Positions 1 to 37,601 of a stretch of 37,601 nt of DNA are shown here, one piece after another. Position numbers and translations under genes: made by a program. How positions within the stretch are numbered: position 1 is the first letter of the stretch; every line of letters starts with the position of its first letter. Under the pieces are notes generated by a model. That model made no database searches. It saw nothing but the letters and a program-made list of their open reading frames with translations, and was not told the origin of the DNA. The stretch is from an uncultured Holophagales bacterium. Its GTDB lineage: Bacteria > Acidobacteriota > Thermoanaerobaculia > UBA5066. The stretch lies in the NCBI GenBank assembly GCA_964575465.1, contig CAZNSS010000001.1, positions 1 to 37,601 of the forward strand. The letters run 5' to 3'.

Positions 1-3000
1 GAGGGCCCGGGGGCCCGCGAGTCGCGAGGCGCGCGCCGTGAGGCGCGCGAAGGCCCCTCGGCCGTCGGGGGCCGAGGGGACGAGCTGTGCGAGGAGAAGG
101 CGCGACTCGGCGGCCGGGGCGTCGGGGGCGTCGGACGGAAGAGGGACGGAGAGCGTCGCGGCACGCGCGAGGGCCCTGCCGGAGAAGGAGACACGGACCG
201 CCGCGACGAGGCGGTAGCCCGCGACCGGGGTGAGGCCCGAAAGCTCCGCCGGGGTGAGGAGCTTCGCCTCGACGGCGACGCTCTCGGCGAGCGCCCCTTC
301 GGGAAGCGTCAGTTCGACTCCGTCGGGGGAGGTAACGGTTCCTCCGAGCCCCCCGAGGACCGAGCCGCGCTCGAGCGACTCGGGGAACGGGTAGAGGCGG
401 ACGTTCTCCCAGCCCGACTCGAGGACGACTTCCGAGGCCTTCGGGCTCGGCGAGACGGAGAACGAGAGGGCTCCGACCGTCGCCCGCGAAGCGGCTCCGA
501 CTTCCGTGGGCGAGATAGGTTCGTGCGCGAGGACGAGATCGACGGCGAAGGGAGCCTCGTAGAGCTCGCCTCCGCTCGAAAGAACGAGCTTCTCGTCGAG
601 GTAGGCCTGGACGGCGAGGCCCGAAGGCCATTTCGCCGCGCCATCGGCAGAGCGCGCGACGACGCGGGCCGTCGTGCGCCCCGCGGGCGAGACGACGGGC
701 GGGTCGAGTGCGAGCGTCGCACCGAGGGGCGGGACGGGAGACGGGAGGTTCGAGGCGGTGAGCGGCTGACCTTCGCCCGGGGCGAGCGACGGGGGCGCGA
801 TGGCGGTGTCGACGTCGGCGAGGACGATCGCGACGGCGCCCGGTGACGCAAGGGCGATTCGCGCGACGTCGGCATCGCCGCTTCCCGCCCGGCGCTCGAC
901 CGGCCCGAGCGTCAGCCAGCGCCCCGAGGCGAAGTCGTGGCGGACGGCGACGAGAGGGACCGCTCCGGGCGTCCTCGCAGGAATCGGGAGCGTGAGGTGG
1001 ACCGCCGCGGGGGCGAAGAGGGCCGACTGCGGAAGCGGCGCAGGGTTTGCGCCATCGGACTCCAGCCTCACGTCGGCCGCCGCGAGCGCCGACCAGCCGA
1101 GCGGGAGGAGCTCGGGGAGGGCCTGGGCCGAGACGGGAGTGAGTCGCACGGCGAGGCTGCCGGACGGAGGAACGACGAAGGCGTTCGGGGCGGCCTCGAG
1201 GAGAAGACCGGACGTGGCGGGACCGCCGAAGGTCCCGCCGGTCGTCGGGTCGAGCCGCGAGGATGCCGCTGTGGCGAGCGGAGTGAGACGGACGTCGAAC
1301 GGAACGGCGCCGCTGCCGGGGGCGAGCGGGAGGCGGCGAACGGCCTGGGTGTATCCATCCCTGGCGAGGTGCAGGGCGTACCGCCCCGCGACGACGTCGC
1401 CGAAGAAGCCGTAGCGCCCCCGGACGTCGGTCGTCGAGACGGCTCCGGGGACGTCGGGCGAGCCGACCGCGCCCGGGAGTACGGCCGAAGAGAGATAGAG
1501 CCGCGTCTCGACCCCGTCGAGCGGGCGGCCGGTCGCGTCGTCGTACGCCTCGCCCGAGAGGAACCCGCCGGAAAGGTCACCCGGACCGGCACCCGGGAAG
1601 AACGTGGTGACGAACGGAGCCGCGACGACGTTGCCGCGCTCGTCCGCGGCCGGAGCGCGGAGCGTGAGGCGGACGGCCTCGTCGCGCCACCAGGCGTCCG
1701 TCGCCGTCGGGAGGTCGACCCGAAGGGCCTTCCCGTCCGCCTCGAGCGAGACGGCCCCCGGGCGCGGGGCGGCGGTCGGATCGCTTTCGAGCGAGAGGAG
1801 GAGGCTCGCGCCGTCGCCCGCCGCGGCCGAAAGTGAGAGGGTCGAGGAGCTCATCGGCTCGGAGAAGAGGACCGTCAGGCGGCCCGACGTGCGGTCGAGC
1901 TCGGCCCGTTCCACGAACGGCGCGGAGCAGTCCTTCCGGACGAGGGCGTGGACCCCCGGACTCGACGTCCCGTCGCGGCCGAGGACGCGGATCGAGACGT
2001 CGTGGTAGCCGTTGCCGACGAGCGGGAGCGAGAGGAGGAAGCGGCCGCTCGCGTCGGCGGTCGCGCCGACGCTCACCGCGCCGTCGGTCGCGCGCAGCGT
2101 AGCGCCTGCCGGGGCAGTGCCACGAAGCTCGAGCCCGGAGGCGCAGACGACGGCGGGCGGCGGCGGCTCGAGAACGGGCGAGACGCCCGTCACGGCCGGA
2201 GCCACCGTGAAAGACGACTCGAACGGGGTCGCGAGGGCGTTCCCGGCGACGTCGGTGAGACCCGTGCCGAGAGAGACGCGGTACGACGCGCCCGGCGTCA
2301 GTCCGGCACCAGGAACGAAGGCCACGGCGCTCCCCGCGATCGAGAAGGTGCCGACGATCGGCTCACCCAGGCCGTCGCGGGTCACGACGAAGCCGCCTGG
2401 CGCGACGAGCGAGGGCTTCGAAAGCTCCTCGGAGAAGAGGACGAGGAGGATCCCGTTCGGGTCGGTCCCTGTCGATCCCGACACCGGGACGACCTCGACG
2501 ACCTCTGGCGCCGTCGTGTCGCGAACGACGAGGCGCCTTACCGAGGCCGCGCGGCCGGAGAGGTCCTCCACGCGGACGATCAGTCCAACGGTGCCGTCCT
2601 GAGTCGGCGCGGCGGCCGACGTCGAGAAGGAGACGTGGCGCCGGCCGTCGGAAGCAGGCGCGTCCCACGTGAGAGTCGCCGGATCGAGCGAGATGCCGTT
2701 CACGGAGACTGCGGCACCCTCCGTCGCCCAGGTCTCTCCGGCGATCGGGATCGAAGGCGCGGAGGAGTTCGTGAGGCGGACCAGGTCCGACGGCGCGTCG
2801 AGACGCAGCGCCGGCCCTCCGGCGTCGACGACGACCTCGGATTCGACCGTCGTCGAGAGGCCCGCCGCGTCGGTGGCGGTGACGCGAATGCGGAGGGTGC
2901 CCGACGCGGCGCCCAGCGGAAGACCTTCGGCGCGGAACGCTCCGGTCGGGTCGACGATCGCCGGCGAGGAGCCGACCGTGCTTCCACTTCCTGCGATGCT

Positions 3001-6000
3001 CGACGCCACGACCGACTGGAGGTGCGCTTCGGAGCCGATGTCGACGAAGCCCGTCACGTCCGCCACGGGAGGAGAGTCGCCGCGCCGCCCGAAGCGGGCG
3101 CCCGAGGTCGGCCACGTCAGGGTCACGCGAGGGGCCTGGCTGTCGCGCGCGACCACGACGCGAGACTCGCCCGCTCGTCCAGCCCGGTCGACGCCCCTCG
3201 CGACGAGGACGTTCGGCCCCTCGGTGAGAGCGACGCCGGGAACCGTGAACGCCGTCCCGGCGCGCGCCGCGGCGTCGACCTTCACTCCGTTGAAGTAGAG
3301 ATCGGCCGCGACGTCGGAGAGGGTTCCGGACGCGGGGGTCCGAGCCGTCGCGACGAGGGCGCCCGCAACCGGGGAGGAGATCGAGATCTGAGGCCCCTCG
3401 TCCGAGAGACGCGTGATGCGAACCCAGGTCGCCGCCGGAGACCCCGCGGCAGCCTCGCACGCGAGCTCGAGGGCGTTCTCGCCGACGACGGGAAGGGGCA
3501 CGTCGCCCGCGGCGAAGGTGCCGTCCGCGGTGGCAGCGACGTACTCCTGCATCCCACCGCCCGCCTGCGGAACGCGGACGACGACTCGGCGCGACGTCCC
3601 GCTCTTCCCGACGATCGTGACCTTCCCGTCGGGAGTCGTCGAGCCGTCCGCCGGGCGGATGTCCACGAGGGAGCACCCTCCACCACCGACGACGAAGCTG
3701 CGGCTCGCGCGCGTCTCGTTCCCTGCCGTGTCGACCGCCACGACGGAGAGGACCCAGCCGCCTGCCTCCGGAATCGAGACCTCCGTCGACGGCGACGACG
3801 CCGATACCGAGGCCCCGTTCAGGAGGATCCGCGGAGCAGGAGCCGCGCCTCCGGCATCCGACACGGCGACCGTGACGGTGACGGGCCCCGGGAATGACGC
3901 GCCGTCGGCGAGAGGATGCCCCGCGGCGGAGAAGGAGACGGACGGGGCCGTCGAGTCGGCGACGACGGAGACACTCGCGGAGCCGGTGCGTCCGTGAGCG
4001 TCGTTCGCGGTGACGGTGAGGGCATTCGGACCGTCGTCGAGCGGAACGTCGAGAACTCGGAACGCACCCGTCGCGTCGATCGCCGCGCTGAGCGCGCCTG
4101 CGCGGACGAGGCCGTCGACCGTCGCGTCCGCTCCGCCGACGACCGCGCCCACGAGGTCGATCTTCCTCCGGTTCGTCCGCGCCCCCTCGGCCGGCGAGAT
4201 GAGGACGACCTTCGGTCCCCCCGACCGGACGACGACCTGGACGGCGGCCGACGCGGTGCGCCCGAGCGCGTCGACGGCGACGGCGACGAGCTCGTTCGGA
4301 CCGTCGGGCTCGAGTGGGAGGCCGGGGAGGCTCCAGGTCGCCCCCGAGACGACCGCCGCGCGGCCGTTGACCTTCACCGCGGTCGCGCCCGAGGCGCGGG
4401 CGATCGAGACCGCTCCCGCGACGTCGGCCGTCGGCCCCGGCAGGGTTGCTCCGTCGGGAGGGGAGGTGATCGAGACGCTCGGCCCCGAAGCCGTATCGAT
4501 CGAGAACGACGCGTGCGCCCTGGCTTCGCGCCCCGCCACGTCGAGAACCCTCGCCTCCACGGCGTGTGCACCGGCCCCGGAGATGGGTGTACCGAGGACG
4601 TACGCTGCGCCGTCGACCGTTACTGTCAGGGTTGCCGCACCCGTTCCCGTAAGGGGCTCGCTCGTTCGGATCTCCGGCGTAACGGCCGAGAAGAAGGTCC
4701 TGCCAGTACCGAGCGGGAGATCGCCGAGGAGGATCTCGACCACGGGCCCGGTGGTCTTCACCGTGAAGGAACGCATGACCGTCGCCCGGTTCCCGGCCCT
4801 GTCGACGAGCTCGACGGAGACGGAGTTCTCCCCTTCTTGCCACGGGAACGGCACGAACGAGAAGGAGACGGCATCGGTTCCCGGCGTGACGACGGCGTCT
4901 CGGCCTCCCACGCGAACCGCGCGGACGTCGGGAGAAGCCGTCCCTGCGAACGTCGTGACCGGGTCCTTGAGGAGCGCGCCGGCCCCGGGCGTCGTCGAGA
5001 TGAGGGTCGGAGGCGTCGTGTCGATCGCGAACGAGGCGTGGACGACCGCCTCGTGCGCCGCGCAGTCGCGGGTGCGCGCGACGAGGAGGTGCGTGCCCTC
5101 AGCGGCGATGGGCGTCGCCTCGACGTACGGGTCGCCGTCGAGGGTCAGCATGACGGGAGGCGGCGCGGCGGCCCCGTCACGGATCGACGCCCGCGCCGAG
5201 AGCGCGCGGTTCAGCAGGGCGGGGGACGAGCCCTGAGGCGGCGTCGCTCCGGCTCCCGCGCCCGGGAACGGGGCGCCGTCGAGCGTCAGCGCGAGCTCCG
5301 GGGTCGAGGCGTCGACCCGGAGGGTTGCGAGGGCGCGTGACGAGTGCCCGAGAGAGTCCATCGCCGAAACGAGGAGGGTGGCCCTCCCGTCCGCCGTCTC
5401 CGGGATCGGGAACGAAGCCGCGAAGGTTCCTGATGCGTCCACGGTGGCGGGCAGCGTCGTGGCGTTACCCGACGGGAGCGTGAGCGTGACGGACACTGCC
5501 GCCCCCTCGGGAGCGCCCGCCACTCTCGGGTGGGCGTCGGCGACACGGCCGGAGACAGTGACGGAGGTGCCCGCCGCGAGGCAGGCCCCCGAGGCCGGCG
5601 CCGTGACCGAGAGGACGGGCGGGAGCGTGTCGAGGACGACAGGATGCGTCCAGGTCGTCTCGTTCCCGGCCGTGTCTCGCGCGAGGAGCGGGAGGAGGTT
5701 CGTCCCCTCGACGAGAGGCACGGTCGCGGTGAAGGCCCCGCCCGGGCCAAGGACCACCGGGACACCGTAGAGCGTCAGCGAAATGGCGTCGCCGGCCGTT
5801 CCCGAGACGACGACGGGAGATGCCGCGACGAGGGAGCCGGCCGGCGGCGCCACGACGACGATCGCGGGACCCTGCGTGTCGAGGGTGAAACGGCGCGTCA
5901 GCGTGAGCTGCTGCGGAGGGGTGCCCGCGTCGGCCGCCACGACGGAGAGAACGTGCTCGCCATTTGCGGAGATCGACGTTCCCGAGCTCCACGCGGCGCC

Positions 6001-7014
6001 GTCGAGCGTCGCCGTGACGACGACGGGCGCACGACCGCCCGTCGTCGCGACCACGGGCGTGACGGCCCGACTGAATACGGCGCCGTCGACGAGAGGCTGG
6101 CCCGACTCCGTCACGGAGAGACCGAGGGGATCGGTTGGGTTCGTCACGACGGCGTCGCGAGTCAACCAGGCGCGCCCGTTCATCGTGAATCGCCCGCCGT
6201 AGGCACCTCCGGTGAGAACGCTTCCACCGTCGATGGTGATCGAGGCGGTGGGGCTTCCGGCGTAGACGAAGCCCTTCAGCGTCGACGAACCGTTCAGAGT
6301 CACGGCGGGACCGCTCGTGAAGAGACGCAGGAGCGCCGGGTTCCCCGCTCCGTTCAGCGAGGACGTGCCGTTGACGATGACCGTTCCGGTGGAGAGGATC
6401 CGGACTTCGCCGGTCACGCTGACCGATGAGCCGCCGTTGATCGCCACGTTCCGGAGGTAGTAGGCCCCGGCGGGCAGCGCGAGAGTCTCGTTGCCGCCGA
6501 GCGTCAGGTCGGGCGGCGAAGATCCCGAGAGAGGGTTCCGCCCCGTGCTCGTCCTCGGGATCCGCGCATTGTCGTTCGACGCCGCGAGCGTCTGGGCGAG
6601 GGGGGTGAGGTTCAGCGGTGCGCACGGCCAGGGAGAAGAGAGACTCCCCTTCGTTCCCGTGACGCGCGAGAGGCCCGTCGCCGTGACCTTCTTTCCCGGC
6701 CCAGCCGTCCCGTTGCCGCGAATCGTGCTGCTGCCGTTGAGGGTGATGGCGCCGTTCGCGACGACGTGCCCCTCGCCGCCCGTCCCCGACGAGGTCACCG
6801 TGCCGCCGCCGTTGATCGTCACGTCGTCGCACGAGAAGACGGCCTGGGTGAGGAACTCGGGCTTCAGCGCGAAGGGGTCGCTCTGGGCCGAAGCGCGAGA
6901 GGGCGCGAGAAGGAGGATCGCCGCACCGGCGAAAGCCCGGGCTGCGGTCCTCAGTCCGTCGAACGACGAAGGGCAGCTTGAGCGGCTCCGGGACGACGGG
7001 TCGGATCGCCTCAA
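1..7014 (-). CDS. Giant exported multi-domain surface protein, N-terminal 2338 codons (C-terminus lies beyond the left edge)
   Basis: Not in the ORF track because it has no stop inside the window. Manual translation of the minus frame (plus-strand triplets starting at positions = 1 mod 3) ran from 7014 to 1 without a stop. In the lines re-checked triplet by triplet there was no TTA/CTA/TCA, and the first base of those triplets (codon position 3) is almost always G/C. All listed minus ORFs in 1-7000 are in the other two frames. The product starts MRRSDPSSRSRSSCPSSFDGLRTAARAFAGAAILLLAPSRASA|QS (Sec-type signal peptide). It continues with a G/N/T-rich beta-helix-like region, 12 or more tandem Ig-like domains with D-T-x-P-P-x-[VIL] junctions, SbsA-type Ig domains and a CarboxypepD_reg-like domain. 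The start is tentative: TTG 7014-7012 has GAGG 6 nt upstream and overlaps the upstream stop as TTGA. GTG 7056 is an alternative. Confidence 0.85.
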   Translation of the reverse strand, partial: MRRSDPSSRSRSSCPSSFDGLRTAARAFAGAAILLLAPSRASAQSDPFALKPEFLTQAVFSCDDVTINGGGTVTSSGTGGEGHVVANGAITLNGSSTIRGNGTAGPGKKVTATGLSRVTGTKGSLSSPWPCAPLNLTPLAQTLAASNDNARIPRTSTGRNPLSGSSPPDLTLGGNETLALPAGAYYLRNVAINGGSSVSVTGEVRILSTGTVIVNGTSSLNGAGNPALLRLFTSGPAVTLNGSSTLKGFVYAGSPTASITIDGGSVLTGGAYGGRFTMNGRAWLTRDAVVTNPTDPLGLSVTESGQPLVDGAVFSRAVTPVVATTGGRAPVVVTATLDGAAWSSGTSISANGEHVLSVVAADAGTPPQQLTLTRRFTLDTQGPAIVVVAPPAGSLVAASPVVVSGTAGDAISLTLYGVPVVLGPGGAFTATVPLVEGTNLLPLLARDTAGNETTWTHPVVLDTLPPVLSVTAPASGACLAAGTSVTVSGRVADAHPRVAGAPEGAAVSVTLTLPSGNATTLPATVDASGTFAASFPIPETADGRATLLVSAMDSLGHSSRALATLRVDASTPELALTLDGAPFPGAGAGATPPQGSSPALLNRALSARASIRDGAAAPPPVMLTLDGDPYVEATPIAAEGTHLLVARTRDCAAHEAVVHASFAIDTTPPTLISTTPGAGALLKDPVTTFAGTASPDVRAVRVGGRDAVVTPGTDAVSFSFVPFPWQEGENSVSVELVDRAGNRATVMRSFTVKTTGPVVEILLGDLPLGTGRTFFSAVTPEIRTSEPLTGTGAATLTVTVDGAAYVLGTPISGAGAHAVEARVLDVAGREARAHASFSIDTASGPSVSITSPPDGATLPGPTADVAGAVSIARASGATAVKVNGRAAVVSGATWSLPGLPLEPDGPNELVAVAVDALGRTASAAVQVVVRSGGPKVVLISPAEGARTNRRKIDLVGAVVGGADATVDGLVRAGALSAAIDATGAFRVLDVPLDDGPNALTVTANDAHGRTGSASVSVVADSTAPSVSFSAAGHPLADGASFPGPVTVTVAVSDAGGAAPAPRILLNGASVSASSPSTEVSIPEAGGWVLSVVAVDTAGNETRASRSFVVGGGGCSLVDIRPADGSTTPDGKVTIVGKSGTSRRVVVRVPQAGGGMQEYVAATADGTFAAGDVPLPVVGENALELACEAAAGSPAATWVRITRLSDEGPQISISSPVAGALVATARTPASGTLSDVAADLYFNGVKVDAAARAGTAFTVPGVALTEGPNVLVARGVDRAGRAGESRVVVARDSQAPRVTLTWPTSGARFGRRGDSPPVADVTGFVDIGSEAHLQSVVASSIAGSGSTVGSSPAIVDPTGAFRAEGLPLGAASGTLRIRVTATDAAGLSTTVESEVVVDAGGPALRLDAPSDLVRLTNSSAPSIPIAGETWATEGAAVSVNGISLDPATLTWDAPASDGRRHVSFSTSAAAPTQDGTVGLIVRVEDLSGRAASVRRLVVRDTTAPEVVEVVPVSGSTGTDPNGILLVLFSEELSKPSLVAPGGFVVTRDGLGEPIVGTFSIAGSAVAFVPGAGLTPGASYRVSLGTGLTDVAGNALATPFESSFTVAPAVTGVSPVLEPPPPAVVCASGLELRGTAPAGATLRATDGAVSVGATADASGRFLLSLPLVGNGYHDVSIRVLGRDGTSSPGVHALVRKDCSAPFVERAELDRTSGRLTVLFSEPMSSSTLSLSAAAGDGASLLLSLESDPTAAPRPGAVSLEADGKALRVDLPTATDAWWRDEAVRLTLRAPAADERGNVVAAPFVTTFFPGAGPGDLSGGFLSGEAYDDATGRPLDGVETRLYLSSAVLPGAVGSPDVPGAVSTTDVRGRYGFFGDVVAGRYALHLARDGYTQAVRRLPLAPGSGAVPFDVRLTPLATAASSRLDPTTGGTFGGPATSGLLLEAAPNAFVVPPSGSLAVRLTPVSAQALPELLPLGWSALAAADVRLESDGANPAPLPQSALFAPAAVHLTLPIPARTPGAVPLVAVRHDFASGRWLTLGPVERRAGSGDADVARIALASPGAVAIVLADVDTAIAPPSLAPGEGQPLTASNLPSPVPPLGATLALDPPVVSPAGRTTARVVARSADGAAKWPSGLAVQAYLDEKLVLSSGGELYEAPFAVDLVLAHEPISPTEVGAASRATVGALSFSVSPSPKASEVVLESGWENVRLYPFPESLERGSVLGGLGGTVTSPDGVELTLPEGALAESVAVEAKLLTPAELSGLTPVAGYRLVAAVRVSFSGRALARAATLSVPLPSDAPDAPAAESRLLLAQLVPSAPDGRGAFARLTARASRLAGPRAL
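2205..6150 (-). repeat. Tandem array of about 12-13 Ig-like domains (last one SbsA/Big_5-like) in the left giant protein
   Basis: Recurrent domain junctions occur every 90-100 aa. Examples are DTQGPAIVVVAPPAGS, DTLPPVLSVTAPASGA, DTTPPTLISTTPGAGA, DTASGPSVSITSPPDGA, GGPKVVLISPAEGA, DSTAPSVSFSAAG, DEGPQISISSPVAGA, DSQAPRVTLTWPTSGA and DTTAPEVVEVVPVSGS. The last unit reads VVPVSGSTGTDPNGILLVLFSEELSKPSL...GLTDVAGNALATPFESSFTV, the SbsA-type Ig signature. Confidence 0.65.
6150..6880 (-). other. N-terminal G/N/T-rich beta-helix-like region of the left giant protein
   Basis: Translated segments include VTINGGGTVTSSGTGGEGHVVANGAITLNGSSTIRGNGTAGPG, RNVAINGGSSVSVTGEVRILSTGTVIVNGTSSLNGAGNP and TLNGSSTLKGFVYAGSPTASITIDGGSVLTGGAYGG. 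The periodic x-[IV]-x-G/N rungs are typical of parallel beta-helices. I cannot assign a family name. Confidence 0.45.
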
Positions 7015-7871
7015 CGCCGGCCTCGCTGGCGCAGCGCCGCTTCGTCCTCGGCCCACGAGACGACGAGCTCGAGGGGACTCGGGATGCGCCGGAGACCTTC
7101 GGGCACCTTCACGAGGTCCGGGGAAAGCGACACAACCGGCGCTGCCTTCGTCACGACCGTCTCGAGGACGGGCCCGTCGTCGCGCGACCCTGGAGTCCGG
7201 TTCACGATCCGGCGCGTCCTCACGGCGAGCGCCCCGCCCTCCATCTTCCGAACTGCCTCGAGGAGGTCGGCCGGTCCCACCGCGTCGTCCGTCGTTCCGA
7301 GGACGGTCCTCTCGAAATCGGCGATCGCGGCGATCGCCTCCGGCGACAGCCGTGGCCCGCTCTCGTCCAGCCAGACGTCGAGAGACGGCCCGCCCTCCAC
7401 CGAGGCTCGGAGACGCTTCCCCGGAGCTGTCGCCGCGGACAGGGCACCGCGCGACACGGGTGCTGGCACCTCAGTGACCTCCTCGACGCGGATCGGAAGA
7501 CGTCCGCTCACGGCCTGCGCCCGCCTCTTCGACGCCTCGCCGGTCGATTCCGCCTCCCCGAGCCTCCGGCGAAGCTCCGCGAACCTGCCGAACGACAGCG
7601 ACCAGTACGTCCCCTCCTTCGGCCTCACTTCCGTCACCTCGCGCCGCGCGAGGTCGACGATCGTCCGGCTCCCGTCGGACCGCTCCGAGACGAGCAGGCT
7701 CCCGCCGTAGGTGTCGCGCACGGTCTCGCCCGCGACGGGCGCGCCGACGCTGCCGTCGACGGCGTGGTGCTCGACGACGAAGGGAACGGGGAACGGCTCG
7801 CGAGCCCGGACCGGGAGCGACCAGGCGGACGCGACGACGACGAGGACGGAAGGCAGGCGTCGCAGGTTCAT
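7011..7871 (-). CDS. Exported 286-aa protein of unknown function, translationally coupled between the two giant genes
   Basis: This is the internal ATG (7871-7869) of track ORF 7011..8717. The product begins MNLRRLPSVLVVVASAWSLPVRA|REPF, a clear Sec signal peptide. Its ATG overlaps the TGA of the 5785-aa gene (ATGA), and its TGA (7013-7011) overlaps the TTG of the next gene. I recognise no domain. The stretch RTIVDLARREVTEVRPKEGTYWSLSFGRFAEL is faintly reminiscent of LolA-fold/DUF4412-type periplasmic proteins (weak). Confidence 0.8.
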   Translation of the reverse strand: MNLRRLPSVLVVVASAWSLPVRAREPFPVPFVVEHHAVDGSVGAPVAGETVRDTYGGSLLVSERSDGSRTIVDLARREVTEVRPKEGTYWSLSFGRFAELRRRLGEAESTGEASKRRAQAVSGRLPIRVEEVTEVPAPVSRGALSAATAPGKRLRASVEGGPSLDVWLDESGPRLSPEAIAAIADFERTVLGTTDDAVGPADLLEAVRKMEGGALAVRTRRIVNRTPGSRDDGPVLETVVTKAAPVVSLSPDLVKVPEGLRRIPSPLELVVSWAEDEAALRQRGRR

Positions 7872-10800
7872 GGGAGTCGAATTGCGAACGGTCGTTGAGC
7901 GGACGGAGCCGCGGGGGCGGGAGGGGTGAACACGGGATGCGTCGGCCGTACTCTGGGGCCGGTACGGGCTCCGGAGCGACCTGTGGAGACGGACGTCGGC
8001 CGAGCGACCGCAGGCGTCGTCGCGCGGAGTCCCGACGAGGACGCGACGATGAGTCGCCAGAGGGTGGACGTCCACTGACCAACGGAATCGAAGACGCCCA
8101 CGCCGAGGTAGTACTCGCCCGTCGTCGGTTCTGCCGGAACGCCGAAGGAGAGGGTCCTGTCGAAGGTCGTGGCGCCGCCCTCGACAGGGACCTCGATCCG
8201 GGTCCCGTCGATCCACTCGAGCCAGAGGACGATCCGGTCGAGACCGATGTCGTCCCGCGCCTGGACCGTCACCGGAATCGTCGCCCCCGCCGACACGTTC
8301 CGGGTCGGAATGGAGGCCGACACGGTCGGGGCCGCGTCGGTCGGCGGAACGCTCGCGTTCGGAGCGGCGATCGCAGCAGAGGATCCGACGTCGAGCCTCC
8401 CCTCGAGCAGGTCGGTCGTCGCGAGCCGGGACCGCCCGCCGACGGTGACCGAGTCGAACGACTCGACCCCGACGTAGGTGTCGCCCGGGAGGAGCTGACC
8501 GTCGGCATCCGCGTCGAGCGTGAGGATCCGCGCCGCCACCTCGACGGCGTCGACGAGGAACCGCCCGACGAGCTCCCCGCCGCGACGGACCTCGACGGGT
8601 CGCCCTTCGACACCCGGCCGCCATTGCGACCCTGCCGCCTGAATGCTCCTGCCGGCCACGCTCGAGACGACACCCGAGCCGATCGCCACCAGCTCGGTCG
8701 GGCTCGGCTGCTCGCACCAGCCGCTGTCGAGGATCAGGTGGCCGTCACGATCATCGGGCGATGACACGAAGATCGTCCCGGCGGCCCCGGACGAGTACCA
8801 CTGCGGGCCGCTGGCCGCGGCCAGACCAGGGACGCGGTCCTGAAGCGGGCCTCGGAACGCGATTCGGCCGCCACCGGCCGAGCCTCCCTGTCCGGCCCGG
8901 ATCCAGGGGGTGCCGCCGTGCGCGAAGACGATTCCGGTGCCTCCGATCGATCCCGCCTCGACCGAGACGCTGCCTCCCGCACCGACTCCCCCGCCCTCGC
9001 CGCTCCCGCCCTCGACGTCGATCTCGCCGTCGAGAACGAACTGCCCGCCGACGCGGAGCTGAACAACGCCGCCGCCGGACCCACCGGGCCTGTCGGCGCC
9101 GTCGGCGCCGCCGCCGGCGCCGGGAAGGGAGGGCCTGCGGAGGTTCCCGTAGGGCGGCCCCGGTACGGCCCCCGATCCTGCTTCTCCGCGACCGCCGTAG
9201 CTCCCGCCGGCGCCGGCCTCGGATCCGGGAAGGCCCGGCAGAGTCCGGCCGACCGGCGTGATGTTCGGTCCCTGATAGCCACCGAGGTAGCCACCCCCGC
9301 TCGCGCCCACGCTGCCTCGGAACGCGATGTAGGCGTCTCCCGAGACCTCCAGATCGATCTCGCACGGTTCGTCCAGACCGGGATCGCAGTGGACGAAGGA
9401 GTTCGTGAGGACGACGAGACTCGCGAAACGGTGATGACCGCGGATGACCACCTCGCCGCCGCCGACGACGACGTTCCGGTCGTCGTGGGATACGTCGGTC
9501 GCATCGACGACCGCCCCGGCCTCGAGGAGATCGCCCGTGACGATCCGGACGCTCGACGATGCCGATCCGACGCGGCCGAGGTCGTCCGTCGCTTCGACGC
9601 GGAAACCGACGGCGCTCCCTGCCGTCGCGTCCGTCGGGATCGTGTACTCCGCGTACCGCTCCCCGCCGGGCAGGGTCGCGAACGGCGTCGCTTCGCCCTC
9701 GCGGAAGAAGCGGAGCTGGGAGATCTCGCGCGTGTGCTCCACCTCCGCGGCGAGCGCGACTGTGCCCCCGGCAATCGCCAGCGCGCCGGCGGAGGGCGAC
9801 GCGAGCCGGACGCCCGGCGTCCCGGCCGGAAGGAGCGTGAAGGTCCGCTCAGACCACGACGAGTTCCCCGCGGCGTCGACGGCCTCGACGCGGAAGACGA
9901 GCGGCCGAGGCTCCGTCGTCGCCGGCAGGGGCTCGATTCCGGCCTCGAACGTTCCCTGCCGGGCCGGAACCGCGAGCGAGGCGAACGGGGTCCCGTCGAG
10001 AAGGAACCGCACCTCGACGATCCGGCCGGCGTCACGAACATCGGCGGCGAAGATGCCACCCCTCCCGGAGACGAGGGCCGACTGCGGCGACCTCACGCGC
10101 GAGATGGCCGGCGGCTTCCCGTCGACGACGGAGACGCTCTTCGGGCCCGCCACGGCCATCGCTCCGTTCGAGTCGTCCACTTCGACGGAGACCACGGCCC
10201 CTCCGAGCGCGTCCGGCGGGACCGGAATTCGGATCGTCCGGGTGGTATCGAGCACCTCGCTCGTGGGACTCCCGAGGGTGACGAGACGGGCGTACTCGAA
10301 GGCTCCGGTGATCGACAGCCGCGCCGATCTGAGGCCGAGGTCGTCCGATGCCGCGAGCGAGAGCTCGAGCGTCCCACCGCTCGAGGCCGTGGCCGGCGCG
10401 GAGAGGGACGCCACGGGCGCGTGGTCCACTCCGATCTGCAGGGGCAGGGTCGCGAGACCGTAGAGACCCACCTCGTCGGTGACGCGGACGACGGCCGTCG
10501 CCGCGCCGAGGGCGCCCGCGGGAATCGTGACCGGAGAGAAGGCCCCGGCGTACCGTTTCGGCGAGCCCGCGATGGCGATCGTCTCGCTGAACGTCATCGC
10601 GCCCGAGACCTCCAGCGTCGCGGTCGCCGCTCCTCGGACCGCGACGGCCTCGAGCGACACGAGGAACGACGATCCGGATTCGTATGGACCCGCCGGCTCG
10701 AGGATCAGGCCGACGCGGGGGGAGGCACTCGTCAGTACGAAGACCGGGGCCGGGTCGGCGGCCCCCTCGAGGCCCTGATCGTCTACCGCCGTCGCCGTGA

Positions 10801-13800
10801 GCGGGAGGACCTGGTCTTCCGCCACCGCCGGAACGGGAACGCTGACCGAGCGGACCCCGACGGACGGATTCGGGACGCTCGACCGGCTCGCCCCGAGCGC
10901 GACGTCGAGCCGGCTCACCGGACCGTCGTCGTTCACCGAGACCGAGGCCGGAAGGGTCTCTCCCGCGACGACGATGGTGTCACCGGACGGCGACGGATCG
11001 AGGAGAGTGACAGTGGGCGGGCCGTTCTGCGGAGCCACGACCTCACGGACGATCGCAACGGCAGGGCCGCTCCGTCCCGCTCCGTCGATCGCGGTGACGT
11101 CGATCGTCATCGCGCCGCGGGCCCCCCTCGGGATGACGAAGGACGGGAAGGAGCCGGAGAAGGGCCGGGCCGTAGCGAGTGCGGAGAGGCCGGTCGGGGC
11201 CGCTGACGGGAACGGGCCGGTCGCGGTCGCCTCCCAGTTCATCGCTCCCGTCACCCGGAGCTGCACCCGCGCGTTCGTGGGATCGCGGAAGAGCCCGGTG
11301 AATCCGACGACGACGGACGCCCCGGCGCCCACCGGCGAAGGAACGTTCACGGAAGAGGTCACTCGCGGGTTCGAGTCCGCGAGGAGCGTCATGGAGACCG
11401 GGGCCGAGGAGACCGTCGCGCCCGACGCGTCCTCCACCGTGGCGAGCAGGCTCCCCGCCTCGTCGGACGAGACCGCCGGGACCGGGAGCGCGACGGAGAA
11501 GCTCGGCCCCGCGAGTCCGGTGAACTCAGAAGTCGCCGCACCAAGAGCGAGCGTCAACTTCCGGAGCGGCCGCGAGTCGGAGAGCTGCAGCCTCACGGGT
11601 TCGCTCGTCCCTCCGATCAACACCGCTCCCGAAGCCGGTTCCACGATGGACACCGTCATCGGCGGCGGGGCAAGGACCGTGATCGGGATCGACGTCGAGG
11701 CGCTCTGCCCGGTGCTGTCGAGGACCGTCGCTTCGAGGAGGAGCGACGTCGTCGACGACACCCAGGGGGCCGTCACGACGCCGGAGGTCGCCGTCGGGCC
11801 CGGAATGTCGGTCGTCGAGCCTCCCAGCCGGAGCGTGACCCGCACGACCGGGTGGTCGTCCGCGGCCCCGTACGTGACCGCGATCGAGGAGCCGGATGCG
11901 AAGGACGCGCCAGGAGCGGGAGAGGTGATCGCGATTCTCGGCGCCGCGTCGCGGATCGGGTCCGCGCTCTGCAGCATCGCTCCCCCCGCCACCTCGACCG
12001 AATCGAACTGGTAGACCCCCTGCCAGAGATCTCCCGCCTGAAGGGCGATCGTCTCGGCCCCGTTCGGCTCCAGCATCACCGTCCGGCCCGCGATCGTCTC
12101 GATCCGCCATGTCCCGAGCAGCGCGCCGCCCCGCGACACCTCGACCCGGTGACCCACGAAGAAGGCCGGGATCGCCGTGCCGCGGTCCGTCACCAGCGTC
12201 ACCCCGCTCGTTCCGACCTGCGCCGTCCCGCTCCCGAGGCTCGGCAGGACCGTCGCCTGTCCCGTCGTCCCGAGGTTATTCACCCGCAGCGTGCCGTATG
12301 TCGCCCCAGGGCCCTTCTCGAAGACCGTGCCCGCTCCGCCGTTCTCGGCGGCCACGCCTCCTCCGCCGCCGCCCCGTGCGTTCATCCTCGAGAGTGCCGT
12401 TCCGGTTGCCCCGGCGTACTCGAGCGCGACGGCTCCGCCTCCGCCCCGGGCCCCCGGTCCGCCCCCGCCGGCCTCGATGAGCCCGTCCCCCGTGATCGAG
12501 GACGTCGTGATCCAGATCGACCCGCCCGCCCCGGCCTGCCACCCGTAGGCACTCCCGTTCGAGATGATCGACGCCGTGGTGCCACCGAAGGCGAGCGTTC
12601 CGGACCGGATTCTCACGACGCCGCCGCCGCTCGCGGAGCCGTTCGCTCCCCTTCCTCCGCCACCGGCCTCCTTCGGCGACCCGACGCTTCCGTAGGTCGT
12701 TCCGCGGCTCCCCCACTCGTAGGCACCACCCGTCCCGAGGTGACTCCCCCCTCCGGCCAGCGGGAGCACCGCTCCGGGGTAGGCCGCGTCGGCCGGGTAA
12801 CCACGTCCCGTCACGTCGATCGAACCGCCCTCCTCGATGGTCAGCGTGCCGCTCACCTTCAGGTCGAGATCGCGGATTCCCGCCGCTGTCGAGCTCGGGT
12901 GACTCAGCGTCGCTCCCGACTTCACCGTCAGGTCCGTCGCCGTGATCGCGGAAACCTGGACCCGTCCCGCGACAGAGACCGTCTCTGCGTTCAGCGGTGA
13001 GAGACTCTCGGTCACGCCCCCGCTCGCCGTCGGTCCAGCCAGCCCGAGGGACGGAGTCCGTATCGGGTCGAGGCTCTGAAGACGTGAGGCCCCTGCGACC
13101 TCGACGGCGTCGAATCGATAGGCGCCCTGCCAGAGGTCTCCTGCCTGAAGCGCGATAGGCCCCGCCCCGCCGGGCTCGAGCGTGACCGTCCGGTCCGAGA
13201 TCGTCGCAATTCGCCACGTCCCGAGCAGGATCCCGCCCCGCGTGACTTCGACCTCGTGACCCTTGAAGAACGCCGGGATCGCGATCCCGCGGTCCGTCAC
13301 CAGCGTCGCGCCGCTCGACCCGGGCTGCGCCGTCCCGCTCCCGAGGCTCGGCAGGACCGTCGCCTGCCCCGTCGTCCCGCCGTTGTCTATTCGCAGCACC
13401 CCATACGCCGTCCCCGGTCCTCTCAGCAGGACTGTGCCGGCGCCACCGTTGTCGCCCGCGAGTCCGCCACCGCCGCCTTTCGCGTTCGCCCTCGTCAGAG
13501 CTGTCCCCGTCGCCGTGCCGTACTCGATCGCGACCGCTCCGCCACCGCCCCTCTCGACCGTTCCGCCGCTCGAGGCCTCGATCAGCCCATTGCCCTGGAT
13601 CGACGAGGCCGTGATCCAGATCGATCCGCCGCCCCCCGCCTGCCATCCGTCCACGCTCCCGTTCGCGAGGATCGACGCCGTTGGTCCCCCGAGGGAGAGC
13701 GTTCCCGCCTGGATCCTCACGACGCCGCCGCCGCTGCTGGAACCGTTCGCGCCCAGGCCTCCGCCCCCCGCCTCCTGCGGCTCCTTCACGCTTCCGAACG

Positions 13801-16800
13801 TCGACCCTCGCACGCCTCCTCCGTACGCCCCACCGGTCCCGACGTGGCTTCCCCCTCCGCCCATCGGGGCAACCTCCCCCGGGTACGTTCCTCCCTCGGG
13901 ATAGCCGCGTCCCGTCACGTCGATCGACCCACCGCACTCGACGAACAGAGGTCCGGTCACCGTCAGGGTGAGCCTTCGGGCGCCACCGGGGGAGTGAGCG
14001 ACGGACGCGCCACGGAGAACGAGGAGGCCGGCAAACGTCCTCGGCTCGTCGAGGACGAGCGTGCCGGAGGCGAGGAAGGCCGTCCGGGTCTCCAGGGCCT
14101 GCCAGTCATTCGGTCCCGCGGCCGAGACCGGGACCGCCGGAACGACCGTGACTTCCGTCTCCGAGTCGGCGGAGACGTTCCCCCCGAAGTCCCAGGCACG
14201 AACGCGAAGACGAACGGGCGTCGGCTCCGCAACCTCGGGGAGGACGATCCCCGGCGTGAGGGTCTCGAAGGTCCGAGTCGATCCGGACGACGCCTCAACG
14301 ACTGCGGTCGGGGTCGCGTCTCCGTCCCGGAAGACCTCGACTCGCTGAACTCCCTGGTCGTCGGACGCGGCGGCCTGGACCCTGAAGCTCGAGTAGCCGG
14401 AGGGAAGAAGGGCTCCGGGCGACGGACAGTCGATGGACACCGACGGCGGGACCACGTCCGCCCTCGGGCTGACGGAGATCGACCTCGAAGCAGTCCTCGC
14501 GTTGCCCGCCAGGTCCATCGCGGTCACCGTGATGGTGAACGTCGAGGCCGTCGCTGCGGGAGGAGCGATCCAGACGAGGGTTGCAGGAGAGGTCTCGGAT
14601 TCCGCCGTCCGCCCGCCGACCTCGATCCGGATCCGCGAGACCTGCACGTCGTCCGTGGCGCGGGCGGTGATGGCGACGACGTCGCCAGCGACGTACAAGT
14701 CCCCGGGGCGCATCGGCGACAGGTCGACGGCCGTGATGACGGGCGGCGTCACGTCGCCGACGACGTTCCACGTCGCCGTTCTTTCGGAGATTCGTCCGGC
14801 GCGGTCGATCGTCCGCACCGCGTAGGTGACGGGCCCGGGCGGCTGGTTGGCGGGGACCACGAGGTGAATCGGCACGGGAGAGGAGGTGACCTCGGTCGGC
14901 TCGACGAACGTTCGGGTCGACTTCGAGCCCGTGACGGACCACGTCTCCTCGACCTTCGAGATGCCGAGCGGATCGGTGATGCGGAAACGGACGTCGACCG
15001 CGCCGGCCTGCGCGACGGCCGAGCCGGGGGCGGGAACCGTGCCGGCGAAATCGACGGCAGGCAGCTCGCCAAGGAGGACGCGAGAGTCGGCGGCGATCGC
15101 GAGGGCCGCCCTGTCGTTCAGGATGCCGCCGACCTCGAGCTCGTCGCCGGAGGAGACGCGAACTGCCCCCGTCGCCTCGAAGGCTGCGAAGCGGAGCCTT
15201 GCCTTCGCCGTGACCGCTCCGCCAGCCGCAAGTGCGGCAGCGGTGGCGTCGAGATCTCCGGCCGGTGCGTCGACCGTGAGAACGAGAACCTGGTCCGGAG
15301 AACCGACGGAGCCCGACACACGTACTTCCGTCGCGACCGGGAAGACGGCTGTCGTCGTGCTCCCGTCTCCAGCCGGCAACGTCGTGACGACGACGCTCTC
15401 TCCCTCGATCGATCCCGCCGCGTCCGCGGCACGGACGGTCAGGGTGCGGGAGGCGCTGTCGATCGCCGTGACGATCGCCGTTCCGAGGCCGGGGAGCGGC
15501 GTCACCGCCGGCGGGTACGTCGAGGCCGGGTTCGAGATCCGCAGGGTCCCCCGGTCGACGGGGACGCCGCCTGCGCCGAGCCGTTCGAGGAAGACGGTTC
15601 CGGCCCCCGCGAGCGGCGTCGGGTTCGGCTCGCCGTATCGATAGAAGGGAGAGGGCGCTCCTTCGGCGCGAACCGATATCCCCGGGCTCTGCGGCTCGCC
15701 CCACGAGACGGCCACACGGCCGCCACCGCCCCCGGGGCGGGAGGTGCCGTAGACCGTGAAGGAGCCGTTCGCGTGAACGCTGCCACGTCCCTCGATGCGC
15801 CCCGCGCGCAGCCGCACCGAGCCTCCCGCCGCGCCGACCGAGCTGCCGCCCGGGACCGGCCCCCCGTCCGCCGCGAGGTCTCCGAAGAGCCGAACGATCG
15901 CAGAAGAGGCATCGATACGGACGACGCCTCCCCCACTCGCTCCGGCGCGCCCGGCTCCGCCGCCCGGCAGGCGCGGTTCGCGCACACTGCCGTAGACGCT
16001 TCCCGGGGCGCTGAGGAGAGTCACCCAGTCGCCCTCGACCGGATGCCCCCTGCCACCGTGAGAGCCCGCGCTTCCAGGGGCTGACGCCCGTTCTCCCGGC
16101 AGGACGACCGGGTCGCGAGAGCCGTCTCCCCCGAGGAGGCCGTGTCCCGTGACGTCGATCGCGGCCCCGTGCGCGATCGCGAGCGTTCCGCCGATCGCGA
16201 GCTCGAGCGGGTAGAACGGGACGAGCGAGCCGCGGGTGGTGACCTCGGGTGATGTGAGGATCGTCCGGCGGACGGTCACCGTCGACTCGGCGCCAGCCGA
16301 CCAGGTACCGCCGGAATAGAGGTGCAGGCCCTCGAACGAGCGTTCGCCGCCGGCGGCCGGTGGATAGAGGCTGAGGGTCGACCCGTCGAGGAGGAAGACC
16401 GGAAGGGCCTCGGCGCCCTCGGGCATCGGGACGTCCGAGCCGGAGTCGATGGAGGTCGTCGCCGACTCGTAGACGTGCCGCGCCGGCACCGCGACGAGGG
16501 TCGCGGTCCGGACCATGCGGTTCGCGCCGGCGTCGACGACCTCGACTTCGAACGGCAGCGACGTCCCCGCCGGCACGCCGTTCGGCACTCGCCAGGCCGC
16601 CTCGTAGACCCACTCGCCGGCGGACCCCGAGAGAAGCACGGCGGGAATCGAGTCGGCAGCGATGCTCCCGGTCGCATCGACCGGGCCGCGCACCCGAACG
16701 TTCACGTAGGAACCCGGAATCGTGTGGCCTCCGGCGTCGACGTCGCTGTCCGTGATACGGACCCTGAGGAGGAGATCGACCCCGCTCTTTCCGGCGTCGA

Positions 16801-19800
16801 CGGAGATGTAGCCGGCGGGCCAGAGCGCCCCCTCGAACGGCGAGAGCCACTCCGCCACCGGGCGGTTCGGGTCGCTGCCGGGGGCCGCCTCGAGCGTCGT
16901 CGTCCTGGTCGCCTGGTTGCCGCCGTGATCGTCTGCCGTCGCCGTGACGCCGATCGTGACCGGGACCGTCAGGCTGCCCGGGACCGTGACGGCGGCGGTC
17001 CGGAAGACGTCCGTCGTCGCGACCCGGACGGCGTCGAGGGCCGCGGGGAAGACACCCCCCGCCGTCGCGATCGCCACGGAACGGATCGCCGTCTCGGCGT
17101 CTCGGGCACGTACCTCGAGGACGAACGAGTCACCGATGACGAACGAGGTCGCCGTCGAGCCGTCTGGCCGGCGGGCGACGAGATCCGAGAGGACCGGGGT
17201 CCCAGCGTCGTCGGCCACCGCGAAGGTCGCTTCGCGAACGCCTGTCGCGCCCTTCCCATCCGTGACTCGCGCGACGACGGACAGCGTCGACCCTTCGGCT
17301 TCGGTGAGCGGGACGGTGAAGGAGAGGACCTGAGGAGCGAGCGCGGACCAGCCTCCGGCGGGGCGCTCGAGAGTTCGCGCCGGCGCGGAAGCGAGGATGG
17401 TCCCCTGCGGCCCACCGCGCCGCAGCTCCGCCAAGAGCGTGAGGCGGGCGTCGTCGGCGTCGGCAATGCCTGCCGCTGTCGCCGACACGGTGGACCCCGC
17501 GTAGAAGACGCCCACGACGGGACCGCTCGCGGATGCCGTGACTCCGGCGATCGTCGGAGGGGCGTTCGGCAGGACCCGCATCTCGAGCCTCGCGACACCG
17601 CTCGCGTTGCCGCTCGTGTCGAACGCCCTGGCCCAGACCGGGAACGGCCGGGGAGCCACGCCGTCGCCCGTGTAGGCCGCGACGAAACCGTAGCGGAACG
17701 GCGCGACTCTCACGATGGCGCTCGGCACCGGCTCCGGCTGGGTCGGCTCCGCGGCGCTCGCGAAGGAGAACTCGACCCTGTCGAGGTCCCCGAATGCGCT
17801 TTCCGGCGTGACGTCGTCGAGGTTGCCGAACGACGGCGAGAGCTCGTAGCGCGCGGCGGCCACGAGGTCACCCGTGGGGGCGTTTGGCGGCAGGTCGATC
17901 GAAAGGACCGGCGCGTTCCGGTCGTAGATCCGGTATTCGCCAACCCACTCCGGCATCGGGTTCCCGGCCACGTCGGTGAGCCCCGTGACCACGAGCCGGC
18001 GCCGGAGGGAATCGTCCGTGAACGTCACCCCCTGAGGCTGCGCGACGAGGATTGAGTAGCCCCCGCGAGTCAGCGACGTCGCGACCGGGAAGTCGGCCCA
18101 CGTCCCGGCGCCATTCCGCCACTCGAAACGGACCGCGGCCTCGAGCTGGGCCGATGTCAGGGCGAGGATCTCCCCGAAATCGACGCGGACCTGGGCCTCG
18201 GGGTCGACGGGCCGGGCCAGTGATGGAACGGTCGCGACGACGCGCGGGCCGTCGGTGTCCGAGGTGGTGAAGCTCGAACCGACGTCACCCGAATCGGTGA
18301 GCGAACGCCCCTCGCGGTCGCGGACTCCGCCGGACCCGCCCACCATGGCGAGCATGTAGGTCGTGGAGTTCTCGTACCTCGGGCTCGGCGTGAACCTCAC
18401 CACCTGCCGGCCCGCGCCGTCGAGCGATGACGACCAGGTCCCCGTGGCCTGCGCGCTCGAGAACGAGAGCCGGAAGGTGCTCGACGTCGGTCCGGACGGC
18501 AGGACGGCCGTGGCCAGCGGCTCGGAGAAGACGATCTCCACGGGGGCCGTCCTCGAGACCAGAGACTGGCCGTTCGGAGGGGTGACGGAGACGATGCGCG
18601 GACGCGAGCCGTCGAGGACCACGGGCGGGAGCGCGTAGTCCGTTCCGTGGGCGCTCCCGAGCGTCCCTGCCGCGGTCGCCACCCGTTCTCCGTCGAGGCT
18701 CCGGGCCTCGAGGGTGTACGGCCCTGCGGCGAGGCCAGAGAAGCGGAAAGCGCCGTCGCCCGACGTGACGAGGAGCTGCTCGTCTCCCGTCGAGGGGCGG
18801 ATGCGGACGAAGATTCCGCCGGCCGGCGGCAGACTCGCGGGGTCGCCGCTCCAGGCGTCGCCCCCGGGCGCCTCGTGGACCGTTCCGTGAGCCGAGACGA
18901 CGGGAGAGAGGGTGAGGGTGACGTCGAGGACCTCGTCGTCCCACCGGAGAGTCCGCGAGATCGACGCTCCGAGCGGCGTACCCGGCACGGAGGCCGAGAC
19001 CGATACCTGGCCTTCCTCGACTGCGGTGAAAACGGCACGCCCGGCGGCGTCTGCCGCGCCCTCCCAGGTCCCGTTCGGGGCGTGCACGCGCACGTTGGCG
19101 CCGCCGGCCGCCACCCCGCCGGCGTCGCGCACCGCGACCCTTACGGTTCCGCGGGCGAGGAGGGTGATTCGGTACGGGTCCGCGCTCGCCCCCGTGCCCG
19201 AGGCGAGCGCGCTCGACGTGACGAACGCACGGCGCTGCTCGCCGCTCGACTCGAGCGCCCGCACCCAGAAGCTCCTCGACGCCAGGACGTCCCGGAACCG
19301 GTAGGCGTGGCCCGGGTACGGAACGTCCGGCGCGAGGCGGCTCGTGAGCGGTATCGGCTCCCCCGAGTAGATGTCGACGTGGCGTCCGTACGAGATCGCG
19401 AAGACTCCATCGCCCCTGACGGGATCGGGATCGACCTCCACGAGACCGCGCGACTGCTCCTTGCTGAAGAGACGGACCCAGACGTCGCGGATCGGTTCGA
19501 GGACGAGGGCCACTTGCGCCTCGGGGGCGGTCGGCGTCAGGACCACGTTCTCGCCGGCCTGCCGGTCGCTTCCCTCGACACCGGCCGAAAGAGCGTACGT
19601 GGCGACGGGAAGACCGTCGAAGGCGAAGGTGCCGCTCGAGCCCGGCTCGCGGCTCGTGCTCGCGAGGGCGGTTACGCCGGCTCCCCAGAGCCTCCCGTTC
19701 ACCGTCCCCTCGAGGCGGACCGTTCCGCCGCCGACAGGGACCGTCCTGGTGGCATCGTCGAACAGGACACCGGAGACTCGCCCTCTCTGGTCGAGGAGGA

Positions 19801-22800
19801 CGACGACCTCCAGGTCCTGTCCCGCGTGGTCGAGGTGAATTTCGCCGAGTCGCCCGCCTCTGCCCGACGGGGCGTGGAAGACGTGGGCCGCGTAGGTCCC
19901 GAGCGACAGTGCCTGGAATGAAGCACGCCCGTCGGCCCCGGCGACGGTCGCCTCGCCATTCGAGAGGAAGACCTGTGCGTCGGGAACCGGAGCGCCGTTC
20001 TGCGGATCCCGAACGAGGACGGAGAGCGCCGCCACCTGCCCTGAAAGGACGAGGTCACCCACCTCGACGACATCGAAGTCGGCCTTCAGCTCCCCGGAGC
20101 GGCTCCCCAGCCGCGAAACCTGACCCGGGTCCCGCGCGACCACCGTGAACCTGCCGGCCGAGACGCCGCCCATCTCGAATCGCCCGTCACCGCCGGCCGT
20201 CAGGAAGGCGGGAGCCGCCGGGAACCGGCGGAAGGGGAAGTCGTTCTCCTGGAGAGCGACCTGTGCGCCCGACAGCGGGAGGAAGACCCCCGGCGCCGTC
20301 TCCTCGGCGACCCGGCCGCGGACGGTTCCCTGGGGCTTCAGGGAGACGACGAGATCGAGAAGCTGCCCGTGTCCGGTGATCCGGCCGTACGTCCGCCCCG
20401 TCCTCTGGATCGCGCCACGAAAGCCGCTCGCGGTGACGGCGACGTTCCCCGGCGGAACGAGCTCGAACCGGAAGGCGCCGAGTTCGTCCGTTCGCTGCCG
20501 CTGCGGAATGTAGCCCGTCGCTTCGAGGTCGACGTCGATGCCCGGGACGGGGGTGATCCCGTCGACGTCGACGACCAATCCCGCTACCGTCGAGGATCCC
20601 TCGAAGAGGAGATCGACCTCCTTCACCTGGCCAGCGAAGTCGATGGCCCCTCGGAACGATGCCGTTCCGTGGAAGGGGTTCGCTGCGGTGACGCTCAGCT
20701 CTCCGACCGGCAGCACCAGGGCCAGGCGGCCGTCGTCGTCGGTCGTCGTCTCGATTCCCGTGGACTTCTGCCGGATGACGAGCTCCTGAGGGCTGAACCA
20801 CGTCGGCCGGTAGACGAGGGGGCTCCTCACGCCCGCGGTCGTCGTCCTCGTTCTGACGCGCAAGGTGCCGGCACCCCGTAGCCGGACGGTCACAAAGGCG
20901 CGGTGGCCGCCGAAGAGGACCTCGGTCCCCGCCTCGCCAATCCAGCCGATCGCCCGGGGTTCGAGGCCAGCTCCGACGTGAGCAGCGACCGTGTACGCCC
21001 GCGCGGGGACGCCCTCGAACGAGAACGTGCCGTCGGCCCCCGTCGTCGTCTCGCCGATCGGGACGAGCGTGACCGTGACGCCGGGTGCCGGCCTCCCGAG
21101 CGGGTCGAGGACGACGCCGTCGATCGCACCTGGGGTCGCGCCGTCGAGGACGATCGTCGCGGCGGCGACCGGATCGGGCGACGCGTCCGTGACGGAAACG
21201 ACGGTCGTCCCCTCTGCCCGGCGAACCGAGTCGATCGCGTGGACCCGGTACGGGGCTTCTCCCACCCCCTGCGCCGGAACGCCGTCGATGCGGTAGTCGC
21301 CCGCGGCATCGGTCACCGCGAAGCTCCCCGGCCCCTCGACGAACACCGTCGCTCCCGAGGCCGGAACGTCGGCCTGTGCGAGCGGGTCGTGGAAGAGAAC
21401 CTTCCCCGCGACGGACCTCGGGCTCGACGCGGCGAGGATCAGGGTGGCGTCGGCCGAGCCCTCCGCGGCGAGGTCGACGTCGGCGATCGCCGCCGTCCTC
21501 GACCTCGTGAAATCGGCGGCCTGAAGTGTCACGCGCCCTGCAGGAACCCCTGTGAACCGGAACGTGCCAGCCGTGCCCGTCACCGCCTCGCCGTACGGCG
21601 CGCCGGCCGAGTAGACGGCAACGCGTGCACCGGCAACGGGCTCCGCCTGCGGCCCTGAGGCCGTCTCGCTGCGGAAGAGGACCCTCCCGGAGACCGTCCC
21701 GATACGAGGCGGCCGGGATCGCTCGAGTCGGAGCGTCGTCTCCACCTTCGCGCCCGGTCCGCCGAGGGCGACCGTTGCGGAAGCCGATCGACCCTCCGCA
21801 TCGCGGGCCGTCACGGTGATTGGACCGACGGGGAGGCCGTCCACCCGAAAACCGCCGTCGGCCCCGGCCTTCGCGGTGCGGACCTCGGAGAAGAGCGTGC
21901 TGGCCGCCGTCACTGCTGCCCCGATGGCGGCGCCGCCGTCGTCGTAGACCGCACGGCCTGTCAGAGTCCCGCGTCCGAGGAACGAGAGGTTGATCCGCGC
22001 CAGGCGCGACTGAAGGCGGATGATGGAAGAGACCTCCTCGATCTCCAGGGGAGCCAGCGGGTCCGGCCCGGGAGGGAGGACCGCCTGGATTCGGAAGCCC
22101 GATTGCACCGTCCCCTTCTCCGGCGGCCTCGGGACGGCCAGTACGGGCTCCTCGACGAACGGGAAGAAGAATGAGCCGTCGGCTCCGGTCGTCCGCTCGG
22201 CGACGAGGTCGTGCACGACTCGCGAATCCAGGCCCGAAGCGTCCGGGACGATCCTCTCCCGGACGAGACGAAGCGTCGCTCCTGCGACGGCCTGCCCCGT
22301 CCCCGCGAGCACCTTCCCCTCGACGAGGCCTCCGACGTGTCCGCTCTCGATCCGGATGTCCGGCACGGGGGACGCGAGCGCGTTGCCGTACCGGTCGCGA
22401 AGCACGCCGGCCGCGATCCGGTGGAGATTCGTGACGACCGGCTGCCCTTCGCGGGTCGCGATCACGGCCGAGACGGGTTGCGCGAAGCGGACTGTCAGGA
22501 CGCGCTCGCTCGACGGCTGCAGGAGGGCCGAGGCGGCGGTGAACGTCGCCGTTCGCTCGAGGGTCTCTCCCGAAGCCGTCGAGTCGAGCCCGCGGAAACG
22601 CGTCTCGACCTCGTATCGGTCCTCCTCCTCGGCATCCGCCTTCGCGGGCGGGCGATTGAAGAGGTACCAGACGCCGGAACCGTAGGGATCGAGGACGAAG
22701 TCCTGTCGCGCCCCGATCAGGCGGAAGGGTGGCAACTCGACCGCCCGGACGATGGCGGCGGGCGCCTCGGAGACCGGCATTCCCGTCGCGAGATGGACGA

Positions 22801-25225
22801 GCGCGAACGCGAGCGGCCGAAAGTCGCCCGCCGCGCGCGTGACCTCCACGGCCCAAGCCTCCCCCGGCGGGACCGAGAGAGACGGAAAGTCGACGACGAC
22901 GAACCCGCTCCCCGAGGGGGCCGGAGCCACGAACGAAAGCGTGACCGGCATGGGCGTACCGGAAGCAGGACCGTGGACAACGAAAGCGTAGGCAGCCTCG
23001 GCCGAGAGGCGCCCGACGACCGCGAGGGGCGAACGGCGGCCGCCGGCGCGCTCGAAGACGTCGAACACCTCTCCGAATGGAATCGAGCGGAGCGCCCGCG
23101 CGTCGCCGGCCGGGTAGGCGAGAAACGTGACGCCTGTGGCGCCGTTGAGCTTTCGGACCTCGAGGGTCGGCGCAGTCCCCGCGCCGGAGCTCTCGAGCGT
23201 CGCTGCGATCCAGGGCCTCGCCCAGGTCATCGCCGAAGCCGTGTCGGCGAGGAGAGACCTCGCCGTGAGGCCGCGTGCCTCCTGCTCCTGGCGGAGGAGG
23301 CTCGCGAGCGCCTCGGCGGCGTCTCGGCCCTTCGTCAGGGTCCGCCGGAGGGTGTCGTACTCGGGAAGGTCGTGTCGATTCCCGAGCTGGTCGAGGAGGA
23401 GCGCCTCGAGCGACGAGAGCAGCCCGTCGCCCAGGTAGAGCCGCTGACCCGCCTCGGCGAGGTCGACGGCCCGACGCTCGACGTCGGTCGTCACGAGCCG
23501 AGGCAGCTCCGGTGGGATCGACCCTGGCGGCGCCACGGCGAGGCTCCACGCGAGACCGAGCAGCCGGATGTTCGATCGGACGAGAGCCTCGGGAAGGAGC
23601 TCCGTGAATCGCGGGAGGACGAGTGACGAAGGAGACAGAGGGATCCCGGCCTCGCCGACGCCCGTCCGCAGCCGGATGACGCCTTCTGCCGGCCCCGCCG
23701 ACTGGAAGGTCGTCGCCACGCAGCGGCCCGTGACGTCGGCCACGAGCCGGTACTCGAACGTCGCACCCTCTCCCGGGGCGAGCGAGGGAATGGTGGGCGA
23801 GAAATCGTCTCCCGCGCGCTCCTTGTGAGCGCCGGTGATTCGGCTCGAATCGAGCTCGACCGTCACCAGGTACTGCGTGGCACGCGAGAGGTTCGTGACG
23901 GTGGCGTAGAGGGTGTAGGGCTCGCCCTCGCGGACGACGTCGGGGTGGTTGAAGGAGAGGTTGAAGCGGGCGTCGACGACCTCGACGGCGGCCTTGAGCT
24001 TCCCCGCGAGCGGCAGGACGTCCCGCCCGGGCCGCTCGAGGTCCGCTTCGATCGCCAGCGTGAAGACGTGCGTGCCGGGAACGAGCCCTTCAAGCGTGAA
24101 GCTCGCCGCCCCCTGCTCGCTGGGCCCGAGGCGCGCATTTCCTGTCGCGCCGAGGACCGGCACCTTCTGGCCGGCGGAGACCGGCGGCGTCGTCTGCGCG
24201 AGGCGCAGCAGCTCCCGCGGGACGGCCGCGGGCAGGCGAATCGCGCCCGTCACGTTCGCGAGCACGGCCGCGCTCCCCGTGGGAGCGCCGTTCACGACGA
24301 GGAGACTGGCGTCGAGGAACTGGTTGAGGAACGAGACCTTTCCGGGGAGGACGATGACACCGAACAGCTTCGTCTCGGCAGGAACCTCCTCGGGTTCGTA
24401 TCCCGGAGCGAGCTGGTCGGGCGCGGCCGCTTCCAGGCGGAACGGTATGAGGCTCGGGGGCTGCCATCGCCTCAACGCGGCAGCGACGTCTCCGGGAAGG
24501 CCGTCGAGCCGGACCTGCGGCTTCTCGAGGAGCTCGACCTGTGATCCCTCCTGGAAGAGGACCGGGAGCTCGATCGTGACGGGCGTGTCCCTGAAGACGA
24601 ACCCGACGTCGAAGCTGAAGGCCTGGAAGCTCTGCTGGGTAATCTCGATTCCCCTCGCTCTCAGCTCCTCCAGCGTCAGCTGCCGGACGGTCGCCGAAGC
24701 GAGGAGGATCTGTCGCACCTCGAGGACGACGGTGGAGGGACTCGCGTTGCCGAGGACCTCCCCGCCGCCGGCCCGGGCAAGCCGGATGTTCGAGAGGAGG
24801 TAGGTCCCCTCCGACTGGAAGCCAGGCAGGAGAAACGCGCCGCCCGGAACGGTGGAGTAGGTGATCGGCTGTGGCAGCTCCGGCCCCGAGAGATCACCTT
24901 GAACGACGAGACCCGAGGCGCGCGGATCGCCCGACGCCATGGCGCCGCAGACTCCCGCGAAACAGGTGCGGACCGTCGCCCCTTCGGCGACGTTCAGCGT
25001 TTGTTCCTCGTCGCCCGGAGCGATCGAGAGACGAGTGCCCTGAATGAGGAGCTTGTCGGAGGCGAGCGGCTCGGTCGGCTGGGCTGAAGCCCCGGCCGCT
25101 GGAACGAGCGCGCCGAGGGCGAGCAGAAGGAGAAGCGCATGGACGGATGCGAGCGGGCCTCGACGCCCCCTGGAATCCGCCCGCCGGCCGGTAACGGCCA
25201 GGGTGTCCCGCACTCTCCCCCGCAC
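7868..25225 (-). CDS. Giant exported protein, 5785 aa (Ig-like, CarboxypepD_reg-like, SbsA-Ig and Gly-rich beta-helix modules)
   Basis: A 17.36-kb uninterrupted ORF in the track. The N-terminus is ...RGRRGPLASVHALLLLLALGALVPAAGASA|QPTEP (signal peptide). It carries about 12 CarboxypepD_reg-like repeats and two SbsA-type Ig domains. It also has many Ig-like domains with the A-x-D-D-x-G/V-x-x-[VIL] motif (ATDDVQVSRIRIEVGG, ASDDQGVQRVEVFRDG, SVNDDGPVSRLDVALG) and four Gly-rich beta-helix modules. The start is GTG 25225. GTG 25213, preceded by GGGGGAGA, is equally possible. There is no in-frame ATG before the signal peptide. Confidence 0.93.
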   Translation of the reverse strand: MRGRVRDTLAVTGRRADSRGRRGPLASVHALLLLLALGALVPAAGASAQPTEPLASDKLLIQGTRLSIAPGDEEQTLNVAEGATVRTCFAGVCGAMASGDPRASGLVVQGDLSGPELPQPITYSTVPGGAFLLPGFQSEGTYLLSNIRLARAGGGEVLGNASPSTVVLEVRQILLASATVRQLTLEELRARGIEITQQSFQAFSFDVGFVFRDTPVTIELPVLFQEGSQVELLEKPQVRLDGLPGDVAAALRRWQPPSLIPFRLEAAAPDQLAPGYEPEEVPAETKLFGVIVLPGKVSFLNQFLDASLLVVNGAPTGSAAVLANVTGAIRLPAAVPRELLRLAQTTPPVSAGQKVPVLGATGNARLGPSEQGAASFTLEGLVPGTHVFTLAIEADLERPGRDVLPLAGKLKAAVEVVDARFNLSFNHPDVVREGEPYTLYATVTNLSRATQYLVTVELDSSRITGAHKERAGDDFSPTIPSLAPGEGATFEYRLVADVTGRCVATTFQSAGPAEGVIRLRTGVGEAGIPLSPSSLVLPRFTELLPEALVRSNIRLLGLAWSLAVAPPGSIPPELPRLVTTDVERRAVDLAEAGQRLYLGDGLLSSLEALLLDQLGNRHDLPEYDTLRRTLTKGRDAAEALASLLRQEQEARGLTARSLLADTASAMTWARPWIAATLESSGAGTAPTLEVRKLNGATGVTFLAYPAGDARALRSIPFGEVFDVFERAGGRRSPLAVVGRLSAEAAYAFVVHGPASGTPMPVTLSFVAPAPSGSGFVVVDFPSLSVPPGEAWAVEVTRAAGDFRPLAFALVHLATGMPVSEAPAAIVRAVELPPFRLIGARQDFVLDPYGSGVWYLFNRPPAKADAEEEDRYEVETRFRGLDSTASGETLERTATFTAASALLQPSSERVLTVRFAQPVSAVIATREGQPVVTNLHRIAAGVLRDRYGNALASPVPDIRIESGHVGGLVEGKVLAGTGQAVAGATLRLVRERIVPDASGLDSRVVHDLVAERTTGADGSFFFPFVEEPVLAVPRPPEKGTVQSGFRIQAVLPPGPDPLAPLEIEEVSSIIRLQSRLARINLSFLGRGTLTGRAVYDDGGAAIGAAVTAASTLFSEVRTAKAGADGGFRVDGLPVGPITVTARDAEGRSASATVALGGPGAKVETTLRLERSRPPRIGTVSGRVLFRSETASGPQAEPVAGARVAVYSAGAPYGEAVTGTAGTFRFTGVPAGRVTLQAADFTRSRTAAIADVDLAAEGSADATLILAASSPRSVAGKVLFHDPLAQADVPASGATVFVEGPGSFAVTDAAGDYRIDGVPAQGVGEAPYRVHAIDSVRRAEGTTVVSVTDASPDPVAAATIVLDGATPGAIDGVVLDPLGRPAPGVTVTLVPIGETTTGADGTFSFEGVPARAYTVAAHVGAGLEPRAIGWIGEAGTEVLFGGHRAFVTVRLRGAGTLRVRTRTTTAGVRSPLVYRPTWFSPQELVIRQKSTGIETTTDDDGRLALVLPVGELSVTAANPFHGTASFRGAIDFAGQVKEVDLLFEGSSTVAGLVVDVDGITPVPGIDVDLEATGYIPQRQRTDELGAFRFELVPPGNVAVTASGFRGAIQRTGRTYGRITGHGQLLDLVVSLKPQGTVRGRVAEETAPGVFLPLSGAQVALQENDFPFRRFPAAPAFLTAGGDGRFEMGGVSAGRFTVVARDPGQVSRLGSRSGELKADFDVVEVGDLVLSGQVAALSVLVRDPQNGAPVPDAQVFLSNGEATVAGADGRASFQALSLGTYAAHVFHAPSGRGGRLGEIHLDHAGQDLEVVVLLDQRGRVSGVLFDDATRTVPVGGGTVRLEGTVNGRLWGAGVTALASTSREPGSSGTFAFDGLPVATYALSAGVEGSDRQAGENVVLTPTAPEAQVALVLEPIRDVWVRLFSKEQSRGLVEVDPDPVRGDGVFAISYGRHVDIYSGEPIPLTSRLAPDVPYPGHAYRFRDVLASRSFWVRALESSGEQRRAFVTSSALASGTGASADPYRITLLARGTVRVAVRDAGGVAAGGANVRVHAPNGTWEGAADAAGRAVFTAVEEGQVSVSASVPGTPLGASISRTLRWDDEVLDVTLTLSPVVSAHGTVHEAPGGDAWSGDPASLPPAGGIFVRIRPSTGDEQLLVTSGDGAFRFSGLAAGPYTLEARSLDGERVATAAGTLGSAHGTDYALPPVVLDGSRPRIVSVTPPNGQSLVSRTAPVEIVFSEPLATAVLPSGPTSSTFRLSFSSAQATGTWSSSLDGAGRQVVRFTPSPRYENSTTYMLAMVGGSGGVRDREGRSLTDSGDVGSSFTTSDTDGPRVVATVPSLARPVDPEAQVRVDFGEILALTSAQLEAAVRFEWRNGAGTWADFPVATSLTRGGYSILVAQPQGVTFTDDSLRRRLVVTGLTDVAGNPMPEWVGEYRIYDRNAPVLSIDLPPNAPTGDLVAAARYELSPSFGNLDDVTPESAFGDLDRVEFSFASAAEPTQPEPVPSAIVRVAPFRYGFVAAYTGDGVAPRPFPVWARAFDTSGNASGVARLEMRVLPNAPPTIAGVTASASGPVVGVFYAGSTVSATAAGIADADDARLTLLAELRRGGPQGTILASAPARTLERPAGGWSALAPQVLSFTVPLTEAEGSTLSVVARVTDGKGATGVREATFAVADDAGTPVLSDLVARRPDGSTATSFVIGDSFVLEVRARDAETAIRSVAIATAGGVFPAALDAVRVATTDVFRTAAVTVPGSLTVPVTIGVTATADDHGGNQATRTTTLEAAPGSDPNRPVAEWLSPFEGALWPAGYISVDAGKSGVDLLLRVRITDSDVDAGGHTIPGSYVNVRVRGPVDATGSIAADSIPAVLLSGSAGEWVYEAAWRVPNGVPAGTSLPFEVEVVDAGANRMVRTATLVAVPARHVYESATTSIDSGSDVPMPEGAEALPVFLLDGSTLSLYPPAAGGERSFEGLHLYSGGTWSAGAESTVTVRRTILTSPEVTTRGSLVPFYPLELAIGGTLAIAHGAAIDVTGHGLLGGDGSRDPVVLPGERASAPGSAGSHGGRGHPVEGDWVTLLSAPGSVYGSVREPRLPGGGAGRAGASGGGVVRIDASSAIVRLFGDLAADGGPVPGGSSVGAAGGSVRLRAGRIEGRGSVHANGSFTVYGTSRPGGGGGRVAVSWGEPQSPGISVRAEGAPSPFYRYGEPNPTPLAGAGTVFLERLGAGGVPVDRGTLRISNPASTYPPAVTPLPGLGTAIVTAIDSASRTLTVRAADAAGSIEGESVVVTTLPAGDGSTTTAVFPVATEVRVSGSVGSPDQVLVLTVDAPAGDLDATAAALAAGGAVTAKARLRFAAFEATGAVRVSSGDELEVGGILNDRAALAIAADSRVLLGELPAVDFAGTVPAPGSAVAQAGAVDVRFRITDPLGISKVEETWSVTGSKSTRTFVEPTEVTSSPVPIHLVVPANQPPGPVTYAVRTIDRAGRISERTATWNVVGDVTPPVITAVDLSPMRPGDLYVAGDVVAITARATDDVQVSRIRIEVGGRTAESETSPATLVWIAPPAATASTFTITVTAMDLAGNARTASRSISVSPRADVVPPSVSIDCPSPGALLPSGYSSFRVQAAASDDQGVQRVEVFRDGDATPTAVVEASSGSTRTFETLTPGIVLPEVAEPTPVRLRVRAWDFGGNVSADSETEVTVVPAVPVSAAGPNDWQALETRTAFLASGTLVLDEPRTFAGLLVLRGASVAHSPGGARRLTLTVTGPLFVECGGSIDVTGRGYPEGGTYPGEVAPMGGGGSHVGTGGAYGGGVRGSTFGSVKEPQEAGGGGLGANGSSSGGGVVRIQAGTLSLGGPTASILANGSVDGWQAGGGGSIWITASSIQGNGLIEASSGGTVERGGGGAVAIEYGTATGTALTRANAKGGGGGLAGDNGGAGTVLLRGPGTAYGVLRIDNGGTTGQATVLPSLGSGTAQPGSSGATLVTDRGIAIPAFFKGHEVEVTRGGILLGTWRIATISDRTVTLEPGGAGPIALQAGDLWQGAYRFDAVEVAGASRLQSLDPIRTPSLGLAGPTASGGVTESLSPLNAETVSVAGRVQVSAITATDLTVKSGATLSHPSSTAAGIRDLDLKVSGTLTIEEGGSIDVTGRGYPADAAYPGAVLPLAGGGSHLGTGGAYEWGSRGTTYGSVGSPKEAGGGGRGANGSASGGGVVRIRSGTLAFGGTTASIISNGSAYGWQAGAGGSIWITTSSITGDGLIEAGGGGPGARGGGGAVALEYAGATGTALSRMNARGGGGGGVAAENGGAGTVFEKGPGATYGTLRVNNLGTTGQATVLPSLGSGTAQVGTSGVTLVTDRGTAIPAFFVGHRVEVSRGGALLGTWRIETIAGRTVMLEPNGAETIALQAGDLWQGVYQFDSVEVAGGAMLQSADPIRDAAPRIAITSPAPGASFASGSSIAVTYGAADDHPVVRVTLRLGGSTTDIPGPTATSGVVTAPWVSSTTSLLLEATVLDSTGQSASTSIPITVLAPPPMTVSIVEPASGAVLIGGTSEPVRLQLSDSRPLRKLTLALGAATSEFTGLAGPSFSVALPVPAVSSDEAGSLLATVEDASGATVSSAPVSMTLLADSNPRVTSSVNVPSPVGAGASVVVGFTGLFRDPTNARVQLRVTGAMNWEATATGPFPSAAPTGLSALATARPFSGSFPSFVIPRGARGAMTIDVTAIDGAGRSGPAVAIVREVVAPQNGPPTVTLLDPSPSGDTIVVAGETLPASVSVNDDGPVSRLDVALGASRSSVPNPSVGVRSVSVPVPAVAEDQVLPLTATAVDDQGLEGAADPAPVFVLTSASPRVGLILEPAGPYESGSSFLVSLEAVAVRGAATATLEVSGAMTFSETIAIAGSPKRYAGAFSPVTIPAGALGAATAVVRVTDEVGLYGLATLPLQIGVDHAPVASLSAPATASSGGTLELSLAASDDLGLRSARLSITGAFEYARLVTLGSPTSEVLDTTRTIRIPVPPDALGGAVVSVEVDDSNGAMAVAGPKSVSVVDGKPPAISRVRSPQSALVSGRGGIFAADVRDAGRIVEVRFLLDGTPFASLAVPARQGTFEAGIEPLPATTEPRPLVFRVEAVDAAGNSSWSERTFTLLPAGTPGVRLASPSAGALAIAGGTVALAAEVEHTREISQLRFFREGEATPFATLPGGERYAEYTIPTDATAGSAVGFRVEATDDLGRVGSASSSVRIVTGDLLEAGAVVDATDVSHDDRNVVVGGGEVVIRGHHRFASLVVLTNSFVHCDPGLDEPCEIDLEVSGDAYIAFRGSVGASGGGYLGGYQGPNITPVGRTLPGLPGSEAGAGGSYGGRGEAGSGAVPGPPYGNLRRPSLPGAGGGADGADRPGGSGGGVVQLRVGGQFVLDGEIDVEGGSGEGGGVGAGGSVSVEAGSIGGTGIVFAHGGTPWIRAGQGGSAGGGRIAFRGPLQDRVPGLAAASGPQWYSSGAAGTIFVSSPDDRDGHLILDSGWCEQPSPTELVAIGSGVVSSVAGRSIQAAGSQWRPGVEGRPVEVRRGGELVGRFLVDAVEVAARILTLDADADGQLLPGDTYVGVESFDSVTVGGRSRLATTDLLEGRLDVGSSAAIAAPNASVPPTDAAPTVSASIPTRNVSAGATIPVTVQARDDIGLDRIVLWLEWIDGTRIEVPVEGGATTFDRTLSFGVPAEPTTGEYYLGVGVFDSVGQWTSTLWRLIVASSSGLRATTPAVARPTSVSTGRSGARTGPRVRPTHPVFTPPAPAAPSAQRPFAIRLP
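8385..9460 (-). repeat. Gly-rich beta-helix plus small beta-barrel module, copy 4 of 4
   Basis: Key segments are HHRFASLVVLTNSFVHCDP...AGGSYGGRGEAGSG...PYGNLRRPSLPGAGGGADGADRPGGSGGGVVQLRVGG...GAGGSVSVEAGSIGGTGIVFAHGG...SAGGGRIAF. The module ends with GRPVEVRRGGELVGRFLVDAVEV...LLPGDTYVGVESFDSVTVGGRSRL. This parallels GHEVEVTRGGILLGTWRI...LQAGDLWQGAYRFDAVEVAGASRL of copies 2 and 3. Confidence 0.6.
11950..14157 (-). repeat. In-frame tandem duplication, period 1104 bp (368 codons): Gly-rich beta-helix module copies 2 and 3
   Basis: The string cgtcccgtcacgtcgatcga occurs at 12804 and at 13908, an offset of 1104. A 42-nt identical run, ctgcgccgtcccgctcccgaggctcggcaggaccgtcgcctg, occurs near 12218 and near 13325. 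The two protein copies align end to end with roughly three quarters identical residues by eye. Both contain GGSIDVTGRGYP, GGGSH.GTGGAY, SGGGVVRI, GWQAG.GGSIWIT, TGQATVLPSLGSGTAQ, LLGTWRI and ALQAGDLWQG.Y.FD.VEVAG. Confidence 0.85.
15120..16265 (-). repeat. Gly-rich beta-helix plus small beta-barrel module, copy 1 of 4
   Basis: Key segments are AIDVTGHGLLGG...GSAGSHGGRG...GSVYGSVREPRLPGGGAGRAGASGGGVVRIDASS...AAGGSVRLRAGRIEGRGSVHANG...GGGGGRVAVSWG. Core motifs are shared with copies 2-4. Boundaries are approximate. Confidence 0.6.
17900..18610 (-). other. Two SbsA-type (Big_5-like) Ig domains inside the 5785-aa CDS
   Basis: The first reads RPRIVSVTPPNGQSLVSRTAPVEIVFSEPLATAVLP...VRDREGRSLT. The second reads GPRVVATVPSLARPVDPEAQVRVDFGEIL...GLTDVAGNPMPEW. 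The P-x-[VI]-x-x-x-x-P...[VI]-x-[VI]-x-F-S-E-P[LM]...D-x-A-G-N signature is characteristic. Confidence 0.6.
18690..22330 (-). repeat. Array of about 12 CarboxypepD_reg-like beta-sandwich domains inside the 5785-aa CDS
   Basis: Repeats follow the pattern G-x-[VI]-x-G-x-V...G-A-x-V...T-D-x-x-G-x-F-x-[FL]-x-G-[VL]-P-x-G-x-Y-x-[VL]. Examples are GTVSGRVLF...GARVAVYS...TGTAGTFRFTGVPAGRVTLQA, GAIDGVVLDPLGRPAPGVTVTLVPIGETTTGADGTFSFEGVPARAYTVAA and GTVRGRVAEE...GAQVALQ...GGDGRFEMGGVSAGRFTVVA. Boundaries are approximate. Confidence 0.7.
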
Positions 25226-25269
25226 AGGAGAGGCACGCTACGCGAGCGCGATCACCCGGGACAATGAAC

Positions 25270-25296
25270 AAAACGCGACACGGCGGACGCCGCGTC
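25270..25296 (-). terminator. Hairpin plus short T-tract directly after the AraC-like stop (possible partial terminator or attenuator)
   Basis: The minus strand reads GACGCGGC-GTCC-GCCGTGTC, an 8-bp stem with one G-U pair, followed by GCGTTTTGTTC. It begins 1 nt after the stop codon and lies about 45 nt before the giant gene start. The T-tract is short, so termination is probably incomplete. Confidence 0.35.
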
Positions 25297-25743
25297 TCAG
25301 TTCGCCCCGGCTCTCACGCCGGCCGCGCGCCTCCTGAGCTCGTCGCGCAGCTGCGCCGGCGTGAGGCCGAAGCAGGCGCGGACGAAGCGACCGAGCGCCT
25401 GCGGGCCGGAGAGGCCGACGGAGCGGGCGACGACCGGCTGCGGGACGCCGCTCTCGAGGAGGGTTGCGACGACGTCCGCGCGGCACTCCTGCCGCACGCG
25501 GGACATGCACCGCCCCCCCGCCTTGAACCGACGGACCAGCGTCCTCACCGAGATGTTCCGCCGCACGGCGACGGCCTTGGGTCCCTCGACGACGAAGAGG
25601 ACCTTCGTGTCGTCTCCGAAACGGGTGTCGAGACCGGCAAAGGGGTCTCCAGGAACGAGGGAGCGGATCTCGACGGCCGAGGCCCGCGGCCGGCACGCAT
25701 CGACGCCCAAAGCGGGCTTTCGCCCCCCGACCACCTTCCCCAT
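25297..25743 (-). CDS. Small AraC/XylS-family transcriptional regulator (148 aa)
   Basis: The C-terminal 100 aa fit the double-HTH AraC signature: ISVRTLVRRFKAGGRCMSRVRQECRADVVATLLESGVPQPVVARSVGLSGPQALGRFVRACFGLTPAQLRDE. The start is assigned to ATG 25743, preceded by GAGGGG, rather than the track start at 25794. The N-terminal domain is only about 50 aa. Confidence 0.8.
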   Translation of the reverse strand: MGKVVGGRKPALGVDACRPRASAVEIRSLVPGDPFAGLDTRFGDDTKVLFVVEGPKAVAVRRNISVRTLVRRFKAGGRCMSRVRQECRADVVATLLESGVPQPVVARSVGLSGPQALGRFVRACFGLTPAQLRDELRRRAAGVRAGAN

Positions 25744-25940
25744 ACCCCTCACTCTCAGCCGAAGACGCGCGATTGTGGACCCGGATGACCGCAAAAGGGA
25801 AGGGCCTTTCGACGAAATCGTGCAGAACCTACCGAGTGTTCGGTCGGGTTTCGATCGTGGCGCGTCCAGGATGCCCGGCCCGTCGCCAGGGCGCGAGGCT
25901 GTTCCGCGCCCCGTTCGAGGTGGCCCGTAGCGCCGGCATC

Positions 25941-25971
25941 GAAAAAAGTGGCCCGGGCGTGAGCCCGGGCC
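25941..25971 (-). terminator. Rho-independent terminator of the 1817-aa gene
   Basis: The minus strand reads GGCCCGGGC-TCAC-GCCCGGGCC, a 9-bp all-GC stem with a 4-nt loop, followed by ACTTTTTTC. It lies 55 nt after the stop. A second 7-bp hairpin (25985-26003, AGCCCGA-N5-TCGGGCT) precedes it. Confidence 0.8.
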
Positions 25972-26025
25972 TAAGTGAGGGGTGAGCCCGACGTATTCGG
26001 GCTGGGGGTACTGTTTGAGGCCGGT

Positions 26026-29000
26026 TCAGGGCACCGGCTGGCCCGCGACGAAGGTCGCGTCGAGCGACTTCCTGTCGATGACGGTCGCGTAGGCCCCGAC
26101 GCGGGCTCCGCCACGGGGGTTGTTGATGACGATCGACGCACGCTCCGCGTCGGTCGTCGTCAGCCCCGCGAAGAGATCGTCGCTGCCGATCTGCGTGACC
26201 GGCTTGTCGGCGGTGAGCCTGACCCAGATGCTCCGCAGCGGCCGTCCGAGGAAGTCGTAGACGTTGACGTCCACCTCGGCGCTGTCCCCGACGGCGGCGC
26301 CGGGGGTGAGGAAGAGCGCGACGTTCGTCCGGAACTCCGCGTTCGCCTCGAGGCCCGAGAGGAGGATTCGCTTCGACGCGGCCTGGACCCCGATGCCGTC
26401 TTCGAAGACGTAGGGATCGACCTGGAGGCCGCTCGTGCCGGACCCCGACACCGTGTAGGTCTTTCCCGTGACGATGAGCGGCTCCGTCGGGGCAGCGTCG
26501 TCGGCGGCCGGCGTGATATCGACGTAGGACGACACGTAGTCGTGCTCGTCGTCGTCCGGGAGGCCCAGCCAGACCTTGACGAAGTCGAGCGCGGCCGCGG
26601 TCTGCCACGGCTTGAAGACCACGGTGTCGCCCAGGGTCACGCGGGCCGTGGTCCCGCTCCGGACGTAGGAGTAGGTGACCTTGATCCGGCGCTCCTTCGA
26701 GGACGGGTTCGTGATGGCGATGTCGCTCTTCCAGGTCGCCGTCCGGACGATGCCGGGGAGGCGGTAGGTCGGCGACGGCCGCGGCGCGGGGGCGACGACG
26801 ATGGAGTCGTTCGTCGCCATGTCGATGACCGTCGCGTAGGGGTAGACGCCGGAGCCCTTCTTGATCTGGATCTCGGCCGAGAAGTGGGAGACCGGCGACC
26901 CGTAGCCCGCGCCGCCGATCGGCGAGTCGGGCGCGGCCGAGAGGGCCGAGTTGAGCTGCTTGACGCCCCGCGGCTCGACGAGGAGCTTCGCGGGGACGCC
27001 GAGGACGTTTCCGGCGGCGTCGCGGAAGACGACCTCGACCTGGGCTTCCTCGTCCTTGAGGTTCGCGACGGTGAGGTTCGTCCGGAACGCGTCGTCGTGC
27101 CGAAGGCCCGCCAGGACGTTCGCGCCCGCGACGGACTGCGGCTTCACGCCGTTGGCGACCGACATCGCCGGGACCGAGAGCCCGAACGTGCCGACGGTGT
27201 CGGCGAAGGCGGCGTTGTAGGTCCGGCTCACGATGACCGGGGAGACCGGGACGTTGTCGCCGCGGACGAGGACGACGCCCCAGGCGGGCCTGCTGAGCCG
27301 GAAGAGCGATTCGAGGACGTTCGTGTACGACTTCGTCTCGCCCGCGACGAGCGCCTGCTGCAGCCACGTGATCTTCGAGGCGCCGTCCCAGCTCGAGCCG
27401 GCGACGAAGCCGAGAGACACCGTGGCCGTCTGGCTGCCCGGGTTGAAGATGGAGAGGTCGGACTGCCACCGGGCTCCGCCCGCGCCGTCGGCGAACGCCA
27501 TGCCCGCGGCGACCCAGAGGAGCGGGTCGGGCGGCGGCTTCACCGTGAAGGCGAGCGGGGAGACGGTGGTCGCGGTACCGGGCACGCCGTCGCGCGCCAC
27601 GGTGAGCTTCACCGCGAAGGTGCCGCCGCGGGAGAAGGCGTAGTCCGTCGGGGAGCCGGTCGCGAGCGGCGAGCCGTCGCCGAAGTCCCACGTGTAGCTC
27701 GTCGCCTGATCGGCTCCGGTGAAGCGGATGAGCTTGTTCGGCTCGACGGCGGAGCGGTTGACGGCGGTGCCGTCCACGTAGAGGTAGTTGTACTTGCCCG
27801 TGAGGGGGGCGCCCGTGGAGCCGTGAACGAAGACGTTGTAGCTCTTCGAGTTCGCGCCGTTCGTCAGCTTCGCGACGAAGGTCGTGTCGACGGCGGCGGT
27901 GTAGGCCTTCTGCGCCACCGCGAGGTCGGAGAACGTGCCGTCGCCGAAGTCCCAGGAGAGCCCGCCTGCCGCCGCGATCGCGGTGAATTTCAGGAGCTGG
28001 CCCGAGGTGGCCTCCCAGGTGGTCGAGTCCTTCTTCGAGACGGCGGCTCCCGTGCCGGCGTCGGCCACGGAGTAGTCGAGGAAGGACTGGCCGCTGGACG
28101 GGGCGATGCTGATGCTCGCCGTCGCGTTGCAGCCCGTGGACGCGAGGGTCACGGTGTACTGCTGCGAGGCCGAGCCGGGGAGGGTGTAGGCGTAGACGTA
28201 GTTGTTGCCCGTGCCCGACGCGCCGTTCCCGAAGTTCCAGCTGATCGTCCCGGTCGCGCCGGTCGCCACGAAGGTGAGGGGCTGCCCGCTCGTCGCCTCG
28301 TAGATCTTGTAGACCGGGTCGTAGGAGATCCTCGCTCCCTCCGAGTTCTTGATGTCCAGGCTGCAGCTCGCCGGGAGGTCTCCGCCGGTGACCGTGAGCT
28401 GGTTCACGCGGGTGGAGCTCGACTGGAAGGACGCATCGTTGGCGACGCACGAGAAGGTCTTGGTGCCCGCGGTGGCGTAGGAATAGCTCGTCGTCCGCGA
28501 GGTCGTGGTGCGCGTCACGCCGTAGTCGAGCGTCCAGTCGTACGACGTGATGGCGGCTCCGCCCGAGGTCGCGTTGCAGGTGAAGGTCACGCTCTGCCCC
28601 GTGATCGGGGTGTAGTTGGACGCCGTCACCGAGGTCACGGTCGGCGGGCCGCCCGTGCTGCCGCCTCCGCCACCGCTTCCGCCACCGCCTCCGGTGGCGG
28701 TGCCGACGATGAGCTTCGCCGGCTGCGGATCGATTCCGTAGCCGGTGAGGGTGATCTCGTAGTCACCCGCCGTCGGGATCGAGAACGTCTGGCCCTGCGC
28801 CGTCCCCATCGCCGTCGCCGACCCGCCGCTCTGGGGCCTGTAGGACCAGCTGAGCGCGGGCGGGTTCGAGTCCTGCACGCCGTTGATGTAGGCGTAGGCC
28901 CGCGCCTGCACGCTCGCGGTGAGGTCGTAGGTGCCGTTGAACGACGGGAGGTCCGCCGTGTTGGCCAGGTTCCTCAGGCGAATCGTCGGCGTCGCGGCGA

Positions 29001-31479
29001 CGACGATCAGCTGCGACCAGCCGGTCGCCGGCCACTGGGCGACCTGCGGCGAAGCGCAGCTGCCGCTCGTGGTGTAGCTGTAGCGAATCCGCAGGCCCCA
29101 GGTGCCCTCGGACGGCGTCGGGATCGACAGCGTCCCCGTTCCGCTGGCCGGGAAGGGGTTCGAGACGGAGACACCCGTCGAGTACGGGCCCTCGATGCAG
29201 CTCCCGCCGAGGACTTCGCAGAAGTTGTAGGAGAAGCCCGACCCCGTGGCAGGGCAGTTCCCAACCGTGAGGGCCTTCTTGGACGCGCTCGAGACCGTGA
29301 GGGACGGGGTACCGACGAGCGCCGACGCCGGGGCCGTGAGGGAGAGGACGACGTCCGTGACCGTCACGGTCCTGGCCACGTCGCCCGAGCAGGTGAGCTG
29401 GTCACCCGAGAGCCCCGGGCACTCGGCCGTCCGGAAGCCGCCACGGTAGGGCACCGAGACCCAGTAGCGGTAGCTGCCGGACCGCTGAAGGCCCGGGTTC
29501 GTCTGGCCGTCCTGGACGAACGCCGGCGCGCAGGTCGGTCCCGTGCAGCCCGGCTCGAGCGTCAGGAGGTCCGCACCCGTCTCGCCGACAGGTACGCGGG
29601 CGACGTACCAGCGGTAGCCGGTCGTCGCCGGGCTTCCCTCCGAGGCGTCCTCGAGCGTTCCCCCGGAGAGGATCGCGGAGCTCTTCAGGAGCTGGTGCGG
29701 CACTTTCCAGGTGATGCGGTGCCTGGCCACCGAAGAGCCGCCCGAGTTGAATGCGTTCTGCACCTCGAGGGCAACCGACAGCTGCTTGTCGACCGGCGCG
29801 GAGGCGGAAAAGTCCGCCGTCGTGGCCGGAGAGACGGCGTAGACGTCGTTCGTCGTGACGGATTCCCAGCAGCCGGCTCCGGTCGACGGGACGGGGGCGG
29901 AGCCTCCCCCTGGCACCAGGGCCGGGTCGCAGGGCCCGATCAGCGTGTACGTGCTCGGCGGAAGGGCGGGGCCCTCCGTCCGCGACTCGTCCGCGTTGAG
30001 GAGCCGCATCGCCGAGGCCTGCGAGTCGAGGGCGTTGCCGTCGTGGAAGTCGTAGTCGAGCCGCCAGTCGGTGAGAGGGGCCACCGAGTCCGGAGGCGAG
30101 AAGGACGGCTTGATCCGGAGCTCGTCCCCGATGAAGACGCTCCCTCCGTCGGGGACGCTCGTCGCCGCGCCGGTCGTCGGGATCCGGTCGACGGAAAGGA
30201 GGGCGGTCGCCGGGCCCGGCGCCGTCGAGCAGTCGAGAGACATCGCGTAGGCGAACCCGCCGTCCGCGAGGTAGAGGTGGGCGTTCCCGCCGGTGCTGCG
30301 GAATCCCACCAGGCCCCCGATCGCCGCCGGGTTCGTGATGGTCGCCGCCGAGGCCGCCAGGTTCGTCCCGAAGTCCATCGACGAGCGGACCTGCAGTCGC
30401 ATGCCGCCTGCCGTGAGGCGGTGCATCAGGAACGCGACGACGTCCGTGTTGAACGCGAGGAGAACCATCCCCTTCTGGGCGAGGTTCTGGCCGTCAGGGG
30501 GTACGAACGACCCGATGGTCGCGATGTTGCCGTTCGCCGGGTCGACGCGGTGGAGCGAGACGAAGGTCGAATACGCGTAAGGGCGGATGTAGCGGGCAGA
30601 CTCGACGAGGATGTGGAGCGCCCCGTCCGACGGGTGCGCAACGGCGGCCACGTTGTTGATGTAGCTCCCCGAGGGGACACCCAGCTCCGTGGCCGAATAC
30701 TCTCTCCAGGAAAGGGCCGCCGCGATGCCGGGCACCGGGGCCGAGCCGGCGTTCGTGGCGTCGATGACGACGACGCGCGCCTGGGACGAGCCGACGATCC
30801 ACTGCCGGGAGGGGCTCTCGACCGCCTCCATGCCCGACAGGTCGCTCCCGAGGGCCGTCACCTTCTCGGACGGAATTCCGTTCTTCGCCGCCGAGCCCGC
30901 GCCCCCCGCCACGTTGGTGATGTTGGCGGCAAAGACCCCCACCACCGAGGAGGTAAACCCGAGGTAGCTGCTCCCGACCTTCAGGACGGCGCTGTAGTTG
31001 GAGTTGTAGCCGGCCGGCAGGTAGTCGCCGCCGCTTCCGAACCCCGGACCGCTGTACGCCTCCGCGATCGTCCCGTAGCCCACCTCGTCCGTCCAGGGGA
31101 GGACGACGCGCTGCCCGTCCGGCGAGAGCGCGATCTTCCCGGTCCGGGTCTGGCCGTCGCCGCTCTTCGGGTAGCCCCCGGAAAGGAAGCTCTGCGACGC
31201 CGTCATCGACGGGGCCGCCGGGCTCGCCAGGCTGTAGGTCACGAACCCGTAGTTGTACCGGAGGACCAGTCGCCGGGAGCTCCCCGAGATCCCCATGGAG
31301 TCGTTCGTCGGCCGCAGCCCCGAAGGCGCGCCCGATGCGGGGGGATCGAACTGCGACGGGGAGTTCAGGACCTGGCACTGGGCGTCGAGCCGCGGAGAGA
31401 CCCACACGGTCGCCGCGGCGACCAGGAGCAGGCTGGCGAAACGACGCTGCGTAGCACGCAGAAGGACGACTGAATTCAT
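26026..31479 (-). CDS. Exported 1817-aa PKD-repeat protein with unassigned N-terminal domain and twin C-terminal modules
   Basis: The track ORF starts at ATG 31479 with AAGGGGG 4 nt upstream. The product begins MNSVVLLRATQRRFASLLLVAAATVWVSPRLDA|QC (signal peptide). PKD signatures are YDFHDGN, YDWTLDYG, SWNFGNGA, SWDFGDGT and YTWDFGDGS. The codon-aligned antisense ORF (25975..31473) is R/E/D/G-rich junk. Confidence 0.93.
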   Translation of the reverse strand: MNSVVLLRATQRRFASLLLVAAATVWVSPRLDAQCQVLNSPSQFDPPASGAPSGLRPTNDSMGISGSSRRLVLRYNYGFVTYSLASPAAPSMTASQSFLSGGYPKSGDGQTRTGKIALSPDGQRVVLPWTDEVGYGTIAEAYSGPGFGSGGDYLPAGYNSNYSAVLKVGSSYLGFTSSVVGVFAANITNVAGGAGSAAKNGIPSEKVTALGSDLSGMEAVESPSRQWIVGSSQARVVVIDATNAGSAPVPGIAAALSWREYSATELGVPSGSYINNVAAVAHPSDGALHILVESARYIRPYAYSTFVSLHRVDPANGNIATIGSFVPPDGQNLAQKGMVLLAFNTDVVAFLMHRLTAGGMRLQVRSSMDFGTNLAASAATITNPAAIGGLVGFRSTGGNAHLYLADGGFAYAMSLDCSTAPGPATALLSVDRIPTTGAATSVPDGGSVFIGDELRIKPSFSPPDSVAPLTDWRLDYDFHDGNALDSQASAMRLLNADESRTEGPALPPSTYTLIGPCDPALVPGGGSAPVPSTGAGCWESVTTNDVYAVSPATTADFSASAPVDKQLSVALEVQNAFNSGGSSVARHRITWKVPHQLLKSSAILSGGTLEDASEGSPATTGYRWYVARVPVGETGADLLTLEPGCTGPTCAPAFVQDGQTNPGLQRSGSYRYWVSVPYRGGFRTAECPGLSGDQLTCSGDVARTVTVTDVVLSLTAPASALVGTPSLTVSSASKKALTVGNCPATGSGFSYNFCEVLGGSCIEGPYSTGVSVSNPFPASGTGTLSIPTPSEGTWGLRIRYSYTTSGSCASPQVAQWPATGWSQLIVVAATPTIRLRNLANTADLPSFNGTYDLTASVQARAYAYINGVQDSNPPALSWSYRPQSGGSATAMGTAQGQTFSIPTAGDYEITLTGYGIDPQPAKLIVGTATGGGGGSGGGGGSTGGPPTVTSVTASNYTPITGQSVTFTCNATSGGAAITSYDWTLDYGVTRTTTSRTTSYSYATAGTKTFSCVANDASFQSSSTRVNQLTVTGGDLPASCSLDIKNSEGARISYDPVYKIYEATSGQPLTFVATGATGTISWNFGNGASGTGNNYVYAYTLPGSASQQYTVTLASTGCNATASISIAPSSGQSFLDYSVADAGTGAAVSKKDSTTWEATSGQLLKFTAIAAAGGLSWDFGDGTFSDLAVAQKAYTAAVDTTFVAKLTNGANSKSYNVFVHGSTGAPLTGKYNYLYVDGTAVNRSAVEPNKLIRFTGADQATSYTWDFGDGSPLATGSPTDYAFSRGGTFAVKLTVARDGVPGTATTVSPLAFTVKPPPDPLLWVAAGMAFADGAGGARWQSDLSIFNPGSQTATVSLGFVAGSSWDGASKITWLQQALVAGETKSYTNVLESLFRLSRPAWGVVLVRGDNVPVSPVIVSRTYNAAFADTVGTFGLSVPAMSVANGVKPQSVAGANVLAGLRHDDAFRTNLTVANLKDEEAQVEVVFRDAAGNVLGVPAKLLVEPRGVKQLNSALSAAPDSPIGGAGYGSPVSHFSAEIQIKKGSGVYPYATVIDMATNDSIVVAPAPRPSPTYRLPGIVRTATWKSDIAITNPSSKERRIKVTYSYVRSGTTARVTLGDTVVFKPWQTAAALDFVKVWLGLPDDDEHDYVSSYVDITPAADDAAPTEPLIVTGKTYTVSGSGTSGLQVDPYVFEDGIGVQAASKRILLSGLEANAEFRTNVALFLTPGAAVGDSAEVDVNVYDFLGRPLRSIWVRLTADKPVTQIGSDDLFAGLTTTDAERASIVINNPRGGARVGAYATVIDRKSLDATFVAGQPVP
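26029..27540 (-). repeat. Two tandem copies of an unnamed ~250-aa C-terminal module
   Basis: Copy 1 contains GGARWQSDLSIFNPGSQTATVSLGFV...FRTNLTVANLKDEEAQVEVVF...YPYATVIDMATNDSIVVAPA. Copy 2 contains RTATWKSDIAITNPSSKERRIKVTYSYV...FRTNVALFLTPGAAVGDSAEVDVNVY...GAYATVIDRKSLDATFVAGQ. The order of W-x-S-D-[LI]-x-I-x-N-P, F-R-T-N-[LV] and Y-A-T-V-I-D motifs is the same in both. Confidence 0.55.
27560..30110 (-). repeat. Array of about 8 PKD/Ig-like domains, with a GGGGGSGGGGGS linker at about 28663-28705
   Basis: W-x-F-G-[DN]-G motifs on the minus strand lie at about 27673-27690, 27937-27954 and 28213-28230. YDWTLDYG is at about 28513-28540 and YDFHDGN at about 30035-30055. Three less canonical Ig-like units lie between them. 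Confidence 0.7.
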
Positions 31480-31561
31480 TCAACCCCCTTGGAAGGCACC
31501 CCAATATTCAGAACCTCGCGGCCCGAGAGCGGGCCACGCGGCGAAAGAGTCAACCGGGGCC

Positions 31562-31590
31562 ATTATAGGCCAGAGGGGCCGTATCGGCAC
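31562..31590 (-). promoter_or_regulatory. Candidate promoter of the 1817-aa gene (perfect TATAAT, weak -35)
   Basis: The minus strand reads GTGCCG-N17-TATAAT, with TATAAT at 31567-31562, about 80 nt upstream of ATG 31479 and downstream of the preceding terminator. The -35 matches only 3 of 6 positions. Confidence 0.35.
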
Positions 31591-31667
31591 ACTCCACCAG
31601 GATTCGGGCCCCGCATCGGAAGGTAGTGACGGGGACCACGAAATCTCACCGGTTCCGCGAGGACGCC

Positions 31668-31704
31668 AGAGAAAGAAAAAGAGCGGGCGGCTTTCGCCGC
31701 CCGC
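31668..31704 (-). terminator. Rho-independent terminator of the 503-aa gene
   Basis: The minus strand reads GCGGGCGGC-GAAA-GCCGCCCGC, a 9-bp GC stem (31704-31683), followed by TCTTTTTCTTTCTCT. It lies 27 nt after the TAA stop. Confidence 0.85.
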
Positions 31705-31730
31705 CCAGGGTTGATCTACCGAAGGATCGC

Positions 31731-33242
31731 TTACTCGGCGACGCCGCCGAAGGCGATGTTGCCCGGATCAGCGAAAACGCCCGTGCAGTTGAAATCGTGG
31801 TTGAACAGCGTGGCGGCGTGGCCGACGCTGACGAACGCGCCCGGAGCGGTGTGCTGCACACCGACCCAAGCCTGGTGGTAGCGGTCGCTGTTGTTCGGGT
31901 TGAACGTGAAGCGCGTCCAGCCGCCCTTGAAGCCGGCCGGGTTCATGTCCGCGTTGCCGGAGATGATCACGCGGTTGGCTTCCCACCACACGTACGGGTT
32001 GTTCGAGACCTGGACGTCGCCCGACGGGCCGCCGCCGGTCTGCTCGTTCTGGTTCTCGTCGTTGTCCCAGGTGGAGATGGAGATCTGACGGCCGTTGCGA
32101 GCGATGTCGCAGAGGTTCACGCCAACGTTCGTGTGAACGGTGGTCGCGTTGTCGGCGTCCCAGCGGTCGCCGCGCCAGATGGTCGCCCAGGTCTGGAGGC
32201 CGGCGTCCGCGTCGCTCAGGTAGCGGAAGCCGTAGGCCGTGCCGAGGGGCTCGCGGCCGTCGCCGGAGAACTGGTAGGCGGCCGGGACGTCGGCGTCAGC
32301 GGCCGGGACCGGGTCGATGTAGTTCGCGCCCTGGGTGCTGTAGCGCGCGTAGAAGGTCTTGAGGGTCGAGGTCGTCCAGTCGTTGGCGGGGGACTCGAGG
32401 CGAACGTCGAACTCGAGAGCGATGGCCGCCTCACCGGAGATGTTGCCACCGGCGTTGGACGGGTCGATGAAGAACACGTCGCCCATGAGGACGTTCGTGC
32501 CGCCGTTGTCGTCCCAGCCGACCGTCGCGATGGCGTCGAGCGTGTAGAACTGGTACTGGTTCGGGAAGTAGTTGGTGCAGTAGTTGACGACGTCGATCGT
32601 CAGGTAGCCGGTGAAGTCGCCCGCGAAGGCGCCGTCAGCCGTGCCGCCGCAAGCGGCGTTGTCGGCCTCGTTGGTCGGGCGCGTGATGAGGGAGATGTAG
32701 TCGGCGCTCTGGTCGAGGGAGTCCCAGATACGGTTGCGGAAGTTCCCGCCGAAGGCCGGGGTGGCGTAGAACCCGATCGAGTCGAAGTAGTCGCCGTTCG
32801 GGGCCTCGGGGTGCAGGAAGCGCATGTAGTCGGACTGGTCTTCACCGATGAACGCTGCGTTCTTGCAGGGGTCGGTGCCGGCAGCCGAGAGCTTCTGCGT
32901 GTTCGGGTTGACGTTCAGCTTGCCGTTGAGGATGTCCTTCATGCGGAAGAACGCAACGTCGTAGCCCGTCATCGGAACGTTGAAGTCGAGGACGGGGGCG
33001 GACTGCTTGTTCCACACGGTGACGTGGGCAACGATGCCGAACTCGGAGACGTTCGTCAGGGCGACGAGCGTGTCCGTGCCGCCCTCGGGGATCTCCCCGG
33101 AGGTGGCGGAGTTGCGGGAAACCTTGAAATACGGCACGAGAAGCGTAGCGCCCGGGACGTTGTCATACGCGCACGTCACGGCGTAGCTCGTCCCCGTCGC
33201 CGCGAGGAGCGCGAGGGCAACCAAAACAGTAAACTTCTTCAT
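31731..33242 (-). CDS. Secreted 503-aa protein of unknown family; probably very highly expressed
   Basis: The track ORF 31731..33248 starts at GTG. I prefer ATG 33242, which has AGGAG 5 nt upstream. The product begins MKKFTVLVALALLAATGTSYA|VTCAYDNVPG (signal peptide). It is rich in N/D/F/Y/T/W and poor in A/R compared with its neighbours, with 6 Cys. Codons are strongly C-ending (AAC, GAC, TTC, TAC, ATC). Ser is mostly TCC, against TCG in the neighbours. The stop is TAA and the first codons are AT-rich. The gene has its own promoter and terminator. Confidence 0.9.
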   Translation of the reverse strand: MKKFTVLVALALLAATGTSYAVTCAYDNVPGATLLVPYFKVSRNSATSGEIPEGGTDTLVALTNVSEFGIVAHVTVWNKQSAPVLDFNVPMTGYDVAFFRMKDILNGKLNVNPNTQKLSAAGTDPCKNAAFIGEDQSDYMRFLHPEAPNGDYFDSIGFYATPAFGGNFRNRIWDSLDQSADYISLITRPTNEADNAACGGTADGAFAGDFTGYLTIDVVNYCTNYFPNQYQFYTLDAIATVGWDDNGGTNVLMGDVFFIDPSNAGGNISGEAAIALEFDVRLESPANDWTTSTLKTFYARYSTQGANYIDPVPAADADVPAAYQFSGDGREPLGTAYGFRYLSDADAGLQTWATIWRGDRWDADNATTVHTNVGVNLCDIARNGRQISISTWDNDENQNEQTGGGPSGDVQVSNNPYVWWEANRVIISGNADMNPAGFKGGWTRFTFNPNNSDRYHQAWVGVQHTAPGAFVSVGHAATLFNHDFNCTGVFADPGNIAFGGVAE

Positions 33243-33434
33243 TTCCACTCCTGCTGATTCGATGTGAAAGATGGGGCTGAAACGACGAGGCTGAGGGTTG
33301 GACTCTCCCCCGATATCGAATCACCTCCCGTGAGTTCGATGGTCTTCATCCCGAATTCGAACCCCGCGGCCTTCGGCCCTTCCTGGCGAGACGAAGCGCG
33401 GGAAAAGCTGTGTGCACTCATGTGACTTGGGGGA

Positions 33435-33463
33435 AGGTTAGGGGCGCTATTCGGAAAAGTCAA
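33435..33463 (-). promoter_or_regulatory. Sigma70-like promoter of the 503-aa gene
   Basis: The minus strand reads TTGACT (33463-33458), N17, TAACCT (33440-33435). It sits in a locally AT-richer intergenic region. The predicted leader is about 185 nt. Confidence 0.5.
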
Positions 33464-33533
33464 GCGCGGAGACCACGAAATATGCTCCGGTCCCATATTT
33501 CTTCAGGCGCCCCCTTCACGGCCCGGCGACCCC

Positions 33534-35291
33534 TCAGCCGAGGTTCCTGAAGAACCGGACCCCGCCGGCCCGGCTCTTGTCCGTGGTCCGGTACTCGAAC
33601 ATGAGGACGATGTCGTTCCGGCCGTCCCTGTCGACGTCGACGATCACGACGGACATCGAGTGGTTGACGAACCGGGGCTGGAGGGCCGGGTCGAGCTCCT
33701 CGAACTCGCCGGCAGCCGTCTGGAAGAAGACCCGGACCCGGCCGACCGATCGATCGGCCCAGACGACGTCGTCCAGGCCGTCCCCGTTCAGGTCCCCCGC
33801 GCCGAGGCCGGCCGACTCGACCCCCGCGTCAGCCAGGGCTTTCACGAGCCGCTTGCGCTTCCACCCTTCGGAATCCCGGTAGTAGATGGAGACGCCGTGC
33901 CCGCGGATCGGCTTCTGGACCGCACCGGGGGCGTTCCCCTTGACGTACGCCGCGAAGGCGGCGGGAAACCCGTGGTACGTGCCGGTCGCGGAACCGCTGT
34001 GGAAGCTGAAGTCCTCGACGACCTCCCTGCCGACCTGACGGAAAGCCTTCGTGGCGGCGTCCCACTCGTAGAGCAGTGCCCGCCCCCCCTGGTACCGGCA
34101 GCCGGAGGCGAAAAAGGGCGCCCCACCTCCCGCGGGATGGACGGCGAGCGCCAGCGAGTAGCCGAAACAGGCGTTCTCGAGGCCCGCGGAGCTCTCCGAG
34201 AACGTCCCGTCCTTCCTCCCGAAGAACGCGCGCGTGTCGAAGCCCTTGCGATACCCGTCCTTGCCAGCCTCGCGGGCCGCGGCCGCTTCAGCCCCCTTGC
34301 CGCGCGCCTCGGCCAGCTCCTGATCCGTCCTCGCCCGAACCGATTCGGGCTCGTCGGAGATCGCGACGATGTCGAGGAGGCCGTCTCCGTCGATGTCCCC
34401 GGACTCGATGGCCCGGCCGCTCATCTCGCGCGGCAGGCCGCGGGTCTCGAACCGGAACCGCCCCTCCCCCTTGTTGAGGGCCACGAGGGGACCCGCGCCG
34501 TGGCCGATTCCGATCAGGTCCGGCCTGCCGTCCCCGTCGACGTCGGCGACAGAGACACCGCCCTCGCCGAACCGCAGCCGGATGTCGGTGTCTTCCTTCT
34601 GCGGCTCCATGTTCGTCCAGCGCGTCCCGTCGAAGCGGAAGATCCTGGGGGTTCCGATCGCGGAGAGCCGGGGCGGCGGGGTGACGATCTCGGGAGAACC
34701 GTTCCCGTCGAGGTCCGCGACCTTCATGTTGGACCGCCAGAACCCCGACGTCGGAAGGCCTTCGGACTTCTCCTCGAACCTGAGGCGCGTCTTCGACTGG
34801 GGCGGAGCGACGACCTCGTACTCGATCTCGGGCACCTCGATGAGGGGGTTCAGCCCCTCGACGTCCTGATCGTCCGCCAGGCGCAGGGCCTCCTTCGTGG
34901 GCTCCTTCGGGGCGTCGACGTAGTAGTACTTCTCGTCTTCCCGCACGAGGTCGAGGAGGAACATGTTCGGGTTCAGCAGCGTGTGGCGGAGCTTCCCGTT
35001 CTCGACCCGAAGCGTCTGGCTCTTGGGAATCCGCTGGAGCCGGCGGCCCGTCACCTTGTCGTCGAAGACGAGCCACTCGTCCGGCGGCGTCGTCGGCTCG
35101 GCCCTCTCGAGGGGCGGAAGTCCCGCCAGGGCCCGGGAGGTGTTGACGTACTTCAGCTCCTCCTCGGCGGTCATGGGCGCCGCCGCGGCGGGCTTCGCCG
35201 GCGAGGCAGCTTTCTTCTCCGCCCCGGAGGAGGCGCAGCCGGAAGCGACGAGCAGGACGAGGGGAAGGGCGACGAGGGCGATTCTCTTCAA
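33534..35291 (-). CDS. FG-GAP/VCBS-repeat lipoprotein (585 aa)
   Basis: This is the C-terminal 585 codons of track ORF 33534..36161. The start is TTG 35291-35289 with AGGAGA 5 nt upstream. The N-terminus is (M)KRIALVALPLVLLVASGC|ASSG, a lipobox A-S-G-C. Five Ca-binding-type FG-GAP/VCBS motifs are present: VADLDGNGSPEIV, VADVDGDGRPDLIGIG, SGDIDGDGLLDIVAIS, AGDLNGDGLDDVVWAD and IVDVDRDGRNDIVLMF. Confidence 0.85.
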   Translation of the reverse strand: MKRIALVALPLVLLVASGCASSGAEKKAASPAKPAAAAPMTAEEELKYVNTSRALAGLPPLERAEPTTPPDEWLVFDDKVTGRRLQRIPKSQTLRVENGKLRHTLLNPNMFLLDLVREDEKYYYVDAPKEPTKEALRLADDQDVEGLNPLIEVPEIEYEVVAPPQSKTRLRFEEKSEGLPTSGFWRSNMKVADLDGNGSPEIVTPPPRLSAIGTPRIFRFDGTRWTNMEPQKEDTDIRLRFGEGGVSVADVDGDGRPDLIGIGHGAGPLVALNKGEGRFRFETRGLPREMSGRAIESGDIDGDGLLDIVAISDEPESVRARTDQELAEARGKGAEAAAAREAGKDGYRKGFDTRAFFGRKDGTFSESSAGLENACFGYSLALAVHPAGGGAPFFASGCRYQGGRALLYEWDAATKAFRQVGREVVEDFSFHSGSATGTYHGFPAAFAAYVKGNAPGAVQKPIRGHGVSIYYRDSEGWKRKRLVKALADAGVESAGLGAGDLNGDGLDDVVWADRSVGRVRVFFQTAAGEFEELDPALQPRFVNHSMSVVIVDVDRDGRNDIVLMFEYRTTDKSRAGGVRFFRNLG

Positions 35292-35356
35292 GTCTTCTCC
35301 TGGGGCGCACGGGAAAACCGCAGGCGGTCGGCCCGCGGCTTCAGACGAAAAGGGGA

Positions 35357-36124
35357 TCAGAGGATGTCGGCGAAGACCCTTCGGCTCCGCTCGAAGAACC
35401 TGTACCCGAGAAATGCTAGCACGCCGGAAGCGACCATCCAGAGGCCGACCCGCGCCGCGGGAGGCGCCGCCGTTCCGATGAGTCCGGCGCGGAAGAGCGC
35501 GACGAGGTCCCTGAGCGGGTTCACGTCCATGACCCAGCCCAGCGAGGGAGGGACGAGGGTCTCGGGGTAGAGGATGGGCGACAGGTAGAAGACGACCGTC
35601 AGCAGGGGTGGAAGCAGCTGGGCGAGGTCCCGAAACAGCACGCTGGCAGCCGCCAAAGCAAGCGCCGGGCCAATCAGGAGGAGGAGCTCGAAAGCGAATC
35701 CCGCCGCGATCGGGAGGAGCCGGAGGTGGCCCGCCCCGAACACCCCCGAGAAGCCGGCGAAGACGACGAGTCCCGCCGTCTGGAGGACGAGCGCCGACGT
35801 CAGGCTGGCCCCCACGAGAAGGGCCACCGGAAACGACATCTTCTTGACGAGGTGGGCCTGCTCGACGATCGAGCCTGCCCCGCGGACCAGGCCGTCCTGG
35901 AGGCCCAGCCACGGGAGGAGGCCTGCGAGCAGGAATTCGGCGTAAGTCCCGCGGAAGTCCTCGGGTGGCGCGATCCGGACGATGACCGCGAAAACGAGGG
36001 TATAGAGGCCGCACAGGATGAGTGGATTCAGGAGCGCCCAGGCCGCGCCGCCCACGCTCCCGGCGTACCGGACCGAAAGGTCGCGCCGGACGAGCTCGGA
36101 AAGGAGGAAGAGGCGTCGTCTCAA
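35357..36124 (-). CDS. ABC-2 type (Wzm/TagG/KpsM-like) transporter permease, 255 aa
   Basis: The N-terminal signature is LVRRDLSVRYAGSVGGAAWALLNPLILCGLYTLVF, followed by about 6 hydrophobic spans and VKKMSFPVALL. This is typical of polysaccharide or teichoic-acid ABC-2 exporter permeases. The start is TTG 36124, the first start codon after an in-frame stop, with no clear SD. No ATPase gene is adjacent. Confidence 0.85.
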   Translation of the reverse strand: MRRRLFLLSELVRRDLSVRYAGSVGGAAWALLNPLILCGLYTLVFAVIVRIAPPEDFRGTYAEFLLAGLLPWLGLQDGLVRGAGSIVEQAHLVKKMSFPVALLVGASLTSALVLQTAGLVVFAGFSGVFGAGHLRLLPIAAGFAFELLLLIGPALALAAASVLFRDLAQLLPPLLTVVFYLSPILYPETLVPPSLGWVMDVNPLRDLVALFRAGLIGTAAPPAARVGLWMVASGVLAFLGYRFFERSRRVFADIL

Positions 36125-36161
36125 GAGGGGACCGGCGGGCCGTCGGAACGGGAGGATTCAC

Positions 36162-36189
36162 TTGACAGAAACACGGGAGAGCCTAACCT
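36162..36189 (+). promoter_or_regulatory. Sigma70-like promoter for the XRE regulator in the divergent intergenic region
   Basis: TTGACA (36162-36167), N16, TAACCT (36184-36189), 20 nt before ATG 36209. The -10 hexamer is the same as in the 503-aa gene promoter. The leader would be very short. Confidence 0.5.
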
Positions 36190-36208
36190 TAGCTTCGGGT
36201 CCGTGTCG

Positions 36209-36691
36209 ATGAGTGCCTCCGTGCGCCCTTCGCAGATTATCGTGGTGGGTCAAAAGATCCGTCAAATCCGGAAGAGCCGTCGGCTGACCCAGGCCGACCT
36301 CGCCGGGCGGATCGGCGTGACCCAGTCGGACCTCTCCCGGATGGAGAACGGCGAGTACAAGGTCGGCCTCGACACGCTCTTCCGGATCCTCCAGGTCTTC
36401 GAGCTTTCGATGAGCCGGTTCTTCGAGGAGACGGCCTCCGAGCCCGCCGAAATCGAGGAAGCGCCGGCCACCGACCCCGCCACGGAGACGCAGATGCTCC
36501 TCGCCGACTTCGAGGAGCTCGATGAGGACTCGCGCCGCGACGTCCGCGATTTCATCGCCTTCAAGAAGATCCAGCAGCAGAACCGGCAGCCGCGCTGGCG
36601 GCCCGAAGAGGCCCCCGCGGCGCCCGAGCCGCCCGCGGCCACGCCGCTGATCCCGTTCGGACGGCCCACCGGCCCCGGCAGGCCCGAGTGA
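36209..36691 (+). CDS. XRE-family (Cro/C1-type HTH) transcriptional regulator, 160 aa
   Basis: This is the internal ATG of track ORF 35726..36691. The HTH_3 signature is VGQKIRQIRKSRRLTQADLAGRIGVTQSDLSRMENGEYKVGLDTLFRILQVFELSMSRFF. It has an acidic, then Pro-rich C-terminal tail. Confidence 0.85.
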   Translation: MSASVRPSQIIVVGQKIRQIRKSRRLTQADLAGRIGVTQSDLSRMENGEYKVGLDTLFRILQVFELSMSRFFEETASEPAEIEEAPATDPATETQMLLADFEELDEDSRRDVRDFIAFKKIQQQNRQPRWRPEEAPAAPEPPAATPLIPFGRPTGPGRPE

Positions 36692-36703
36692 GGAATTAGA
36701 GAG

Positions 36704-37601
36704 ATGGAAGTTTCTCAGGTCGAGACCGCCACTCTCCGCAGCCGCGCCGAAGGGCTGCGCTCGGAGGCGGTCGGGTTCCTCGAGAAGGGCGAGTTCGCCT
36801 CCTCGCTGGCGCTCTACGACGAGTCGCTCGAGACGGCCCGCCTCACGGGCGACGCCTCCTTCGTCGACTGGATCTACTCCTGCCGCGCCGCGGCGGCGGC
36901 GGAGGCCGGCCCCGCGGAAGGCGAGCTCGTCGAGCTCAAGCGGATCCTGCTCCGCGGGCGCGAAGACCAGACCGCTTTCCGCGCGGCGTACACCGCTGCG
37001 CGCATCTACGAGCTGAAGCGGGACTTCAAGAAGGCCACGTTCTACGCGCGCCTCGCCCGGCAGCACGCCGCCGAAATCGGCGATCCTCTCCTCCTCGCCG
37101 GCGCCGAGAGCACCCAGGGGACCCTCCTCGCGGTCGACAGCCGGTTCGAGGAGGCCGCGGAATGCTACCGGCGCGCGCTCGAGGTCTCGGCCCCGCCGGC
37201 GCGCGTCTCGGCCCTCTTCCGCGCGCTCTGGCAGGACAACCTCGGGTACTGCCTCATCGCTCTCGACCGGACGGCCGAGGGTCTGCCCCTCGTCCACGAC
37301 GCCCTCGAGACGATCGAGAAGGCCGGGGCGAAGGCCCACACCGTCTTCCCGCTCATGGACCTCTGCTTCGGCTACCTGAAGGGCGACCGCTACGAGGAAG
37401 CGCGCTACTTCGGGGAGGCGTGCCTCGAGCGCGCGCCCCTCTCCGGCGACGACTCCGTCGAGCGGAACGTCCTCTACCTCCTCGGCGAGGCGAGCCACCT
37501 CGGCGGTGACGAGGACGCCGCCCGCGAGTACTTCGACCGCCTCGCTTCCCTCTACCCCGACTTCCGGAACCTCAGGGCCTACCTCGAGGTCTTCGACTTC
37601 C
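36704..37601 (+). CDS. TPR-like helical-repeat protein, N-terminal 299 codons (runs off the right edge)
   Basis: Not in the track because it has no stop. The start is ATG 36704, 12 nt after the XRE stop, preceded by AGGAATTAGAGAG. I checked every triplet to 37600 and found no stop, with high GC3. Repeated helical-hairpin motifs include LALYDESLETARLTGD, YTAARIYELKRDFKKATFYARLA, FEEAAECYRRALEV and GDRYEEARYFGEACLE. Confidence 0.75.
   Translation, partial: MEVSQVETATLRSRAEGLRSEAVGFLEKGEFASSLALYDESLETARLTGDASFVDWIYSCRAAAAAEAGPAEGELVELKRILLRGREDQTAFRAAYTAARIYELKRDFKKATFYARLARQHAAEIGDPLLLAGAESTQGTLLAVDSRFEEAAECYRRALEVSAPPARVSALFRALWQDNLGYCLIALDRTAEGLPLVHDALETIEKAGAKAHTVFPLMDLCFGYLKGDRYEEARYFGEACLERAPLSGDDSVERNVLYLLGEASHLGGDEDAAREYFDRLASLYPDFRNLRAYLEVFDF

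Follow-up and report, generated by a model that had tools for sequence, protein, structure and literature searches.

A conserved giant/small/giant gene cassette of Acidobacteriota that probably encodes a Sec-dependent Rhs/YD-shell polymorphic toxin

Rhs and teneurin-like toxins equipped with nothing but a Sec signal are widespread, and WapA of Gram-positive bacteria is a studied example of the Sec-dependent Rhs/YD type. In passages of the study by Zhang et al. 2012 (PMC3482391), many families of RHS-repeat toxin are listed under ‘T2SS’ export, a label which by our own reading denotes the Sec-dependent general secretory route. A study by Raoelijaona et al. 2026 (PMC13018210) describes, in the excerpts consulted, the bacterial teneurin-like proteins (TLPs) as surface-directed YD-shell toxins with Sec signals and variable N-terminal adhesion domains. 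According to these excerpts, TLPs possess polymorphic C-terminal domains, have immunity genes within the operon and are present in Acidobacteriota; they are defined by the FN-plug, NHL and YD-shell together. The display and delivery machinery of Rhs and teneurin-like toxins with a Sec signal alone is stated there to be unknown.

The locus described here lies in the window, the whole stretch of 37,601 nucleotides that was analysed. The third gene of its giant/small/giant cassette runs into a shell-packaged, swappable Rhs toxin, and the locus is therefore read as a toxin system that includes two helper genes of unexplained role. It is, with a probability of roughly 65%, a Sec-dependent Rhs/YD-shell polymorphic toxin cassette of Thermoanaerobaculia-type Acidobacteriota. 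The features of the locus are as follows.

25297-25743, minus strand: AraC-like gene, 148 aa, single HTH_18 domain (Pfam E=6e-10)
25277-25296, minus strand: terminator-like hairpin with a T-rich tail, inside the 71-nt gap between regulator and giant 1 (consensus match only)
7868-25225, minus strand: giant 1, 5785 aa, Sec-type leader
24614-25093, minus strand: N-terminal module of giant 1 (aa 45-204), common to the N-termini of short stand-alone Rhs-type toxins
8411-16234, minus strand: region of giant 1 with four copies of a Gly-rich module (glycine-density scan and self-BLAST)
7011-7871, minus strand: small gene, 286 aa, predicted LolA-like fold; signature gene of the cassette
1-7014, minus strand: N-terminal part of giant 2, 2338 aa in the window, frame open at the edge
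6169-6447, minus strand: DUF7305 domain of giant 2 (Pfam)
2206-2520, minus strand: Big_5 domain of giant 2 (Pfam)
220-360, minus strand: ZU5-like stretch of giant 2 (aa 2219-2265), a weak, sub-threshold Pfam match

All four ORFs were found on the minus strand where the first-pass annotation had placed them. The overlaps that it had reported are likewise present in the sequence, an ATGA joining the stop of giant 1 to the start of the small gene and a TTGA joining the stop of the small gene to the start of giant 2. With a GC content of 0.86-0.89 at third codon positions, the minus-strand ORFs are supported as coding. The same small protein and unbroken flanking frames occur in independent NCBI, Logan and JGI assemblies, and a near-identical contig (JBQVBI010223192.1) shows 28 differences from the window over 17,871 compared bases. 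This supports the integrity of the ORFs, and an assembly artefact or chimera was rejected because the independent assemblies concur. Read by eye, the N-termini of all three secreted proteins combine basic and hydrophobic segments with a cleavage site of the A-x-A type, in agreement with the Sec-type signal peptides previously assigned to the three products.

The absence of any sorting signal or secretion gene had also been claimed, and no HMM match (Pfam/NCBIfam) to either was obtained in the giants or the window. HMMs for RTX, T9SS CTD, PEP-CTERM and LPXTG sorting signals gave no match, and neither did TpsB (POTRA and barrel), TPS or haemagglutination domains in the giants or their neighbours. 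There are no T6SS genes within the window by Pfam. No outer-membrane export component was found in the giants, the window neighbours or the related loci examined. Elsewhere in the window there is an ABC-2 permease (35357-36124), which is not a T1SS component. The sole TcdB_midN match is sub-threshold and falls on an unrelated FG-GAP lipoprotein at 33.5-35.3 kb.

Among species-representative Acidobacteriota genomes, 23 loci show the giant/small/giant order. It reads 5720 aa, 330 aa and 6632 aa in locus L009, and 5425 aa, 319 aa and >3915 aa in L010; L005, L007 and L012 have the identical order. The flanking frames are open to the edge of the locus or contig in 16 of the 20 loci analysed, and the interrupted giant frames in the other four could be due to sequencing error or decay. 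In every homologue context examined the small protein is encoded between two giant open frames, and gene order is kept while the identity of the small protein falls to ~35%. The three genes are a conserved cassette, co-inherited in fixed order with start/stop overlaps.

The AraC-like gene is not part of this pattern. By tblastn, no AraC-like homologue was found upstream of the giant 1 homologues in L031, L034 and L035, and a tblastn search with the gene against all related loci retrieved gave no match. A role as conserved cassette leader was thus rejected, as no homologue was found in those loci. The hairpin 3′ of the gene was identified by a consensus scan and has an 8-pair stem with 6 GC pairs, followed by the tail GCGTTTTGTT. 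Terminator-like consensus sites number 4 in 1 kb against 0.8 expected, each being a consensus match only. The description of the locus as a regulator-led operon is not supported on these two points, namely the missing upstream gene and the terminator-like hairpin. The AraC-like gene is probably a local, lineage-specific regulator outside the conserved cassette. Of the recurrent neighbourhood that had been envisaged, the small protein between giants was borne out in all homologues examined, but the mini-AraC gene is not conserved.

The 286-aa protein has no Pfam or NCBIfam match, the LolA/LolB models included, so that the check by HMM assigned it to no well-characterised sequence family. Its AlphaFold2 model (pLDDT 83, pTM 0.78) has a predicted fold of an open beta-barrel with helices, resembling LolA. 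In a Foldseek search against the PDB, LolA ranked on top, followed by the LolA-LolB complex, RseB and DUF1329, with E-values from 1e-7 to 1e-3. There were 41 matches at E<=1e-3, mostly to LolA, with a TM of ~0.45-0.65. A few unrelated structures, such as PNGF-II and an ependymin-like protein, were also matched. Relative to LolA, the protein has an additional insert and C-terminal helices.

A total of 68 homologues of the 286-aa protein were found. A family profile search returned 214 clusters at 50% identity among 1.84 billion representatives, and ten weak relatives from this search had no Pfam match and provided no bridge to a named family. The invariant residues of the family are mostly charged. 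A lipobox Cys after the leader is absent in all three cassette proteins, and the classic cargo of LolA is therefore absent. The first-pass annotation had suggested a dedicated periplasmic partner, and because of the signal peptide and the predicted LolA-like fold this is plausibly what the 286-aa protein is.

Giant 1 begins with the leader, followed by ~900 aa of beta-sandwiches with one helical bundle, an array of CarboxypepD_reg domains, Ig-like domains and four Gly-rich modules. Pfam detected eight CarboxypepD_reg stretches, Big_5 (the SbsA-Ig of the first-pass annotation) and Big_7. The Ig-like, CarboxypepD_reg and SbsA-Ig content originally read by the model was recovered as Pfam matches, and the Gly-rich content by a glycine-density scan and self-BLAST. 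The Gly-rich modules (aa 2998-3363, 3730-4056, 4095-4425 and 5182-5605) are each ~330-420 aa long; copies 2 and 3 share 69% identity by self-BLAST, and none has a match in Pfam or by sequence in the PDB. Sequence searches of the PDB with aa 51-950 and aa 3951-5785 gave no match. The AlphaFold2 model of aa 40-950 consists of separate beta-sandwiches and one short helical bundle at a mean pLDDT of only 72, and yielded only generic Ig-array matches in Foldseek (TM <0.2). An inverse autotransporter (T5eSS) was considered for giant 1 and rejected, there being no IAT_beta match and no barrel in the same model (pLDDT 72).

Homologues of giant 1 occupy the equivalent position in L009 (5720 aa) and L010 (5425 aa). 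The C-terminus comprises a conserved Gly-rich module and an Ig-like domain; the tail is basic, Pro-rich and unconserved among homologues. Comparison of homologues revealed no DPxGL motif or toxin tip at this end. At the other end, aa 45-204 share 55-65% identity with the N-termini of the short Rhs toxins P0111, P0112 and P0113, and the similarity of all three ends at one shared position of giant 1. This reveals a portable N-terminal module common to giant 1 and the short Rhs toxins.

Short Rhs toxins that bear this leader module but have no LolA-like or giant neighbour do occur. This would be expected if the three genes were neighbours without a shared mechanism, giant 1 being an ordinary adhesin, the small gene encoding a general periplasmic protein and giant 2 being an independent Rhs toxin. 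Such an arrangement is quite unlikely given that order and 4-nt overlaps are kept across 23 species-level genomes down to ~35% identity of the small protein, that this protein lies between giants in all contexts examined, and that its family is as narrow as the 214 clusters indicate.

Within the window, giant 2 has Pfam matches to DUF7305, for which no mention was found in the literature, and then to an Ig-like stalk of Glucodextran_B, Big_13, Big_3_3 and Big_5. A homologue search with the 2338-aa fragment returned proteins of only up to ~4100 aa, but scanning metagenomes with a conserved segment from the middle of the gene gave C-termini of giant 2 homologues. The full product on the near-identical contig is 6144 aa long and has precomputed RHS_repeat and faint TEN_YD-shell matches, all of which lie beyond the window edge. 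For this product these precomputed matches are the only ones to the toxin end; the DPxG[LE] motif, the tip and the immunity gene were read in related loci. DUF6531 is present in L012 (E=2e-5) and precomputed for the homologues in L005, L007 and L009, and is unlisted for the 6144-aa product.

The most similar related locus recovered is L012, which provides one complete gene with 71% identity over a 200-aa query segment. Its giant 2 contains DUF6531, RHS_repeat (E=2e-21), the sequence ...NDPWGLA and an Endonuclea_NS_2 tip (E=1e-19), with ~1200 aa lacking a Pfam match before the plug. The next ORF overlaps the stop codon and matches SUKH_6 at E=1e-5, a score 0.5 bits under the Pfam cutoff, on an ORF truncated at the locus end. 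In relatives more generally, a small gene of the immunity type overlaps the giant 2 stop. A SUFU-like gene follows P0113. The first-pass annotation had recorded no catalytic motif; this was correct inside the window, but it holds only there because the window cuts giant 2, and beyond it are the RHS/YD shell of the 6144-aa product and the nuclease tip of L012. A giant gene cut at a window edge can thus conceal a catalytic end.

The motif at the end of the core is DPWGL in L012 and L016, DPLGL in L019 and P0112, and DPTGE in L018, L026 and P0111. The 200 aa preceding DPxG[LE] align between loci over ~50-200 columns (scores 123-683), and the tips that follow fail to align (scores 27-48). Other tip families among the relatives are DUF6765, DUF4347 or none. 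That the tips are unrelated after DPxG[LE] constitutes the signature of a polymorphic toxin. Judged by its domain order, giant 2 is a toxin carrier composed of a signal peptide, DUF7305, an Ig-like stalk, a plug, an Rhs/YD core, DPxG[LE] and a variable tip. A ZU5 match in giant 2 (E=0.038, 14.7 bits against a cutoff of 21) has a similarly weak counterpart in L009 (E=0.008) and gives a hint of a possible processing domain. A ZU5 releasing peptidase was rejected, the match being sub-threshold and a profile of the conserved mid-gene region having no relevant PDB match.

The toxin end bears directly on the purely structural fibre or sheath that had been proposed for this locus, in which two extracellular components would be assembled with the small protein as periplasmic factor and toxin delivery would not be the purpose. 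About 90% of both giants is indeed made up of Ig-like, CarboxypepD_reg or Gly-rich structural modules, giant 1 is without a toxin tip and the cassette is conserved. A fibre is nevertheless highly unlikely, since giant 2 ends in an Rhs shell whose tips are swappable between loci and followed by immunity-type genes. We know of no purely structural fibre with an Rhs shell, swappable tips and immunity genes. The proposal thus gives way to giant 2 as an Rhs/YD-shell polymorphic toxin.

A role mainly in cell-cell adhesion or kin recognition, with the giants as heterophilic surface receptors and the toxin tip as a secondary policing device, is just as improbable. In the excerpts of PMC13018210, YD-shell proteins whose adhesion domains vary are proposed to have social or adhesive functions, and huge Ig-like stalks are found in both giants of the cassette; set against this, giant 2 is at most a putative TLP, having no match to an NHL propeller in Pfam, and polymorphic tips with immunity genes favour antagonism. 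For the giant 2 of L012, no Pfam match to NHL or TEN_NHL appeared even at E up to 10. For the more distant giant 2 relatives P0076 and P0078, the precomputed Pfam matches include PF01436 (NHL) and PF25021. Least probable is a Tc-like ABC complex, with giant 1 as a TcA-like translocator that docks the Rhs cocoon of giant 2 and channels the toxin into the target cell. Like the Tc loci, the cassette encodes an Rhs cocoon protein next to a large partner without a toxin, and the Pfam-free stretch of ~1200 aa before the plug, beta-rich by impression of its sequence, could dock. Against this, VRP1, TcA_TcB_BD and neuraminidase-like domains gave no match in giant 1, nor did SpvB or TcdB_mid in giant 2; aa 40-950 of giant 1 are modelled as beta-sandwiches in a row with a short helical bundle, without an alpha-helical pore shell, and the Sec leaders of both giants have no counterpart in Tc components.

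If the locus is a Sec-dependent toxin cassette, the LolA-like protein would serve one or both giants in the periplasm, as an escort or a chaperone. Coupled synthesis of the small protein and giant 2 is suggested by their 4-nt overlap. Giant 1 would work at the surface as a fibre or an adhesin by which the Rhs carrier is anchored, presented or targeted. Release of the toxin tip from the shell may then depend on the autoproteolytic motif of Rhs proteins, after which the tip would act on neighbouring cells and the immunity protein would shield kin.

A further-reaching proposal is that giant 1 and the LolA-like protein form an unrecognised, self-contained route for the delivery or presentation of Sec-exported giant Rhs toxins at the diderm surface. 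Here a segment of the giants would be carried across the periplasm by the LolA-fold protein, and the N-terminal module of giant 1 would be the anchor or delivery fibre. This is speculative and, on balance, unlikely. If true, it would be a delivery mode apart from T5SS, T6SS and Tc complexes, and would explain how signal-peptide Rhs and teneurin-like toxins get to their targets. The cassette ties a Sec-signal Rhs toxin to two fixed partners in at least 23 species-level genomes, which supplies concrete candidate components. No report of this cassette, or of LolA-like proteins linked with Rhs toxins, was found in the literature.

With T6SS Rhs effectors that have an EagR (DUF1795) protein, the cassette shares a small accessory gene immediately upstream of the Rhs gene, and by analogy with this gene position a chaperone role for the small protein is plausible. 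Unlike EagR, the accessory protein of the cassette is predicted to be secreted and to have a LolA fold. Delivery of giant 2 as a T6SS effector was rejected, as PAAR, VgrG and DUF1795 are absent from giant 2 and L012 and a Sec-type leader is present. The 286-aa protein is like LolA, LolB and RseB in its predicted fold and signal peptide; it differs from LolA and LolB in having no sequence-family match and no lipoprotein cargo nearby.

As in the Tc (ABC) toxins, the gene of a toxin-bearing Rhs cocoon adjoins that of a very large non-toxic partner. The cassette giants differ in having Sec leaders, and the partner contains beta-sandwich and Gly-rich regions with no alpha-helical pore. Neither giant matches TcA (VRP1, TcA_TcB_BD) or TcB (SpvB, TcdB_toxin_midN/C), and identity with the Tc complex was rejected. 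Similar to the TLPs as the excerpts of PMC13018210 present them, giant 2 of the cassette has a plug and YD shell (in the complete homologue of L012), a Sec signal and polymorphic tips. It departs from them in that Pfam detects neither NHL nor TEN_NHL in giant 2 or the complete L012 homologue, and neither a giant partner gene nor a LolA-like gene is mentioned in those excerpts.

Relative to the Sec-dependent Rhs/YD toxins, giant 2 is of a ~6000-aa type with at least 15 Ig-like domains and DUF7305 in a diderm host. Another difference is that the cassette toxin gene is always preceded by the gene of the LolA-fold protein and a second giant of ~5800 aa. To our knowledge, and within the literature searched, this pair occurs in no described Sec-dependent Rhs/YD toxin system. 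With those toxins the cassette has in common the signal peptide, the repeat stalk, the plug and YD shell, the DPxG[LE] motif, the unrelated tips and the downstream immunity gene.

Giant 1, the small gene and giant 2 are arranged in that order on the minus strand. The features of the window are as follows:

1-7014, minus strand, giant 2 ORF, 2338 aa, open at the window edge (base 1)
7011-7871, minus strand, small ORF, 286 aa
7868-25225, minus strand, giant 1 ORF, 5785 aa
8411-16234, minus strand, four Gly-rich modules of giant 1 (aa 2998-5605), about 330-420 aa each
25277-25296, minus strand, weaker terminator-like hairpin with a T-rich tail, between the AraC-like gene and giant 1 (consensus match only)
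25297-25743, minus strand, AraC-like gene, 148 aa, one HTH_18 domain (Pfam, E=6e-10)
25950-25971, minus strand, stronger terminator-like hairpin after the upstream PKD gene, nine GC pairs then T6 (consensus match only)
26026-31479, minus strand, PKD-domain secreted protein, 1817 aa, directly upstream of the cassette
31731-33248, minus strand, signal-peptide protein, 505 aa, no Pfam match
33534-35270, minus strand, FG-GAP repeat protein, with an N-terminus (…LLVASGCASSG) that reads like a lipoprotein signal
35357-36124, minus strand, ABC-2 type permease
36200-36691, plus strand, HTH_3 (XRE-type) regulator
36701-37600, plus strand, alpha-helical ORF, TPR-like by eye, running off the window

The window has a G+C content of 72%, and the cassette frames look like real genes of this genome due to their third-codon-position GC of 0.86-0.89. 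An assembly artefact is ruled out because NCBI, Logan and JGI assemblies all include contigs with an identical small protein and unbroken flanking frames; in one such contig, 28 of 17,871 compared bases deviate from the window. Both overlaps described in the first-pass annotation, ATGA and TTGA, are present in the sequence, and its domain list was borne out by Pfam. Giant 1 contains eight CarboxypepD_reg stretches, Big_5 (listed there as SbsA-Ig), Big_7 and DUF4625, while giant 2 within the window contains DUF7305, Glucodextran_B, Big_13, Big_5 and Big_3_3. By direct reading, the N-termini of all three cassette proteins appear to run from a basic segment through a hydrophobic one to an A-x-A site, with no lipobox cysteine.

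The full-length gene and its relatives show giant 2 to be an Rhs/YD-shell carrier of variable predicted toxins. On the near-identical NCBI contig JBQVBI010223192.1, which extends beyond the window end, the third gene encodes 6144 aa, and its precomputed Pfam matches include RHS_repeat and TEN_YD-shell. Metagenome contigs were scanned with a segment conserved in the middle of the giant 2 gene, and 19 loci were recovered. One of these, L012 (71% identity in the query segment), has the closing part of a giant 1 homologue, then a 287-aa small gene and the whole of a 5965-aa giant 2. This protein begins with DUF7305, an Ig-like stalk and about 1200 aa without a Pfam match, followed by DUF6531 (the Rhs plug) and RHS repeats (E=2e-21). 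The core ends in ...RPHEANDPWGLA and the C-terminus is an Endonuclea_NS_2 domain (E=1e-19). In relatives, giant 2 is followed by putative immunity-type genes. The ORF after the L012 giant 2 begins on its stop codon, and its product looks like a SUKH immunity protein (SUKH_6, E=1e-5, 26.5 bits where the cutoff is 27, in an ORF cut by the locus end). When seven proteins were compared, the 200 aa preceding the DPxG[LE] motif aligned over about 50-200 columns (scores 123-683) and the 170-300 aa after it gave no alignment (scores 27-48). The tip domains match different families or none. A conserved core with unrelated tips is the defining polymorphic-toxin pattern, according to PMC3482391.

Two giant 2 homologues appear to be frameshifted. 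At L015 10832-12184, a downstream ORF resumes Rhs-like sequence, and within the last 450 aa of the giant 2 frame there is an extended low-complexity region enriched in Pro, Ser, Thr and Arg. At about 6089-6200 of L017, the sequence is resumed by a 2167-aa ORF.

Giant 1 and the LolA-fold small protein are fixed partners of giant 2. The gene order is identical in every context examined, including L009 (5720, 330 and 6632 aa) and L010 (5425, 319 and more than 3915 aa). In L005 and L007 the small gene precedes giants that are 6635 and 6717 aa long and match DUF7305, DUF6531 and YD-shell. The small gene and giant 2 again overlap by 4 nt in L001, L005, L009 and L012. A scan of one genome per species recovered 23 loci, all in Acidobacteriota MAGs labelled Thermoanaerobaculia, Holophagales or Acidobacteriota. 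In 16 of the 20 loci analysed, neither flanking plus-strand frame closes before the locus or contig ends, and one flanking side is interrupted in the other four. The cassette genes therefore co-occur in the same order in other Acidobacteriota, and the first refuting condition named in the first-pass annotation, a lack of co-occurrence elsewhere, does not hold.

The interrupted loci (L046, L053, L054 and L059) belong to MAGs with MFD isolate names and have one of the flanking giant frames in pieces, which could stem either from assembly indel errors or from genuine decay of the cassette.

The small protein has no Pfam or NCBIfam match. A first search found 68 homologues, and the family is narrow, as a profile search through 1.84 billion representatives yielded 214 clusters at 50% identity. 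Its AlphaFold2 model, built with 40 homologues, has a pLDDT of 83 and a pTM of 0.78. Foldseek against the PDB placed LolA proteins on top, with the LolA-LolB complex, RseB and DUF1329 lower (E 1e-7 to 1e-3; TM-scores of about 0.45-0.65 on the target). The small protein is thus predicted to be a secreted, LolA-like open barrel outside the named sequence families. Charged residues dominate its invariant positions (R69, D73, R76, E78, R208, R262 and E268). The fold, signal peptide and gene overlap point to a possible chaperone or escort role.

The model of giant 1 residues 40-950 (mean pLDDT 72) consists of beta-sandwiches in a row and a single helical bundle; it gave generic Foldseek matches only and contains neither an outer-membrane barrel nor a TcA-like fold. 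Later in the protein come the CarboxypepD_reg array, Ig-like domains and the four Gly-rich modules, which have no Pfam or PDB sequence match. Copies 2 and 3 of these share 69% identity, suggesting that they duplicated in tandem recently. In close relatives the C-terminal Gly-rich module and Ig-like domain are kept. The final tail is not, and the C-terminus has no DPxGL motif or toxin, so the earlier statement that giant 1 lacks a recognisable sorting signal stands.

Giant 1 shares its leader and first module (aa 45-204; window 24614-25093) with the N-termini of short stand-alone Rhs-type toxins, at 55-65% identity over the module:

P0111, L031 10001-14101, 1366 aa, followed by IS transposases
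P0112, 1268 aa, precomputed family PF15652
P0113, L060 10001-13225, 1074 aa, overlapped and followed by a SUFU-like gene

All three break at one giant 1 position, but the depth at which each enters the giant 2-type core varies; the module thus behaves as a portable unit at the N-terminus. Each has a separate tip, and none has a LolA-like or giant neighbour. N-terminal units of this kind in polymorphic toxins usually specify trafficking.

The observation in the first-pass annotation was confirmed and its interpretation supported in part; a regulator at the head of the operon is not a conserved feature. The AraC-like gene is absent upstream of giant 1 in all three loci that reach the giant 1 5′ end and upstream sequence (L031, L034 and L035), where the neighbours are housekeeping or unrelated genes. 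A single transcript with the regulator may not hold, as the hairpin consensus match at 25277-25296 intervenes. Judging from the hairpin matches, the AraC-like regulator may be its own transcription unit. The FG-GAP, ABC-2 permease, HTH_3 and TPR-like genes do not recur beside the cassette in other loci. The 1817-aa PKD protein has a long C-terminal region without a Pfam match, and the 505-aa protein shows no similarity to it by BLAST. A plus-strand ORF of equal length to the PKD gene (25975-31473) was rejected as a shadow frame by its reversed codon-position GC (0.94 at position 1, 0.60 at position 3).

In the proposed mechanism, all three cassette proteins would be exported by Sec and the LolA-fold protein would act as an escort in the periplasm. 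Giant 1 would serve in surface presentation or targeting, and the giant 2 tip would be released by autoproteolysis to act on neighbouring cells. As a route for proteins of about 6000 aa across the outer membrane, no T1SS, T5SS, T6SS, T9SS or usher gene was found, whether in the window, in the sequence upstream of giant 1 at other loci, or following giant 2.

The cassette does not fall within the T6SS Rhs effectors, Tc toxins, two-partner secretion, inverse autotransporters or RTX adhesins. Among known kinds, the closest are Rhs polymorphic toxins that depend on Sec (PMC3482391) and the bacterial teneurin-like proteins (PMC13018210). The latter were described in 2026 and reported in Acidobacteriota, and the paper states that their delivery machinery is unknown (PMC13018210). 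Giant 2 is a possible member of the teneurin-like group, with no NHL match by Pfam in the L012 homologue. All four defining features of an Rhs polymorphic toxin are seen in the full-length giant 2 gene and its relatives. A giant partner and LolA-fold gene beside such toxins were not found in the literature searched. There is nothing unusual in the toxin identity itself; testable candidates for how such toxins are delivered come from the conserved pair of accessory genes and from the portable module of giant 1.

Follow-up and report, generated by a model that had tools for sequence, protein, structure and literature searches.

In giant fibrillar adhesins, stalk or extender domains are presumed to give the fibre its projection and stiffness (PMC9210967, PMC4083281, PMC6272769), and a degrader role has been proposed for giant proteins bearing CASH β-helices (PMC12057145; bioRxiv 10.1101/2023.11.21.568195). 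The window analysed here, the whole DNA stretch of 37,601 nucleotides from an acidobacterial genome, holds a giant ORF for a 5785-aa protein whose codon-position GC (0.71/0.58/0.86) is that of a typical coding frame. A module occurs exactly four times in this ORF, and an HMM scan of the entire window in six frames finds it nowhere else. Each module of ~350 residues is predicted to be a Gly-rich β-solenoid capped by a small β-barrel, and the explanation that best covers the whole, to which we give a probability of roughly 0.55, is that the modules are stiff, rod-like stretches of a giant surface fibre and not its functional head. The features concerned are as follows.

7868-25225 (-): giant ORF, 5785 aa (signal peptide; codon-position GC)
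15119-16285 (-): Module 1 (M1), aa 2981-3369 (six-frame HMM scan)
15500-16285 (-): M1 predicted Gly-rich solenoid part, aa 2981-3242 (self-BLAST, HMMs)
15119-15499 (-): M1 C-terminal unit, divergent and carrying insertions, aa 3243-3369 (pairwise and four-way alignments)
14078-15118 (-): spacer M1-M2, aa 3370-3716, Ig-like by sequence pattern (sub-threshold Big_3_3 and OmpL47 matches only)
13052-14077 (-): Module 2 (M2), aa 3717-4058 (six-frame HMM scan)
13358-14077 (-): M2 predicted solenoid part, aa 3717-3956 (AF2, HMM scan)
13052-13357 (-): M2 predicted connector strands and six-stranded small β-barrel, aa 3957-4058 (AF2 strands 280-340; Foldseek)
12986-13051 (-): M2-M3 linker, 22 aa, aa 4059-4080 (junction model)
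11942-12985 (-): Module 3 (M3), aa 4081-4428 (six-frame HMM scan)
12251-12985 (-): M3 predicted solenoid part, aa 4081-4325 (self-BLAST, HMM scan, junction model)
11942-12250 (-): M3 predicted connector and small β-barrel, aa 4326-4428 (HMM scan, junction model)
9476-11941 (-): Ig-like spacer M3-M4, aa 4429-5250 (Pfam Big_7)
8396-9475 (-): Module 4 (M4), aa 5251-5610 (six-frame HMM scan)
8696-9475 (-): M4 predicted solenoid part, aa 5251-5510 (self-BLAST, HMMs)
8396-8695 (-): M4 predicted connector and small β-barrel, aa 5511-5610 (alignment, HMMs)
7011-7871 (-): secreted protein of 286 aa encoded downstream (start codon overlapping the TGA of the giant gene, as ATGA)

The protein carries a Sec-type signal peptide (aa ~27-48, ...LLLLLALGALVPAAGASA/QP), and comprises, in order, an unannotated conserved N-terminal region, ten CarboxypepD_reg domains, Big_5, M1, an Ig-like spacer, M2-M3, four Big_7 domains, M4, DUF4625 and a Pro-rich tail. 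The modules are flanked by Ig-like, CarboxypepD_reg and Big_7 domains as recognized by Pfam, the four Big_7 stretches lying in the C-terminal half with the best of them at aa 4429-4491. The first-pass annotation had Ig-like spacers separating the modules, which holds between M3 and M4 (four Big_7) and, through weak Big_3_3/OmpL47 matches, between M1 and M2, but only a linker of ~22 aa joins M2 to M3. The genes around the giant ORF encode giant PKD, FG-GAP and Ig-rich secreted proteins, while the downstream 286-aa protein has no known family and keeps its synteny in orthologous loci. The signal peptide, the surrounding domains, the domains of relatives and the neighbouring genes are the sources from which we infer an extracellular fibre context.

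Regular expressions, self-BLAST and the six-frame scan agree that the four segments are paralogous, as had been proposed. M2 and M3 share 69% identity (E 3e-147, protein self-BLAST), with their solenoid parts 69% identical as protein and 73% as DNA, and M1 and M4 are 29-33% identical to the other modules (E 1e-23 to 1e-35). The edges first assigned lie within ~20 nt of those given here, except for the upper edge of M2, placed at 14157 rather than 14077 and thus 80 nt off. Of the ordered motif set then described, GS[HY]xGxG, [YF]G[SN][VL]..P...G[GA]G, SGGGVV[RQ][IL] and GGS[IV]x[IVL]....IxGxG occur in all four segments, but IDVTGxG and the strict form of GGG[GR][VIA]A in only three, M4 having SVGASGGG in place of the former. 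Although the solenoid parts are 21-28% Gly, the module signal is not an effect of composition, since an HMM built exclusively from 44 foreign homologues scored 127 bits on M1, 333 on M2, 343 on M3 and 184 on M4, against at most 3.3 for 200 shuffles of the module segments.

The AF2 model of one module (pLDDT 95.8, pTM 0.93) is ordered and all-β with no segment below 50, and upholds the earlier proposal of a Gly-rich all-β repeat followed by a small barrel. Long strands (40-51, 124-134, 157-167 and 186-194) recur every ~30-33 residues, the rung repeats being readable directly from the module sequence, and barrel strands occupy residues 280-340; the best Foldseek matches of the C-terminal ~80 residues are small barrels. 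In the predicted M2 solenoid, N-terminal cap rungs are followed by a 65-aa Gly-rich excursion (IDVTGRGY...GGSHxGxGG...FGSVxxP...GGGG) and by further rungs each beginning GGGx[VI]xI; the M2 connector and barrel bear the motifs VLPSLGSG...GHEVEV...GTWRI...GDLWQGAYRFD. The excursion is modelled at high pLDDT and assigned by DSSP mostly to neither E nor H. Bundles of PPII helices built from Gly-rich triplets (snow-flea AFP, phage S16 gp38, ALK GlyR; bioRxiv 10.1101/2023.11.25.568672) were considered for it, and their PDB entries are absent from the top Foldseek lists. The compact C-terminal unit ascribed to every module is present in M2-M4; that of M1 is divergent, lies beyond the external-only HMM, which ends at aa 3284, and is reached through pairwise and four-way alignments only, from which it is probably a barrel homologue.

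Taken with DSSP strings, pTM and weak Foldseek matches (TM 0.15-0.36) as the basis for solenoid geometry, handedness and barrel position, each module would form an autonomous extracellular domain pair. A Gly-rich parallel β-solenoid of ~240-260 residues would open with N-terminal cap rungs, pass into the well-ordered 65-residue Gly-rich excursion with its GGSHGGxGG and YGSxxxPxxxGxGGG motifs, and continue as a core of three to four rungs of ~30-33 residues, each presenting a GGxGG corner and then a long strand with alternating inward-facing hydrophobics. A connector and six-stranded β-barrel of ~100 residues would close the solenoid, the barrel packing fixedly on its end and leading straight into the next module or domain. 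In the M2-M3 junction model (pTM 0.89, pLDDT 91.8, and pLDDT 88-98 over residues 186-250), the linker is predicted as ordered β-structure running on into the M3 cap, which suggests that the two modules stack rigidly head to tail. Arranged in this way or between Ig-like domains, the modules would act as stiff rods of a Sec-exported surface or extracellular fibre and would determine how far it reaches and how stiff it is mechanically. Polymers or cells may also be contacted, multivalently and at low affinity, through repeated faces of the modules that vary between lineages.

The module represents a real and widespread family, a library of 50%-identity cluster representatives containing 14,663 such proteins at E<=1e-3, of which 6,005 reach E<=1e-30. 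It is also unnamed, as first supposed, within Pfam-A (2025 copy), NCBIfam r20 and PDB sequences, no family of which covers it. Its members are mostly giant proteins with usually abutting copies, each of the 150 top relatives bearing 3-12 copies, with successive copies a median of -2 aa apart, and dockerin, T9SS sorting and I-set Ig domains are seen among relatives. The barrel is missing from about half of the copies in the family (414 helix-only, 436 full).

Orthologues of the giant protein are found in Thermoanaerobaculia/Holophagales MAGs and are collinear at 63-72% identity apart from the central array, which has one copy in L001, two in L002 and the window, four in L007 and L009, and six in L008. 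The modules are 60-71% identical to those of the orthologues (M4, 49-60%) and do not exceed their flanking domains in conservation, the most conserved part of the protein being the unannotated N-terminal region (aa 390-1050, 69-79%). The (near-)invariant columns of the family are Gly together with P106, T224, T249, R190, Y100 and core I/L/A, and this conservation is position-specific across phyla. R190 (86%), D58 (63%) and D240 (71%) stand out in the family consensus, which contains no conserved Asp/Glu set of an acidic catalytic kind and is variable at outward-facing strand positions. A structural rod or spacer is preferred over a catalytic or binding head because the central array of orthologues varies from 1 to 6 copies, because conservation in the modules is no higher than elsewhere in the protein and peaks in the N-terminal region, and because Gly and core hydrophobics make up most of the conserved residues, without an acidic catalytic set. 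These findings, along with the 3-12 usually abutting copies in relatives, speak against the original designation of the modules as the functional head.

Structural and binding roles are not mutually exclusive, and the alternative that fares best, albeit an unlikely one, holds that the modules, their barrels or their Gly-rich excursions are the ligand-binding heads of an adhesin directed at polysaccharide or protein targets, with the copies providing avidity. Carbohydrate binding is common for β-helices and small barrels. The excursion is well ordered and conserved, with His/Tyr, Tyr/Phe and Pro residues, and the connector and barrel motifs VLPSLGSG, LVTDR, IPAYFxGHWVEV, GTWRI and GDxWQGVYRFD are strikingly conserved in the acidobacterial subfamily; these last might point to a binding site instead of a mere cap, and with the conserved polar R190 and the His/Tyr of GGS[HY]GG they sit uneasily with a pure rod role. 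Against such heads stand the absence of the barrel from about half of the copies, the drift in copy number among orthologues, the greater conservation of the N-terminal region and the variability of the outward-facing strand positions.

It is improbable that the module is a catalytic right-handed β-helix that cleaves polysaccharides, which would make the giant protein a multi-enzyme degrader of the kind proposed for giant CASH proteins. This reading draws on the best Foldseek PDB matches of the 581-aa model, which at E<1e-3 are phage tailspike parallel β-helices only and at weaker E-values include capsular depolymerases, pectate lyase PelI and GH110, and on a BFVD search that returned a pectate-lyase-superfamily protein alongside Gly-rich viral proteins. 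However, the tailspike and pectate-lyase matches (E 8e-5 to 3e-3) have a TM of only 0.10-0.17 and an rmsd of ~19 Å, and Pfam Beta_helix (PF13229), Pectate_lyase (including Pectate_lyase_3) and CASH/PbH1 give no match in the protein, 48 family members or six giant relatives, even at E<=1. Nor does the family have a conserved Asp/Glu/Lys constellation, its conserved columns being mostly Gly, and enzymes do not typically come in tandem arrays of up to 12 near-identical-type copies.

Slighter still is the prospect that the module is an element of the Myxococcus AgmC N-terminal domain, and would serve as a surface adhesin within machinery for gliding or surface motility. NF047640 (gliding_AgmC_N) is possibly a distant homologue, judging by weak matches of ~170 positions over the core rungs of some members: nine of the 48 family members, together with P0201 and P0041, match profile positions 233-409 (E 3e-5 to 1e-3, ~23 bits). 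Relatives score 11-23 bits over these positions only, about ten-fold under the curated cut-off of 275 bits for this 412-position model, and no Agl/Glt gliding genes are recognized in the window. The notion of a Gly-rich low-complexity or disordered linker, repetitive by composition only, has the Gly content in its favour but is refuted by the AF2 model and the shuffle control, and is at odds with the position-specific conservation.

Among known systems, the module is like the RTX β-roll, Pmp, PE_PGRS and collagen only as a Gly-rich, repetitive extracellular sequence, and their dismissal in the first-pass annotation is sustained. The whole protein has zero GGxGxD and no Pfam match to RTX/HemolysinCabind (PF00353); the modules have 0-2 GGA[ILV] each, no FxxN and no match to the Chlamydia Pmp repeats (PF02415); GGAGGxG of PE_PGRS is absent; and for collagen, also without a Pfam match, in-phase Gxx runs reach 4-5 at most and AF2 gives β-strands rather than a triple helix. 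Isolated GGA[ILV] strings are present in M1-M3. The G8 domain (PF10162; CEMIP/TMEM2/PKHD1-type) is a separate element, cap-like, with a half match (profile 2-65) N-terminally adjacent to the module in some distant relatives and no Pfam match in the window protein. The locus differs from AgmC in that neither M2 alone nor the whole protein (searched as two halves) matches NF047640, and in its lack of a motility gene context.

Right-handed parallel β-helices of the pectin-lyase fold (tailspikes/depolymerases, pectate lyases, CASH/PbH1) are the only solved structures that Foldseek gives for the solenoid part, and share with it all-β stacked rungs and an extracellular setting. The module differs from them in giving no sequence-profile match and such low TM values, in having rungs that are rich in Gly (21-28%), turn at GGxGG corners and span ~30-33 residues as opposed to ~22-25, in its excursion and C-terminal barrel, in having no conserved catalytic residues, and in forming monomeric tandem arrays within one chain. 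Compared with the BIg, CarboxypepD_reg and Big_7 repeats that serve as stalk or extender domains in giant adhesins of fibrillar and RTX type, such as SiiE and MpAFP (region II), it is a predicted solenoid and barrel rather than an Ig sandwich, is ~3.5 times longer and has no Ca-binding motif, and the window protein bears a Sec signal peptide instead of an RTX/T1SS signal. It is like these domains in being repeated at variable copy number in a giant secreted protein with interleaved Ig-like domains. The stalk/extender class is a functional and not a sequence family, and the module shares its setting in a giant secreted protein, its tandem repetition and its copy-number variation, while the rigidity expected of such a segment would be favoured by the junction-model pTM of 0.89 only.

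The giant protein (5785 aa; ORF 7868..25225, minus strand) opens with a Sec-type signal peptide and an unannotated region of ~1000 aa, followed by ten CarboxypepD_reg domains, a Big_5 domain, module M1, an Ig-like spacer, the adjacent modules M2 and M3, four Big_7 domains, module M4, a DUF4625 domain and a Pro-rich tail. The window has a G+C content of 72%, and the codon-position GC of the ORF is of the coding-frame type. The ordered motifs reported for four segments in the first-pass annotation are present in those segments, IDVTGxG and the strict GGG[GR][VIA]A each in three of the four. Scanned in six frames with an HMM, the whole window contains exactly four module copies, all inside the giant ORF.

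Module copies in the window, from the HMM scan
15119-16285, minus strand: M1, aa 2981-3369, with a divergent C-terminal unit bearing insertions
13052-14077, minus strand: M2, aa 3717-4058
11942-12985, minus strand: M3, aa 4081-4428
8396-9475, minus strand: M4, aa 5251-5610

Self-BLAST confirms that these copies are paralogous, with M2 and M3 sharing 69% identity in protein (73% in DNA) and M1 and M4 each aligning to the other modules at 29-33% identity (E 1e-23 to 1e-35). Since Gly makes up 21-28% of the first 255 residues of the modules, a composition control was run. With an HMM trained only on 44 foreign homologues, M1, M2, M3 and M4 score 127, 333, 343 and 184 bits, respectively, versus at most 3.3 bits for 200 shuffles of the four segments, which refutes the reading of the modules as a compositional artefact. 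The Ig-like spacers originally described between modules exist between M1 and M2, and four Big_7 domains separate M3 from M4, but M2 and M3 are joined by a 22-aa linker only. Over M2 and M3, at window 12001-14000, the plus strand shows a strong local dip in GC skew (-0.195) and AT skew (-0.129), a consequence of the abundance of GGN codons for glycine in the coding (minus) strand.

No model of Pfam-A or NCBIfam covers the modules in the giant protein, in 48 aligned family members or in six giant relatives; a profile search of PDB sequences yields nothing meaningful (best E 0.25), and tblastn of M2 finds no match among plasmid or phage collections. The RTX, Pmp, PE_PGRS and collagen families, already judged unlike the module on first reading, are ruled out by the absence of their motifs. 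Scanned in full with HMMER, 1.84 billion representatives of 50%-identity clusters contain 14,663 members at E<=1e-3, of which 6,005 reach E<=1e-30. Because the module is so abundant and lacks any match in these resources, it constitutes, judged by its sequence, an unnamed family as far as Pfam, NCBIfam and PDB go, as had been suspected. The top matches are proteins of 1,400-7,400 aa. Among the best 150 of the 14,663 matches, each protein carries 3-12 copies (436 with solenoid and barrel, 414 with solenoid only); successive copies lie a median of -2 aa apart and therefore usually abut directly. Named sources comprise Acidobacteriota, Planctomycetota, Verrucomicrobiota, Bdellovibrio, Ignavibacteriae, Armatimonadota, Patescibacteria and Microbulbifer, along with one eukaryotic transcriptome, and all of their members are annotated as 'hypothetical'. 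In relatives the module is accompanied by domains of the dockerin, T9SS sorting and I-set Ig types, which points to an extracellular setting. Gly predominates in the family consensus, which also has core Ile, Leu and Ala as well as P106 (94%), T224 (91%), T249 (90%), R190 (86%) and Y100 (81%); alternate strand positions are variable. In four distant relatives (P0058, P0093, P0108 and P0111), a partial G8 match (PF10162, profile ~2-65 of 124) immediately precedes the module on its N-terminal side, as though one half of a G8 domain were acting as a solenoid cap, and these matches hint at a link to eukaryotic G8/β-helix proteins.

The AlphaFold2 model of M2, calculated on the 48-sequence alignment, is all-β and ordered (mean pLDDT 95.8, pTM 0.93), where disorder would have spoken against the proposed fold. 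It begins with short cap strands and a long strand (residues 40-51), after which a 65-residue Gly-rich excursion is confidently placed, mostly without regular secondary structure, and holds the motifs IDVTGRGY, GGSHxGxGG and [YF]GSxxxPxxxGGGG.

Gly-rich excursion in the M2 model
window ~13724-13918, minus strand: model residues 59-123, giant protein aa 3770-3834, pLDDT >90 with almost no DSSP strand or helix

A glycine bundle of the polyproline-II type, set within the solenoid, is one possible reading of this segment. Beyond it, long strands recur at residues 124-134, 157-167 and 186-194, each corresponding in sequence to a rung opening with GGGx[VI]xI, and are followed by shorter strands; the module closes, over its last ~100 residues, with three connector strands plus a six-stranded unit. 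In the full M2-M3 alignment only 1-4 sequences cover the first module, and the tandem model (581 residues) was thus limited to the C-terminal half of M2, barrel included, followed by the linker and the complete M3. The linker is ordered in this junction model (pLDDT 91.8, pTM 0.89), which argues for a fixed predicted geometry between modules. In a Foldseek search of the PDB with the single-module model, the only matches are generic barrels aligning to the last ~80 residues, none at E<1e-3; the best of these are small and closed, from a phage tail-tube domain and from the N termini of F1/V-ATPase subunits. The junction model matches phage tailspikes, capsular depolymerases, the pectate lyase PelI and GH110 (E 8e-5 to 0.3, TM 0.10-0.17), all of which are right-handed parallel β-helices. 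A search of BFVD gives weak matches (TM <=0.36) to a pectate-lyase-superfamily protein and Gly-rich viral proteins. We read the module as a predicted parallel β-solenoid without a close solved relative; the Gly-rich β-helix followed by a small barrel thus stands as a prediction, and the element is very probably a genuine solenoid-plus-barrel domain family.

The genomes nearest to that of the window, identified through a single-protein query for related loci, are MAGs of Thermoanaerobaculia and Holophagales; their giant genes are collinear with that of the window at 63-72% identity over 3,700-4,400 aa. Across the orthologous loci the central array, the position held by M2 and M3, expands and contracts while the M1-like and M4-like copies on either side remain single (L001, L002, L007, L008 and L009).

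Module copies in the central array
L001: 1
L002 and the window: 2
L007 and L009: 4
L008: 6

Identity of giant protein regions to L001/L002
aa 390-1050 (N-terminal): 79%/69%
M1-M3: 60-71% (M3 aligned in L002 only)
M4 solenoid: 60%/49%
M4 barrel: 50%/43%
C-terminal tail: 50%/41%

These identities place the modules outside the best-conserved part of the giant protein, which is aa 390-1050 (window 22076-24058), a region with no Pfam or PDB match. The modules had been put forward as the functional head; with 1-6 copies in the central array and a better-conserved N-terminal region, that view is not supported, and aa 390-1050 is the better candidate on sequence conservation. In the Holophagales orthologue L003 (JADKBZ010000003.1, 4748-10180) the modules are split over several reading frames, and the pieces therefore appear as separate short 'hypothetical proteins' (P0005 and P0051); frameshift errors in a long-read assembly are the probable cause, and a pseudogene a possible one.

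Genes for large secreted repeat proteins cluster at this locus.

Neighbouring genes in the window
1-7014, minus strand: second giant gene, running past the left end of the window (>2338 codons without a stop)
7011-7871, minus strand: 286-aa secreted protein, its ATG overlapping the TGA of the giant gene (ATGA at 7868-7871)
26026-37600, minus strand, upstream of the giant gene: 1817-aa PKD-domain protein (GC3 0.94), 505-aa family-less protein, FG-GAP repeat protein and ABC-2 membrane protein
26026-37600, plus strand: TPR protein

The second giant gene (codon-position GC 0.71/0.61/0.87) encodes a signal peptide, DUF7305, four Glucodextran_B domains, Big_13, Big_5 and Big_3_3, with zero module copies, and is syntenic in L001-L003 at 64-70% identity. 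The ATGA overlap suggests translational coupling of the 286-aa protein to the giant gene. This small protein, without a Pfam or PDB match, is conserved at the equivalent site in L001-L003 (66-69% identity) and L008 (36%); its match in L001 starts at 14506 and overlaps the stop codon of the giant gene at 14509. It may serve the giant proteins as a dedicated partner or chaperone.

The best-supported reading, with a probability of roughly 0.55, is a structural one in which the module would serve as a stiff rod or spacer segment of a giant extracellular fibre and the barrel as C-terminal cap and connector of the solenoid. It is favoured because copies usually abut in relatives, because their number differs between orthologues, and because conservation falls on Gly and core hydrophobics, with no catalytic-type residues conserved. 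A specific ligand-binding head is a rather unlikely alternative to which the strong conservation of motifs in the connector and barrel among members of the acidobacterial subfamily lends weight; in a structural rod, too, variable module surfaces could add weak multivalent binding. A depolymerase-like enzyme is improbable, the family consensus holding no conserved acidic constellation. Less probable still is an AgmC-like motility adhesin element. The AgmC N-terminal domain (NF047640) is the only named family in the scanned libraries with any detectable similarity to the module, matching core rungs weakly in P0041 (182-334), in P0201 (1421-1584) and in 9 of the 48 aligned members, but these matches of ~23 bits, the sole basis for the proposal, compare with a cut-off of 275 bits. 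Literature searches turned up no relevant description of the module domain or of AgmC.

Giant bacterial surface proteins are mostly unannotated apart from their Ig-like repeats. A ~350-aa, confidently foldable module that occurs in thousands of them in many phyla and is absent from Pfam, NCBIfam and PDB is a concrete target, on which a new family could be defined and a structure solved for the first time. The module would allow better annotation of proteomes from Acidobacteriota, Planctomycetota, Verrucomicrobiota and Bdellovibrionota, and may shed light on the way in which rod segments of non-Ig type determine how long and how stiff extracellular fibres are. More tentatively, the module might be the founding example of an unnamed multi-phylum superfamily of >14,000 clusters, combining a Gly-cornered solenoid, possibly a PPII-like insert and a capping barrel in a distinct unsolved fold, and a major overlooked building block of giant fibres, possibly shared with AgmC. 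No concept is overturned by the module: β-solenoid segments are well known in adhesins and giant surface proteins, among which the module is, in its modelled detail, one of Gly-cornered rungs of ~30-33 residues, a Gly-rich excursion and an integral barrel.

Follow-up and report, generated by a model that had tools for sequence, protein, structure and literature searches.

A class-wide gene for a candidate surface-coat protein within a glycan-export locus of uncultured Thermoanaerobaculia

A 37,601-nt stretch of DNA from an uncultured Holophagales bacterium (the window) was found to carry, on its reverse strand, what is most likely, as judged from its sequence, a monocistronic and very strongly expressed gene for a major secreted envelope protein of the Thermoanaerobaculia. 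The gene lies inside a locus for the export of a sugar polymer, and its product is therefore most likely the main coat protein of the cell surface. In its specific form, that of an abundant, acidic, disulfide-bonded, S-layer-like surface-coat protein tied to the exported glycan, we give this reading a probability of about 0.45 and hold it tentatively. The features of the gene, hereafter the target, and of its neighbours are collected in Table 1.

Table 1. Positions in the window of the target gene, its predicted signals and its syntenic neighbours.
Feature	Position	Strand	Remarks
Secreted PKD-domain protein, 1817 aa	26026..31479	-	own terminator 25971-25950
Intrinsic terminator GGGCGGGCGGC-GAAA-GCCGCCCGC + T-run	31671..31706	-	
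Target CDS, 503-aa precursor	31731..33242	-	ATG start, TAA stop
Signal peptide, 21 aa, MKKFTVLVALALLAATGTSYA	33180..33242	-	cleavage site inferred from sequence; AT-rich codons
5' leader, ~186 nt	33243..33428	-	-10-to-ATG distance; TSS inferred
Shine-Dalgarno AGGAG	33248..33252	-	5 nt 5' of ATG; invariant in all orthologs
Leader box GGAGGTGAT + TTCGnT + ATC	33312..33328	-	invariant across species
-10 hexamer TAACCT	33435..33440	-	17-nt spacer; conserved as TAnnnT
-35 hexamer TTGACT	33458..33463	-	TTGAC invariant across species
Palindrome TATG-N9-CATA, 17 bp, then A/T tract	33481..33497	-	invariant in 24 aligned species
FG-GAP repeat lipoprotein, 585 aa	33534..35291	-	PF13517 + PF01839; synteny
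Wzm-like ABC-2 permease	35357..36124	-	PF01061; syntenic in almost all loci

The first-pass annotation had described a self-contained unit with the hallmarks of high expression, comprising its own TTGACT-N17-TAACCT promoter, a leader of ~185 nt, an AGGAG Shine-Dalgarno (SD) sequence and a strong terminator, and all of these elements were found again here and proved to be conserved throughout the class. TTGAC and TAnnnT, at a spacing of 17 nt, were (nearly) invariant in 24 aligned species, and the TTGAC-N17-TAnnnT promoter was found in almost all of 49 species. A generic promoter scanner did not call it because its -10 hexamer matches the consensus at only three of six positions. The palindrome, whose centre lies ~61 nt 5' of the inferred transcription start, occurred once in the window, against 0.01 matches expected, and was present in 54 of 69 loci, always at the target promoter and once per locus; a role as activator site or as UP-like element is possible. 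In the window's organism it also matched its own reverse strand, as a self-match. A regulon search within +/-10 kb of any locus returned no further copy of either the palindrome or the leader box. The terminator, with an 11-bp stem containing ten G-C pairs, was the strongest in the 12.6 kb scanned and was kept, with stable tetraloops, in 38 of 41 orthologous loci. Promoter, leader, SD, AT-rich start, codon bias and terminator were together kept in about 50 species-level orthologous loci, and the target is by these signs a genuine stand-alone gene with every hallmark of high expression, from which its abundance is predicted.

Composition and codon use were then considered against those of the neighbours. 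The target had a GC content of 65.3%, against 70-72% in the flanking genes, and the earlier attribution of this dip to amino-acid composition and not to relaxed codon bias held. GC1, GC2 and GC3 were 0.57, 0.46 and 0.93, with GC3 equal to that of the neighbours, so that the low GC is due to codon positions 1 and 2, and a GC3 of 93% means that the target is not foreign DNA. The reported preference for C-ending codons, with TCC favoured, was also recovered: C stood at the third position in 66% of codons (47-56% in the neighbours), and GGC, CGC and TCC took shares of 84%, 88% and 58% against 46%, 34% and 26%. The effective number of codons (Nc) was 27.8, the lowest in the window, where 36.5 would be expected from GC3s, and in 43 of 48 loci the target had a lower Nc than the other three of the four syntenic genes. 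As had been noted, the gene ends on TAA and its first codons are AT-rich (GC3 of 0.71 in codons 2-11, against 0.93 over the remaining gene). These data bear on the explanation that the hallmarks mislead, the bias being one of amino-acid composition, the expression ordinary and the low GC a mark of horizontal acquisition. The -10 hexamer is indeed weak by the Escherichia coli consensus. However, Nc, a measure taken within synonymous families, is much lower than GC3s would predict; some 50 species share the bias, promoter, SD, leader box and terminator; and the target does not differ from its neighbours in GC3. An origin of the low GC in horizontal transfer was rejected on the GC3 of 0.93 and on the same dip in orthologs in strict synteny, which throughout the class argues against recent transfer. 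We therefore consider this explanation very improbable.

The leader box GGAGGTGAT (9 nt), which is SD-like, invariant across species and situated 86 nt 5' of the ATG, should complement the 3' tail of 16S rRNA perfectly. The ATC that follows in the box lies 72 nt 5' of the main ATG and shares its frame. Frame 0 of the leader was open in 46 of 49 species, whereas the other two frames were open in 12 and 7, and the leader spacings were multiples of three in 42 of 49, a pattern by which the leader appears to be kept translatable from the box to the main start. At distant loci the box takes the form GGAGGTGATGGC and begins a uORF whose end falls on the main SD. Only frame and openness were conserved; the encoded peptide was not, its substitutions showing no clear 3-periodicity, and a conserved leader peptide was accordingly set aside. 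A riboswitch or other structured RNA was likewise rejected, as the leader matched no Rfam family and RNAalifold gave neither a consensus structure nor covariation. A sub-threshold Rfam match to CRISPR-DR29 (E 0.09) was located outside the leader.

The N-terminus, MKKFTVLVALALLAATGTSYA followed by VTC, reads as a Sec-type signal peptide and was better conserved (0.84) than the protein on average (0.64). The mature protein comprises 482 aa (52.1 kDa, pI 4.3) and the target is rich in N, D, T, A and G and poor in K and M. The six cysteines and the C-terminus lacking an outer-membrane-type terminal aromatic, both remarked on earlier, were confirmed: the cysteines were invariant in 42 homologs, and the protein ends in ...GGVAE. 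With no match to an outer-membrane protein family, no C-terminal aromatic residue and no PDB barrel matching the models, the target is not an outer-membrane beta-barrel or porin. The description of the protein as an orphan did not survive, since its close homologs numbered more than 300 and its cluster representatives (at 50% identity) 1367, nearly all in metagenome-assembled genomes of Thermoanaerobaculia. That it belongs to no recognised family nevertheless stood. The single protein gave no match in Pfam and NCBIfam at E<=10 and none in a PDB sequence search, and nothing was returned by a Pfam scan of 42 diverse members or a PDB search with their profile. Anchoring or sorting modules of the SLH, CWB2, T9SS CTD, PEP-CTERM or lipobox kind were absent from Pfam and NCBIfam searches, the 42 members included for Pfam. 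The family is thus undescribed and spread through one class of uncultured Acidobacteria.

Across the class the median identity was 47%, with 78 invariant columns, many of them polar, and a conserved beta-core bearing hypervariable loops and insertion hot spots. In larger extracellular paralogs the target domain is joined in one chain with PKD repeats, a lipase-like domain or the C-terminal module of the PKD neighbour, the last combination being seen in locus L064. Part of this evidence could speak for a secreted or periplasmic enzyme or processing factor that modifies, trims or ligates the glycan exported by Wzm/Wzt: many polar residues (D27, N64, H73, D95, D217, N250, D255, E277, D328, R330, E331, R340 and D393) remain invariant even at 25% mean identity, the target is about as well conserved as the FG-GAP protein and better than the PKD protein, and its gene is embedded in a glycan operon. 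We nonetheless regard an enzyme as unlikely, as no likeness to any enzyme family or fold was found, the fusions are to PKD and adhesin-type modules, and enzymes of glycan pathways do not normally have a maximal promoter, leader, codon bias and terminator of their own inside the operon.

Two AlphaFold models (pTM 0.83 and 0.85) both gave a single compact domain of helices and strands, an elaborated beta-sandwich. No known fold emerged, and Foldseek returned no match with E<1e-3 for either model against the PDB or for the first against BFVD; matches to jelly-roll capsids were disregarded for their low probability. The sole local likenesses were to small sandwich modules, namely the FedF lectin (Foldseek probability 0.69) and the TM1070/ASRT proteins 1nc7 and 2ii8 (probabilities 0.97-0.99 and 0.57-0.80, E 0.03-0.4), the high probability for 1nc7 being accompanied by E values of only 0.03-0.08 and 4-7% identity. 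The TM1070/ASRT sandwiches of ~115 aa superpose locally on both models with a TM score of 0.67-0.74, normalised to the small target structure. However, less than one quarter of the protein is matched, with large insertions and at 4-7% identity, and neither a Pfam ASRT match nor a relationship at the sequence level was found.

The order wzm, FG-GAP lipoprotein, target, PKD giant was observed in essentially all loci with enough flank, which answers in the affirmative the earlier question whether the gene always adjoins the other two, and it persisted even at ~32% identity. In 24 loci it ran directly on into wzt and glycosyltransferases of the GT4 and GT2 types, and the FG-GAP/target/PKD trio is thus flanked by the wzm and wzt genes of a glycan exporter. 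The window's own clade departs from this arrangement: wzt and the glycosyltransferases no longer adjoin the others, wzt having been displaced, and giant Ig-like adhesins have been added downstream. Other neighbours were regulators and glycosyltransferases; no dedicated outer-membrane secretion genes adjoin the target. The FG-GAP protein is a predicted lipoprotein on the strength of its ...LVASGC motif. A 446-aa ORF at 36158-37498 (-) was dismissed as a shadow of genes on the opposite strand. Homology between the target and its PKD neighbour was rejected despite a shared '...I.NPS...V.V.' motif: hhalign gave a probability of 0.3% for the close-homolog profile against the whole neighbour and 0.5% for the diverse-family profile against that of its C-terminal module, and the family HMM matched only the target among all proteins of the window. 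Two large PKD proteins (P0196 and P0227) were rejected as orthologs of the neighbour, their match being limited to the PKD repeats.

An envelope or surface role for the target is supported by its position between wzm and wzt, its pI of 4.3, its mass of 52 kDa and the fusion of its paralogs to PKD and other surface modules. The same evidence of expression and synteny could, however, equally be produced by an abundant extracellular matrix, lectin or fibre protein that binds the exported polysaccharide and, in concert with the FG-GAP and PKD proteins, builds the matrix of a biofilm or floc, forming no cell-covering lattice. A compact single domain with only local likeness to sandwiches of the sugar-binding type would suit such a role, as would the habitats from which the loci were recovered (activated sludge, soil and peat) and the giant Ig-like adhesins downstream in the window's clade. 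A parallel is offered by Vibrio cholerae, in which the rbm matrix protein genes sit between the vps polysaccharide clusters and RbmC and Bap1 carry beta-propeller domains. Against this, signals for maximal and seemingly constitutive expression are found more typically with envelope components than with matrix proteins. The present data are compatible with both a matrix protein and a surface coat, and we grant the former a minor but appreciable chance.

Taking the surface coat as the preferred reading, we infer high abundance, export beyond the periplasm, association with the glycan, assembly into a lattice or coat and a role for the leader box. Transcription would proceed from the conserved sigma-70-type promoter, with the A/T-rich palindrome as an activator site or UP-like element, and would end at the strong hairpin terminator. 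The 9-nt anti-16S box would load ribosomes, which would translate or cover the leader as far as the main ribosome-binding site and thereby stabilise or boost the mRNA, and the perfect SD, AT-rich first codons and near-optimal codons would together give a high rate of translation. The precursor would be exported by Sec and cleaved after Ala21, and the mature protein, acidic and of 52 kDa, would fold as a compact beta-sandwich containing three disulfides and reside at the cell surface with an O-polysaccharide-type glycan, the FG-GAP lipoprotein and the PKD giant. In its most far-reaching form, the proposal would have the AUC codon after the box launch translation in frame with the main start, with the uORF as a variant in distant lineages, and would make the target the lattice or coat surface protein of the whole class, with a fold absent from the PDB, held in place by the O-polysaccharide exported by Wzm/Wzt together with the FG-GAP and PKD proteins; taken as a whole, this version seems improbable to us. 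If true, a device leading from an anti-16S box to a non-AUG start would be previously undescribed, and its two ribosome entry sites would yield one mature product because the variable N-terminal extension would leave with the signal peptide.

Thermoanaerobaculia occur widely, in soil, peat and sediment as well as in wastewater sludge; to our knowledge almost none have been cultured and nothing is known of their cell envelope, and literature searches for S-layers or proteomics in the class, or for the protein accessions, yielded nothing relevant. The target is probably their most heavily expressed envelope component, and its superfamily is a large one (1367 clusters at 50% identity) with neither a Pfam entry nor a structural relative. 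It is a candidate major surface antigen, possibly a phage receptor, and its gene a marker for the lineage. The promoter, leader and terminator form a predicted strong native cassette for a high-GC phylum, and the leader box with its in-frame translatable leader offers a compact, testable case of unusual translational control.

S-layer proteins as a class cover the cell with a regular two-dimensional lattice and rank among its most abundant proteins. Those of the classical kind are secreted and acidic, have few or no cysteines, are weakly conserved and are typically multi-domain. The target shares with them the predicted signal peptide and the pI of 4.3, but is a single compact domain with six invariant cysteines and, at a median identity of 47%, is far better conserved; these atypical traits would fit an enzyme or a lectin equally well. 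We know of no general model for the LPS-binding N-terminal domains of diderm S-layer proteins. The proxies of abundance associated with S-layer genes, namely conservation of promoter, leader, SD and terminator together with the lowest Nc (43 of 48 loci), were all present.

The leader box recalls the STAB-SD of cry3A from Bacillus thuringiensis, which the passages citing Agaisse & Lereclus (1996) in PMC12970973 and PMC7509114 describe as an SD-like sequence at -125 in the long 5' UTR of a massively expressed gene, with binding of the 30S subunit as its proposed means of protecting the mRNA. In both cases an SD-like box remote from the start codon lies deep in a long 5' UTR, here at about -86. 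The present one differs in belonging to another phylum, in being an expected perfect complement of 9 nt and in being followed by an in-frame open stretch or, distantly, by a uORF that ends on the main SD, which suggests actual translation of the leader and not ribosome parking alone.

In Gram-positive bacteria, S-layer genes are transcribed monocistronically and are found close to slg clusters with wzm/wzt, sgsE of Geobacillus stearothermophilus being one example (PMC2943079). Strong promoters, codon bias and a 5' UTR that stabilises the transcript are typical of S-layer genes, as the signals of Lactobacillus slpA illustrate (PMC3666127). The target resembles them in being monocistronic near wzm/wzt and glycosyltransferases and in its strong predicted promoter, long 5' UTR, biased codons and strong terminator. 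It differs in that its host is presumably diderm, that it has neither an SLH nor a cell-wall-binding domain, and that no O-oligosaccharyltransferase was identified.

[quoted passage not shown] The Pfam and PDB searches with the target gave no sign of a relationship to VapA in sequence or family. The companions differ, being here the FG-GAP lipoprotein and the PKD giant, whereas Aeromonas has a dedicated type II secretion system (sps), genes for which were absent next to the target. In both, however, a gene for a secreted protein of ~50 kDa, Sec-dependent by prediction in the present case, lies between the wzm and wzt of an ABC-transporter-dependent glycan cluster in a diderm (presumed so here), displacement of wzt in the window's clade aside. 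The locus offers a testable parallel to the Aeromonas S-layer genes inside an O-antigen exporter operon, with tethering at the surface proposed for the target by analogy.

The target gene encodes a predicted secreted protein. Its N-terminus reads MKKFTVLVALALLAATGTSYA and then VTCAYDNVP; judged by sequence, the first part would be a signal peptide for Sec, cleaved at an Ala-X-Ala-type site where the two parts meet. The mature protein (482 aa, with a computed mass of 52.1 kDa and pI of 4.3) is abundant in A, G, N, D and T and scarce in K and M. The TAA stop and the six cysteines claimed in the first-pass annotation were both found, and all six cysteines were among the 78 invariant columns in an alignment of 42 close homologs. 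Hypervariable segments and conserved core segments alternate along the protein, with insertion hot spots after residues 128, 306, 380 and 451, and the polar residues D27, N64, H73, D95, D217, N250, D255, E277, D328, R330, E331, R340 and D393 survive at 25% mean identity. Conservation is higher in the signal peptide than over the protein in general (top-residue frequency 0.84 versus 0.64), and the signal-peptide codons are AT-rich despite a GC3 of 93% for the gene, which suggests that a nucleotide-level constraint acts on the start of the coding sequence. A 543-aa plus-strand ORF across the same DNA was rejected as a high-GC shadow.

Features of the target gene and its surroundings
Feature	Position	Strand	Remarks
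Target coding sequence	31731-33242	minus	ATG start, 503 codons, TAA stop
Candidate signal peptide	33180-33242	minus	
Leader box GGAGGTGAT, then TTCGnT, ATCG	33312-33328	minus	invariant; ~86 nt before ATG
Target promoter TTGACT-N17-TAACCT	33463-33435	minus	cross-species conservation
TATG-N9-CATA palindrome and A/T tract	33481-33497		centred ~61 nt upstream of inferred TSS; cross-species invariance
Wzm permease gene	35357-36124	minus	
CRISPR-DR29 match	31506-31542	minus	sub-threshold
C-terminal ~500 aa of 1817-aa PKD protein	26026-27528	minus	conserved triple-repeat module (G..W.SD..I.NP...)
Giant ORF, 5785 aa	7868-25225	minus	repeat protein
Giant ORF, at least 2490 aa	1-7470	minus	repeat protein; runs off window edge

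The protein had been described as an orphan, which holds insofar as Pfam, NCBIfam and PDB sequence searches with it gave zero matches, as did a Pfam scan of 42 diverse family members and a PDB search with their profile. It does not hold for homologs, since a word-indexed search returned 301 proteins at E<=1e-3, and when 1.84 billion cluster representatives were searched exhaustively with a profile, 1367 matched at E<=1e-3, 177 of them at E<=1e-30. The best 120 of the 301 are ~500 aa long and 43-82% identical to the target; all source-given names among them are 'hypothetical', and the few organism labels are Holophagales, Thermoanaerobaculia or Acidobacteria MAGs. Species-representative genomes, when scanned, yielded 55 loci, nearly all of them in MAGs of Thermoanaerobaculia or Acidobacteriota; three bins with odd labels, whose contigs are <9 kb, are probably binning errors. 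Six MFD-labelled MAG contigs (L052, L053, L055, L057, L060 and L061) carry an ortholog or paralog broken by premature stops or frameshifts, which could be assembly errors or pseudogenes. Two AlphaFold2 models built from different alignments (pLDDT 76; pTM 0.83 and 0.85) were concordant in a mostly beta secondary structure. Foldseek found no PDB or BFVD neighbour of these models at E<1e-3, and the only reproducible local similarities were to small TM1070/ASRT sandwiches (prob 0.97-0.99 and 0.57-0.80) and, less strongly, to the FedF lectin domain. The target represents a new class-wide protein family whose fold has no significant match in these searches.

The target has a GC content of 65.3%, against 70-72% in the neighbouring genes. 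As had been proposed, this stems from amino-acid composition and not from relaxed codons, the dip being confined to codon positions 1 (0.57) and 2 (0.46) with GC3 at 0.93; horizontal transfer was excluded as its source. The strong codon bias that had been claimed proved to be the strongest in the window (Nc 27.8 versus 36.5 expected from GC3s), with GGC at 84% versus 46% in neighbours, CGC at 88% versus 34% and TCC at 58% versus 26%; AGG, CGG, CGA and GGA are absent, and GCT and GTT enriched. Among four syntenic genes, the target had the lowest Nc in 43 of 48 orthologous loci and the largest Nc deficit in 39. Its own promoter, already noted in the first-pass annotation, was not called by a consensus promoter scanner; TTGAC and TAnnnT, 17 nt apart, vary little or not at all among 24 aligned species, and the pattern recurred in almost all of 49 species-level loci. 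The ribosome-binding region, GYAGGAGWRAAA-ATG-AAR-AAR, is essentially invariant across orthologs, and the AT-richness claimed for the first codons is borne out by a GC3 of 0.71 in codons 2-11 versus 0.93 in the remainder. The terminator is indeed strong: its 11-bp stem, with 10 G-C pairs, is capped by a GAAA loop and followed by a T-run, and it is the strongest within the 12.6 kb scanned. A near-identical one with a UUCG, GAAA or GCAA tetraloop occurs in 38 of 41 loci. As codon bias, promoter, ribosome-binding region, first codons and terminator are all conserved, the unit is, judged by its sequence, a monocistronic one seemingly built for high output across the lineage; that these signals should be misleading is very improbable.

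The palindrome upstream of the promoter, like the leader box, is invariant class-wide and is confined to the target promoter, with no second occurrence within the ~20 kb of each locus. It may serve as the operator of an activator or act as an UP-like element. Regulators of XRE-type HTH, AsnC-type and AraC-type are encoded nearby. The leader was read in the window, the upstream regions of loci L001-L063, L065:5420-5498 and L068:1126-1235. The box in the window fits the canonical sequence complementary to the 3' tail of 16S rRNA, and we infer that it would pair with the host 16S. Neither an Rfam match nor a conserved structure was found in the leader. At L036:9980-11686, an unlinked paralog retains the proximal ribosome-binding site GGTAGGAGTAAAAATGAAGAAG. 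The ~380 nt read ahead of this paralog lack the box GGAGGTGA, and neither box nor palindrome pattern matches anywhere in that locus, so that the full control region appears specific to the syntenic copy.

Of 49 species, 42 have the ATC after the box in register with the main ATG, at varying distances of 69, 72, 84, 90, 93, 96, 99 or 111 nt (multiples of 3). Frame 0 after the box is open in 46 of these 49 and is closed on the upstream side by a TGA within the box; the remaining two frames are open in 12 and 7. The two most distant of the syntenic loci have GGAGGTGATGGC as their box. Its ATG starts uORFs, 20 and 29 codons long, whose TGA stop overlaps the main SD and lies 13-14 nt ahead of the main ATG. 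What these loci share is a leader that looks constrained to stay open to translation between the box and the main ribosome-binding site; the open frame, the in-frame ATC and the uORFs ending on the main SD suggest that it may be translated. Neither conservation nor clear substitution periodicity was found in the leader-encoded peptide. An in-frame N-terminal extension arising from upstream initiation would be removed along with the signal peptide, which would explain why the frame alone is conserved. As far as the STAB-SD idea (Agaisse and Lereclus, 1996) is conveyed by the papers citing it (PMC12970973, PMC7509114), the leader resembles it, yet would go further in implying real upstream initiation; it would be an unusual, testable translational device.

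The adjacency to the PKD protein and the FG-GAP lipoprotein, raised in the first-pass annotation, was constant: the order Wzm-type ABC-2 permease, FG-GAP lipoprotein, target, ~1800-aa secreted PKD protein was found in essentially every locus with sufficient flank, even in relatives at ~31-33% identity, with unlinked paralogs only at L036, L061 and L064. Median identities to the window proteins over 42 loci were 55% (Wzm), 45% (FG-GAP), 47% (target) and 33% (PKD). Wzt (ABC_tran and Wzt_C), a GT4 and a GT2 directly follow the PKD protein in 24 loci, which are distributed among the clades less closely related to the window's organism. Since wzm precedes the trio and these genes follow it, the three predicted exported proteins sit within what reads as a wzm...wzt glycan-export operon. 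In the window's clade, the wzt-glycosyltransferase part is replaced by an AraC-type regulator and giant Ig-like repeat proteins. The two giant ORFs occupying this position carry CarboxypepD_reg, Big_5, Big_7, Big_13 and Glucodextran_B repeats and look like adhesins. The Wzm gene there has no adjacent Wzt ATPase gene; either wzt has been relocated to another part of the genome, or wzm stands alone as an orphan. The spacer between the target terminator and the PKD gene holds an Rfam match to CRISPR-DR29 (22.8 bits versus a gathering score of 39; E 0.09), probably a chance one as it is a single copy without an array.

Target-type domains also occur fused to PKD repeats (proteins P0196 and P0227) and to a lipase-like domain (P0177). 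A 1368-aa paralog at L064:7305-11408 joins one to PKD-like repeats and also to the beta-repeat module that forms the C-terminus of the PKD neighbour (hhalign prob 99.8%, BLASTP E 3e-9), a fusion that reads as a Rosetta-stone-type link between the target and the adjacent PKD gene. No Pfam or PDB relative of this module was found, and homology between it and the target was rejected by profile comparisons.

Conserved maximal expression signals, predicted Sec export, a gene placed between wzm and wzt, a predicted beta-sandwich that is acidic, would be disulfide-bonded and has variable loops, and obligatory linkage to two other exported proteins point to a structural protein, abundant and either extracellular or on the cell surface, that would work with the exported glycan. 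The initial observation was confirmed overall, and its interpretation as an abundant envelope or extracellular structural protein is supported in part. Against a classical S-layer, no anchoring module was found in the target and no outer-membrane secretion genes adjacent to it. The target further differs from classical S-layer proteins in being a single compact domain with six cysteines, and in being unusually conserved with many invariant polar residues. A matrix or lectin protein without a lattice is a less likely alternative, and a glycan-active enzyme is improbable. We favour, at a probability of about 0.45, an S-layer-like surface coat, because of its combined features and the precedents from Aeromonas and Gram-positive bacteria. 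In Aeromonas salmonicida, the A-layer genes directly follow wzm and precede wzt in the ABC-2 cluster for O-antigen, and the ~49-kDa A-protein is LPS-tethered (PMC4483657), a direct architectural precedent for a gene between wzm and wzt. Gram-positive S-layer genes, too, are monocistronic and lie near slg clusters that carry wzm/wzt (PMC2943079), and have strong promoters, stabilising leaders and biased codons (PMC3666127). The functional kind of the target would be a familiar one: a major protein of the surface or envelope, encoded within a locus for glycan export.
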